From positions 1,798,001 through 1,862,000 of the forward strand of contig NC_092673.1 of NCBI RefSeq assembly GCF_964355755.1: DNA of 64,000 nt, in the 5' to 3' direction. Below the pieces are notes generated by a model. That model was not told the DNA's origin. It saw only the letters and a list, made by a program, of their open reading frames with translations, and searched no databases. Positions 1-64,000 of the stretch are shown in pieces. A program made the translations under genes and the position numbers. Origin of the DNA: Antedon mediterranea (lineage: Eukaryota > Animalia > Echinodermata). Position 1 is the stretch's first letter. Each line of letters begins with the position of its first letter.

Positions 1-57
1 CAGCACTGTACCGAAAAATAACATAGAAGTTATTGAGAGTTTGTCAGTATTATCAAC

Positions 58-3000
58 ATGCATGCGATACTTCATATTGTGACAGTAGTTTGCTGTTTAT
101 TTAAAACAACCCAAACCTCTTCGGGTAAGTCTGTGTTTGTTTATTATGTACAGAAGAAAACAAGGCCATATACATGGCTGCAGTCGCGTGCTCAAGTTAC
201 TGTTTACCGACCAACCGACCGACCGGCCGGCCGACATAATGAGCTGTAGAGTCGCATTGCACGCACGCGACTGAAAACTATTCTTCTACAATTTCGTACT
301 ACTTGGTGTACCATCATCGGCAACTATGTATTTTTTGTTTCAATTGATCTTCTCGAGTTCAATAATATAGTGTTTCATACGTCTGTAATTCAATAGCATC
401 ATTGATATTTAAACATTGTTAAATAAGTAGGCCTACCAGTATATTCCGAATATTTGTAATTCATGTCAACAGGTTACTGTCACTTAGCCTAATTTTTAGG
501 ATGTACTTTCAATAAAGAAACTTATTTTTAATTACAATATTTATTTTTCACATTATTAAATGCATTTCTGTCAAACACGAAATTATAATCTCCGTTATAA
601 TTTGGTACTATGGCTATTTTTAGTCGCGTGCGTGCAACGCGACTCTACAGCTCACTATGTCGGTCGGTTGGTTAGTCGGTCGGTCGGTAAACACTAACTT
701 GAGCACGCGACTACAGCCATGTATATGGCCTTGTTTATATTCATTGCAAAAATGGTGTGGTTATAACATCAAGAAACGAACTTCATATTCACCTTTCTAT
801 TAGACCAATACAACTAATTGTTAGTATTATAACATTATATCTATTTCAGAGGTTTTAGACATTACTACGTTGGCAACATCACTTGCAAGCGATACTCAAA
901 ACGAAGCCCGTGGACTTATAGTGAAAGGCAACATGACAACAAATGCTAGCATTGGTATTTTGTATAAAGACGCCAAACAAAATGTAAGCTGGGCTGACAC
1001 CGGTCATTTGGGAGATTTTAACGACACAACGGGTTATTTAACCTTAGATATGCCAGATGATAGAATATTTTCCACAACTAGCAAAGTGACTTACTCTGTC
1101 CATGAAGACTTCATGTATCTTGGCGTTAAGAGTTTACCATTTGGTCAAAGAGTTGGTGTGTTTTCATTCGAAGCGTCTAAAGACGACGTCCATACTAGGT
1201 CAGCTGTTGTAGTCACTGAATTACATGGTGAGTTTTATTTCACATAATACCTTACAAAAGGAGTACTTTTATATATAATATGTCTGCGCCCATGTGCCTG
1301 CAGCAATTTTATGAACAGTGCCCCAGCTATCTCTTGCTTATTGTACGATCTATGAGTAAGGCATGTCATGGTCTTCGTTTTATCATATACCTTTGCCTCT
1401 GATAAGCTTAGTTTGGTTTGGTCCACATTGGCCAGTCTATTTTCTTTGATGACCAACCACATTACGTACATTATCACTTTAACAGCCTAGTATTTCTCCA
1501 GAAATTCTCAACCATTATCTCTATATCCTTTTGGAAACAAATGGTGTACCGCAAACCAAATAATTATATTACAGGTACTATTACAATGAAATCCAGAACA
1601 CAAACTGTCGGTGTTGGTGAATCTGTTACTATTTCACTGGATAGAGGCAGATACTTGTACTCTTTGCAGTGGAGACATAACTATGGCGACCCAGTTACCA
1701 GGTGGTATTCTGAAACATCAATTACACTTAGCAATATACGCGCTAAAGATGGCGGCGTGTATGAATGCTACAAATATGAAACCGGACGGCATGGAATAAT
1801 GAGGTTAATAGTAAGAGGTTAGTCACCTGATTTCTTCAGATCTTTTTACATTGTTCTTTATATCTGTAGTCAAATAACGACGACGAGACATGCGTATAGT
1901 AACGCCTCTGAGATGCAGTCCATATCTATCGCGGCTTACGCACATTATCCTATTCATGTTATACTGAATGGAAAATGTTTTATTATCGCCATAGGTTGCC
2001 CTTCACCCAAATGGAATCCTCCAGATTGTGAGGAAGATTGTCCAGTATGTTACAATGGAGGAGTTTGTGACGACAAGACGGGTGTCTGTATTTGCCCTGC
2101 AGGATTTACTGGAGAACATTGTGAAACCGGTAAAAACACATTATTTTAACAACACATTCTTATGTTATGGTTTGGTAGATAGCAGCGCCGCGGCAGCCAC
2201 ACCACCAAACCAAGACTCAGACCTTCTTCAAAGTTCCATTCTTTATCAGTTATGCCATCTCTGCATATTCACATTGCTTTGTTTACATTCTTATCTTTGC
2301 TAGCTTGTGAGCTGCACAACTGGGGTAGGACGTGTGCTCTTGGTTGTACAAGTGGTAGCAACCCTACTTGTATGGGTGTGCATTTTTGTCCTCCTGATCC
2401 TGTCGGTTGTTCATGTTATCGTGGCTATAGCGGAAACGATTGTCATACGGGTTTGTTGGCTAGTCACTTATTTTATAATGCTTTATATGCGCTTTAATGT
2501 ATTCGATGATTATTATGAACGTAAACACTTACATTTTGACGACGCAAGCTCAAATGCTTAATACATATTGCCAACTAATTAAAATAGTAAATGTACGAGA
2601 TGTGCCCATATATGGACATGATGATTTCAATCCTGAACTATTCCACTCAACGAGATGTGCCCATATATGGACATGATGATGTCACATCACTATCATATTT
2701 GGCCATATCACTACCATATTTGGGCACATCACACTTTTTTTGTCAAACTAGTTTGATGTGCAGACAGAGCTTTAGATCTGAAACATTGTGTATTATGCAT
2801 AATTATTTTTGTTACAGCTTGTACATATAAACAATATGGAGCAGATTGTCTTCAAACTTGTCACTGTTCATCCAACGATTGTGACAATGGAAAAGGATGC
2901 CGGGAAAACGTGACGTGTTCAGACTATTACACAGGACCCGGATGTCAGGGTAAGAAACCGATTCATCTTTGATTGTAAATTTTATTTTGCTTTTTTTTAT

Positions 3001-6000
3001 TTCACCACCTTCTGTTCTTTTTTTATATAGTTTGTTGTGTATTCAGAAAGATTTTAAATTACTTTTTTTATAAAACGTTTCAGTACCGTCAAATTCAGAA
3101 AACTTTCTTTCGCAATTCAGTTTTTTAACTGGTTTTTTCCTCTTTCGTGGCTGAACCACCACTTTTATTCATTCATTCAAAAATATGGAAATGAATAATG
3201 TAAGTTAATCAGTAATATGTTATATTTGTTGTAAATATAACAATCTTCACATCTACACTTCCTTTTTTGTAATTTTCGTATGTTTTAAAACTTTTTATCC
3301 ATAAATAATAGTTTGATTTGATCTTATCTGTTTTCTTTTTAAATAGAACGAAAATTAGACCGTAGCTGTCCGTACGGTACGTTCGGTTTATTATGTAACT
3401 ATCCGTGTCATTGTAAAAGTGATGCTCCTTGTAATCGAGATGGTAGCTGTGATGCTGGGTGCCACGAGGCATGGGCTGGTCATGACTGCAGCATAGGTAT
3501 AGTTTGTTTATAAATATTCTTTATGATGTTCCTGTTTGGTTTATCAAATATTTTATACAATGTCATGAACCAATCCATAATTTGACGACGATGATGATGA
3601 GTAAGATGATGATGACGATGATTACGATTATGATTACTGTAGTGAATCTGTACTATTCTTGATTTAAATATAATTAATGATGAATGTTCACAAAAGTTGC
3701 ATTGTATTTGTCGAAAAGTGGGGATGATCAAAATGAAAAGAACAATTACGTAAAATAATCAAATTTACAAATTGAACAAGAAAGGATTAATTAGGGAAGT
3801 AAAAATACTGAATAATAACGAAATAAATTCTTTATATTTTCTTTTTTTTGCTAAAAAATGGTAAAGTTGATTCCGGTTTTTCAAATTGGAACAGTTTGTT
3901 TGACACAATTTGTGTTTGATTTACATACAGTAGCTGGACCCCAAGAAGATGCATGTATTCTATATTATATAACCTAAATAAATTTCTGTCATTTGACTGG
4001 ACGAATGTGGGCCACATGGCGTGCAATAGTACGCACTATTACTATAGGACGTCAGTAGTATAATACGATACCATTTTGTGTTTTTAAACTGGTATAGGTA
4101 TACTATTGAAAATAAATAACTATAGAAATAATAAATATTCTATAAAATCAAAACAATAATGAATTGTTGTTTCTTAATTCTATCTAGAATGTTTCTAGTG
4201 CTCCTGAACGAATCCAATGTAATGACGTACTTCGATATCAAGTGAGATACGAGAGCATTGACGGACATGTTGAAGGCGTAATCAACACAACCAAACTCAA
4301 TCTCCAAGTGTCAATTATTGGAATATCAAAATGTGTTGCTTATGACGTAGACGCTCGAGTTGTTAACAGTAAAGACATTGCGGGAGATTGGGGAGAGAAC
4401 CTACATATACCACCCTCAGGTGAATAACAAGTTAAAGATCTACCAGATGTGTATACAGTACCTGCTTCTAAAATGAGTAATGATGTGATATGCAACCGAA
4501 TGTTGTGTTCAGAATTATTCCAAGTATGTTTTATTTTTCTCAGCGCCCTCAATTACCGAAAATTCAACCACCAATGAAACTACACTGTTGATGAAGTGGA
4601 AGCCTGCATCATGTGATTCCTATGGAAATCTGCATTATTTCTATCAATTGCTGCAAAATGGAAACGTACAGCAAGAGGGGAGTACGACAGCAACTCACGT
4701 GATACTGAATGAGGGAATTAAAGCCTGTGAATCGTATACCTTCTTAGTTTGGAGTTCTTATTTAAACTCAAACGGAACGGTCGTTCTGGAAGACGTTGTT
4801 GCTGCAACATGTAAGTTAATGACTTTGTCTATTCATTTCAATCAATTTAATTTGATTTCAATGACGTGATGTTCTTAAAAAGAGGTCTATAGATTTGAGG
4901 GTCGCTCTTTGTTGCCACACAACCCCATTTTTATTCATTTTAATATATATGTATAGATCCAAACGCTCCAAATATTACGTCACTCTCCACAACTGCGTCA
5001 TCGATCACTATTCGATGGAGTCCACCAGTTGATGGAAGCTTGTGTGACGTCATTGAATATAATGTCATTATCACATCATGTTTGTTTACAATCAACAAAC
5101 TTACAACTAATAAGTATCTACATGTTGAAGAAAACATTAACACAGGAACTGAGTACAATGTGAAGGTATGTTTTAATGTTTATTCTATATTATAATATCT
5201 GAACGTTAATGCAAAATCATTAATGTCTGATATTTGAAAGGCGTCATACCATTATCCCTTTACATAATTCTGTTAAAGTAGGCGCGCGGGAAACAATGAT
5301 AGTATTAATGTTTATTGTTTTAGATAGCAGCAAGAAACGCCAAAGGATATGGAGAATTTTCACCGAACGTGATGGTGGCAACTGACGTCATTAAAGATGG
5401 ACAAATCAATGATCTGCCTGCTGCTGCTGCTGCTGGAAACGCCGAAACAAATAGTAAGAAAATCTCAAATTTAATTCACATTTATTTAGCGTCATGCGTA
5501 TCTGGATTCAAGACTTAGTTTTGACTTAATATTAGTAAAAAGATAAATATTTTGCCACTACTTGAGCTTGTAATTTTTCAGACAAAAATCGACTAACATA
5601 AAAAAAGACAATGAATACAGACTTGTCTAGTCTACATAAAGTCTAGTCACAATTGTATTATGGTGGCTAATGGCACTCGGTATGCCTTTCTCTTCCTTAG
5701 GCCTTTTATAAAATCAGCATTTGTATACAACAATATTTATGTTATTTTGTTTATAGTTCAAAAGGATGAAGAAAGTAACAGTAATACAAGTTATATCATT
5801 GCGGCCATTTTACCATCACTCTTTCTACTTATCATCATCTTGTTGTTGTTGCTTGTCATCAGGTAACGAACATTTTTCATATTAAATTAATTTATTAATA
5901 TCACATAAACTTACATAAACTTACAGAATTCATGTTTGTCGCATTACATTTCAAGTATTTTATGTATTTATATCTTGCAGAAAACTTAAGAAACAAAATG

Positions 6001-6074
6001 CGTCGCAAGAAAATAGTAAACATATAAATAATTACTTGAGAATGGATGCTGTGAACAATCCAGAAGAAGCATAA
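58..6074 (+). CDS. Tie/angiopoietin-receptor-like type I membrane protein (signal peptide, Ig, EGF/laminin-EGF repeats, FN3 repeats, TM, ~31-aa tail; no kinase domain)
   Basis: GT-AG exons: 58-124 (signal peptide), 850-1227, 1575-1817 (Ig, DGGVYEC), 1995-2129 (CPVCYNGGVCDDKTGVCICPAGF), 2304-2450, 2818-2949, 3347-3496, 4188-~4419, 4544-4810, 4957-~5166, 5324-~5453 (FN3), 5757-5862 (TM IIAAILPSLFLLIIILLLLLVI), 5981-6074 (stop). Phases are consistent except between 3496 and 4188, where a linking exon is unresolved. Confidence 0.82.
158..736. mobile_element. MITE-like element with ~115-bp terminal inverted repeats in intron 1
   Basis: aacaaggccatatacatggctg...cgcgactgaaaa (158-277) is the reverse complement of ttttagtcgcg...cagccatgtatatggccttgttt (618-736). 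Confidence 0.8.
2600..2773. mobile_element. Partial copy of the recurrent AGCTCTGTCTACAC MITE family
   Basis: Shares gatgtgcccatatatggacatgatgatgtc...atttgggcacatcacac...agacagagcttta with six other copies in the window. Confidence 0.75.
3583..3637. repeat. (GAT/GAC)n microsatellite
   Basis: Imperfect trinucleotide run visible directly. Confidence 0.7.
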
Positions 6075-6695
6075 GGGTTAATTATTATAGCTAGAAATTA
6101 GATGAACACTACAAAATCTTTTTTAGATGTTTACCTTTGGAGAAAATGTTTTTGTTTAATATCTAAAGACCAGTGTGCTCAGATATTAATTGTTTATTGC
6201 AGAATGTTTTTTTATCTGTATGTGACCCGCTTCATCGTTTCTGTTTTTCTTTTGTTTTTGATACCATGAAATAAAAAATATAAATAAAAATATAATAAAA
6301 TATATATATATATATATATATATTATTTTTTATCGTCTGCATCATAGATTAGGAGTCAAACTTTTTTTTAATAAAAAATGATATTTTATTCATCGTTTTT
6401 TCACTTTTATTGTGAATAAATGAGGTTAATTAAACATGTGTTGATAATAAACAGGTTAAATGATTAGCATACCAGCGTTTGCTGTACATCATCGGATTTA
6501 TAAAAAAATGAAATAAAGTTGAGAATTGTCTACGTTGTAAACTAACACAACCGTTAATACAATCTACTGATATTATTATCAGTATAAAATAATATATTAC
6601 TTTGTTGCGCGTTTTGCGTTCCATATCAATTTGGGACCGAGTTGCTTTATTTTGGAGTTTTTGATGAGACGAGTTGGTACTGCTGATTGTCAAAC

Positions 6696-8710
6696 ATGGC
6701 TAGCGCTAGTAACGCAGAAGAAAGTTACGAAGAAATAGAGCTTGAAAGTACAAGAAAAGAAGAAGATGACTTTGATATTAGACGGAGAAAAATAGCCGAA
6801 GCATTTATCAATGCTTATGGGATAGGTAAGTATTTTATCTTAATAAATATTGATGAAAGGGTGCTAGGCCTCTAGCTAGGCCATGGATGGTACACGATCT
6901 TCCTGACCTTGGTAACTAAGCGAGAGTGTTGACTGTTGTTGGCGATATTTTTGGAGTCGGTTCGACCGGTTTATGCCTAGGCCTAGCTAGCCCGGTAAAG
7001 TCTATTCCAATGCTAAATATAATTTTGAAATAAGTACACAAACTATTATATACTAAGGATTCTGTACTAAGGACTAATACTAGCCTAATATTAAAAGTTG
7101 ATTTAAAAGAGTTGCTTAATCTCTAGTCTAGCTAGGCCTAGGCCTACTAAACTGGGCCTAGGCTAGTAGGCCTTTCTCATTCTACTGTATAAATATTCTA
7201 TTTTATTAATTTAGCTCCCTACTATCCAAAAGAGGACACTAGCCTACTGTATCATGTGAAACCAAAAAAAGAGGAAATATACAGTATGCTCACTAGGCCT
7301 GGATCCGGATGCCTATAATTTGGAAGATACCCATATATATCATTATGAAGAAACACTTTATGTTCTTTACTGCAGTTCTTAAGCTTGGTTCCCACTAGAA
7401 CGTAACGCAAGGACGTAAACGCAACGCAAGCGTTTTATTCAATGACAAGCGAAGTTATAGACAGTTAGCAATCACAAGCGAATAAGCCATCGCTTGTGAT
7501 TGGTCAATTCACTTGCGTTGCGTTACGTCCTTGCGTTGCATCGCTAGTGGGAACCACGCTTTATGTAACTTTTTCCTATAATAAAATCAATTTATCCCAA
7601 TTAAAACAAAATAAATTCAATTTCATTATTTTATAGATGTAAGCAAACTTAAAAACATCGATCCTGAACGATTGATTCAACTGCAAAAGGAGAGAGAAGA
7701 AGAAGAGGCTAGGAACAGATCACCGTACAATTTACAGAATTTGATTTGGCTTCTGGCATTATTTTGTATTTTCTATTACACAGAATTTGTTCTTACGCTA
7801 CAAACGGATCCAAGAATTAAAAGGTACTTTATCATGGTACATTTTATAAAGATCTGTTATGGTATAGTATGTTGGAAACTTTTTAAGGGCCAATATTTAT
7901 ACCATCATCCACTATTCAGACACTTTATTAATTGGGCGCTGGGCCGGGGTAACTTATTTATTGGGCGCTGGGCCGGGGTAACTTATTAATAGGGGTTCTA
8001 TTGTATTTTAAACTTGTGTGAACGGTTTTACGTTATGCATAAGACTATTAGAATTAATCATCTCATTTTTACTTACAGAGGTTGGTTATACACTGGATGT
8101 GTTCTTGTTGGCATAAATTGTTTCATAGGATTTTACCTTATTGTCATCTGCACCTGGATTAAGAAAATTGATAACTGGGAAAGTCATTTCCCATCAGCAA
8201 TCCCCATGGCAACAGCATCGTTTATCCTGGGATCAATTTGGTAAGAAACAATTTTATCTATTATATACATGTATATCTCTCCACATAATAAACAATGAAT
8301 AATTCATGACCTGACAATCTATGTCTCTTGGCTTTGTTTCGCATGCTTGCATGTGGCTGACAAATCTAATACGAGAAACGCAGGCACAACCACATTGGGT
8401 GAAGATGAGAGGGATTGTTGCGCAGTAGTATGTCTGTACAAGTTCCTTTTTTCCTTCTATCCCCCCTTTCTGCAAATTCCACTTTGTGATGACAATTTTC
8501 TCAGCTTAATGTTGTTTTATTTTCAGTCTAAATGTCGCCCTCTGGCCAGTGTATGGTGTGCTCGCTCCAATTATATTGTTTACGTTTTTAATGGGTGTAA
8601 TCATCCTGGCAACATTGATTCCTGGCTCAAAAAAGAAACAAGGCAGGAAAACAAAAGGAGAATACCAACAGGTCCCAACAGATGATAAAGACTCATTCAA
8701 GGAGGACTGA
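6696..8710 (+). CDS. TMEM128: Transmembrane protein 128
   Basis: Exons 6696-6825, 7637-7823, ~8079-8240, 8527-8710. Translation includes NLQNLIWLLALFCIFYYTEF, FPSAIPMATASFILGSI and LNVALWPVYGVLAPIILFTFLMGVI, matching the TMEM128 family as I recall it. Confidence 0.88.
7380..7563. mobile_element. PIF/Harbinger-like MITE (TIR AGCTTGGTTCCCACTAG)
   Basis: Palindromic element with TAA/TTA flanks; a degenerate second copy lies at ~42793-42945. Confidence 0.75.
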
Positions 8711-8900
8711 AACATTTTGATTAGATTCACTCTTGAAGGACTGAAACATACTGATTAGATTCACTCTTGAAGAAAGACTGGATCATTTTGATTAGATTCA
8801 CTCTTGAAGGACTGAAACATTTTGATTAGATTCACTCTTGAAGAAAGACTGGATCATTTTGATTAGATTCACTCAAGAAAGACTGAAACATTTTGATTAT
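8690..8900. repeat. 33-bp minisatellite overlapping the TMEM128 stop codon
   Basis: About 6 units of gattagattcactc(aa/tt)gaaggactgaaacatttt. Confidence 0.85.
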
Positions 8901-9654
8901 CTTATTAATATGTTTTCTTTAATATATAATTTTGAAAAAAAAAAAGGAGAAAGATTGTGGCAGTATTTTATATTCATTAGTTATTATTTCAAGAGGAATC
9001 AGACATACGGGAACAACACACAAAAGATACTACAGTACAGATTGCCTTCTGGATTTCTATATCAAGTGAAAATTACAGACATTATTAACTTTTTATGAAT
9101 TGCATGGCATATCACAAACCTTGCTTTATTACACAACATCAAGATTGTCGTGAATAAAGATTTACTTCGGAGTTACTACTATAGAATTTTATAACTTAGT
9201 TCTTGTTTTAATTAATTCTAGTGTATTACTTTTGTTTATATTTTTGTATTGATGTTATTAATTTAAGTGGCTGATGTAAGTTGAATAGAAGTGCCTTCTC
9301 TTGGATTGGTTTATGTATTTTATTTTAGTACGATATGTTAGTAATAGTTTTTAATATATTATGTTTTTGGCTCAAAGCCTGATGTTTGGTCCTGAAGCCA
9401 GTGTGGCAGTGTTGTATGTACAGTACTATGCTGGCAATTATATAGTTTAACTAATTACACCCATTAAGGATAGATATCTCAATAAAGAAATAAACAGTGA
9501 TTAATATTATATTAATATAATATTCTGTTTTAGTTCTTCCCATTGTGAAACCTACTACGTAGTACTAGTGTATGTTACCTCAATACATACTTTAAAATGT
9601 TTGATGTTTTGGGAATTGTGTACAAGGAAATTGTCAAAAAAAATGTTCTATCAC

Positions 9655-12361
9655 AATGTGTTCTGTACATAGATATTTTGGCCATTTTATTTTTCTAAAA
9701 AATCCATGTACTATTTTTCTAAAATAGCCAAAATATCATGTTTTTAAAATTCAATTATTTTGCGATAATATTGCTGTATATGATCATATATTGCTTTATC
9801 ATCATCTTATAGTGCCATAGAAGCCATTTTTGTCGAAAAATAAAATGGTCGGAAATTGGCTATTTTTTGAAAAAATCCCTTCGACAAAAGGGATTTTTTC
9901 GAAAAATGGCCAAAATATCAAGTTTTTAAAATTCAATTATTATGCAATAATATTGCTTTATATGATCATATATGGCGTTATCATCATCTTAAAGTGCCAT
10001 AGAAGCCATTTTTGTCAAAAAATAAAATGGTCGGAAATTGGCTATTTTTTGAAAAAATCCCTTACTATAGTACAGGGATTTTTTCGAAAAATTTCCAAAA
10101 TATCAAGTTTTTAAAATTCAATTATTATGCAATAATATTGCTTTATATGATCATATATTGCGTTATCATCATCTTAAAGTGCCATAGAAGCCATTTTTGT
10201 CGAAAAATAAAATGGTCGAAAATTTGCTATTTTTTGAAAAAATCACTTACTATAGTACAGGGATTTTTTTGAAAAATGGCCAAAATATCAAGTTTTTAAA
10301 ATTCAATTATTATGAAATAATATTGCTTTATATGATCATATATTGCGTTATCATCATCTTAAAGTGCCATAGAAGCCATTTTTGTCGAAAAATAAAATGG
10401 TCGGAAATTGGCTATTTTTTGAAAAAATCCCTGTACTATAGTACAGGGATTTTTTCGAAAAATGGCCAAAATATCAAGTTTTTGAAATTCAATTATTATG
10501 CAAGAATATTGCTTTATATGATCATATATTGCGTTATCATCATCTTAAAGTGCCATAGAAGCCATTTTTGTCGAAAAATAAAATGGTCGGAAATTGGCTA
10601 TTTTTTGAAAAAATCCCTTACTATAGTACAGGGATTTTTTCGAAAAATGGCCAAAATATCAAGTTTTTTAAATTCAATTATTATGCAAGAATATTGCTTT
10701 ATATGATCATATATTGCGTTATCATCATCTTAAAGTGCCATAGAAGCCATTTTTTTCGAAAAATTAAATGGTCGAAAATTGGCTATTTTTTGAAAAAAAT
10801 CCCTTACTATAGTACAGGGATTTTTTCGAAAATGGCCAAAATATCAAGTTTTTAAAATTCAATTATTATGCAATAATATTGCTTTATATGATCATATATT
10901 GCGTTATCATCATCTTAAAGTGCCATAGAAGCCATTTTTGTCGAAAAATAAAATGGTCGAAAATTGGCTATTTTTTGAAAAAAATCCCTGTACTATAGTA
11001 CAGGGATTTTTTCGAAAAATGGCCAAAATATCAAGTTTTTTAAATTCAATTATTATGCAAGAATATTGCTTTATATGATCATATATTGCGTTATCATCAT
11101 CTTAAAGTGCCATAGAAGCCATTTTTGTCGAAAAATAAAATGGTCGGAAATTGGCTATTTTTTGAAAAAATCCCTTACTATAGTACAGGGATTTTTTCGA
11201 AAAATGGCCAAAATATCAAGTTTTTAAAATTCAATTATTATGAAATAATATTGCTTTATATGATCATATATTGCGTTATCATCATCTTAAAGTGCCATAG
11301 AAGCCATTTTTGTCGAAAAATAAAATGGTCGGAAATTGGCTATTTTTTGAAAAAATCCCTTACTATAGTACAGGGATTTTTTCGAAAAATTGCCAAAATA
11401 TCAAGTTTTTAAAATTCAATTATTATGCAAGAATATTGCTTTATATGATCATATATTGCGTTATCATCATCTTAAAGTGCCATAGAAGCCATTTTTGTCG
11501 AAAAATAAAATGGTCGGAAATTGGCTATTTTTTGAAAAAATCCCTTACTATAGTACAGGGATTTTTTCGAAAAATGGCCAAAATATCAAGTTTTTAAAAT
11601 TCAATTATTATGAAATAATATTGCTTTATATGATCATATATTGCGTTATCATCATCTTAAAGTGCCATAGAAGCCATTTTTTTCGAAAAATTAAATGGTC
11701 GAAAATTGGCTATTTTTTGAAAAAAATCCCTTACTTTTTCGAAAATTGCCAAAATATCAAGTTTTTAAAATTCAATTATTATGCAATAATATTGCTTTAT
11801 ATGATCATATATTGCGTTATCATCATCTTAAAGTGCCATAGAAGCCATTTTTGTCGAAAAATAAAATGGTCGAAAATTGGCTATTTTTTGAAAAAATCCC
11901 TGTACTATAGTGCAGGGATTTTTTCGAAAAATGGCCAAAATATCAAGTTTTTTAAATTCAATTATTATGCAAGAATATTGCTTTATATGATCATATATTG
12001 CGTTATCATCATCTTAAAGTGCCATAGAAGCCATTTTTGTCGAAAAATAAAATGGTCGGAAATTGGCTATTTTTTGAAAAAATCCCTTACTATAGTACAG
12101 GGATTTTTTCGAAAAATGGCCAAAATATAAATTTTTTTAAATTCAATTATTATGCAATAATATTGCTTTATATGATCATATATTGCGTTATCATAATCTT
12201 ATAGTACCACTATAAGATGATAATAAAGCAATATATGATCATATACAGGAATATTATCGAAAAATTTATTTTGGCCATTTTAAAAAAAATTGCCAACTTT
12301 CGACCCTTTTTTCTGACATAACTGGTTACTATATCATAACGTGACATGCACAGAATCACAT
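9655..12361. repeat. 185-bp tandem satellite (~13 copies) within a foldback-like element
   Basis: Period 185 (near-identical spurious ORFs at 11125, 11310, 11495). Each unit holds a palindrome aaaaaatccc..tactatagta..gggattttt. The sequence flips orientation at ~12205. Confidence 0.9.
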
Positions 12362-12372
12362 AATACCAACAT

Positions 12373-12912
12373 ATGATAAAGACTCATTCAAGGAGGATTC
12401 ACTTCGATTAGATTCACTCAAGAAGGACTGGAACATTTTGATTAGATTCACTCAAGAGGACTGAAACATTTTGATTAGATTCACTCAAGAGGACTGAAAC
12501 ATTTTGATTAGAATCACTTAAGAGGACTGAAACATACTGATTAGATTCACTCAGGAGGAAACATTTTGATTAGATTCACTCAAGAGGACTGAAACATTTT
12601 GATTAGATTCACTCAAGAAGGACTGAAACATACTGATTAGATTCACTCAAGAGGAATGAAACATTTTGATTAGATTCACTCAAGAGGACTGAAACATTTT
12701 GATTAGATTCACTCAAGAGGACTGAAATATTTTGATTAGATTCACTCAAGAGGACTGAAACATTTTGATTAGATTCACTCAAGAGGACTGAAACATTTTG
12801 ATTAGATCCACTCAAGAGGACTGAAACATTTTGATTAGATTCATTCAAGAGGACTGAAACATTTTGATAGATTCACTCAAGAGGACTGAAACATTTTGAT
12901 TAGATTCACTCA
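12373..12912. repeat. 33-bp minisatellite (~16 units), same family as 8690-8900
   Basis: gattagattcactcaagaggactgaaacatttt tandem units with no spacers. Confidence 0.92.
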
Positions 12913-13072
12913 ATATCAATGACGTTTTATTTCTATTTCCAAAACAAAAAACCTTTGTACTTTTTTACAGAACAATAATTGAATTTATTATTATAGACTC
13001 ACTCTTTATTTACAATTTCCTTTCAATTTTCTTGCGGATTTAAACCATAAATTAAAAGAACATAAAGACATA

Positions 13073-16000
13073 CTAAGTTTGGTCTACATCTTGAGTAAGA
13101 TCAACTTTTGTCATGACGGTGGTCTTACGCATTCCTCCACGGATACCAGCCAGGAATGTTTGTGGACGTGGTACATTCGTGCCTGTACTTTGTAGTGTCT
13201 GTGTCTCAGACTCCCTGCAATAAGAATAGAACATAATTAGTAGTTATATCTCACATACTCTATCTCATAGCTATTGCAATTATTCTATGTCAATGGGAGC
13301 GATATAGCATAATGGCATGATGGCATGGCATAATGGCATGGGTTCGAGACCTTGCTGTGGCATTTTAATTTCATTCTAAAGCACTGTCTACATTAGTGAT
13401 ATGCCCAAATATAGTAGTGATATGATGTCATCGTCAATATATGGGCACATCACATTTTTTTCTCACATAAAGTTTGATAGTGTAGACAGAGTTTTAGGCA
13501 AGATGGTTTACTTTCATTGCCTGACAAGATGTTGATGCATGTGTACAAAAAAAAATAATTTGAAAAAAGTAGGGTCATGACCATCATTGGTTCATGAGAA
13601 AGTGTCCTCTTAATGGGCGTGTCCCCTGAATGGGCGTGTCCTAAAGGAGAGGTTCAAATTCAAAATAGTAACATACTTTGGTAGGTAGACTTGTGTTACG
13701 TTGTCTCTTCTCAGATTGCTTAGGTTTGTCTGTGCTGAGTGCGTCACCTTATTTCGCAGGTTGGCCTGTAAAAACAATGTGAAATCATTTTTATAAGATG
13801 AAATATCTATTCTAAATGTTTGTATTGGTCTTTAATGATGAAAACTTAATTTGTGGGTGAACTATTGATGGCAGATAGGAAGTGGAATGGAATCTAGTCA
13901 TATAAGTTTGGGTATGTCCTGGACTAAGTAAGTAACTATTGATGGCAAACAAAACAAAACTGACCAGTTTGATGGCTTTCCTCCGCAGTTCCCACTCATT
14001 CCATTCGTAAGATTTGACAATGTTTGACTCTATTGGGTGCACTTCAGTCTGGATTCCAGCATCACATTTAGTAATTGGTTTCTCGATCATTTTGCCTTGG
14101 TCTCTCCCCTATCATTACAAGCATTATTAAAGAATTAATTGTAGTTTCTACCAAAATGTCAGAAAGAAAATAAAGGCATGTATTCTCATATTTATGAAAA
14201 AATCCACCAAAATTGTGTCGAGATAGAAAATCCCAATGTCCATACATGTGCACAATGAATTAACATGACATAGCTCGATCCTAATTGTAGCAAGGTTGTA
14301 GCTTGGTGGTTAACGTGCTTCTCTTCCAATCCCAAGGTTCAGTGTCCTACCTAGCGCCAGGTAACTCACAACTCTTTCAACTCAACTCCCTAAGCCTCAA
14401 ATGAGATTTAGTTTATAAGCACGATAAATTATAAAATAGTTTATCTATCCAGTAATTGCCGAGTTACTCGCTGTTGGATGCGTATGAATTTAAAAAAACA
14501 AATAAATAATAAAATTCAAAAGCTTCAAATTACTCAAAAGAACAAACATTTTACCTGTGAGTATGGTGTAATAGTCGCAAACTGAGCGTGTAATTCCAGA
14601 AGCTGAATCAACTCCGGTGATTTCTTAGCGCATTCTGCGACCATTATGATGTAGGAATCCGGATCAGAGGCAAACTCGTACGCAGCTTGTTTCGATGAAA
14701 ACACGTAGTGACGATTCTGGTAGCGCATCACTCCAATATCAGGGTTACCTGGAATCAGAAGGATGTTTTGTTGCACCAACGTCCAGCCGCAATATCCCTA
14801 CAAAATAAATGTTCTGTTTTTACACGCCTAGCAGTAACAACATCAATTGCAAAAAAACATACAAAAAGGAGGAGAGAAGATGATTGTATGTTAAAGCATA
14901 CAATTAAACTCATATTAACAAGTTAAGAATGTACTTTGCATTTAAGCTATTCCTGCCCAGCATTTTTCACTCTTTTATGTTGTACTGTATGTTATTGTCA
15001 GTGGCGTAACGCAGAGGCCTGAGGTTTAGGAATTCTAAGTGCCCTTCAACGCTGGAGGCCTCGAGCATTTTTAGCCTTTTTCGACATATTTTAATGCCTG
15101 TTTTTCCCCCTTGGACACTGCTCGGGGCTCCCATAAGCTCCGGGGCCCCTGGGTTAAGCCAGTGAGCGCTCATAGCCGTTATGCCATTGGTTATGTATTG
15201 TTATTATGCTGGTTGAAATAATAAACAAAAAAATACAATTTCTGTTTGTAGGAATTTGAATACTACCTTGTATTGTAATACCAAACGTTCAAAGTTCTTT
15301 GTAGTCTCTGGAAACAACCACTCTACATTGTTCAGGTCTGATGGCTTCACACAATTTTCAGCACCTCCAGACTAACAAACAACAAAGATCAATTAGGAAC
15401 CACTAATCTTTACATTTGTTACATCACAACAATAAACAGTAAGAAAGATATGCTTTGAACCTGTTTATCAGTTGTAAAATATAATACAGCAAATAGCCTT
15501 ATTAGTGTCCTAATAATAGGGGTGTCCCCAGGATAGGAGTTGGCCGTAGTCATATTGCTCTTTCTCATCTCTTAACATGTCCCCTGAATGGGGGGATCCC
15601 AAAGAAGGGGTTCTATTGTATAAACCTCATACAAAATTTAGTTCAGAAAATATGATTTGTACAAGATTAAAGCTCTGTCTACACTATATAAAACTAGTTT
15701 GATAAAAAAAGTGTGATGTGCTCAAATACAGGTATGGTAGTGATATGACATCATCATGTTCATATGGGCACATATTTTTGTCACATAAAGTTTGATAGTG
15801 TGGACAAGGCTTTAGTTTGGAAAGAATTGGTTTGTCTTGTATCGTGTTAAACTTGCTAAATTAGTCAGAATTATCGAAAAACATAGATTATGCCTAACTG
15901 ATGATTACTAAAACAATCTTACCATTTTCAGCCGGTCTTCATCTGTTAAAACTTGAATTTCATTGAGAGATTGATCAAGTATTTCATCATTAAACACTTC

Positions 16001-19000
16001 TCGATGACCCTATTTGGATTAAAAGTTGTTGATTTTTTGCATAAAATACTGATATGTTGTAAATAAAATTAATATAAAATTTATACAGAAAAGTTGACAT
16101 TTATTAATAAATATTTCAAACGCATAATACAGCGAACGTTTCTATGCATGAGTTTACCTTGGTAAAAGGTTCAAGGCTAGCCAATATGTTACTGAGCACG
16201 CTCAGTAATACCATCTCATCTTGAAAACAACTCCATAAGTGAGATAGGTTAATGAACTGAGGCTGAAAAGATAAAAAATCATTGTATTAAACGACTTCAG
16301 TTTCCTGACATGATTGTAAGTATAAAAAACAATATTCAAATTCAAAATGTTACACTTTTGTTTCATCTGAAATGGACATAACACAGTTGTATTTATTTAT
16401 TTTTTATTTATTCATAGGAATCACCTTTGTTTGTTTGTTTGTTTTATCTTACTGGGTGACCTCTTCAGTCAAAGACTGATCTCCCAGAGGGCCCAGTTGG
16501 TGATCAGTGGCTGTGATGTACTAATACACCGGGGTAACCCCCTACTCATCTCGAAAGATGTACTAGGTTCTTTAAAGTGCACACGAGCAAGTTGTGTACA
16601 CTGGACCTACGGTTTATAGTCCTTATCCGAGAAGACTCGTTCTACCACCAGAACCATGAAGTGAGTGAGTCTCGAACCCCTGCCGATGTTATGGCTACGT
16701 GATTACGGTTCCACTGTCTTAACCGCTCGGCCACTCACTTTATATTGGTGGCACACATTTATCAGTTAATGGTGCATCCAATTTACAAACAAAATTACAA
16801 ATAACATAAGCTACAACCTAATATATAACATCAAAACAAAATGTAAAAAAATTAATTAAATCTGTATGCGGTATTTTAATTGGGTGTGTGAATTGAGATA
16901 CCAATATTGAGTAAATAATATATAGCTTATCAACAATGAGAAAGCTACACGAAGACCATTTTCATTGCAATTATTTGCCATCATGTGACTTACATAGACT
17001 TGTGCTGTGGGTACTGCTGTTTTGGACTGGACAGTAGCTTGGAGGTGTTCCATTCTAGATGCTAGCTGGGATTCAAACATCTCAACCTGCTGAGCACAAC
17101 TTATTACATCATTCTAAGAAAAAGAAATCAGTGTAAACTTCACTGTTCATCAATTCCTGCTTGGGATAAATTCTACCAATGTTTAGACCAAAACTATGAC
17201 TATTATTAAATGTTGTCTATTGTTGAAACACCTGGGACATTATGTAAATATAAAACAATTCCAGGACTTACTAGGATAATCCTAAGGAATGCTTCATGTT
17301 GCCTAGAATTGATCATGGATTCTCGCAGAAGCTGCAACGACGGGCCATCTTGCATCTCATTGGCCATCATGTGCTCAATCAGGGCTGCAAGACAAAACCA
17401 TTTTTATCAAATCAATAATATTATAAATTAGATCACATTGTTGTGGATTGTCTTTTCTCTTTCAAATTTAAATTTACTGGGATACATAATACAACAGTCA
17501 CTAACTTCATTTATAGCTTCTGTAGCTACAAGATATTTCAAATACAATTTTCAGTTACAGGCAAGTATAATACTAAAATGTCAAAAACCCAAAATATAGC
17601 AAATGTAATAATTATGGGCATAAAACAATTTGTAAAAAACAGGGACTACCATATTGCAGTGAAATTTGCTGTCATCATTGTTAACAAGTAGCAGACTTAC
17701 CAGTGTACTTAAACGCAGTGTGGCATGTTCATCATTGTTAACAAGTAGCAGACTTACCAGTGTACTTAAACGCAGTGTGGCATGTTCATCATTGTTAACA
17801 AGTAGCAGACTTACCAGTGTACTTAAACGCAGTGTGGCATGTTCTTTGTGTGGCTGCGTCTACATTCTGTGTTGTTGCTGGGATTGCCTCATTCAATATT
17901 GCAGGCACTGTCGAGAAGCAAACATTATAAAGAGGTGAATTTGTGAGACAGGAGACATCAATTTCAAATATAATGCATGTTTGTATCAATATTTGTTTAG
18001 AAACTAATTGAAAATTCAGAGTACAGTACATTATTTATTCATTGGCAGAAAGTGACTACAGTACTGGTATCAAATTAACTGTACTGTATATCTCCTGCAA
18101 ACCTTTTTTTATATTTTAAGGGATTCTTAATTATTCTCCTTTATAATAAGCATTTATGTTTTCTATATTGTTTTATTTTTTTGTGATTAATATTGGTTTT
18201 GCATTGTTTATGTGAGCACACTAGGTAATCAACTTTGCTGTTTTGGGTTACCCTCCCCTCCCTAGTTTTATTAATTCATGCCATGCTTTAAAAATCAAAT
18301 ATAACTGATGTATAAACTTACAGTCATCTATTCCTTCTCCTCCTTTACCGCATTCTTTATTAAAAAGTCTGATGCCAGTTACGATGTTTGTTAGTTCCAC
18401 TAGTTGGCGCTCTTTGTCACGCTTTGTCAACGACATGAATGTTCCAAGTTCAGTTTGAGGAAAGATGCTTTGCAGTGCCGCTGTAAGAAATAAAAATAAC
18501 CAAAATATCTATAAAACAATGTGCGTGGCAATAGCTGCAATGACATGGCAATTTAAAATATAACATTTGTAATAAATTATGCTTAATTATAATATATGCT
18601 TAAAGCTTGTTTTCCCGTCAACGTTATCATTAACAATAATCGGCAATCTTCTACGTAAACATTGAAATGTTAACGATTTACAGGAAAAGGTACTCGCTAT
18701 CGTTATCATTTCAACTTAATTGTTTTCACATGATCGTCATTGAACTGTTAACGATCAACGACGATAGCGTCGAATAACGTCGACAGGAAAGCAGGCTTTA
18801 GTCAACAAACCATTTACAACAGTTTGTTTTGTTTGCTATGTGTATTGCAATAAATTAAAGGGTATGTTTACCTGTAGCTTCTCTAACCACTGCTATATCA
18901 GTTGGTGAACCCAGACCAGAACGCAGCAATACGGCAGATACAATCTTACGATACAAGCCTTCTAGCTCTTCCCTAGTTCTTGCACGGCTGTCTGTGATCT

Positions 19001-19809
19001 CCCGAATCACCGGCATCAATCGCTGTTCAAGAACACGCCGATGCTCTTCAAGAAAGTCTCCTAAAATTTCATAATTTGTAAAAATGGGGTTAATCAACAA
19101 GCATAGGTGTTTTTCTTTTCCTTGACAGAAATGTAGATAAATGAGAAAAAATACAGTAAAATAATTGACATTGTTACTACCTCGTGTAGTGTAATTCATA
19201 TCAAAGTAAACCTGCATCTTGACTGTATCCAGAGCTGGTGATCTTGTGTCAAGAAGTCTTTCAACACATATCTATAAATACACATTTAAAAGAGAGAAAC
19301 AATTAGATCAAAAATGTATGGAATGGCACTAACCATAGTGTATTATGTTCAATACTCACACAAATGACCAGTTGGTTCATATTATTTATTTTATTTCATT
19401 TCATCAAACCAACAGCAACAAAAGTTGCTACTTAAAGGTAAAAACATGAATAAAATCATCCTTTAGTTATCACCAAAAAGTTGGTTATGAATGCTGGAAT
19501 AATTGGTGCACATAGAGATGAAATTAATATAGTCAATTTAATTAATTATTTATAATATATATTTTTAACAAATTGGTATAAAAAATCTAGATATAGTTTT
19601 TGTTAATGCTACAGTACCTTAATTAACTTTTGGACATCATCTTTGGTTAGCGTCCTGTCAACATTAAACTCATTTGACGGGTCAAGTACGACCGCTTTGA
19701 CCATGAATGCTACAAGTGTTTCAGAAACTGCTTGACCCTTACTCGCACATTCTTGAGCAATTTCACGTATTATGTTTTTTATGACACTTTCCGCCTGTGC
19801 ACGGGACAT
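13073..19809 (-). CDS. CFAP206: Cilia- and flagella-associated protein 206
   Basis: N-terminus MSRAQAESVIKNIIREIAQEC...LVAFMVKAVVLDPSNEFNVDRTL; C-terminal YEWNEWELRRKAIKL and NVPRPQTFLAGIRGG. About 14 exons, approximately 19618-19809, 19181-19271, 18872-19060, 18323-18481, 17817-17907, 17271-17384, 16995-17114, 16158-16263, 15923-16010, 15268-15372, 14555-14800, 13966-14108, 13675-13766, 13073-13214. Confidence 0.95.
13378..13495. mobile_element. AGCTCTGTCTACAC-family MITE, apparently inserted in a degenerate tRNA-SINE
   Basis: TIRs taaagcactgtctaca / tgtagacagagtttta; a B-box-like ggttcgagacc lies upstream at ~13341. Confidence 0.7.
14294..14512 (+). mobile_element. Degenerate tRNA-derived SINE
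   Basis: A-box-like gtagcttggtggttaacgtgc, B-box-like ggttcagt, A-rich tail aaacaaataaataat. Confidence 0.5.
14999..15189. mobile_element. hAT-like MITE
   Basis: TIR cagtggcgtaacg / cgttatgccattg with similar 8-bp flanks gttattgt / gttatgta. Confidence 0.65.
15668..15814. mobile_element. AGCTCTGTCTACAC-family MITE
   Basis: ttaaagctctgtctacactat ... atagtgtggacaaggcttta. Confidence 0.8.
16425..16738 (-). mobile_element. tRNA-headed SINE with Deu/Nin-type central domain
   Basis: Minus strand shows A box tggccgagcggttaag, B box ggttcgagact, central ggataaggactataaaccgtaggtcc...ttaaagaacc...gagtaggggg and an (aaac)n tail. Confidence 0.8.
17673..17845. repeat. Triplicated ~57-bp unit spanning a CFAP206 exon end and its 5' splice site
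   Basis: tcattgttaacaagtagcagacttaccagtgtacttaaacgcagtgtggcatgttc occurs three times. Confidence 0.92.
18600..18800. mobile_element. Harbinger-like MITE
   Basis: taaagcttgttttcccgtcaacgttat ... ataacgtcgacaggaaagcaggcttta imperfect TIRs. Confidence 0.6.
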
Positions 19810-20365
19810 TGTTCTCAAATATTTGTACTTTCAATGTTGATATAGTTTGCAATCTACAGTAGGGATGTGTCAATAAAACATTGTTAATATATTAATCATA
19901 CTCCTGCACAAACCTCCTAGAACACATAGGCCTAGTCATAGTATAGATAGAGCTCTAGGCTACCTATGCCCTTATGCCAGGCCCGGGCGGGTTAGTAGCC
20001 TAGGCCTAGTGCGGTAAATCACTAGTAGGAGGCCTCTACTAACTAGGCCTAAGCCAGGTACTACTAGCCTAGGCCTACTTTAGCTTTTATTTAGGCCTAG
20101 TTAGGCCTAGGCCCTAGAGGCATAGCCATACATAGTAGTATCCCAGTAGTAGGCCTACTACAGGCATAACATAGACTAACTATAGGCCCTAGGTCTAGCC
20201 TAAATAATAGTCTATTCTAACAATAGCATGTTAACTTATGTTTAGTTGTTTCGGTTTTTTACACAATACAAACATTGCAAGGAAAATAGCTATTTATTAT
20301 GGCTAGGCTAGACTTACAACTTACGTGCCTAACCTACATGTATGGTGAGACGTATTGATGTTTAT

Positions 20366-20379
20366 GTTTGCATGGTAAC
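20366..20379. promoter_or_regulatory. RFX X-box in the CFAP206 promoter
   Basis: GTTTGCATGGTAAC (reverse complement GTTACCATGCAAAC) next to a GC-rich island (20385-20505), upstream of a ciliary gene. Confidence 0.7.
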
Positions 20380-21789
20380 ACACAGGTCGGTCGTCCGCCT
20401 CCCGCCGCCGGCGGGCGGACAGCGTTTTTTATAAAAAGATCGGGCGCGCCCTCACATGACGGACACCAACAAAAAATCCCTCTACTCGCCGCCCGCCCCA
20501 CGTGAAAACTTTTACAGAAAATTACGAACTTTAGCGAGATTTCGATTAATAAGGAATGGATGATTCACGGATATCATGAAGTTTTTTTATTATTTCAATA
20601 TACGGTACATTACAAACATTTTCTTTTTTAAAGTCATAATTATTTCCATAAACACAGTGGATCAAATGTTAATATATAAAACAAATGTCTTATACAAACA
20701 GATATATAAATACAGTACTTATTTAATTTAATTAACATTTAATTAGACATAAAACAATTCAGGTAGTCAGTTTATAGTGGTTCTCCTAGCATATGTATTT
20801 GTAAAAAGTATACCTGGTCCACTTTGTATTAATTATAATTTATTTAGTTTTTGAAAAATATATTTTAATAATTTTTTAGAATTAGAATACAATTCTAGAA
20901 TATAAAATAATTTAAAACAAAAATGTTTTATATTTTTAAAGATATCAGTAGGCCACTTTGTTCTGAAATAAAAGCTAAATCAACTACACAAAGGAAACTG
21001 AATCCAATCAAAATATACATCCTCAAAACAGTTAGGTACTTAATACCTGATAGGCCCTGATTTATGATGATTAAATAGAGCACAAAATGTTACGCTACTA
21101 TTGATTGTTAAAATAATAATACATTATTATTTCTTAAATTATTTTAAAAAGCATTTAATGATGAAAGAACAATAATTAAAACTGTCAAAAAGTCGAGCAG
21201 TGTTTTTTGTAAGAAATATTTCATACCACTTATTCTTTGATGATCTTGAAATCCATAATGAATTTAAAATTACATTTTTTTTTTCTCAGCTTACTTAATT
21301 TTGTTTTAATTTGTTCTTATGTCCAATTTGTTTTTTTGTATATAATAAGTGTGTGTATTATTTTTCACTGTAAACTTGTTGCACATCTCACTGAGACTGT
21401 GCCTCTGATTTAAAAGAGATACAATAAAAGTTCAGTTCAGTTCAATTTTACTATATGTTTATACTATATTTTTATCTCTGTTTTTGTGATAAGTAAGCAA
21501 TGCAATGTCCAGCTTATTTGGACAATAAAAGTTATGTGTATCTGTAGCTAAAATCAAACTTGACTGTCAGATACACTTTTCGACACTTACCAATGCATTA
21601 TTGACAGGTAGTATCATTTAATGAACATCGTGAAAATGTTACAGTGATAAGTATCTCTTGATGGTGGGCGTGAATGAATGTCAGAAACCATATTGCTGGA
21701 GATGGAGATACAGCTATACAGATTCCTTTTATTATTATCCAATATAATGGAAATTACAGTGCTCATATCTTGGCTTGTCTAAAATAAAT

Positions 21790-22190
21790 AAACTATCTAA
21801 TAAATCTTCTGTTATAATGCCTTATCCCAGCTGGGTAGAACGAGTACTTGTAACGGTCCGTCTGCGCATTCACCGTCCTCATCCTACCACTTCTAACGAT
21901 AACGGAGCCAATAATATCGACATGAAGAGGATGATTTGTGCCTTCCAATATAGCATGGAACACATCGGCAAGCTGTTTGCTGTACAGCAAAGCGTTTGCA
22001 CAGACAAACCAATTACTTTCCCCACTCTACCAAGCACCTTTTCAATTTGGTCTTTATGTCCTTTACTGATATTCCCAGCCCAACATACAATATCCCCAAA
22101 TAGATAACATCACTGATGAGTAAAACATTCTACAAATATCCTGCTTTACACCACCTCAAACAGCCTTGTATTTTTAAATAGCTAAGAAGT
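21790..22190 (-). mobile_element. Degenerate LINE 3' fragment (Rex/Babar- or L2-like RT C-terminus)
   Basis: Translates to ...CWAGNISK..., HPLH...SGRMRTVNAQTDRYKYSFYPAGIRHYN with frameshifts. Confidence 0.7.
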
Positions 22191-22199
22191 TAAAACTTC

Positions 22200-25100
22200 T
22201 TAGCTATATGATACTCCTTGGCAGTTTGGGCAGCGTATATGTTTTTCCAACCATCGCTTTATACATTCAAAATGAAAAGCATGGCGGCAAGGCAACATTC
22301 GCACATCTTCCAGCTGTGGTTGAAGTTCATCAAAACAAATGGTGCATCTAAAATAAATAATTAAATGTTAATAATTCAATATCAGTGGATACTACAGTAT
22401 ATACAGAAGATTGAAACTTGACAAATATATTGGTTTGTAAAATAAACAAACTCTTCTATAAAATTTCTTTATTTGATTATCATACATTTTCAGGGACCAT
22501 ATTTGATTATTAGAGACTTTACGAAACACGACGGTTAGGGTAGGACGACGATATCGTGTGTTCGCTAGAGCGTAAAATCATTTACAGTCGGCATAGCCAT
22601 TAGTTACGCACCCTTGCGCGAAGACGACGACTGACAGTATCTCTCTCCCTCCCTTGTCTCGCGGCGTGGGGCCCTACTGAATCGATTGGCTCTGGTGGAA
22701 CAGCATAGACCTAGCCTTCCTAGCTAGGAGCCTCGCATTCAAACGCCACACAGAATGTATTGCTTCTAAAACAGCCATTTTAACCCATTCAAAATGTTAT
22801 TTCGTTAAACAATTAAATTAGTAGTTCAAATATTATTTAGAGTTTTGAAATTTCCACGTTTAAGTGTAATTTGAACGGTATATTTAAGGTTATATGTACA
22901 TTATTTCTAGTTGTTCGCCGTAAACGGGAAAATTGCAACTTTATCGTCCTCAAAAAGTTTTAATTTCACACTAAGCTCCGCCCACTTAATTAAAGCTTAT
23001 GCATAATTATTCATGAGCACCCTCCTGTTGCTTCCCATCCTGTTTCATAAAGTCCCTATTATTACTGAATTACTTATTTATTGAAAAATGGTAATGCTAC
23101 GGGTATCAGTGTCTTAAGGCCAATTTACACAGATGAGTGGTAACTGTGTAAATTCGCCTTTAATGGAGATACAAATAAAATAAGCAAAAAGCTAAAATGA
23201 ATTGAATCCGCCATATAATGCAAAAGTAGAGGCTTGGATATCTTAGATGTCTTTTTTTTCTCTTTTGGTTTGTAATTGAATCTATCAAGTACAAGCTCAA
23301 CACTCTTGAATTTTGGTTTAAAACTAGGTATCTGGAGATTGTATCATGTGCTTAGTATTCAGTACAATTTATAATTTTTAACACTACAGTACCATACATA
23401 AGAAAAATGTTCACGTACGATACTTGGCCAAAAGAGGCATCTTGCCTGTCGGTCAAAGATAGCAACTGATCTATCGCTGCTTCTGTCATGCCTGTGCCTC
23501 GACGTCTTGAAGTCTAAAATACACACAAAATTAACCTTTTTAGTTTTTTTCCATTGTTTATATTACTAGACAAATAATCGTGACAATGATCGTGTAGCAG
23601 AATCATCAGAAAATATATAAATAGAAAGAAAACCATAATAATTACAAATGATGTGGGTGACTCAATAGTATGGTCTTGTAATTGTTGAGCTTCTTCCTCT
23701 TCTGGCCACCTGGAGTCTAAAATGAGAAAACACAGTTTTGATTCAGTATATTTCACTTCTTTTTCTCTCTCTCTTTCATTGAGGTGTATATATATTTCTT
23801 GGTTGGGCCAATTGTTTTTCTTACTGTTGGATAAGAACTTTTAATTGTGTTTGAACGGCCCTAGTCCTGAATTGCATGTGGAGTAGAAATATCTCATTTT
23901 TAAAATGGAAAGATGTTAGAATTACATATATATTTCAGTGAAAAAGAACATACCTAGCATTCTTTGAAATTGGTCTAAAAGTTCAATCAGCTCTAACCGG
24001 ATTTCAATTTCAGATTCATCCAACTGAAGTTGTTCTAAGTAAAAAAAAAACAAAATTCAAAAAAAAGTTTTAATAAAGTTAATTACTTCCGCAAAAAACA
24101 AAATAAGTAAAAATGGTTAAATTCAACCAAAAACATCCAGACTACTTGACTATTGTTTGCTTAAAATTACATTTGATTAAAATAATATTGCACACCTGTG
24201 TTTTCAGCTTCAGCAGCAACAAGATTTTGTACCACAGGCATTGGTTCTAAGGAAAACAAATAAAAAATAACATTACAGTAAGTTTACCTTATAAACATAT
24301 TATTCAAACAATAAGTACATCAGGATGACAACTCAGCCTATGCTGTTTTATCTCTTGTGATGAGTTAGTTACCTCTCGGTAAGATGAAATACAAAACAAG
24401 GGTAAAGTTGAAAGGTTTATTTCATTTTTCACCTCATGAAAATATTTGTACTATCGCACTCAGAGATATCTCATTTTTAGACTGAGATATAAAGAAAACT
24501 ACTAATACTGTACATAACGGTAAAATGGAAAGATGTTAGAATTGCATATATATTTCAGTATAAAAGAACTATGATTGCAACATACCTAGAGTATGTTGCA
24601 TTCCTTCTAAAATAGTAATTAACTCGGAATTTCAATTTTTCTTTTAATTTCAGATTTCTAACTCAAATTGTTCTAAGTTAAAAAACAACATTTAAAGATA
24701 TTGTCACTCAAAAAGTTTTAATAAAGTTAATCACTTCCTTAGAAAACATTATAAAAAAAATGGTTAAATTCAACAAAAAACTCCCAGATTAATTGACTAT
24801 TGTTTTCTTAAAATTACATTTGATTAAAACAATATTGCACACCTATGTATTCAGCCTCAGCAGCAAAAAGATTTTGTACCATAGACCTTGGTTCTAAGGA
24901 AAAAAAAAATTTCATTTTTCACCTCATGAAATTATTTGTACCATCGCACTCATTCATTATTTATATTGTTTGTGGATACTGAGTAACAAATAAATAGCAG
25001 AAAACATAGTTTGATTTTACCCGTTATATTCCTTATGCCTTCAGATATACAAGTAGTATTTTGCCCATCTTTTTCAGGCTTTGTTTCACTCATCTGAGTT

Positions 25101-28100
25101 TGTACTGCAGAAATTGGTTGAATACACTTCTCCATACCTGTTGGCATATGCATATTTTCTGTTTCTTCATCACTTATCGTAGTGGGTGAAGTAGTTGGCT
25201 CTAAGGAAAAATTAAACTATTTAAATATTTTAGCCTTATCGCATTTTTATCTCTTTGGTGCTAGGTTGTTGGAAGTATATTTTAGACATATGCTGTATGT
25301 AAAGGTTATAGCTTGTTAACAGAATTTTACAAAAACATCATCATTCAAATAAACAATGGATGTTTGTACCAATACTACAGTATATATCATATATTATATT
25401 AACATTATTTTAAGTAAGACTCATTTAAAAAACTCAAAATGACATGCAAACATAAATAAATTAACCTTGTTTTCTGTCTATGGTAATCCAAAAAAAAATT
25501 GATGATTCCCTGAAATTGTATAATTTTACTTCTAATTTTAATACTTGAACAATCTCTAAAAATGTATACAAATAGTTTAAGGAATAACAGTGATTATCAC
25601 AGGGTATTTTGATAATGGAATAGTCCAAATAGGTGATAACTAATTATGGTAATTAGCAGATGATTTGAATATTTGTGTAGACTGCGGAGTAGCGCAGAAA
25701 TTCTTTTTGTAGACAACCACGAGAGAGTGATGAGCGTTTAGTTCACCTCACCGTAGAACAATTAAATTAAGATCCGAGCATGAGTCAAAATGATACTGCA
25801 TTGTAAGTAGGATAATTATATTTATAAAAAGTGTTAGTTTAATATGTTATTGGGTGCCGTAAATGAATTGTATATTACGGTAATATTTGTCTGTGTTATA
25901 GTGCCGCTCGAGAGTAGAGAAGAGCTAAGAAGACCTAGACGTCATCATAAATCACCGAAGTAAATGATTACAGAGACGATGAAGTGAAACTATGGTTTTG
26001 CTATATAAGTGTACTGTACTGTCAATGTAAAAATGGAAATGGAGATAATTCACATAATATAAATTGTATCAATAGATATATATATATCTCAGATTACAAT
26101 TAAAAGATTCTGGATATTTATGATAGTGTTGTATATGTATATTATTCTTGTCTTGAATCCACCCCCACAACCCACCAAACCCACTGGCAATGTTGCTGTG
26201 ACAGTGGTACTGTAGAATTCATGATTTTTCTAAATCTTAAAGATGAAATTAAAGAGCTGACAAATCAAATTATTCAGAGATGAATTTGAGCAGTACAAGT
26301 AATTTCTGTACAATCTTCTTGCAACTCTAGGTGTACAGTACTTTACACTGGTGAATGTTTCTCCGGTTTAGCTCTACTGTAAACAACTTTTTTTATGTCC
26401 ATTGACAAGAAAACAGGGTTAAATAAAGGAGACACAAAAACACTTCAGGTTAGCATAACATTTAAAATTAATAATGTTACCTTTCACCATGCATAGTCGA
26501 TTGACATCATGCAAATCAACCTTTTCTGGAGTAGATGTTGACTTTTTTTTTTGTTCAGCATTTCTGTTAAATATTAAAATGAAACACATAAAGACAACCT
26601 TTTCCTGGAAATTGAAAAAGTTGCATTTTAAGTAATCAGTTTTATTGTTGATTGTAAAGCTTGTTTGTTAATCCTGGTTCAATGAACAATTTGAATGTAT
26701 GTTGAATGTTTTTGTGATTCAGTAATGCATGCTCTAATAAAGCTCCGTGGTTGGACCTGCCAAAAGTGTAAAATTACCAAAGACTACATAATGCCCTCAT
26801 GCTTATTTTACTAATATTCCAAAACATTCCATGCAATACAGATTCTTCAAATTTTCATTGAACTTCCTTTTGGAAGTTAAAATTGAAATCCAAGTGAGTT
26901 GATTTTATTATTTTCCAGTATTAGTATATTAGTATAAAAAATACAAATGGTTACCAATACAATATACTTTTAGGAGGAGTAACAGCTATAAAATGCATCA
27001 TTTCACTTACTCTAAATACTGGTTCATTCCATCGTTTTGGGATTCAGTCCTAGAAAAGAAGAATTTAAGTGAGACCTTGAGAGAAAAAATCAGCACATGT
27101 TTTGGGTGTGTTCACAGTTCATCTATGGATAGTTTATTATCAAAATTATAAAATTTAAAAGTATAAATAAATTACCTCAAACCTGGAAACTTGACCGGGT
27201 AGGCACAACCAGTAGTCTTCAATTCCCTGGGTTGGTCTATCCTGAAAGTAGTAATTTCACAACAGAAATAAAGCCTAATTAGAAAATATTTTCAGTAACC
27301 TAAATTAAAAAAAAAACATTTTGGGAGGCAGAATTTATAGTTGGGGTGGTAAATTATTTCTAAATGTGAGTCCAGATAATCTAATATTGTGTTGAAATGA
27401 GTTTTATGGGTAGGTACAGAAATTTATTTTGAGATCGTGTGTGTAAAGATTGAGAGACGAATTGACTACTTTGCAGTCCTACATGTTTTTGGTAATCAGC
27501 TTACATTTCAGGTGTTGCAATGTTTGTTTCACTCGGTTCAATGGATGCTGCTTCACTAGATTTTGCAGAATCTGCCAAACTATTTAAAACAAAATCAACA
27601 TTATAAATTGCTAATTTACCAACATGTAAATGTTATACAAATACATTTAACAAGATAATTATTTATAATAAGAAAAACTTGCATTTTGTTATTGTCGGTT
27701 GATGCATAACTGAACACTCCGGTGTCTGTAGAAACCACTCTGTAGCAAGAATAATAATAATGAAACAAAATTAATCAATTTGATTTACATAATTTTAAAA
27801 TGATGTCCAATGGTGGTACAGTAAAAATATTTCACTTTAAAGATGTATTGCACCCCAAAAAAAATACTTTAAATACGCCATTTTGCAGATTTAATAAAGT
27901 TACTCAGTTTTGTAGAGGGGAAGGGGGACAAGATATCTTTAACGTACAGTATATAAAATATACATTTTCACAAATGGTGGCTCAATGGGCCAAATTGCAT
28001 GTAATATCAATATCAAATACCACCCTGCTTTTCGAGAATTCAAATTCACAGTCCCTTTGGAGACTCATTTTCATGAGTAAACATTTTATAATTGAATATA

Positions 28101-29154
28101 ATAGGCCTGGATGTTACACATACATACAACATCAGCATTCCAAACTGGTCTAATATATTATTCATATACTATAATTTATAAGAATGTTCTTAACTTGTGT
28201 TTTCCATATTAGGTTATTTTTTAATATCTTACAGTTCTTCAGTCAATACACCACCACTGGCCTCATCATGGGAATGAGGAACCGGAAAACGTTCACTGAA
28301 GGAAAATAAAATATAAGTTTAGTTTTCAATTACAGTAAAAGCACACAAAAGATACATTGTTACGGTGCTATTAGAATTTGATGATTTATTCAAAAAGTTT
28401 AAGGACAACCATTTGTTTCAAATAAATTGTTCAATTCAACAGAATTGCAACAATAGAGACTTTATATGTTTTAATTACCTTTACATTACAACAATTAAAA
28501 TGAAAAACTTAGGTCTATACATGCAATCTCTTTGCATACTATCGGCCATTTTTAAAATTCAAAATGACGTCATAAACTTTGCTCTGTCTATCGAACCGAA
28601 TACGGTAAATCTTCTAATAGTACCCCACACTCTAATAGTAACCTCCCTCCTAATAGTAACCCACCCTAAAAAACAATCAAAGAATAACAACCCATGCTAA
28701 TATTTTGTATAAATTACCATTTTTTTTCATTCATTACTGTCTCCTTTTGTTTACCATCCTGTTGCATAGAGTCCCTAATGACAAAAGAACACCATGTTAC
28801 CATTATGGGAGAAATAAATTTACAATGTTATGAAAATAATTTACTGAAGCATTTTGAAAACAAACCTATTTAATACATTTTTAAATAAATAATGAACAAA
28901 CTTACAATCCTCTATCAGCCATTGAATCCTGACTGAAGACTCCAGAATCCACATTTCTGGAGATATGGGCATCTATCTGATCATCATCATCAGAAACCAC
29001 AACTGGTTTTTTCTCCTCACTGTAAAAAGAAAAATTCAGTAGTGCTATTTGTATATTAGTGCTTATAGTGTCTCTAATATTGAGCGTGTGACAGAAAACA
29101 TTTAATACCTTACCTGCTTGTGTTTATTGTTGACATCTTTATTTTATCAGTCAT
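22200..29154 (-). CDS. Uncharacterised RING-H2 E3 ligase with a long low-complexity micro-exon N-terminus containing DSGVFS/DTGVFS motifs (paralogue A, ~425 aa)
   Basis: Phase-consistent exons: 29114-29154, 28906-29019, 28718-28774, 28233-28295, 27683-27739 (GC donor), 27505-27579, 27176-27241, 27011-27049, 26481-26563, 25021-25200, 24843-24893, 24196-24246, 23954-24034, 23646-23716, 23419-23513, 22200-22347. The last exon encodes CTICFDELQPQLEDVRMLPCRHAFHFECIKRWLEKHIRCPNC (C3H2C3). Confidence 0.8.
22512..23057. mobile_element. Non-autonomous DNA transposon (Harbinger-like TIRs)
   Basis: tagagactttacgaaacacgacgg vs ccatcctgtttcataaagtcccta are imperfect inverted repeats. Confidence 0.65.
23895..24905. 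repeat. Intragenic tandem duplication of a two-exon block in paralogue A
   Basis: 23900-24255 is similar to 24520-24905 (taaaatggaaagatgttagaatt...ggttctaagga). Confidence 0.85.
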
Positions 29155-30865
29155 ACAGTAACTTAGCTGAAAGAATAGAAATACAGTACTATTGAGTCTA
29201 ATTGAGGTACTTCAATCCCTAGTTGTTAAAAAAACAGAGATCAATTTTTGAAAGCAGAATATGTTACTGTAGAAGATAGTTACTCTACAAGCATGGTTAA
29301 TGATCATTGTTGGTGCTATTTAACATTTTTAGCCATGAACCCTGCAAAAGGACAAGACAAATGTTGTGTTGGTTTACAGTGGGACATTCAAAAAGCATAA
29401 CAACTGGAATCTATGAATATAATAATATTGTACACAGTGGTAAAACTGCTTCAAATCAAAAGGTATCAGTTTACACTAATTGTGTCAACAGTCTGTTCTT
29501 TCCTCCTCCCACCCCAAGGCCCATGGCAAGAGGACATTTTTATTTTTGGTGAAATTGTGTTATATTATAAACTAGTGAGGTCAGTACATTTTCTATTGAC
29601 ACAAACATTGTTTTGCCTTTGTACAGTATGCTGTTTATTGTGTGTTGTTTGCATGGAAGTTACTATTTATTGACTATGGCAAAGGCCACAATGTTCAAAC
29701 ACTAACAGACCATGCCTATTCATCATTTCCAAGAAAATTGACAATATTAAAAAAATAAGGAATCTAAATTTAATAGATTATTGTGTGTTTTTGTGAGCGA
29801 TATTTTGACCTTGAAATTGACCCTGTGGAACATGCCTTATTTTTTAAGGAATGTACTGTACACCATCCAAGTTTCATCCAACACAAGAGTACAGTACACA
29901 AAAAACACACAATAATACTATATTTAGATTCCTTAAGATCTTCCTTTTACAAAAATACCTTGGTTTTCAAATTCGGACCTGTATTTCCAGAGACTCTAGC
30001 TCTTTGACAAATTTCGGAGAAAAAAAACCCGAAAAAATTGAAATTGAGATATTTTGAAAACCGCTAGTAGTCTGAAGTTAAAATTTGAAAGTTTTATTTT
30101 ATTAGCCACAAATTACCCATGCACCAAATGTCATGAAAATTGAAGGACGTAGTAGGGTTTAAAATTGCATTTGTTTGGGGGTGAACTGAGATTGAATGAC
30201 CCTTCAAGTGTAATTATTGTATTTTCATCAATAAAAAAATAATTCTTTTAAAATTAAAATGTATCATTTTATTGATGAAAATAGATTTAAACACTCTAAA
30301 TATTCTGTACACTTACTTACTTATTTACACTTTATACTGGTAAGACTTGGTTATAATTGATAAGGCTTGGTATAACAGTAATAATGAAATATATATTTTG
30401 TAAGGGTATAGACCTAGGCCTACAGACTGTTAATTCCTCAGACTGATGGAATGGACCGAATGGAACAATCCATTTAGTGGTCTGAGTTTTCTAATAGGCT
30501 AGGCCTAGAGTAGTATAGGCCTAAGATTGAAACTAGAAAAGAGATCTTGAAGTCGAGATCTTATGGAATTTTCCAGACATCATATAACTGTCTAGGAATC
30601 CACTGTCTAGGCCTAGCATAAATATATGAATCATAACATGTTTTTATTAAATCAGTGAGTTTTACCTTGCAAATCTCGTTCAGGTTTTACACACAAAGTG
30701 CACAAAAACAAAAACAGACAGCATGCATGTGACATGTGAATGCTCAATTTCAAGGGCGCCTCGCACGTCGAGTAAGAAAACGTAAAGTCATTCTATAGGA
30801 AATAGGCTATAACAGTAAAACATATGAATGTATAATTAACATATAAAATGTAATGTTATCTTTAT

Positions 30866-33800
30866 CTCTCTCTCTCTCGAAGTGCCATATCATGAGACTT
30901 TGGCGATCATGTTGTGCCACAATTCTCTGTCTATTGCCATATTCAGCAACTCCACTTCTTTGGTATTCTCGCCTCTATTCCGAATCCATTCAGCTATGCT
31001 GGCCAACCAAGTGACTCTTTTCCTCCCCCTGCTCCTTCTTCCTTCTATTTTCCCCGTTAATGCCAAGTTCTCCAGACCTCCCTTCCTCAACACATGTCCC
31101 ATGAATCTCATCTGTCTAATCCTAATACCCTTCAGTAGTTTCCTGCATACTCCAGCTCTTATCAATACATCTTCATTACTAACTCTATCTGTCCATGGAA
31201 TTCTCATCATTCTCCTTAGAAACCACATCTCACAGCTTTCCAATCTTTTTCTGAGGTCAGTTGTGATTGACCAGGCTTCACTTCCATACATCAGCACAGG
31301 ATAGATGTAGCAGTTTAATACACGCAACCTGGTTTCCATACTCATCGCACAGTTCTTCAAGATATTCTCCATTTCTCCAAATGCGGATTTCGCAAGGACT
31401 ATCCTTCTCTTTATCTCCGTTACACACCTGGCATCATCTGTTATTTTGCTCCCAAGATAGTTAAAAGAGGACACCTGCTGAATTAACTGGTCTCCTGCTT
31501 GAAGGTTACACGTTGGACTCTCCTTTTTGACACTACTAAACACTCTGTCTTACTACAATTTATAGACAGACCCATCTTTTCGCTCTCTACTACAACCACA
31601 TCCAGCAACCTTTGGAGATCTTCAGCTGACTCTGCCAGTAGAACTGTGTCATCTGCATATCTGATGTTTGTAATATTTCTACCACAAATTCTCAAACCCT
31701 TCTCATTATCTAGCTCCCTCAAGATCAACTCGCTATAGTAGTTAAACAAGTCCGGTGACATTACACAGCCCTGTCTCACTCCTCTTCCAATCCTTGTGTA
31801 GTCACTGCACTCCCCATCTACCCTCATGCATGCAGTCTGTTTCCAGTACAAATTTTGCAACAATCTAAGATCCTTTCCATGTAGGTCAAGCTTGCTAAGT
31901 TCTTGAAATAGCTGCTCATGCCTTACTTTGTCAAATGCCTTGGTGTAGTCTATGAAACACATGTATACATCTTTCTGCATCTCCACTGCCCTTTCAGTTA
32001 TCATTCTTATCACAAAGATGGCATTCCTGGTGCCTGAATCCTTTACAAAACCAAACTGCTCACTCCCAATCTCTGGTTTTAATCTGCTTCTTGCTCTCAT
32101 AAGTAGTATCCTCAGAATGATCTTGGTGACATGACTCATGAGGCTGATTGTACGATGTTTTTCACATTCTACAGCACCTGGTTTCTTCGGAAAAGGGCAA
32201 TAAAAATGGACTTACTCAAGTCCTCAGGGAAGCTTCCATCCTCGTATATCTTATTGATCACTTCAGTTAATTTTCCACTCCATACTCTTCTAATGCCTCA
32301 ATCATCTCGATGACTACACCATCCGGTCCTGCCGCCTTATTCTTCCTCAACCTCTTGATTGCTGTTCGTACTTCTGCTTTCAAGATCTTTGGTCTTTCTT
32401 CTGAGTCAGGAAAGCTTGGCATTGCTTGTCTAACATCAAAAAACAGCTCCCCGATATACTCTGTCCATCTTTTCAAAATATCAGTCTTTTCAACAAGCAT
32501 TGTTCCATCTTTTGCCTTAATGCATCCAGAGTTTGAGCAGCCAGACTTCCTTCCAGTGATCTCATTAAGTCTCTGATAAATCTTGTGGTTGTTGTTCTCT
32601 AGTCCACTCTCAATCTCCTCACACTGTGTGTTAAGCCACTTTTCTTTTGCCTCCCTGCACTTTTGCTTAATTTCTCTATCTAGATCTTTATATTCTTTAC
32701 TTGATCTACTACTAATCTTCTGTCTATCCCTCATCATTGATAGTATCTCTTCCGACACCCATTTGTTCTTCCTTCTTCTCTCTTTCTTAGGTAAGGATTC
32801 TTTGGCTGTCTCAACAAGGATGTCTCTCATTGCATCCCACGTAATCTCTTCACCTTCATCTACAAGGATGTCAAACTTATTCCTCACTTGAATGGAATAT
32901 TCCAAACGGATCTCCGGACTGTTTAGCTGCTCAAAGTCTAATTTCTGTACATTTTTGGCTTTCTTCACCTTTTTTAACTTTGATTGAAGTGTGCAAACCA
33001 CTGGAATGTGGTCACTTCCACAATCTGCCCCTGGATATGTTTTTGCATGAGTCACTGCCCTTTTCCACCTACTGTTTACTGCAATGTAGTCAATCTGATT
33101 CCTCGTCACATCACCAGGGCTCTTCCATGTGTATATTCGTCTGGGAGGCTCTTTAAACCATGTATTTGTTATGGTCATATCCTTAGCTTTACACCAGTTC
33201 ACCCATCTGTCGCCACGCGCATTTCTTTCACCCATCCCATGCTCTCCAACTGTGTTTCCATCTTGTTCCTGGCCAACCTTTGCATTCAGATCACCCATGA
33301 TGAAATTTATCTCATCTGATTTGCATTGGGATTTGGCCTGGTCTAAGGTCGCATAAAAGTTATCTATCTCTTCATCTGTGCAGTCAGCTGTAGGTGCATA
33401 AACCACTATGATAGAGATATTGAAGGGTTGTCCCTGCAGTTTGACCAGCATAACTCTTTCACTCACAGCCCAATAGCCCAGCATACATTTAGCCATATCA
33501 CCATCCAAAAGCAACCCTACACCTTTTTCATGTTTGTCTCCTCCAGCGTAAATCATCTTGTAATCATCAATCATAAATTCACCATTATTTGTCCAATGAG
33601 TTTCATTTATCCCTAATATATTGATATTGAGTCTTATCATTTCCTGCTTAACATTTTCAAGTTTGCCATCTTGATACAAGGTCCTCACATTCCACGTTCC
33701 TAGTCTGATTGTACTTCTATTGCGGACAGTAGCTTGATGACGGTCGAGCTCCACCTGTCGCACATGAGACACCCTACCGGGCGAGGAGCCTCCTTCATAC

Positions 33801-34237
33801 GATGGATGTACCCCCTTTACGCCGTTAGCTTTCATTCTTGAATTGTGACACTTCATAATTGTTCTTGGAAAAATGATAGTGAAGTGGTTTCCCGTTGCCT
33901 TCTTCACTGCAGTCTATCAGCCATAAATGGGATCACCATCTTGCCTGACAATGTGTACTGAGGTCTGCCGTTGTCCTAGAAATGGATCTTCCGCCGAGAC
34001 ACCCATACTGCATCACTGCTGCCTAATGCAGGGCATGGCTAGGCCTATTTAGAGGCGGCCTAAACTCGCCTCTACTGCAGAACGTATTTGGGGATATGCC
34101 GGTTTTATGACCCTGTTGGTGCCACCCAACAGCGCCCGACACCCTGCTGTTACTGCAGTCCTCCTTTAGTCGCCTCTTACGACACGCGGAGCTTTCGTGG
34201 GGGGTATTCTTTTATCAGAACCCTCCCCCAGGCCATT
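30866..34237 (-). mobile_element. Near full-length RTE-clade non-LTR retrotransposon (APE endonuclease + RT)
   Basis: APE motifs GTWNVRTL, MGDLNAKVG, NQIDYI, SDH; RT motifs FIDYTKAFD, GVRQGC, YADD; RTE C-terminus GKIEGRRSRGR. (GA)n tail, candidate TSD tctttat (30859-30865 / 34238-34244), three frameshifts. Confidence 0.95.
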
Positions 34238-34454
34238 TCTTTATAGAAATAGCAAATTAATCACATTTTTATGTTTTGGAATAACAATTTGTGTTTCAAT
34301 TGTCTGTAATTATTTAGGTACCAGACTATAGACTATCTACCCGTTATTTCTTTTATTTTAATGTTTTAATTTATTACAAATCGACTGGCATTTTTTTTAA
34401 TTATCTAGCCTACACTTAATTGTTTATCATTGGATAGAGATAGAGAAATTATTA

Positions 34455-34490
34455 CCTAGCTTTAGAAACACTTCTTCGTCAGAGTGAATA
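34455..34490 (-). mobile_element. Degenerate Penelope-type hammerhead remnant
   Basis: Minus strand reads CTGACGAAGAAGtgtTTC-TAAAGCTAG, with the expected GAAA changed to TAAA. Confidence 0.4.
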
Positions 34491-34864
34491 AATAAGTTCT
34501 CATGTAAGTAGGCCTAAGTTGTATTATGCCTTTAGATTTTTTTCAATAATGATTTTTAAATTAATAATCAGTTTATTTTTCTAAAAATGTTGAGGTAATA
34601 AAAGAGAATAGTAGGCATTTGTAATCAATCAATATTTATTATAATCAATAATATTATATAAATAGTCAATCGTCAGTGGGAACTGAAACTTTATTTCGCA
34701 AACTAATGCATAGCAAAAAAAGGTACACAAATATATATATGAGTAGTATAAAATGTAATATAAAATGTCAGAACAGCTGACATATAAATTTAGAAGTCAA
34801 AAGCAATTTATCCAACACAACAATCAAATTATTAGACATAGTAGGCCTAATAGGTAACATAAAA

Positions 34865-35500
34865 CTATGGTGGCAAACTGATAAAAGCTGCCCGAAAGAA
34901 AAATGATGACAAACATACTAGCACATATTGAAAACCAAGATTGTGTGGCAATAGAAGCTTCCTACCATGCTACATGTTATAAAAGTTACACAAGATTCAT
35001 GTCAAAATCACTTGTAGAAGATAAAACTGAGAAATTGTATGGTAAATCATTTCAGAGTTTTTGCGAAAACGTTATTGATGCCAAGATACTACAACAAAAA
35101 GAGATTTATCGCCTTACAAAACTAAAAAAAATGTTTTGACAGAACAGTTAAACAGATTGAAGGTCTTGATTCAACAACATACAAGACTTACAATTTGAAA
35201 CAGAGGTTGAAATGCATTTATCCTCAGCTAGTTGTGCTTTGTACAACCTCACAACCAACGTGAGAGTGAAATTGTATATGTTGCGAATTTGTCCACTGAA
35301 GCATTTTTAAAAGAGGCACAACATCTTAATGAATCATTAATGTTAGATTCTTCTAGCACAAGTTCGATTCCACAAATAATGAAGACTCTGATTTGCCAGA
35401 ATCATCCACACGACACATGAATGTTACAGATACGTTAAGTGATAGATATAGAATTGCTCTTGAAATGCGATCAGAAATATTATTATCTTTGGCTTGGCCT
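34865..35500 (+). mobile_element. Degenerate DNA-transposon protein fragment (Academ-like, tentative)
   Basis: DCVAIEASYHATCYKSYTR resembles the D-x-x-A-x-E-A-x-Y-H-x-x-C motif of large invertebrate transposases; frameshifted. Confidence 0.5.
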
Positions 35501-36295
35501 CCTACGTCTTTTCTTAATTTTTTAATACAAATAGGGGACCTATATTGTTGTTTATCGATGATGTAATCAGATGTAATCAGCATCACGCTATAGGCCTACT
35601 ATCTTTGATGATCAGCAAATCATGAACGAAGGCCAATCGGTGGTACGTACCACCTGTACCCACTCATGCTGTGCTCATGATCTCCACCATTACAGTCAAA
35701 AATTAAACGACAATCCGATAGACCATTAACCGATAATTATCCGGGATTTGGATGAGGTTCTCAAATACTATTATTAGATATTTTGATGTACTAACTAATG
35801 AGAAATGTATTGTTCGATCAATTCTTTATTTTAATTTATTTACTGAATAGCCTATTTATAGGGAGTTGTTAATTAGATTCTAATTAACAATTCCTTGATA
35901 ATGATATAACTTTTTTTTTTAAATAATAGAAAACATTTGTAAATGTAATGTGGCTCTAAAATTGAAATCCTAGATTTTATAAATGTTGTTAAGAAATATC
36001 TGTCAGCTATATGACAGGATTAATATTTCCCACAACGTTATACTGAAATTCCTTGACAGTCCAAGACACTATAGAGACTACGCTAATTTTACTAAATATA
36101 TTTTTAAGCATCCATCACGCATTTGAATTTTTGATTTGTTCAAGGACTAGAATAGACAAGTTACGTTTTTTCAATATCTATTTATCTTCCTCACTTTTTT
36201 ATTACAAAAATAAAAACATACTAATTAAGAAATTGTTGTAGTTCATTTTTTGTTAAAACGAGATTCTAATCTTCCAATGTTGTACAATTAACATT
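35500..36295. repeat. Diverged copy of 46395-46975, last part inverted
   Basis: Shared blocks such as aaattaaacgacaatccgata...gatgaggttctcaaatactattattagatattttgatgtactaactaatgaga; 36110-36292 is the reverse complement of 46785-46973. Confidence 0.85.
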
Positions 36296-36815
36296 ATTTG
36301 TATTAAATTAAATTATTTGTATATATTTTTAGATGTTCTAGATGCTTTTTGTTGAATATGAGTGATGTTTGTACCAGTTGATAAAATAATAACCTACAAA
36401 CAGAACATGTTTAATGTTGTGTTATTTAGTATATCATGCTTTTTTCATATCATATTTTTTTCAAATATATACCATATATTACCGAGTATAATCCCAATAT
36501 AGTATAATTCCACTGCGTCAAATTAATCATATTTTATCAATTAAATTCACGGAAAAATAATATCTTTTAACGTCTGTTAATTAACGTCTATTATACTTTC
36601 TAATACTATAGAGGGCCAAGTCTATTTTTATTTTGTATTTCGTTACAATTCAACAACGCTGAAAAGCCTAGGGTGCGACGATATGATGATATACTAAATA
36701 ACACAAAATTAAACATGTTCTGTTTGTAGGTTATTATTTTATCAACTGGTACAAAAATTACTCATCCAAAAATATATAGGCCTACAAATAATTTAATTTA
36801 ATAGTATACAAATAA
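36293..36815. repeat. ~140-bp inverted repeat pair (MITE-like or inversion scar)
   Basis: gtaccagttgataaaataataacctacaaacagaacatgtttaa is mirrored at ~36710-36752. Confidence 0.75.
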
Positions 36816-37414
36816 TTGTATTATACCGTATTATTCGAATAAACGCCCTGGTTTGAATAACTTCCCCTTAGAAAATTATTTTTAAATAAACATTTTTTCT
36901 CAATATACATAATTTTTAATTTACAAATACTATATACAATTTTAATTACAAACATACATAGTTTTATTCAAATAAAAAATTAACATTTAAAATAACCAAT
37001 TACCAGTATTCAGCTAAGGATGTTTTCAGTTACAATGGTTAATATCTTTACACCATTTCAGTAATTTTTATTGATTATTACAGTACTGCATTTGGACAAA
37101 TCATTAAAAAAATACTGTATCTAATAATTATGGTGCATTTTAGTTGCTTGTGTGTATTATTGCTCAAGCTTGGTCCTCTACTTGGTAGTGTTATTGTGGG
37201 ATTGGTCCTGGTTAAAATTGTATGATTTGTTTACGGTACTGATAACTATTTATTAAGTACATTGTAATGGTATTTCTTATTTCATATCCCTAGGGAGTCA
37301 TCACCCCTAACAGTTTATTCGGCAAGGTGTTTATTTTTCGGGGTGTAATATGGCAACATGAATAATCAAATACATATCATCTAGATATAATAATATTAAT
37401 AACTGGTACTGGTA

Positions 37415-37590
37415 TAGTGCATTATGCTGAAAGCCTCAATGCGCTTTACATAGACAGAAAAATTTAGAAAATTAAAAAGGTGGGTTTTGAGGAGAGATTT
37501 GAAGACCTTGGTGGAAGTTGCCTGACGGATTTCAAAAGGCAACGCATTCCATAGAGAAACAGATGCGGAAGAAAAAGATACAACACAATT
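37415..37590 (-). mobile_element. L2/CR1-group LINE 3' end
   Basis: SFSSASVSLWNALPFEIRQATSTKVFKSLLKTHLF followed by a gcgcattgag tail hairpin. Confidence 0.75.
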
Positions 37591-37879
37591 AGTATCGAGA
37601 AGTGATAAAATACAGTAAAAAACTTATCTCACACTAAAAACCAGACCAGTTTTGAGAGTTATCAATACAATTTGTGATTTTATGTTCCTAATTAATTTCT
37701 TATTTTACGTAATACTAAATATGTTTAATTTGTGACATTACAATGCATTACATATGTAACATGGATTTTGTGTTTAACGTTATTATACAAGGTAATCATT
37801 TAACAAGATTGTAATTAAACTACACCTTTTTAATAGCTATACAGGTGTGCAAATTAAAAAACTAAGTACCATTTTAAGT

Positions 37880-38200
37880 ACCGTTGCCTTTTGTAAAGTG
37901 CCTAACAAAAATTAATTTTCTCTAAAGCATTACAACCACAAGGCTTAAACTAGGTAGAAATTACATCATATCATATGTTATGCGAAAGAGATGGGTTTTT
38001 AGCAATTGTTTGAAGATGTCAATATAATTGGCATCCTTGATTGATTGTGGAAGAGTATTCCATAAGGATGGAACTGTGCAAGAGAATGACCAGTCAGCAA
38101 ATGTATGTCTGCATGTTCTTGGTTGGATGGAATAGTCGAGGCGAAGGTATAGATGAATGACGAAGATTTCTGCGAGTGTTCTGGAATGAGACGAGCGATG
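37880..38200 (-). mobile_element. L2/CR1-group LINE 3' end
   Basis: PRTCRHTFADWSFSCTVPSLWNTLPQSIKDANYIDIFKQLLKTHLF. Confidence 0.75.
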
Positions 38201-38224
38201 AAAGATATTTCTTTCCTTAGGATG

Positions 38225-41200
38225 TCACCCTTTGCGCAGTGGAAAAAATTCCTGAAGAAAAAAATAATAAAATATGGTACTGTGTTAACATGTTATATAA
38301 AGGTAGTACACAAGCAGTATCATCAATTGACCATAACATTTTATATTAAAATCGAAAATGTTTCAATTAAACAAAGTGAATTACAAAAATCTGTTTACAA
38401 ATAATTAAGTCATTGTAGAACAATAATCAGTGATGATAATTTTGTTGATTTGATAATAAAAAATTATTATGATATCAAGAATAAATGGTGCGTGATTTTT
38501 ACCATTTCCATTCCAAATAATCTTGGCACCGGCAAAATGATCTGAAAAAAAATATTGTATTGCACATAATTAGGCAACATATTTATAATAATAATTTATT
38601 ATATTTATTATAATGAGCTGCACATTATTCTTGAGAGAATTACTACTTATTGTACAACCTGTAATATATTTATTATACGATTCACATCTTATTCCTAAGC
38701 AGGTTAGCTTATGAATGGCAGCACTCAAGTTTTGTTTTTGGTATAGGAGTTAAAGGTGGCGCTAGATAAATGTCTAAAATTATCATCATTTACTGGTGTT
38801 TTTTTAGGCTAATCCTACTAACCTCCTGATCATGTTCTTGTTCCTGTTCCTGTTGAGGAAAGAGCAAATCTTCAAAGGGCAGGGGACCTAAGAAAAATAA
38901 ATTGAGTTTAATGAAAACAATGGTGCAGTACTCGCTGCTTACTTGGGACTTAATCAAGCATGTCTATACAAATTATTCAGTATTATTCATCTTTTTAATA
39001 AATTGTTGGATGCAAATGAATTACACATTATTTTTTTTTTATTTTACAAATAATTAAGTCATTGTAGGACAATAATCAGTGATGATAATTTTGTTGATTT
39101 CATAATAAATAATGCATGATTTTTACCAGGTAGCTGCTCATCCTCAACTTGTAGACCTATTCCAATCAACAATCTAGGCACCGGGATAATAACCTGAAAA
39201 AAAAAAGCATTGCACATAATTAGACATATTCGTAATCTGTGAGACATAGTTTTACACAATTACTACTTATTGTACAAACTCAAAATATATTTACATAAGA
39301 TTTATATTTTATTCCTAAGCAGGCTAGCTTATGAATGGCAACACTCAAGTTTTGTTTCGGGGACAGGAGTTATAGGTGGCGCTAGACGGTAAATGTCTAA
39401 ATATAATATAACAGTAAACACAATATATCGCTATGTAAAAATATAGATACAATTTTTTTTTTATATAATGACCTCATTCCGTCCATTGTCACAAGCAAGT
39501 ATAGGCATTTCAAGAGGTGGCAATGCCAAATCATCTAACACCTCTTGTCGCTCTTTGGTCTTTTTTCCCCAGACACATTCTTTGGCATTGTCTTCCTTGT
39601 CATCTGTGCAAGGCTTTCCAAAACCATTAAGTTCTAGAGAAAAACAAACATTTACAAACAAATTATTATAATATAATTAAAATCGTTAAAATATTTTCTA
39701 ATCTTATCAGTACAAGATGATAGTTCGTATTGATATAATTGAAATATCATTTTACATACCTTCCATTAATCGGTATAGCCTATCCGTTTTTTCCATCAAA
39801 TTGATTTCCTTGCTGCCAGTCTCCTGGACAGGGAGGGGAAGTGCATCTCTTCTTAATTCTTCAAGGGAATAAACTTTAAAACAAAATGTATTTAGTTTCT
39901 ATTTATTTGTTTCAACAAGAAAATGAGGACAAAAGCAGAACAACCACTATATATATAAATATGAAAACTAATAGAAATGTAGCAACTTTTATATCACTGA
40001 TGACATAGACACCATTTACCCATTTAAAACCACCTCTCGAGTAGTTCCAGGATCGGCTTTTACGTTTGGGCTAGCTTATGCAGTGAACTATGACCAAGGG
40101 CTTGAGAATCATAAGTGTAAATGGGGTCATACCTGTAGATTGAATTTTTATCTTTTTCTAGCCTGATAATAATAGACAAATATTCACAATACACTAACGT
40201 GTTATTACATTATTGTAAAGTTGTATATATTAAATACATTTTCAGTATATCACTGGGCGGTTTAGAAATTGTTTTGTGCCCGTCGTGTTTATATATATAT
40301 TTCAATATATAACTATATATAAAAATGTATACTGTATATTAATTAACATTTCAGAATCCCATATACTAAATTAATTTAACATGCAGCTCCAAATTTCTGT
40401 GCAAATTCAGTAAAGGATGATTCTTGAGAAACATTTCTTACCCTTTGATACACAGTCTACATATAATGCATTCATGCCTTCAACAAGTCTTTTTATTTCT
40501 GCTTTAATATCTAGTTCTGGTGTTGTGCAAGGCGTGGGAAACTTCAAATCTAACAAAATGTAAAACAACATTGAATTAATTAAAGTAAGTAGTTAAAAAT
40601 GTTAATATTATATGTATTCAATTCAATTCAATTCAAGAAACATTTATTGACCATATTTTAGCATAACATTAACAATGGTTAGCATATAATATATATAGTC
40701 AAGAGACTACAAAAGGCCCGATGGGCCTGTCACTGTAGTCTCTCTTTACATTATACAAGTATACATACCAATACAAATAATAATAATGCAACACTTAGGC
40801 TAATCTTAATTAGCCGTTATGTACATTATATCAGTAAAAAAAAAAAGAAAAAAAATACAGTATCTTAATTAATTAGGTAACCATCTGAGATATACTATAA
40901 TAAAAGATATTCTTTAATGGACCTTTTTAAACTTTTACCATGCTTATGCACCATGCTTGGAATTTTATTACAGAAATAATTCCAAAGTTTAGGTCCATTT
41001 ATATGAATAAAGTGTTGGCCGCAAGTTAGTCTTGAGAAAGGTACATTCATTGCATATTTTTGTCTAAGATTGTGATAATTGTTGTCATGCTTACTAAAAA
41101 TGTTCAGAACATATTGTGGTAACACACCACGCCTAACATTATCCATGAAGCCTATAACATTTAGTTTATGGATGTCGTGAATATTAAGTATTTTTAGTTT

Positions 41201-44200
41201 TTTAAACAGAGGTTCAGACGACACTCTCATGTTTGAATGAGTTATTATTCTGGCAGCTCTTTTCTGGAGCTTCCATAATGTTTCCAGTGTACTATTGTAT
41301 GTGCTTCCCCATACAAGATTGCCATATTGGAAATGGGGTAATATTAAGGTGTTGTATAAGTTGGTTAAAATATGAGATGGAAAAAAATCTCTAATGTACA
41401 CAATGCACATCTACAAATCAAGTTTTTTACTAATAAACACATACTACCGTGTCAACGTCATACACTATTAAATATATTATCCCATTTATGAAGTGAATAA
41501 TTATTACATGAAATTAAAATAGCCTATTGTATTCAACAACAAAAAAATTTCAGGGGACAATATCCAATTATTAATTGTAGAATTAATTATAAAATACTAC
41601 CTCCTGCTTTATGGCAAATGTTGTTTAAATCGTTGATATCGCATGGTTTTATCGTAGCAGTCGATTGCTTAGGCGCATCAGACATTCTGTAAATTGTTTA
41701 AAGTAATTTCAATTATTTGTTGACAATATAGACTTTATGGAATTAATAAAAATTCCAAACATACATAAAAAAGTATAATTTCATATCATCAAAATGTATA
41801 CATTAGTTCAAACATAAGTAACACTTACTGAAACGATGTAATTTTTAAATGATAAATAAATATTGTTGTTTATTAGTACATTTATTTTTATATTATTTAA
41901 CTTACCTTAGGTACTCGTTCATGCCATCATGAGTTTCACTGGATTTTTAAAAAAAACAGAGAGGTAAAAAATAAATTTGAAAATTTTCATCTACTCAGAT
42001 ATTTTACGAGGGCGGTCCATCCAGCCGAAGCTGATCATTAGGGACCCTCACAAAAATACATCATGATGAGACATAAACATGTAACAATAACAATTAAATT
42101 AAAATAAATAACTCCTGCTAAGAATTGAATACAAACACATTTGTTGTAGTGTATTATTCTTTAGTATATCATTAAAGAAACCAGGTGATTGCTAAGTTTA
42201 AAAGATGAAAAAGTGCCTTACCTACTCCTCAACTGAGGTGACATACGCCTGTATACATCACCATTACAATCTAATGACAATACCATCCTGTAAAAAATAA
42301 CAATTTGCAATTAATTTTAATGCTAAATAAACTTTATATTTAATATAAAAATTATGTTACAAACTAGTTATCAGAAAGTCTATATTATTTTGTAAACCAG
42401 TGCTGATTTTTTCCATTTTTTGACTATCCAATTATTTATTTTCACAATGGACTTACTCTGTTGTTGGAGGTTGCAAGGTTGCAGGAGAACTAGAGAATGT
42501 AACATTTCCAGAATCTACAGCACTGAAAAACAAGTAGGAGTGAGTATGACAACAAATGGAAATTAAGAAACAGTGTGTCCAAAAAGATGACTCCTCTTCT
42601 TAAGCTCTGTGTACACTATCAAACTTTATGTGACAAACAAAATGTGACGTGCCCATATATGGACATGATGATGTCACTACCATATTTGGAAATATCACTA
42701 CCATATTTGGGCACATCACACTTTTTTTTGTCAAACTAGTTTGATGGTGTAGACAGAGCTTTAGAGTCATCTAATACCTACCTATATAATATTAAAGCTT
42801 GGTTCCCACTTGGATGCAGCACAGGACATAAGCTCAACGCAAGTAAGTTGACCAATCACAAGCGACAGTTCGGATGATCCATCCATCGCGTTGTGTTGTC
42901 ATTGGTTAAATTGCTTGTGATGCACTTATGTCCTTGCGTTGCGTCCACGGGGACACATTTAAGTGTCCCCTTAATAGGGATTTGCCATAGTGTTAAATCA
43001 TGCCCCTTGTTTGTTTTATGAGAAAGTGTCAGAATTATCCACCTGAATCCATTGAAGATTTGTTCAATCTTTTAACTCTGTAATTGCTAGAGTATTTTTC
43101 AGTATCAAGCATGATTACATTTTTCTCTTGTGCAGTGTCTTCATTTCTCCAGAACTTACTTTTTAACATCTTCTTCATTAGACAAGATGGATCCTCCTGA
43201 GGTGTGGCTGCCAAGTCCGGAATCTTTCAACCTGGAACACAAAATATTTATTTTGATTACCAGAAATAAAATTGTATCTTAATACAAATTGATATGACTA
43301 AATTAAAGGATCATAATTATAAGTTTGTTAATGTACATGTTTGAAATGTTGTGAATACTCTGATGTCATGCCTTTCTGTATTAATTCATTTGCATAATGG
43401 TTTGAAGTCGACCCATGTTCACATAATCCCTTTATCTTCTTCTGATCGAAACAACATTGTAGGCTTATGAGTGGTAGGTTGTATTATAACTTGATCCAAA
43501 CGACAATGATACATAGTAGGCTAAATGACCAAGGTACCAAAAAATATATCTTACTGTTCTGATTTCCTGACCTTCCTTCTAACCACTGGTCCACTATCCC
43601 CTCTACCAACAGCTGGATCAGCATCTCTGAAATATTTAACAATTATATTATAAAAAAAATCTTTGATTTTGCTTAGACAATAATTTTTATAAATATTTAC
43701 TTTCACCATGTACTTACTTTGTTGTGGGAGAATGCAAGGTTGCAGAATCAGGAGAACTAGAGACAGTGATTGACAAGCCTCCTGAAGTGTGGCTGCCAAG
43801 TCCAGAATCTTTCAACCTGGAACACAAAATACTGATTACCAGAAATAAAATTGAATGTTAATAAAAAATTGGTATGACTACATTAAAGGATCATAATTAT
43901 AGGTTAGTTAGTGTACAAATCTGAAAGTTTGTGAATACTCTGATGTCATTTCTTTTTGTATTGAATGATTTAATTCTGTTAAGCATATAGTGGTCTAAAG
44001 TCAACCATGTTCACATAATCCCTCTATCGTCTCCTGCAGTAATAATTGATCCAAACAACAATGATACATACAGTCGGCTAAATGATCAAGGTAACACATT
44101 AAAATATCTATTCTTACTGTTCCGAGGGCACATTATTTTTAACCACTGAAGTTTCTTCCACTATATCAGTAGGTGAATTCATTTCTCTGAAATAGATCAG

Positions 44201-45961
44201 TATATTTAAATAATTAGCAAATATTTTACATGACAAAAAAAGACACAAAAAACAATGTTGTGACATAAAATGTGAAAGAGGAATGTTAAAGCTTTTTTAA
44301 AGCAAATATTTGTAACAGAAATCAAGACGAAAAAACATGAATTTCCCTTAATATGGTCAAATACAAAATTTGGCAAAATTCTGCCATAAAAATTAGGAAG
44401 ACTTTTTTTTCAGTAGTTAGGTGCAATAACATGTCTGCTGACTCCCTAGAAGGTGAAAAAAGATGGTGGATATACAGTGGATAATTTTTGCTATAGCATG
44501 AAAATAAAAATCTTAAATTGAATATAAATACCAGAAATGTAAAATTCAAGTTATATTACATATATTTAGTCATCTGATAACATTTTTTACCACACCGTTT
44601 ATTTTTCATAGCTTTTTAAAATGCCTCTCTATTTACAAAATTTGTGTACAAAAGAATAGAGATTTTACTGTGTAATTTGAACTATCCCCCCACTGATAAG
44701 AAAGTGCTTATTGTCAACAAGCTAGTGTAACACAAATAAAATCCCAAAAGTTATGAAACATAGGCCCTGTTTCTGCTGCCAAGAAAATACCGCATTTTAT
44801 ACAGTATTTTTTGAATACCGTATATATACCATATTTTGTTGGCAGCAGAAACTGCGCTCATAAAAAAAATACCGTATTTTGTATACCGTATTTTCCCCAC
44901 AAAATTTGTGGATAAAATACGGTATTTACAATTTATACCGTATTTTTTGTACCCTTTTCTGCTGCCAATAAAAAATACAATATTTTTTTTAACATGCGAC
45001 ATGAGGTAAACATCGTGTTTTATTTTCTGTCGCTGTCAGCTGTTTTACACACGTGTATAGATATATTCGGCGAAAATGTGGAGCGAAGACGTCACGGTAT
45101 TTACTATATAAATCTGTGTGGGGAAGAAGGGGGTGGGGAAGCTAAAATGTCCGGCCAACTAAAAGTTAATAGAAGGGACAACCACATTTATAAAGACATT
45201 TCTAAAAAATTAAAGCAGGAGTACTGAATAGACTTGCCTCCAAAGCAAGTAAACTCAAAGCTGAAGAGCCTGTGAAAGCAGTACAACATTGCAAAAGACA
45301 AACTCGGGGAGGAAATGAATTACTTGTCCCCATTACGATGTTTTCTGTGCTCTTGCAACATCTCTATCACTAGGGCTAGGCTGTTGAAAGTGAGACATAA
45401 AACTTCCTTTATTGCGACTTTTAATTAATATCGACCAAATAAATGAATGGCAATTTGGGTAAAAAGGATGAAAATTTAACATGACCACCCAAGAAGTATT
45501 GTTAGCAGAAACGGGGTACTAAAAAATACTGTATTTTTATACCGTATTTTGAGCAGTTTCAGCAGAAACAGGCCCATATAGGGGAAACTATAGATCGATA
45601 ATTATTGGAATATATGATCAATAGAAATTTTTTGCCTGCACCCGGCCTTTAAATCATTGAAAGATCAATTTAGAGTATTAAATTAATCATTTTGAAGTTT
45701 ATTTGAATGGCAGACAAAGCATTGGTTATTATTGAATTGAAAATATTAATTAATGATCATGTTTGTATAAATTCTCGGGTGATTTAGGAAATATTCAAAA
45801 TACAAAGTCTTCTTCGAATTAAATAAAGAAAACATCCATATTCTTAAAAACTTCTGAATCTGTGAAATGGCAATTAAATTTGGACTTAAATTAAAATGGA
45901 ATCTAAAAACTTACATATCATTAGTATCAGACAGAGTCTGAGGGACATCATTGTTATCCAT
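38225..45961 (-). CDS. Uncharacterised micro-exon protein with two DSGLGS and one DSGNVT motifs; RING-less paralogue B
   Basis: Phase-consistent exons: 45915-45961, 44118-44186, 43718-43816, 43555-43626, 43160-43231, 42457-42522, 42222-42287, 41906-41938, 41601-41686, 40442-40549, 39760-39873, 39473-39633, 39127-39193, 38823-38887, 38503-38541, 38225-38251. Alternative stops at 39382 and 38762. ETHDGMNEYLR and DINDLNNIC match paralogue A's ESQNDGMNQYLE and DLHDVNRLC. Confidence 0.7.
38400..39400. repeat. ~650-bp-offset tandem duplication at the 3' end of paralogue B
   Basis: 38400-38780 is similar to 39050-39400 (aattaagtcattgtag...ggtggcgctaga...aaatgtctaaa). Confidence 0.85.
40612..41412 (-). 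mobile_element. 5'-truncated CR1/Crack-like LINE
   Basis: LYNTLILPHFQYGNLVWG...KLQKRAARII...SEPLFKKLKIL...GPKLWN; (TTGAA)n tail at ~40615-40635. Confidence 0.85.
42601..42763. mobile_element. AGCTCTGTCTACAC-family MITE
   Basis: Full TIRs taagctctgtgtacactatcaaac / gtttgatggtgtagacagagcttta. Confidence 0.85.
43195..44190. repeat. ~585-bp tandem duplication copying the DSGLGS exon and its upstream exon
   Basis: 43195-43630 is similar to 43780-44190, including gtgtggctgccaagtcc(g/a)gaatctttcaacctggaacacaaaata. Confidence 0.88.
44762..45576 (+). mobile_element. Non-autonomous PIF/Harbinger element with a decayed Myb/SANT (trihelix) domain
   Basis: TIRs ggccctgtttctgctg / cagcagaaacaggccc; internal INLCGEE...QLKVNRRDNHIYKDISKKL...QVNSKLKSL*KQY. 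Confidence 0.7.
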
Positions 45962-47119
45962 GTTTAAATCTAAAAAAGAATAGATTTTTAGTGTTTGTAT
46001 TTTTTAATGTTTGCCATAGTCCCCAGCCTAGCCTAGGGTAGGGATGTCCGCTACTTAGGCCTATATACTTAGGTTGAATCCATGTTCATAATATTAGAAA
46101 GGTTTTGACTTTGCAAGGGCTAGGCCTTCCATCTTGTCCTCCATCTCCTCCCCGCCATAAAAAAGGCGGCCATATAAGGCACAGTCAGTGGGTATCGAAA
46201 ATAAAACATGTCTAGGCCCTATATAGGGCTAGAGGTAGAGGGATGGGGAGGCCTATATATTTAATTATGATATACGGCCACAATATTAGCTATCACGGTT
46301 AAGAAATTATCACCAACAATAATGTTGTATTTCATAAATCAAAATACATTATTAGACTACTCACAGTTTTGGATCCGAAGTTTTAAAAACGCAATACGTC
46401 TTTTTTAATACAAATAGGACCTCTTACTTTTTGTTTATCGATGATGTAATCATCATGAAGGCCGCCGCCACCGTGGGTGGCCCGACAATCTACCTGTTGT
46501 ACACCTGCATGCTGCTCATGATTCCATTCGAAATTAAACGACAATCCGATATAGAACATTAACCGATAATTAACGGGCATTTTGATGAGGTTCTCAAATA
46601 CTATTATTAGATATTTTGATGTACTAACTAATGAGATAAAATGATGATAAACATTCACATGCCTCCTTTGAGCAATTTATTGTTCAATTCTTTAATTTTT
46701 TTTTACTGAATAGGCCCATAACCATTTTGTTGGAAAAGTAAATAGCAAACATTTGTAAAAGTAACGTGGCTCTAAAATTGAAAATGTTAATTGTACAACA
46801 TTGGAAGTTTAGAATCTCGTTTTTTAAAAAATCAACTACAACAATTTCTTTATTTAGTTATGTTTTTATTTTTTTAATAAAAAAATTGAGCAAGATATAT
46901 AGATATTGAAAAAACGTAACTTATCTATTCTAGTCCTATTAAATTGAACAAATCAAAATTTTAAATGCATGATGTTTAAGATTTTATTTTATTAATAGAT
47001 TTATACATCTGTATTCTTTTATCTGTAAGATCAAAACTAATACAGTAGCAATGTTCAAAGGAGTTCACTGACCGGAAACAGGAAATATGACAAGTTGTAA
47101 AATATTATTTTAAAATGTT

Positions 47120-50050
47120 TTAATCCATTGTCATAATTAATTTAATTCTTTTATCTTCTGTTTTTAAAGATGAGATTGAGTTAATTTTCTTGTAAAACTT
47201 ATCCCTTAATTCTTCTTCTGTTTTACCATTTACATTGCTGCTCATGTACTCGGCTATTACCTGCAAAAAAAAACCGGAATTAATCAATAATCAACTTTAG
47301 TACCGAGTCTACTAAAACAGGACTGCATAATGGAACATACTAAAGCTCTGTCAACACTAGCAAACTACTTTTGACAAAAAAAAGTGTGATGTGCCCAAAT
47401 ATGGTAGTGATATTTCCAAATATGGTAGTGATATGCCATCATCATGTCCATATATGGGCACATCGTATTTTGTTGTCACATAAAGTTTAGTGTAGAAAGA
47501 GTTTTATGACTGAACCTATTTCTGCACCCAGTTGTTGTTCTACCATCCTGTTTGCTAAATTCACTAATTTCTGTAGCTGCATTTACCAGCATACAACGTC
47601 TCTCAACAATCTCTGTCTGCGGACTGTCTACTGAATTTCAGTAAAACGTTGTGGGTAATAATCATGTCATTAGCTGACAGATATTTTTTAACAGTATTAT
47701 AAAATTGTTTGAGTTTATGTAACCAAAGCAAAGAATACAAATACATATCTACCTTTTTTCTTAATTTCTTTATTGACATTTCATTATTTTCTTTTTCTCG
47801 TAATATCCGTTTAATCACAGAGCTCCACTTGAATTTTTCTATGCAAAAAAAATGATAAAAACACGAACTGTTAAAGAATCAAGAATTTCAGCTTACTCCT
47901 AGGTGACTATTATAAAAACATAAAAATATAATTTAATTCTGGTTTATCAAAAAGAAATGGCATTGCAGAAAAATCTGAATTGGGCTAAATTTGTAATTCT
48001 AATATAAAAAGTACAAAATTCCACTTAAAAGTTCATTCAACTATAAAATATGGTAACACATTTACAAATATTTACCTGTATGTTTTATATCATGACTTAT
48101 TTGTAAACAAGCTTGTTTAGATGAAACTTCACAATCATCACCTATAGCAGAAATATAAAATATCAAAACTCTATTATTTCAGTTATTTGATAAAAAAAAA
48201 AAAGTTAAATTGAATTAAAATATGTTAACTATAAAACAAAAACAACAAATTTTACAATTGTTTTTATAATTCTCCAAAAAAATAAAATTGAATTAAAATA
48301 TGTTAACTGTAAAACAAAAACAACAAATTTTACAATTGTTTTCATAACTATTTTACTCCTGTTTGATTGTCTGTGTACAAGATTAGATATCTCAAAACAA
48401 AATCAATTGGTTTTTTGACATACGAATTCATAGATGATACCCAATAATAATTAATGGTATTAGAAAGGCGCTCATTAAAAAAAAATATGCGCGTCTGTGT
48501 GTCAATAATGTAGCTAATTCACATTACCTTCATCATCAGAATGAGTCCTCTTCTTCTTCCCGTTGCAACTTGATATACTGCCCTCTACCTGCGTGGCATC
48601 CGTCTCTACAATATTCTTTGTTTGTTGCTCGTTCTTTTCACCAATTTTTTTGCTAGTTTCTTCAGTTGTTTTCTAGATAAAAATTAATATTGATATTAGT
48701 ATCAAAACCACACACTCAAAACACTGGAAAAAAAGAAACTTTTAAAATCGTCAAGATTGGACATATTCAAAGTCTGATTTAATTAATCTTTATTTTTCAT
48801 GTTTTTGGGGGACAATATTTCTTTCAATAATTATATTGGTCAGGAATACAGATACAAATTGTATGTATTGAGATATGTATTAAGTTTAATGGATATATAG
48901 AAATGTGGTCTATATCAAACTTACTTTGTCATCTGGTCCTGATACAATCAACCATGCCTGCTGCATTAAATGTTTGTCATATAATCTCAAACTATTCTTA
49001 AGAAAATTCTGTAAAACCCAATAAAACTATTCAAATTATTTTTTATTCACACATGTTTCATTCACAAAACATTAATAACAAAAATGATATTACTGTACTG
49101 TACTAGCAATATGGCTTTTTAAATTATTCATTGACCAACAGTTTGTATGCACTTACTTCAAATTTAGTTTTCTTGCGTGGTATATTTGGGTACTCAATGA
49201 TCTGGTTGAGTAAACTTTTCATTTTAGGGTTGGTATGACTACTGGTAGAAGCCTCTCTCACTCTCTAAAATAACATCAAATCAAATATATTTCATTACAA
49301 GTACATCAATATTGAAAATAACATACATTTTTATGATGTTGTGTTTTAATGCGAAATAAAAGATTGTTGTTTTTACCTCTAACCATGCAGCCTGCTTCAC
49401 ATCACCTTTGTTTGGTTTTATATTACTAACTTCTTTTTTACTTCCATACTTTTCATTTTCTGATATGCATTTTGTATGTTCTTTGTAGCCATCTCCACTG
49501 TGGAATATAGATATCAACATTAAGAATATTAACATTAATACAATTTCCAATTTCAAGAATTATAGAGAAAAAAAAAATACTGCCAACCACCATGCAATGT
49601 AGTTGAAAACCTTTAATGATGAGGGGTTGGTTGCTTCATTGACATTTGTTAATTTACAAGACCAAGAACTGAACATTGTAGCTAGTAGTAGCATTCATTT
49701 CTTCACCAGGGAATAAATAACTAGCATAGCAAAAAGCTATACAAAAACAACCTTTTTGCCAACTCAAAAATCAGTTTGATTAGCAATATTGCTAAACAAA
49801 AATTTAAAATAAAATTTTCCCCTGTTCACTGGTAGTAGCTGGCGTGTACAAGGCTGGGGGTTTTTGTAGACGGACTTCCACACTCTGCCTCTGCATACCG
49901 AAATATATTTTAGCAAAATACTTACACAAAATCTTGGCCACAGTCCATACATGATAGAACCTCACATTGCCGACACTGTTGTAGGTAATGTTTCTCAACT
50001 TGCGCTTTCTTCACAGACTGACCACACGCATTGCAGATAAAGAACACCAT
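47120..50050 (-). CDS. LYAR: Cell growth-regulating nucleolar protein LYAR
   Basis: MVFFICNACGQSVKKAQVEKHYLQQCRQCEVLSCMDCGQDF, GDGYKEHTKCISENEKYG, YPNIPRKKTKF, KFKWSSVIKRIL. Exons 49926-50050, 49377-49497, 49157-49264, 48925-49008, ~48528-48673, ~48076-48142, ~47753-47838, 47120-~47261. Confidence 0.95.
47341..47506. mobile_element. AGCTCTGTCTACAC-family MITE
   Basis: taaagctctgtcaacactag ... tagtgtagaaagagtttta. Confidence 0.8.
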
Positions 50051-50828
50051 ATCTCAACCTAAACAAAATATAAGTTCCGCAAAGACTCAATGTAAACAAC
50101 TAATGGATTACAGTATGTCATTCTGGCAGACTGAATGGCGGGGAAAAAAAAAGCAAAAAACGTTGATTTAAAAAACCTGGACATGTACGTTCTTTTGACT
50201 ATGTATGTAACTGTGTAAATTAATTATTAATTTAATTTAATTATATAACATTAATTATGAAAGTTAGTAGGCCTAGCTATAGATAGAGTATTGACACCAA
50301 GTGCCATGCTTTAGGATAGCCTACTAGCCGACTGGGTATTCCGGTATTCCTTGCCTAGCTAGCTAGACCTTCCTTCTCTGGCCTAGTAGTACTAGTAGTA
50401 GTAGTAATACTATTATTACTACTACTAGCTACTAGCTAGGACCTTGTTGTAGATCTAAGGCTAAAGAGGCGGTAATCCGTATGGACATCCGGCGCCTAGG
50501 CCTCACTAGTCCCCTAGGCCTAGTAGTAGTAGGATAGATTTACCGTGGTACAGCGAGGAATTCGGCAGCAGCTCCGCGTGTACCGTGTAGCCCTTAGAGG
50601 CCTAGGCCTACCTGTTTTTATAAAAAGGCCTAGCTAGCTAGTAGGCCTAGCCCATATACAGTATAGAGTAGCCTAGCTAATTTAACAGTATTAAGTAACA
50701 CTCTAGCCTAGCTAGGCCTCATGATGAGTCTAACTAGCCTACTAAAATCGCAATCTTTCAAACTTACAATAGGAATTAACTGTATACTTTTTTAATGATA
50801 TAAATGCACACTCAACACACCGTATCGC

Positions 50829-50834
50829 CACGTG
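50829..50834. promoter_or_regulatory. Canonical E-box (CACGTG) near the probable LYAR transcription start
   Basis: Lies just upstream of a minus-strand donor (acttac 50762-50767) in a CpG-richer patch; ribosome-biogenesis genes are typical Myc targets. Confidence 0.4.
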
Positions 50835-51867
50835 TTGTCTCGGACGATTGATCGTTCTATGCAACGCCAGTGGTGCCTTTTAAAAAATCGTAGTCGCGCA
50901 TCTTAATTTCTAAAGCTCGACTATCAGTGTGGTTTCCATTCTAAACCAGACGCAGGGCCAAATCGTCCTGGAACCTTAGGCCGCACCACAACATTAATAG
51001 ATGATCCGAGATCGCGTCGTGAAAGTAATAAAACACAATAAGACATCTTGGGACGACACTAGAGTTTCTTAGTTATCTTTCATTCATGATGAATACATAA
51101 CAATATATAAATTCAATATTGAATCTTATCATCCACAGTTAGTCAAGGTTCTACACAACGGCTTGTATTTCATTGCTTGGAATATGCAATATGCTTCTCT
51201 ACTTTAAGTTCATTCTTAGTGGACCTGATTATGCAATCTTATTATAATTTATATATACAAATTAAATAAAATAATAATTAATTATAAAATCAATGTTTTT
51301 AATTTATAATCTCAGCTGCGACGGCTTTTTCACATTCTCACAGATTTTCTCATCTTTATCATTTCTAAATATATTAGTATTTACATATAATATTTTACAG
51401 ATAGCAAAAATTGTTCCTACCATTTAAGAAATCGCACTTAAAAATGAGATACAGCTATATTGATCTCTGGTAGGTCTTAGTTGTTGAACAAAAATGCATT
51501 ACTTCTATTGTTCTCAGACCTATCCATAATTTAAAAAAAAATAACATTCACCTTGGTGCGAAAAGTTCTGTATTTCGATGTATTCTGGTGGAGAGTCACA
51601 TTTACTATTTACACTTTACAACAATAAACAATATAAAAGTATTTCAGGTATACAGTAGTATATCGTTGGTGGTGTTGTGTGGAAGAGCAGGGCTTGAAAT
51701 TAAGTGGATCAGCCAACGGGTTATTGGAACTTGTTCCTCAATTTGTCTGCCCTCCTCCTCTATGTAGTTTTTATTCACTTAAATACATTTATTTGAAGGA
51801 AATAAATATATTATTATTACAAGTATAGTTTTTAATTGCACATTTTCCAGATCTACTGTACATGGCT

Positions 51868-52043
51868 GTAAAGCTCTGTCTACACTATCAAACAATATGT
51901 GACAAAACAATGTGATGTGCCCATAATATGGACATGATGATGTCATATCACTCCCATATTTGGGCATACAGCACAGTATCACTACCCTTTGGGAACATCA
52001 CATTTTTTTGTCACATATTGTTTGATAGTGTAGACAGAGCTTA
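51868..52043. mobile_element. AGCTCTGTCTACAC-family MITE in the 3' UTR region of the CARD-DD gene
   Basis: Near-perfect TIRs aagctctgtctacactatcaaacaatatgtgacaaaa / ttttgtcacatattgtttgatagtgtagacagagctt. Confidence 0.9.
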
Positions 52044-52139
52044 AGAATGTTGTCCTCTACAATTTGATAAGTTGCACATTTCCATATTATTGGGAGACAT
52101 TTTACCACAACTACTGTAATTGTTATACAAAGTGGTTTG

Positions 52140-55100
52140 TTAGAATGCTTTTTTCATGAAGAAAAGAGCTGCTTCTGCTCCTGCAGTTACGAGTTTCGAC
52201 GTGAATGATTGGCCAGCGGCCGAAGCTGAATTGATTGGAGGATCCACGGAGGTCTCATCACATGGTGCCACCACATCTTGTCTATCCTCCTCCTCTCCCT
52301 TCCCACCATTCCCCTGAACACCTTCAGCAACCAATTCCCTATCTTCTTGATGCTGCCCAACAAATTCATGAACACTTCCTGCATTCACATCTTCTTGGGA
52401 CTGCATCGATTCCATTTCAAATTCTGCATGTCCTGATCCACTTTCTTGCATCGATGGCTCAATACTTGATCCCTCATTCTGTGAAGGCATTAATTCCGTT
52501 TCTCTCGATGCTGCAATATCCACAGATGCTGGTACATTTGACTGTTCTTCCATCAATTCAGGGTCATTTGAGCTCTGCTGTACCAATGCAGTTACACTTG
52601 ATCTGTCAACATTCACAGATGCTGGTTCCTTTGGTTTAGTTTGTGCTTCCAAAACCGAATGTGGTATGTAGGGTTCACTTACAGCAATTTGACTATTGAA
52701 TGGTGGTTGGTTGTCATCTCTCAGGGTCACTGGTAGTGAGGTAGGCACATACGGCAATGTTTCTCCGCAACTAACTAAAGAACTGCCGCCCCTCAGTGCT
52801 CTCTCTTGTTTTGGCTGGTTATCCTTAGGTTTAACATTACTTTCTTTATTGTCAGACTTTCTTGCAGCTGGGCTTGTCATAGGATTTATGTTGGACTCTA
52901 GAGCAGGGCTGGATATACCAACATTTGATGTCATTTCTTGTGATCTGGATAACTTTACCGGAGATTCTTTAACACTGCCACCATGTTCATTCTCTATTTT
53001 TATATCATCTGGAATACTATAATTTTCTTTCTCTTTGCCTTCTTGCTCTCTCATCATCAATATATCAGATGCTATCTGGCTTACTTGCTTATTTCCCTGA
53101 AAATATATTGGAAAGTCATACTTTATTTTGTCTAGACGACATATTTGTAGTGAATTGGGTGTAGTGAATGAAATAAAGAGAAAAAGTAAAAGAGAATTTG
53201 GTGGAACAAAAGATTTATTGACTAAGTTATGTTGAACACTGTTATATTCTTGTGTGCTTAAATCAGATAAGTTTAAAAAGTTCATCATAATCATAGTCTT
53301 ACCTCGATTTTCCCTTCTGTTTTTATTTCATCAATATTATGGAATTGTCGAATATCAGATACCAGATCAACTCGCTTCAATTCTTGTAAACGTTCAACTA
53401 GTTCTACCAATTTCATTCCAGATGTTTTCAACTTTTCATACATCTCTGAAGCATCCTGAATGTTGTCAACTTCATCCACAGACATATCTAAGAAAATTCA
53501 AAACATAATCCTTAATTATGTTTAGCAATAAGAACAAAATGACGTATTTGATTGGTATAATACAATTAATACAAATAATACAGCTAGTAATCAGTGCAAA
53601 GTTGTGTCTTGATCTAACCCTAAAGTTCAGTACTTTTTTATTGGCATGCTAAATGTTTATTAAGTTAAAAAGGCTTGTTGATACTTATTAACACTAAAAA
53701 ATACAGTACTCGGAAAAAAAAACCATATTCAAGTCCCCAAATTAGTATGCTAAATATTATTTAAAGATAATTTACCCAAATTAGCTGCCAATGATTTCCA
53801 GTTATTGTTTGGATATAAGTTGTGGTTCATTCTTTTATTGAATGCTTCTCGTACGCCTTGTTTAGCTTGTCCTAAGGTCAGTTTATGTATATCTACTACG
53901 TCAGATGTCCGTCGCTGCAAGCCTTCTTTATTATCTTGATTTAACAAAAGGTATGCAGAAAGTAATCACAATTAGCTAGATAATATTATGAATATTACTA
54001 TAGATATATTCATGGAGAAATAACTTATTTCCCCATGATATATTATACTATTTCTATATTACCAAAAGCATACAGTACAAATCCTTACTTACGAGAATGG
54101 GAATGGTGATATTCTCGATAGTCACCCCCGTACCCTACATCTAGCCTTGGGCTTGTAGGAGTTGACGGTTGATGAATTCCCGCTGTTGTCATTGCAGGGG
54201 TCCGTTGTTGACTGTATTGTTGTATTGAACTTGAGGTGGGCAGGACAGGACTTAAAGGAGTCAGGGCAGGACTTGTTGGTATTTGGCTTGAAGTAGATTG
54301 ATGTTGTTGTTGACCAAGTACTTGTGAACTTTGTTGTTGAACTCGTTGATGTTGTTCTGCAGGGGAATGCAATTGACTGAATTTCGATCCTAGATCTGAG
54401 CTTTCCTGATGAGGAGAAGAGACTGTCTGCTCAACTCTACTAGTGGATGATGCTCTATTGTATGCATCCGTTTCAACCTGATGTTCCTCCTCAACATCAT
54501 CTTTTAACAAGTTCAATAACTCTTCATATTCACACTCTTTCAGTGCTTCCATTAGGCAGTCATACCAATCACTGTCAGCCTTTGTCAACTTCATGAGTAG
54601 TTCCTCTGCTCCTGCTTCATGCCCGTCATTTTTAGTTCTGCATGTTATACCTTCCTAAATAATAAAATTTCTTTTTTTTAAGTACTCTTGGGTGGGATTC
54701 GTTTCAAGATGGGCTTCTTTTTGAGATGGGCTTCTTTGGGGGGGGGGGGGGGGGGCTTTTTTTCGAGAATAATAAATAATAGAAAATAAAACGAAAAATG
54801 TTGAAAGACCAGTGTTGCCTAAAGCTCTTTCTACACTATCAAACTATTTTGACAAAAAAAGTGTGATGTGCCCAAATATGGTAGTGATATGACAACATCG
54901 TGTCCATATATGGGCACATCACATTTTTTTGTCACATAAGTTTGATAGTGTAGACAGAGCATTAGGATGGATGGATGCAACTGGGGTAATAAGACCTTTG
55001 TGTATATTTGGTTTTCCCTTATTTATTAGGCAAACACATTACAGAAAAACTGAATAATTCACCTTGGTTCTCTTATGCATTTTAGGGAAATAACCCAACA

Positions 55101-55188
55101 TTGCAAGGGGGTCCACTGTTTTAACAAACTTGTTATGGTACTTGTTAAGGCGCTTCTTTCTTTCATCATTCCTCTTGTTCTTATCCAT
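52140..55188 (-). CDS. MAVS-like adaptor: N-terminal CARD, Ser/Pro/Gln-rich linker, death domain, disordered region, hydrophobic/basic C-terminal tail
   Basis: Exons 55063-55188, 54093-54654, 53776-53934, 53303-53487, 52140-53096, all in phase. CARD-like RLNKYHNKFVKTVDPLAMLGYF...GAEELLMKL...WYDCLMEAL; DD-like NNWKSLAANL...LVERLQELKRVDLV; tail KLVTAGAEAALFFMKKAF. Confidence 0.78.
54820..54964. mobile_element. AGCTCTGTCTACAC-family MITE
   Basis: taaagctctttctacactatcaaac ... gtttgatagtgtagacagagcatta. Confidence 0.85.
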
Positions 55189-55680
55189 CCTTTGAATTAT
55201 TCAACCTGAAACTGTAATAATATGCAGTATGTGAATTTCTGTGCAATTACATACCTGCTCAGAGCTATAAGGTAAATACGAGATGGTAAATGCAACAAGC
55301 AATTATTTTACTTCTCGCATAGCAAAACATTTGCTTGATTTGTTTGCAATGCACATTCAGCCTTTCTAAAAACTGAGTAGGCATAGCGGCCTAACTAAGC
55401 TATATAGTGCAGGCTACATGGCTACACGACACACAGTCAGTTCCTTCCTAGCCTAGTAGTACTCAGCCTCTGTTTCAGTAGATTAGGTAGGGCCTTACCT
55501 TAGAGTTACAGTAGGTTTAGGTAGGCTGTACTATACTACACTCACAGACAGGGCCTAGCCTAGAAATTTTAGTAGTCATACTTACACTTTACTTATGTAC
55601 CGTATTATCTCTTCCTCATACTATAATTATTACTCGTGTGCATACTATGGAATTTTATTGCAACACAATAAATAAACACG

Positions 55681-56528
55681 GGTGCAGGTCAAGTCGGCCC
55701 CAAACCGTCTCGGCCAAAGTCAAGTCGGCCCCACGTCATGTCGGCCCCAAGTCAACTCGGCCTTAAGTCAACTCGGCCTCAAGTCAACTCGGCCTCACGT
55801 CAACTCGGCCAAAAACTAATCGGTCAACTCGGCCACAATAAAGTATGGAAGGCAAAAAGTGCTTAATATTATTACGATTCTTACTATCCACGTTTTAAAA
55901 AAAATGAAGAAATAAAAAATATAATATCATATAAAAAAATGAACTCATTGCCAATATGAATAGAAGTACCCGCGTGTTACAAAAAACACGTGCAGGTACC
56001 GTATTTTAGGAAATCGAAGACGGAGGCCTACGTTCCACCATTTGGCCGTAGAAAAAATGATCGTAGGCCTACATCGTTTTTGTGCATGATTTGCGTTTTT
56101 TAAAAAGGGGAATCCCCCGGTCAGCGAAAACACGTAGCAGTTGTAGATATCGAAAAAGCTGGCAAACGCGCAGGGAGGCTCAGCTACGAAATTTTATTAA
56201 ACGTAAATAAAGGAAAGTTGGTGAAATCATTCCTATTTTTTTTGCTAAATATATTATTGTCTAAATAATAATGTTCATTAAAAGTCAGAATTATTCATAG
56301 TTAAAAAATTGTGAAGAAATATTATTTTATCAATCCCCTTCATTTGCACTTTTTGCGTTCCATACTTTAACGGGGCCGAGTTGACCGATTATTTTTTGGC
56401 CGAGTTGACGTAAGGCCGAGTTGACTTGAGGCCGAGTTGACTTGAGGCCGAGTTGACTTGAGGCCGACTTGACTTGGGGCCGACTTGACTTTGGCCGAGA
56501 CGGTTTAGGGCCGACTTGGATCGAAACC
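55681..56528. mobile_element. Foldback/Mutator-like non-autonomous element with 16-17-bp subterminal tandem repeats
   Basis: (aagtcaactcggcctc)n on the left is mirrored by (gaggccgagttgactt)n on the right; flanks taaacacg / taaacaca form a candidate 8-bp TSD. Confidence 0.85.
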
Positions 56529-56935
56529 TAAACACATGTCGGGTTTACCTGTATCTATTTATATTTTTATATTCTTTTTTTTTTGTGCAGTAATGCGTGT
56601 AAGGCCTTTAAATGATGTGACGTAAGAAATGTTTCTAGATAAAGATAAAGATAAATTTATTGAACGAACGCTTTTGTATCAGCGGCACACGTTTATAAGA
56701 CGGTGCGTTCATTTACAATGTAAAAACAAAAAGAAAAGTATCAAAAAATAACATTTAAGTCTTAACTAAGAAGCGAATTATACAAGTACAGTAAAATGAA
56801 ATTAGTAAAAACAAGGTAATCTTACATATCGAACAATACTTAACCTATATGATGGAGTTAATGTTATTATCTATTTATTATCAGTATTATAAATATTTTC
56901 AAGTTTAAGCGAATATATTATCATTATTATTACTA

Positions 56936-56967
<32 letters not shown>

Positions 56968-57447
56968 CTGCTAATTGATTTATTATACTGTTATTATTAA
57001 AATAAATGCAACTTTTATATGATTATTTGTTCTTATTATATTTAATATTAATAGTTATTTGTAATTTAATTAAATGTGATACAAGTTTTATTATACTATT
57101 TAGTCTTATTTTTAGTACTGTATTATTTATTTATTTTATTTAGATTTAGGTTACATTATATAATTTTGAAGGAAAAAAAACAAATAAAATAAAAAAAAAA
57201 AAAAAAAAAAAAAAAATTAAAAAATATATAATATATTATTGAATTAGATAAATGGTAAAATAATGTTAGTAGATAATATGGTGGGCGGTAAATATTTATA
57301 TATTATATATTAAGTGTAGTCTTTCTATGTCTCCATGCAGCAGTTAAGTATTGTTTACAGTGATAGTGACGCGCCTTTTACGACAAAAGGTAATGCAGCT
57401 TGCTTGTACCATGTGCTGTACAGTAGTAGGAAAAAAACTGTGTGGAA

Positions 57448-57652
57448 GCAAGGCAATCTAACAGGATGCTGAGCTCCGGAGATCAAAGGATTTATCTGCG
57501 GCTGCGACATGATCCGTTCCACACCCCTTACGCAGAGAATATGTACATAATAAACAGTACTGTTGGTATTTGTCACAGCCAGACATAAGATCAAAGAACT
57601 CTGATCCTATCTTGGCAAGGCGAGCTCAGTGTCCTGTTGTTAGACTGCCTTG
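57448..57652 (-). other. Long imperfect hairpin downstream of the SFXN5 stop codon
   Basis: caaggcagtctaac..aggacactgagctc..ggatcagag..gctgtgaca pairs with tgtcgcagc..ctttgatct..gagctcagcatcct..gttagattgccttg on the minus strand. Confidence 0.7.
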
Positions 57653-58096
57653 GCATGGTGGAAGTACATTTTATACTTTTTTATGTGCAACAGTGGATCA
57701 AAATGTGCATAAAATTAACTGATTACATTCGATATACAAAAATATATATGATATGATACATCTATATAATAATTTCATCTTGTAATATGTTGTATTATTT
57801 TTGTAACTTTAGTTGAGATTTTAACCTTGCATGCATGCATATTATGTGTAGATCAGTGAGTATTGCTTGCTGTGATCAACATTATTTTACATCTTATTTG
57901 TGTAAAGTCTTATACATGTTTAGATTATACTACTCAACATTTTTTCTTTCCAAACAAATGTTTAAAATGCAGATAAAAAGAAATACAACTTTTATCAAAT
58001 TGATATCTTTATTGTATATAAAAATACAAGTTCATTCATCATCCATAAATTATTATATATACTTGATTAATATATTTATTCTTATTGTCCCTTAAA

Positions 58097-58128
58097 CTGA
58101 TGAAGGGCTAGTGTTGCCAGAAAGCTCT
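58097..58128 (+). mobile_element. Penelope-type minimal hammerhead ribozyme motif (degenerate)
   Basis: CTGATGA-agggc-tagtgtt-gcca-GAAA-GCTC: conserved core, short stem II and a palindromic AGCT stem III. Confidence 0.55.
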
Positions 58129-58309
58129 GCTAATTTTCTGGCTGTTTTAGTTTAGCATTTTGATTTAGCTTTTTGTTTATTTTATTTTGTATCTCTATTG
58201 AGATCCAGCCCCTGATACCCACAGCAGTGTTATTATTTTCAGTAATTTGCCTTTGAATTTTTTGTCTATTATTTTAGACACACACGATGACTCATATATC
58301 TATAAATAT

Positions 58310-61300
58310 CTACAGTCCCTTGTTGTACATCAACGTCACTTCTTTCGTAGAGTCTTGAATCTCTTTTTCCAGCTTGGATGTTGCAATCTGGAAAAACGAT
58401 TTGTATTCATTATTATTATTATTTATTTAGGTAAAAGATATTACATTTTACAAAATATAATACAAATCAACAAATTAAACCAGGGAGTTGTTATTAGAAC
58501 AACTCCCTAACAAACACAATGCATGCACAAGCCAATATACACTTGCTTGAAACACTGATTTGATTTTCATATATTTGTAAAATATGTAAATATGTTTATA
58601 AAATGTAAATAAATCTAGTGATCACATTATTAGCAATCTTTGTATCCATGCTTTTTTATCCTTGACATTGTTTGTTCAGGACAGGATTTACCCATACATA
58701 CAAACTACTTCCCATGACGCAATTAAAGAATACATAATAAAAATAAATTAAAAATAAAGAATACCACACAATTGAATTTCAAACCATCAGCAAGTAAACA
58801 TAAAAGCTCTTCGGTATCAGATTAGTCAAGGTTAGTTAATATTCATTTAAAATAAGAATTAATAAACATAATATTAGCAGCAATAACAACTGTATAATGA
58901 GTCTCAAGTATAGAAAATTACTTTGTTGCTTTAGTCTACAAGGGGTACAATACTACAAATCAATCAAAACATTTATTTTTTTTTCTTTTTCCTTGGAACC
59001 ACCAGTGGTAAAATTGTGTTTCGACATGTAATAGCATTGCTTTGATCCGCATTAACGCGAACTGCGCAATTGCGGAGTTGTAAGGCAATGTTTTGTCTAC
59101 TCCAGATCAAAACGAAAAAGCCAAACTGATTTTTAATGTCATATATTTCGATGCTGGGCCATTCGTTTATTGCTTATCAAGCAGTAAAGTCATAAATTGT
59201 TATATTTAAAGAGCCAAAGTTAATTTAATTATATTGCAACAATATCTTTAAAATGAAACGGGAAAACTAAGTATATGAAGCAGAAAAATTTTTCAAATTT
59301 TTCCAGCAATCATCACAATTTTTCAAGCTATATACTTTACTATTGCAGGATGGCGACAAGTAACAATCCAAAAATTGCAAAGAAACCAGAGATGAAATGT
59401 ATTTGTGAAAATAAAGAACAGGTTGAAAATTACTGCCAGGAATGTGAACATTACTTGTGCCACAGCTGTAGCAAACCACATAAACTACTTCCAACAACCA
59501 AAAAACATACTCTACTCTCAGCAGACGAAGTGCAGACAATGACGCCACAGCAATTTGCATTATTAAAACCAGCCATTTGTTTCACTCATGATAAGCCACT
59601 AGAGATGTACTGTACAACATGTAAAGTACCAATATGCATAAATTGTACAGTAACAAGGCACAAGGCAACAGAAGACCATGACACAATTGATGTTGCAACA
59701 GCGTTCAATACATTTAAGGAGACGGCAAAAGAGTTACAAAGAGCTGCTGATAAATACACTAAAAAACTAAACTATGGAATACAATCCGGTAACAGGATTG
59801 CTGAGAAACTCAAAGAAAGTAAAGAAACAAGTTTAAGAGGTATTAGACACCAAGTTCAGGAAATGATAAACATAATCAAGAAAAATGGTGATAAGATGGA
59901 AAAAAAAGTTCAAGCGATTTATGAAAATTATACAGCTGTAAATGATGGACACATGAAGAAATTACGAGAAATTAAATCTGAATTGAAAGAAAATGAGGAA
60001 TTTCTTGATGAGTTAGTAAAGGGTGAACCAGCAACTGCTATGACATTAAGTGAAAGTGCATTAAAAACACTGAAAGATCAAATTAACAATTCTATAGAAA
60101 CCAAGCCAAAAGACAATGGAAGTATTTCATTCTTTGGAAACAGAAATCAAATTGATTTGCTGAAACAACACAACATAGGAAATGTTACGCAAGTTATAGA
60201 CTATTTGACAGTTACAGCACCAGAAGCAGTGACCCAAGGTCAACCAATTGTTATGAAAATCAGCAAACCACAAACATGTATTTCACCAAAACTGAAAGCA
60301 ACATGGACACCACCTTCAGGAAAAACCAACAATGCTCTTGTTGAAGATGATAACAATGACAATTATGTTATAAGAGGAGTATGTACAACTGAAGGAATCT
60401 GTACATTAAATGTACACATCAATGATGCACCAATCAACCAATCACCAATTAATATCAAAGTAGAGAAGGAAGGATTGGTAAATGAAATTAGACTTGATGT
60501 TAAAACCTATGGACTGCTCAAGTGTGATGATGGTGATTTGCTGGTTTCCTGTTTTACAAATGAAATTTACAAATACCTACAATCAGAAAAATATGTAAAT
60601 AAGATAATACTACCAAAAGATGTTGAAGTTAACAGAATGTACAAAATGAAGAATTACAAAATAGTATTCAGTGATACAGGTAATAAATGCATTCAAGTTT
60701 GTGATATGAATGGTAAAATGATCAAATCAATTGGCAAAGGAAAATTGACAGAACCATATGGTATCCATATAGATGAGAAAACAAATGTTGTGTATGTAGC
60801 AGACTTCACAACTGGATGTTGCATTTTAACATTTGACATTAATAGTGGTGAGGAGTTAATAAAGATAGGACAACAAAAAGGAGGTCAATTTAAATACAGT
60901 GATGTTACACTTACAAAAACTGGTGAAGTGCTTCTAGTAGACAGGGAAAACCATCAAGTATTATTATATGATAAGGACAACAAGTCATTGAAAGTACTAA
61001 TAGATAAAGGACTTGAAGATGGTAAGGTGCATACACCATGGGCAGTTGTAGTTGATGATGATGATAACATCATTATAGCAAGTGATAACAAAGTACAACT
61101 ATTTAGTAGTGATGGACAATTCATCAAAATAATCAGTGGAGATAATTCACATCAGTTATGTGTCATTTCAAGTCACCCACGCAGGATTGCCATACCATAT
61201 TGGATTTATAACACAATTAAAATATTTAATTATTAAAATTTACGGATAAATCAATATCCTAAGTTTACTGTGAAATTAATCTAATGATATTACTGGAAAT

Positions 61301-64000
61301 AGACCAAATATAGTATAATCACATTTTCAGTACACAAATTCTTCTTGTTAAACATGTTTACCAAAAAGACAACCTACAAACTTATTTAGTGTGTGATATT
61401 TTCTTGAAACAGTTTAAACTTTGCACTAATTTAGTTAATGTATTGTGATATTTTTATGATAATAGTTTAATGTTTATGTGATATTTTCTTGAAACAGTTT
61501 AAGTTTAGCATTCATACTGTGTATTTTTTCTTCTAATTAAACTTGGTATCCATTTATTAGTATTATTATTATTGTGTTTATTATTTAAAATCAAACAACT
61601 CCTGAAATCCCACTTTTTTAATTTGCATTTTCTTTAGTTTTTGCTCTTCTTTTTTCTGTTGATTATTCAGCGCTTAGAGCCGTCCTGCATTTTGCGCTAT
61701 AGTAAATTGAACATTATTATTTAAATTATATTGTTTTTTTATTTTTTTTTTGTGATTTGGAAATGATTAATGTTAATCATAAATCAGCAGTTACTGCTAT
61801 TAATCATGTACATATTTAAATAATAAACTATTTGATTGTGATTTTATAGTTTTTCTGTGTATTTTATTAAGAAATGTTTTATTTTACATACAAACTGAAT
61901 TTATATATCATCATTTTTTTTATTCAGTTACCAAACTCAAATACAAGTCTCTGGTTGCGGCTTATGGCAATTAAATCTCCTGCTACTGTTTCTTAATTAA
62001 TTAATTATTAGTTGTTCTTGTGAACTGGGCTACTATACCTCCAATATTTTTATTTTTGTCAAGGCTTTGTCTCTAAACTTATTTTGGCCTTCTTCTGCAT
62101 ACTTTTTTTTTGTAGTAGCGTAATTTTGTTCTTTCATTGTACATGTTATGCGTGTGCAGAAAACAATAAAAAAAACTCATGCACTGAGCCTAAAGGGTGC
62201 TTTTTACTGCTACCTGACTAGAGAACAGTCAACCGCATGTGATTGGTAAACATACCTAGGCTCACTGGGATTATACTCGTATTGTATGTAAATAATTTGT
62301 AGAATTTACCTGTGAAAACTGTGGAAAAATACTGATAGCAACCGGAAGAGCACATCCAAATGATAAAGTCACCACGACTGCATTCACAGCTAAAGTTAAA
62401 CGTGGATTACCACGCAAGAATTTAGTCCTGAAACAAAGCAAGATAATGCATAAATTGGAACTTTCTTTTCAAAATCGATGGCCTCAGCAGGAAGACACAA
62501 TAAATGGTCAACTACAACTACAAAGGAGGTATAAAAGAAATTGCACATGTTGAAACTTACTTTTCCAAATAAGACATCAAGATTGGTGGTATCAGCAGGA
62601 TAGGAGCAGGAAGAACCATTCGAGTTAGTGCAGTCTGCATCAAGGCCTAACATTACATACAAAATAACAAGTTGTTATATTATTTACAAAAATTTCTTGT
62701 TAATTCTGGAAGATTTGATTGATGTTTCTGTTAGTTGTTTTAAAATGTTGTATTTGATTAATCTGAGTCGCCTTGAAGCTAAGGTGGTTCCATCTTGTAA
62801 GGCGCCTCTGTGTAATATACTGAATAACAAAAATAATTTTAAAAAATAACAAACGTATTTGAAAATCAACATTTACTATTGTACTTTCAACAAGTTTTGC
62901 TTTTAGAAAGCCGCGCCTCCTTCATTTCATATTTTATATTTATACTTATTGTTTATGAAGGAAATAAATGTTTTATTTTTAATGAATGTATGAAAAAAAT
63001 TGTTGTACAAGTATTGAACTATGCACATGTTTAGTTGACAACCCAATGACTACCCCACTTAGATAAACCCCTTTCAGACTAAGTTTGGTTCTCGTCAACC
63101 AGCATAAATAAAAAAAGTTCATCTTTCATATTTTTAAAAATAATAAATACAGGGGTTAAATGATGATTGATTGTTAAGGATTTTATGATTGCACACATGT
63201 TGTTAGAATCTGGTGATGAAAGCTTACACAAAATACTGCACCAACATTTTTTTGAAGTGCTTGTGAGAACCATGGCATAAAATTACAAGAGTCTTGAACA
63301 AACAAGAATCTCACCTTTTTAGCTGCTATTTTTGATGTTCCTACAGAATTACCTTTGTCGTCCATTACATCAATTCCTTCATACAATTCACCATATCTCA
63401 TTAAGATACAGTTACAAGTACTGGCAGTTGCTACAAAAAATAATGCAGTGTGTAATTAATTGCAATGACAGACTGTAAACATCGAAAGGTTCAAAGGGGA
63501 GAGGGGTGCTTTGGTGGTGATTGCGCAATTAATTCAAAGGGGATGAGTGTAAGGGGAACGGGGTAAGGGGTTGTGTAATGGGAATGGGGTACAAAGAGGA
63601 TGAGTAAGGAGAATGGGGTACAAAGAGGATGAGTAAGAAGATTGGGGTACAAAGGGGATGAGTAAGGAGAATGGGGTACAAAGGGGATGGGGTAAAGGGC
63701 AGTAGATCAGCGAGGAAATACTTACCTACAGCAGGAAATGGAACGAACCTCTGAACAAGGAATCTGGTGCTGGCTTTTAATTTAGTTGCTCTTTTAAGTA
63801 ACATATTCAGACTCACCTAAGGTATGAAAATAAAGAAAATCAGGTGGTGTGGAAGGGGATTCAGTAGGGTGGGAGATTAAGCATTTATTCCAGCATTATT
63901 ACTAGGCAGTTTCTCTTACAAAGTAACAAAATACAAAAAAAAAATTGTTAAAATTACCGCAATTGTACATGCACTACCAACAGCTGCAAAGTAACCCATC
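58310..64000 (-). CDS. SFXN5: Sideroflexin-5, 3' part (5' exons lie beyond the window)
   Basis: Exons 63958-64000, 63726-63816 ([13 protein letters not shown]), 63315-63430 ([13 protein letters not shown]), 62561-62646 ([13 protein letters not shown]), 62310-62427 ([14 protein letters not shown]), 58310-58387 (MYNKGL*). Confidence 0.93.
59350..61236 (+). CDS. RING-less TRIM-NHL protein (B-box x2, coiled coil, filamin-like Ig, NHL propeller), single coding exon
   Basis: [45 protein letters not shown], a coiled coil, [17 protein letters not shown], then PYGIHID and PWAVVVD repeats. The ATG follows an acceptor-like ttgcag. Confidence 0.9.
   Translation: MATSNNPKIAKKPEMKCICENKEQVENYCQECEHYLCHSCSKPHKLLPTTKKHTLLSADEVQTMTPQQFALLKPAICFTHDKPLEMYCTTCKVPICINCTVTRHKATEDHDTIDVATAFNTFKETAKELQRAADKYTKKLNYGIQSGNRIAEKLKESKETSLRGIRHQVQEMINIIKKNGDKMEKKVQAIYENYTAVNDGHMKKLREIKSELKENEEFLDELVKGEPATAMTLSESALKTLKDQINNSIETKPKDNGSISFFGNRNQIDLLKQHNIGNVTQVIDYLTVTAPEAVTQGQPIVMKISKPQTCISPKLKATWTPPSGKTNNALVEDDNNDNYVIRGVCTTEGICTLNVHINDAPINQSPINIKVEKEGLVNEIRLDVKTYGLLKCDDGDLLVSCFTNEIYKYLQSEKYVNKIILPKDVEVNRMYKMKNYKIVFSDTGNKCIQVCDMNGKMIKSIGKGKLTEPYGIHIDEKTNVVYVADFTTGCCILTFDINSGEELIKIGQQKGGQFKYSDVTLTKTGEVLLVDRENHQVLLYDKDNKSLKVLIDKGLEDGKVHTPWAVVVDDDDNIIIASDNKVQLFSSDGQFIKIISGDNSHQLCVISSHPRRIAIPYWIYNTIKIFNY
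63535..63700. repeat. ~28-bp G-rich minisatellite in an SFXN5 intron
   Basis: ggggtacaaagaggatgagtaaggagaat tandem units. Confidence 0.85.

What the first reader, a model, noticed from the sequence alone, without database searches (positions are those of the whole stretch)
22200..45961. Tandem pair of degron-array micro-exon genes: one RING-H2 ligase, one RING-less
Seen: two minus-strand genes that the ORF track mostly misses, each built from small symmetric phase-2 exons with homologous central exons (DGMNQYLE / DGMNEYLR; DLHDVNRLC / DINDLNNIC). Both carry repeated DSGxxS-type motifs (A: DSGVFS, DTGVFS; B: DSGLGS twice, DSGNVT). Only A ends in a C3H2C3 RING-H2. Known: DSGxxS is the beta-TrCP phosphodegron, and DSGLGS is the IkB-beta motif. 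Inference: A is a kinase-switched unstable E3 ligase, and B is a RING-less decoy or titrator of SCF-beta-TrCP. This could be a lineage-specific regulatory module near immune genes. I recognise no known family with this architecture.
Basis: partly seen in the sequence, partly recalled or inferred. Interest (0 to 1): 0.82.

Follow-up and report, generated by a model that had tools for sequence, protein, structure and literature searches.

The report
Feather-star ligase and its RING-less twin
Two neighbouring, distantly related feather-star genes, one ending in a ubiquitin-ligase RING finger and one spliced into RNA without it, carry repeated motifs that likely mark the proteins for signal-triggered destruction; this is a lineage-specific version of a known design, and the proposed decoy role is untested and poorly supported.

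Summary
Observation confirmed. Two 16-exon minus-strand genes of the feather star Antedon mediterranea, already annotated as uncharacterized RefSeq proteins: A (29154-22200, 423 aa, C-terminal RING-H2) and B (45961-38225, 396 aa, no RING). They are paralogues (32% over 108 aa; exons 2-8 symmetric phase 2). One RNA run bridges 9 of the 10 B introns laid and splices into B's own stop exon, so B is a separate RING-less transcript. A's splicing and all DSG exons were not seen in RNA. DSG-type motifs exceed shuffles (P about 0.0005 per gene), and duplicated copies differ mostly at silent sites (B: 3 silent, 0 replacement; P 0.013-0.06, post hoc). But the 'array' is exon duplication, only one independent canonical motif exists per gene, and no orthologue was found. 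Lysines lie 9-10 residues before B's motifs and not A's, so B looks more like a degradable substrate than a decoy. A's RING has a weak Gln linchpin. Precedents: TRIM9/TRIM67, ZNRF3, UHRF1, rotavirus NSP1, ARKL1/ARKL2. The scan had not noted this on other DNA. New variant of a known kind; interest 0.33.

The parts
22200..29154 (-). Gene A, 16 coding exons, 423 aa (XP_071948663.1); intron phases 2 x8, 1 x5, 0, 2
   Evidence: splicing not seen in RNA here
22200..22347 (-). A exon 16: C3H2C3 RING-H2 (residues 376-417), Gln418 at the linchpin position, stop
   Evidence: Pfam zf-RING_2 48.1 bits
23419..23513 (-). A exon 15: pre-RING helix region, included in the local alignments to RNF38 and RLIM (query 350-419)
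   Evidence: with the RING; no match on its own; helix 354-364 in a low-confidence model
28906..29019 (-). A exon 2: canonical DSGVFS (D38) and a SIM-like PVVVSDDDD (19-27)
27683..27739 (-). A exon 5: DTGVFS (D97), likely an old copy of the 3' part of exon 2 (motif 14 codons before the donor in both); GC donor
27505..27579 (-). A exon 6: DSAKSS (D114), positional counterpart of B exon 6
   Evidence: (weak, z 2.4)
26481..27049 (-). A exons 8-9: central module shared with B
   Evidence: (z 6.9 and 8.2)
23901..24907 (-). Internal duplication in A (exons 11 and 12 with flanks, 77% identical); copies differ by 6 replacement and 1 silent change
38225..45961 (-). Gene B, 16 coding exons, 396 aa (XP_071947477.1), no Pfam family; intron phases 2 x8, 1, 1, 1, 0, 1, 0, 0
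   Evidence: introns 7-15 bridged in RNA run X1
43718..43816 (-). B exon 3: DSGLGS (D42), lysines at -10 and -1
43160..43231 (-). B exon 5: DSGLGS (D99), duplicate of exon 3; lysines at -9, -6, -1
42457..42522 (-). B exon 6: DSGNVT (D123), third copy of exon 3 with a 27-nt in-frame gap that removes LGS
41601..41938 (-). B exons 8-9: central module shared with A
   Evidence: spliced in X1
38394..39401 (-). Internal duplication in B (exons 13 and 15 with flanks, 74% identical)
36760..38251 (-). B last exon: 8 codons, stop at 38225, then 3' untranslated region of at least 1.3 kb (end near 36760 inferred); its start resembles the 3' end of a LINE
   Evidence: joint 38250-38502 and cover down to 36900; poly(A)-signal hexamer at 36802; like a second fragment at 37399-37623; LINE identity recalled, not confirmed
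30890..33913 (-). LINE retrotransposon between the genes (endonuclease and reverse transcriptase, in three frames)

Best explanation
A and B are old tandem paralogues of a feather star, only A ends in a RING-H2 finger, and their DSG motifs likely act as beta-TrCP phosphodegrons that would make the proteins (B above all) short-lived substrates rather than decoys. Shown: two separate genes with shared exon phases and a shared central module; B is spliced and stops at its own last exon; the motif copies arose by duplication of symmetric exons. Inferred: both proteins are mostly disordered; a kinase (unknown) phosphorylates DSGLGS or DSGVFS, SCF-beta-TrCP binds and ubiquitylates the lysines upstream, and the protein is degraded; A is a weak or E2-selective ligase of the RNF38/RLIM/Arkadia RING type; B keeps whatever the shared central module binds but cannot ubiquitylate it, having lost (or never gained) the two RING-side exons.
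For: Gene models and phases; paralogy E 2e-9, 32% over 108 aa; exons 8 and 9 match at z 6.9 and 8.2 with more silent than replacement change (7 codons: 3 silent, 1 replacement; 24 codons: pS 0.84, pN 0.44). RNA run X1: 9 of 10 laid B introns bridged, 8 with GT-AG ends and the modelled length. Motifs above 20,000 composition shuffles: DSGxxS P 0.009 in A and 0.008 in B with the duplicate removed; D[ST]Gxx[ST] P 0.0005 and 0.00035; 1 DSGxxS in 51,123 residues of 150 other RING proteins. B exons 3 and 5: 13 codons with 3 silent and 0 replacement changes against 9-12% intron divergence (Fisher P 0.013; binomial 0.026-0.063). A exons 2 and 5: 3 silent, 1 replacement in 6 codons. Lysines at -10 and -9 in B fit the 9-14 spacing stated in PMC4324316. 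Models disordered: 368 of 423 and 372 of 396 residues under pLDDT 50 (single sequence).
Against: No orthologue, so no cross-species conservation. The codon windows are short and chosen after seeing the motif. With the broad degron consensus the excess vanishes in A (P 0.31; B 0.010). B's third copy lost LGS and A's second copy has Thr for Ser. A's motifs have no lysine within 20 residues upstream. No DSG exon and no A junction was seen in RNA. Low pLDDT from a single sequence does not prove disorder (the RING itself was modelled poorly). The lysine rule is loose: NSP1 and Vpu have such a lysine and are not turned over by beta-TrCP (PMC4324316 passages).
Confidence: 0.45

Rival explanations
1. 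The motifs are incidental: fast-evolving, Ser/Asp-rich disordered genes that grow by duplicating symmetric exons copied one or two chance DSG motifs; A is an orphan RING-H2 and B its truncated paralogue with no link to beta-TrCP.
For: Exons without motifs are duplicated too (A11/A12, B2/B4, B13/B15). One independent canonical motif per gene at P about 0.01 each, found by a reader scanning for many motif types. Third B copy eroded. No orthologue.
Against: Both paralogues carry the canonical motif; the motif-bearing duplicates show silent-biased change while A11/A12 show 6 replacement to 1 silent; control RING proteins have 1 motif in 51,123 residues.
Confidence: 0.3
2. One reading: B is a stable decoy that titrates SCF-beta-TrCP and so protects IkB, beta-catenin or A itself.
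For: Two exact IkB-beta-type cores; B is expressed; TRIM9 and TRIM67 work this way, and RING-deleted TRIM67 still suppresses NF-kB (PMC8901487 passages); a CARD gene lies about 6 kb beyond B's start.
Against: Lysines upstream of both B motifs, whereas the viral decoys are described as lacking them (PMC6431142); DSGLG is also the TAZ core, so it is not IkB-specific; direct neighbours are LYAR and CFAP206.
Confidence: 0.12
3. Roles reversed: A is the antagonist, binding beta-TrCP through a lysine-poor DSGVFS and either holding it or ubiquitylating it with its RING, as rotavirus NSP1 does; B is a degradable competitor.
For: No lysine within 20 residues upstream of A's motifs; a degron-like motif plus RING suffices to target beta-TrCP in NSP1 (PMC4324316 passages).
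Against: Gln linchpin; one canonical motif; A only weakly covered in X1; no direct test.
Confidence: 0.06
4. A is a SUMO-targeted ligase of the Arkadia/RNF4 kind and B an ARKL1-like RING-less partner.
For: SIM-like PVVVSDDDD at 19-27 (pattern recalled); best solved RING matches are RNF165 and Arkadia; ARKL1 and ARKL2 are adjacent RING-less and RING genes (PMC6695498 passage).
Against: One such motif arises in 6.3% of shuffles; B has none; Arkadia uses several; RING scores for RNF165, Arkadia, RNF38, AMFR, RNF126 and RLIM lie within 2 bits; YEELL motif absent.
Confidence: 0.05
5. B is a pseudogene, or the 5' half of one long gene that splices onto A's RING exons.
For: B's last exon looks recruited from a repeat; unspliced intron-10 pieces exist in X1; minor read-through cannot be excluded by contigs (6 of 23 loose ends shown).
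Against: Open 396-codon frame over 16 exons; X1 splices exon 15 to exon 16 at depth 38.5 and covers at least 1.3 kb beyond the stop; A has its own start exon and repeats B's N-terminal exons.
Confidence: 0.02

Closest known systems
C-terminal RING-H2 ligases RNF165/Ark2C, RNF111/Arkadia, RNF38, RLIM (CTL family of PMC5764321 covers RNF38, 44, 111, 165)
   Same: Long N-terminal region, RING-H2 at the C-terminus; best PDB matches 35-37 bits, with the pre-RING stretch aligned to RNF38 and RLIM.
   Different: No YEELL motif (best window 6 of 13 positions), one extra residue in the first loop, Gln rather than Arg linchpin; no similarity outside the RING region.
TRIM9 and TRIM67 (PMC8901487, passages)
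   Same: Cellular RING proteins with a degron that binds beta-TrCP; RING-deleted TRIM67 still inhibits NF-kB.
   Different: N-terminal RBCC architecture, conserved families, binding shown; here a C-terminal RING-H2, an orphan pair, binding untested.
ZNRF3 (PMC6160385, search listing only) and UHRF1 (table in PMC10317156)
   Same: RING ligases that are themselves beta-TrCP substrates.
   Different: Other domain architectures; no RING-less tandem paralogue described in what I read.
Rotavirus NSP1, vaccinia A49, HIV Vpu (PMC4324316, PMC6431142, passages)
   Same: Degron-like motif used to engage beta-TrCP; NSP1 pairs it with a RING.
   Different: Viral, single motif; the A49 paper describes the viral mimics as lacking upstream lysines, which B has.
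ARKL1/C18orf25 and ARKL2/RNF165 (PMC6695498, passage)
   Same: Adjacent genes, one RING-less and one with a RING-H2 of the same general type.
   Different: Those correspond to the N- and C-terminal halves of Arkadia; A and B share their N-terminal half and differ in the C-terminal half.

Membership tests
RING-H2 (C3H2C3) domain | Eight zinc ligands C-C-C-H-H-C-C-C at RING spacing; Pfam zf-RING_2 above cut-off | tested here: met
   A: 48.1 bits against cut-off 27.3; spacing 2-15-1-2-2-10-2. B: no Pfam family.
Active RING E3 ligase | E2-contact residues (Ile after the first Cys pair start, Trp in the helix, Pro before the last Cys; recalled) | tested here: met
   I378, W407, P415 are present and align with RNF165 and Arkadia.
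Active RING E3 ligase | Cationic linchpin after the last Cys | tested here: not met
   Gln418; Arg in 185 and Gln in 11 of 262 RING-H2 matches among fetched proteins. RNF38 R454Q binds E2-Ub 11.6-fold worse and shows minimal activity (PMC12326332); natural non-Arg ligases such as XIAP still work.
Active RING E3 ligase | Ubiquitin transfer in vitro | not testable with these tools
   needs an assay
CTL family (RNF38/44/111/165) | YEELL motif upstream of the RING | tested here: not met
   No match to the consensus of PMC5764321; best window 6 of 13, the same as in RING-less B.
CTL family (RNF38/44/111/165) | Identical ligand spacing | tested here: not met
   One extra residue in loop 1 against RNF165 and Arkadia.
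SUMO-targeted ligases (Arkadia, RNF4) | Several SUMO-interaction motifs | tested here: inconclusive
   One good SIM-like motif and one weak one in A, none in B; 6.3% of shuffles give the like (pattern recalled).
beta-TrCP substrates | DSGxx(x)S motif | tested here: met
   A 1, B 2 canonical; DSGNVT is of the Bora type, DSAKSS of the NRF2 type; DTG is not in the listed triplets.
beta-TrCP substrates | Lysine 9-14 residues upstream | tested here: inconclusive
   Met for both DSGLGS of B (-10, -9); not met for any motif of A or for DSGNVT.
beta-TrCP substrates | Motif conserved in orthologues | not testable with these tools
   No orthologue found; no crinoid genome held. Only duplicates could be compared.
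beta-TrCP substrates | Phosphorylation-dependent binding and turnover | not testable with these tools
   needs co-IP and half-life assays
beta-TrCP decoys (A49, Vpu, LMP1 type) | No usable lysine upstream, so the protein stays bound | tested here: not met
   B has lysines at -10/-1 and -9/-6/-1; the rule has exceptions (PMC4324316). A would meet it.

The most novel reading that the evidence does not exclude
A feather star evolved its own counterpart of viral beta-TrCP mimicry: by duplicating symmetric exons both paralogues independently multiplied a degron motif, A using a lysine-poor motif plus RING to hold or destroy beta-TrCP and B acting as a RING-less, degradable competitor that times the effect, so that exon copy number tunes NF-kB or Wnt output.
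Probability: 0.08. Interest if true: 0.7.

Novelty: new variant of a known kind. Interest (0 to 1): 0.33.

Why it matters
If the motifs are functional, the pair shows how a signalling switch can be built quickly in orphan genes: symmetric exons carrying a degron are duplicated and eroded like cassettes, and a RING-less paralogue keeps the switch without the ligase. Each element has precedent, so the gain is a natural test case rather than a new mechanism. If the motifs are incidental, it is an ordinary fast-evolving RING gene with a truncated neighbour.

Tried and rejected
Own genome not held, so no paralogue census or tree with crinoid RNF genes. Run search listed no run on record as RNA; X1 proved to be spliced RNA only when laid. 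Laying four runs on 14000-33900 gave a joint table filled by repeats (15 of 514 rows shown, none at A's exons); the X1 pieces shown in A are unspliced, depth 3.5 and 5.3: no verdict on A's splicing. X1 differs from the window at 27 places in 1,049 bases of B's 3' region but at one listed, silent, place in coding exons; rejected as evidence of selection because intron-10 pieces are as similar (1 difference in two pieces of 363 and 248 bases). Homologue searches: RING exon, 1 candidate, itself; B exon 12, 5 candidates, itself only; A+B profile, 6,443 candidates of 217-741 aa, only A, B and one RING protein at E 0.095; HMMER over 1.84 billion representatives with the RING exon gave generic RINGs of at most 60% identity, none of the other 149 listed matching A or B outside the RING region at E 0.5; 10 looked up, two named as protists. 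ESM Atlas: generic RING clusters for A, nothing usable for B. PDB: nothing meaningful for B. Metagenome and viral contigs: nothing. Single-sequence folds too poor for fold search. No RING remnant for B at protein or DNA level. A candidate extra A exon near 25470-25560, seen by eye, is absent from the database model and was dropped. Similar DNA upstream of both genes (35518-36295 and 46401-47705, 84-93%, partly inverted) is too young and scrambled to be the duplication boundary. The B2/B4 codon count used an ungapped register over a gapped region and is not relied on. No complex prediction was sent: phosphorylated motifs cannot be modelled and A-B binding is not claimed. Literature: ten searches; none listed a paper on these genes; none of the 12 listed papers held the word crinoid.
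Full report
Observation. Searching with single exons returned two database proteins of the feather star Antedon mediterranea, both 'uncharacterized', each alone in its 90% cluster: A, XP_071948663.1, 423 aa and B, XP_071947477.1, 396 aa. Each maps letter for letter to 16 coding exons, A at 29154-22200 and B at 45961-38225, with canonical splice sites apart from one GC donor. The first eight introns of both are phase 2 and exons 2-8 are symmetric; later introns are mostly phase 1 or 0. Median exon length is 68 nt, so these are small exons, not micro-exons.

Expression. Run X1, laid on 36900-42590 (B exons 6-16), shows nine joints that bridge introns 7-15: 9 of the 10 introns in the stretch. Eight have GT-AG ends and the modelled length; one of these has only 29 letters on its short side; the joint at intron 12 reads 3 bases longer than the model, in frame, at a place where intron and exon starts look alike. 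Exon 15 is joined to exon 16, which holds the stop, and separate contigs cover the region from there to beyond 36900; a poly(A)-signal hexamer lies at 36802. B is therefore a spliced, RING-less transcript in this one sample. Exon 6 had no cover and exons 1-5 were outside the stretch, so no DSG exon was seen in RNA. For A the joint table was filled by repeats and only unspliced low-depth pieces were shown; A rests on its open frame, its splice sites and the database model.

Relationship. A and B align at 32% over 108 residues (E 2e-9). Among 496 exon pairs, the only strong cross-gene matches are exon 8 with 8 and 9 with 9 (z 6.9, 8.2), where silent change exceeds replacement change. The C-terminal halves do not align convincingly. 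No RING remnant exists for B. B's last exon begins in sequence that resembles a second fragment nearby and, from recall, the 3' end of a LINE; I could not confirm that identity. Whether B lost the RING or A gained it is open. No orthologue of either gene was found; these word-based searches miss distant relatives.

The motifs. Against 20,000 shuffles, a canonical DSGxxS has P 0.009 in A and 0.008 in B once its duplicate is removed; two D[ST]Gxx[ST] have P 0.0005 and 0.00035; 150 other RING proteins hold one DSGxxS in 51,123 residues; under the broad consensus A shows no excess (P 0.31) and B a small one (0.010). The 'array' is exon duplication: B exons 2-3 and 4-5 are 74% identical with their introns, exon 6 is a third copy of exon 3 with a 27-nt gap that removes LGS, and A's two motifs sit 14 codons before the donor in exons 2 and 5. 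Exons without motifs are duplicated as well (A11/12, B13/15). The 13 codons around DSGLGS differ by 3 silent and no replacement changes, against 9-12% divergence in the adjoining intron (Fisher P 0.013, binomial 0.026-0.063); A's pair differs by 3 silent and 1 replacement change in 6 codons, whereas A11/A12 differ by 6 replacement and 1 silent. This is modest, post hoc evidence that the motifs are kept by selection.

Mechanism. A review table confirms DSGLGS as the IkB-beta core, shows DSGLG in TAZ and DSGxxT in Bora, and does not list DTG among first triplets (PMC10317156, passages). Cellular substrates are ubiquitylated 9-14 residues upstream of the motif (PMC4324316, passages), and viral decoys are described as lacking upstream lysines (PMC6431142, passages), although NSP1 and Vpu have one and escape turnover. 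B has lysines at -10 and -9; A has none nearer than -20. So B fits a degradable substrate better than a decoy, and A does not fit 'unstable' especially well. A's RING keeps all zinc ligands and matches RNF165, Arkadia, RNF38, AMFR, RNF126 and RLIM within 2 bits, but has Gln at the linchpin; that substitution weakened RNF38 binding 11.6-fold and left minimal activity (PMC12326332, passages and section 8). My best reading (0.45): functional degrons that time the turnover of two disordered paralogues, with A a weak or E2-selective ligase. Rivals: incidental motifs (0.30), B a decoy (0.12), A the antagonist (0.06), SUMO-targeted ligase (0.05), one gene or pseudogene (0.02). Kinase, binding, turnover and ligase activity are all inferred.

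Comparison. A fails the CTL family tests (no YEELL, extra loop residue; PMC5764321, passages), so it is not filed under RNF38/44/111/165 though it is built like them. RING ligases with beta-TrCP degrons are known as substrates (ZNRF3, PMC6160385, listing only; UHRF1, table) and as competitors (TRIM9, TRIM67; PMC8901487, passages). An adjacent RING-less and RING pair exists in ARKL1/ARKL2 (PMC6695498, passage), though as halves of Arkadia. No supplements were read; the CTL alignments in supplements could refine the spacing test. The neighbours are LYAR and CFAP206, then TMEM128, a CARD gene, a B-box/NHL gene and a sideroflexin, which gives no real immune link. Earlier notes of the scan hold nothing like A or B; one note on this genome hinted that spliced RNA was available.

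Verdict. Real genes, correctly read; the architecture is new as an orphan pair, but each element has precedent and the decoy model has evidence against it. New variant of a known kind, interest 0.33.

Noticed in passing
window 52140-55200 (-): Gene with an N-terminal CARD (Pfam CARD_2 35.8 bits), a death-like stretch (below cut-off), a long low-complexity exon and a short hydrophobic C-terminal tail: MAVS-like by recall.
   Followed up: partly
window 7600-8700 (+) and 47120-49600 (-): TMEM128 and LYAR lie about 40 kb apart with CFAP206, A and B between them; from recall the two are neighbours in human, so A and B may be insertions in an old linkage block.
   Followed up: no
window 30890-33913 (-): Near full-length LINE (endonuclease, reverse transcriptase) broken into three frames, covered by long contigs in all four runs.
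   Followed up: partly
window 59257-61236 (+): Single 659-codon frame with two B-boxes, filamin-like and NHL repeats and no RING in the frame: a RING-less TRIM-like gene.
   Followed up: no
window 9800-12900: Tandem arrays: a unit of about 185 bases repeated many times, then a 33-base unit (seen in the ORF list).
   Followed up: no
window 825-6900 (+): Exons with EGF-like, Ig-like and fibronectin-like stretches and a transmembrane segment: Tie-like receptor by eye.
   Followed up: no
window 39845-40471: Unspliced pieces of B intron 10 in X1 at depth 9-15, as deep as the spliced form (9.7): possible intron retention.
   Followed up: no
window 34885-35600 (+): Fragments of what looks like a DNA-transposon gene between B and A; no Pfam family.
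   Followed up: no
window 24680-24560 (-): Decayed second copy of A exon 13 (acceptor kept, early stop) inside the A11/A12 duplication.
   Followed up: partly
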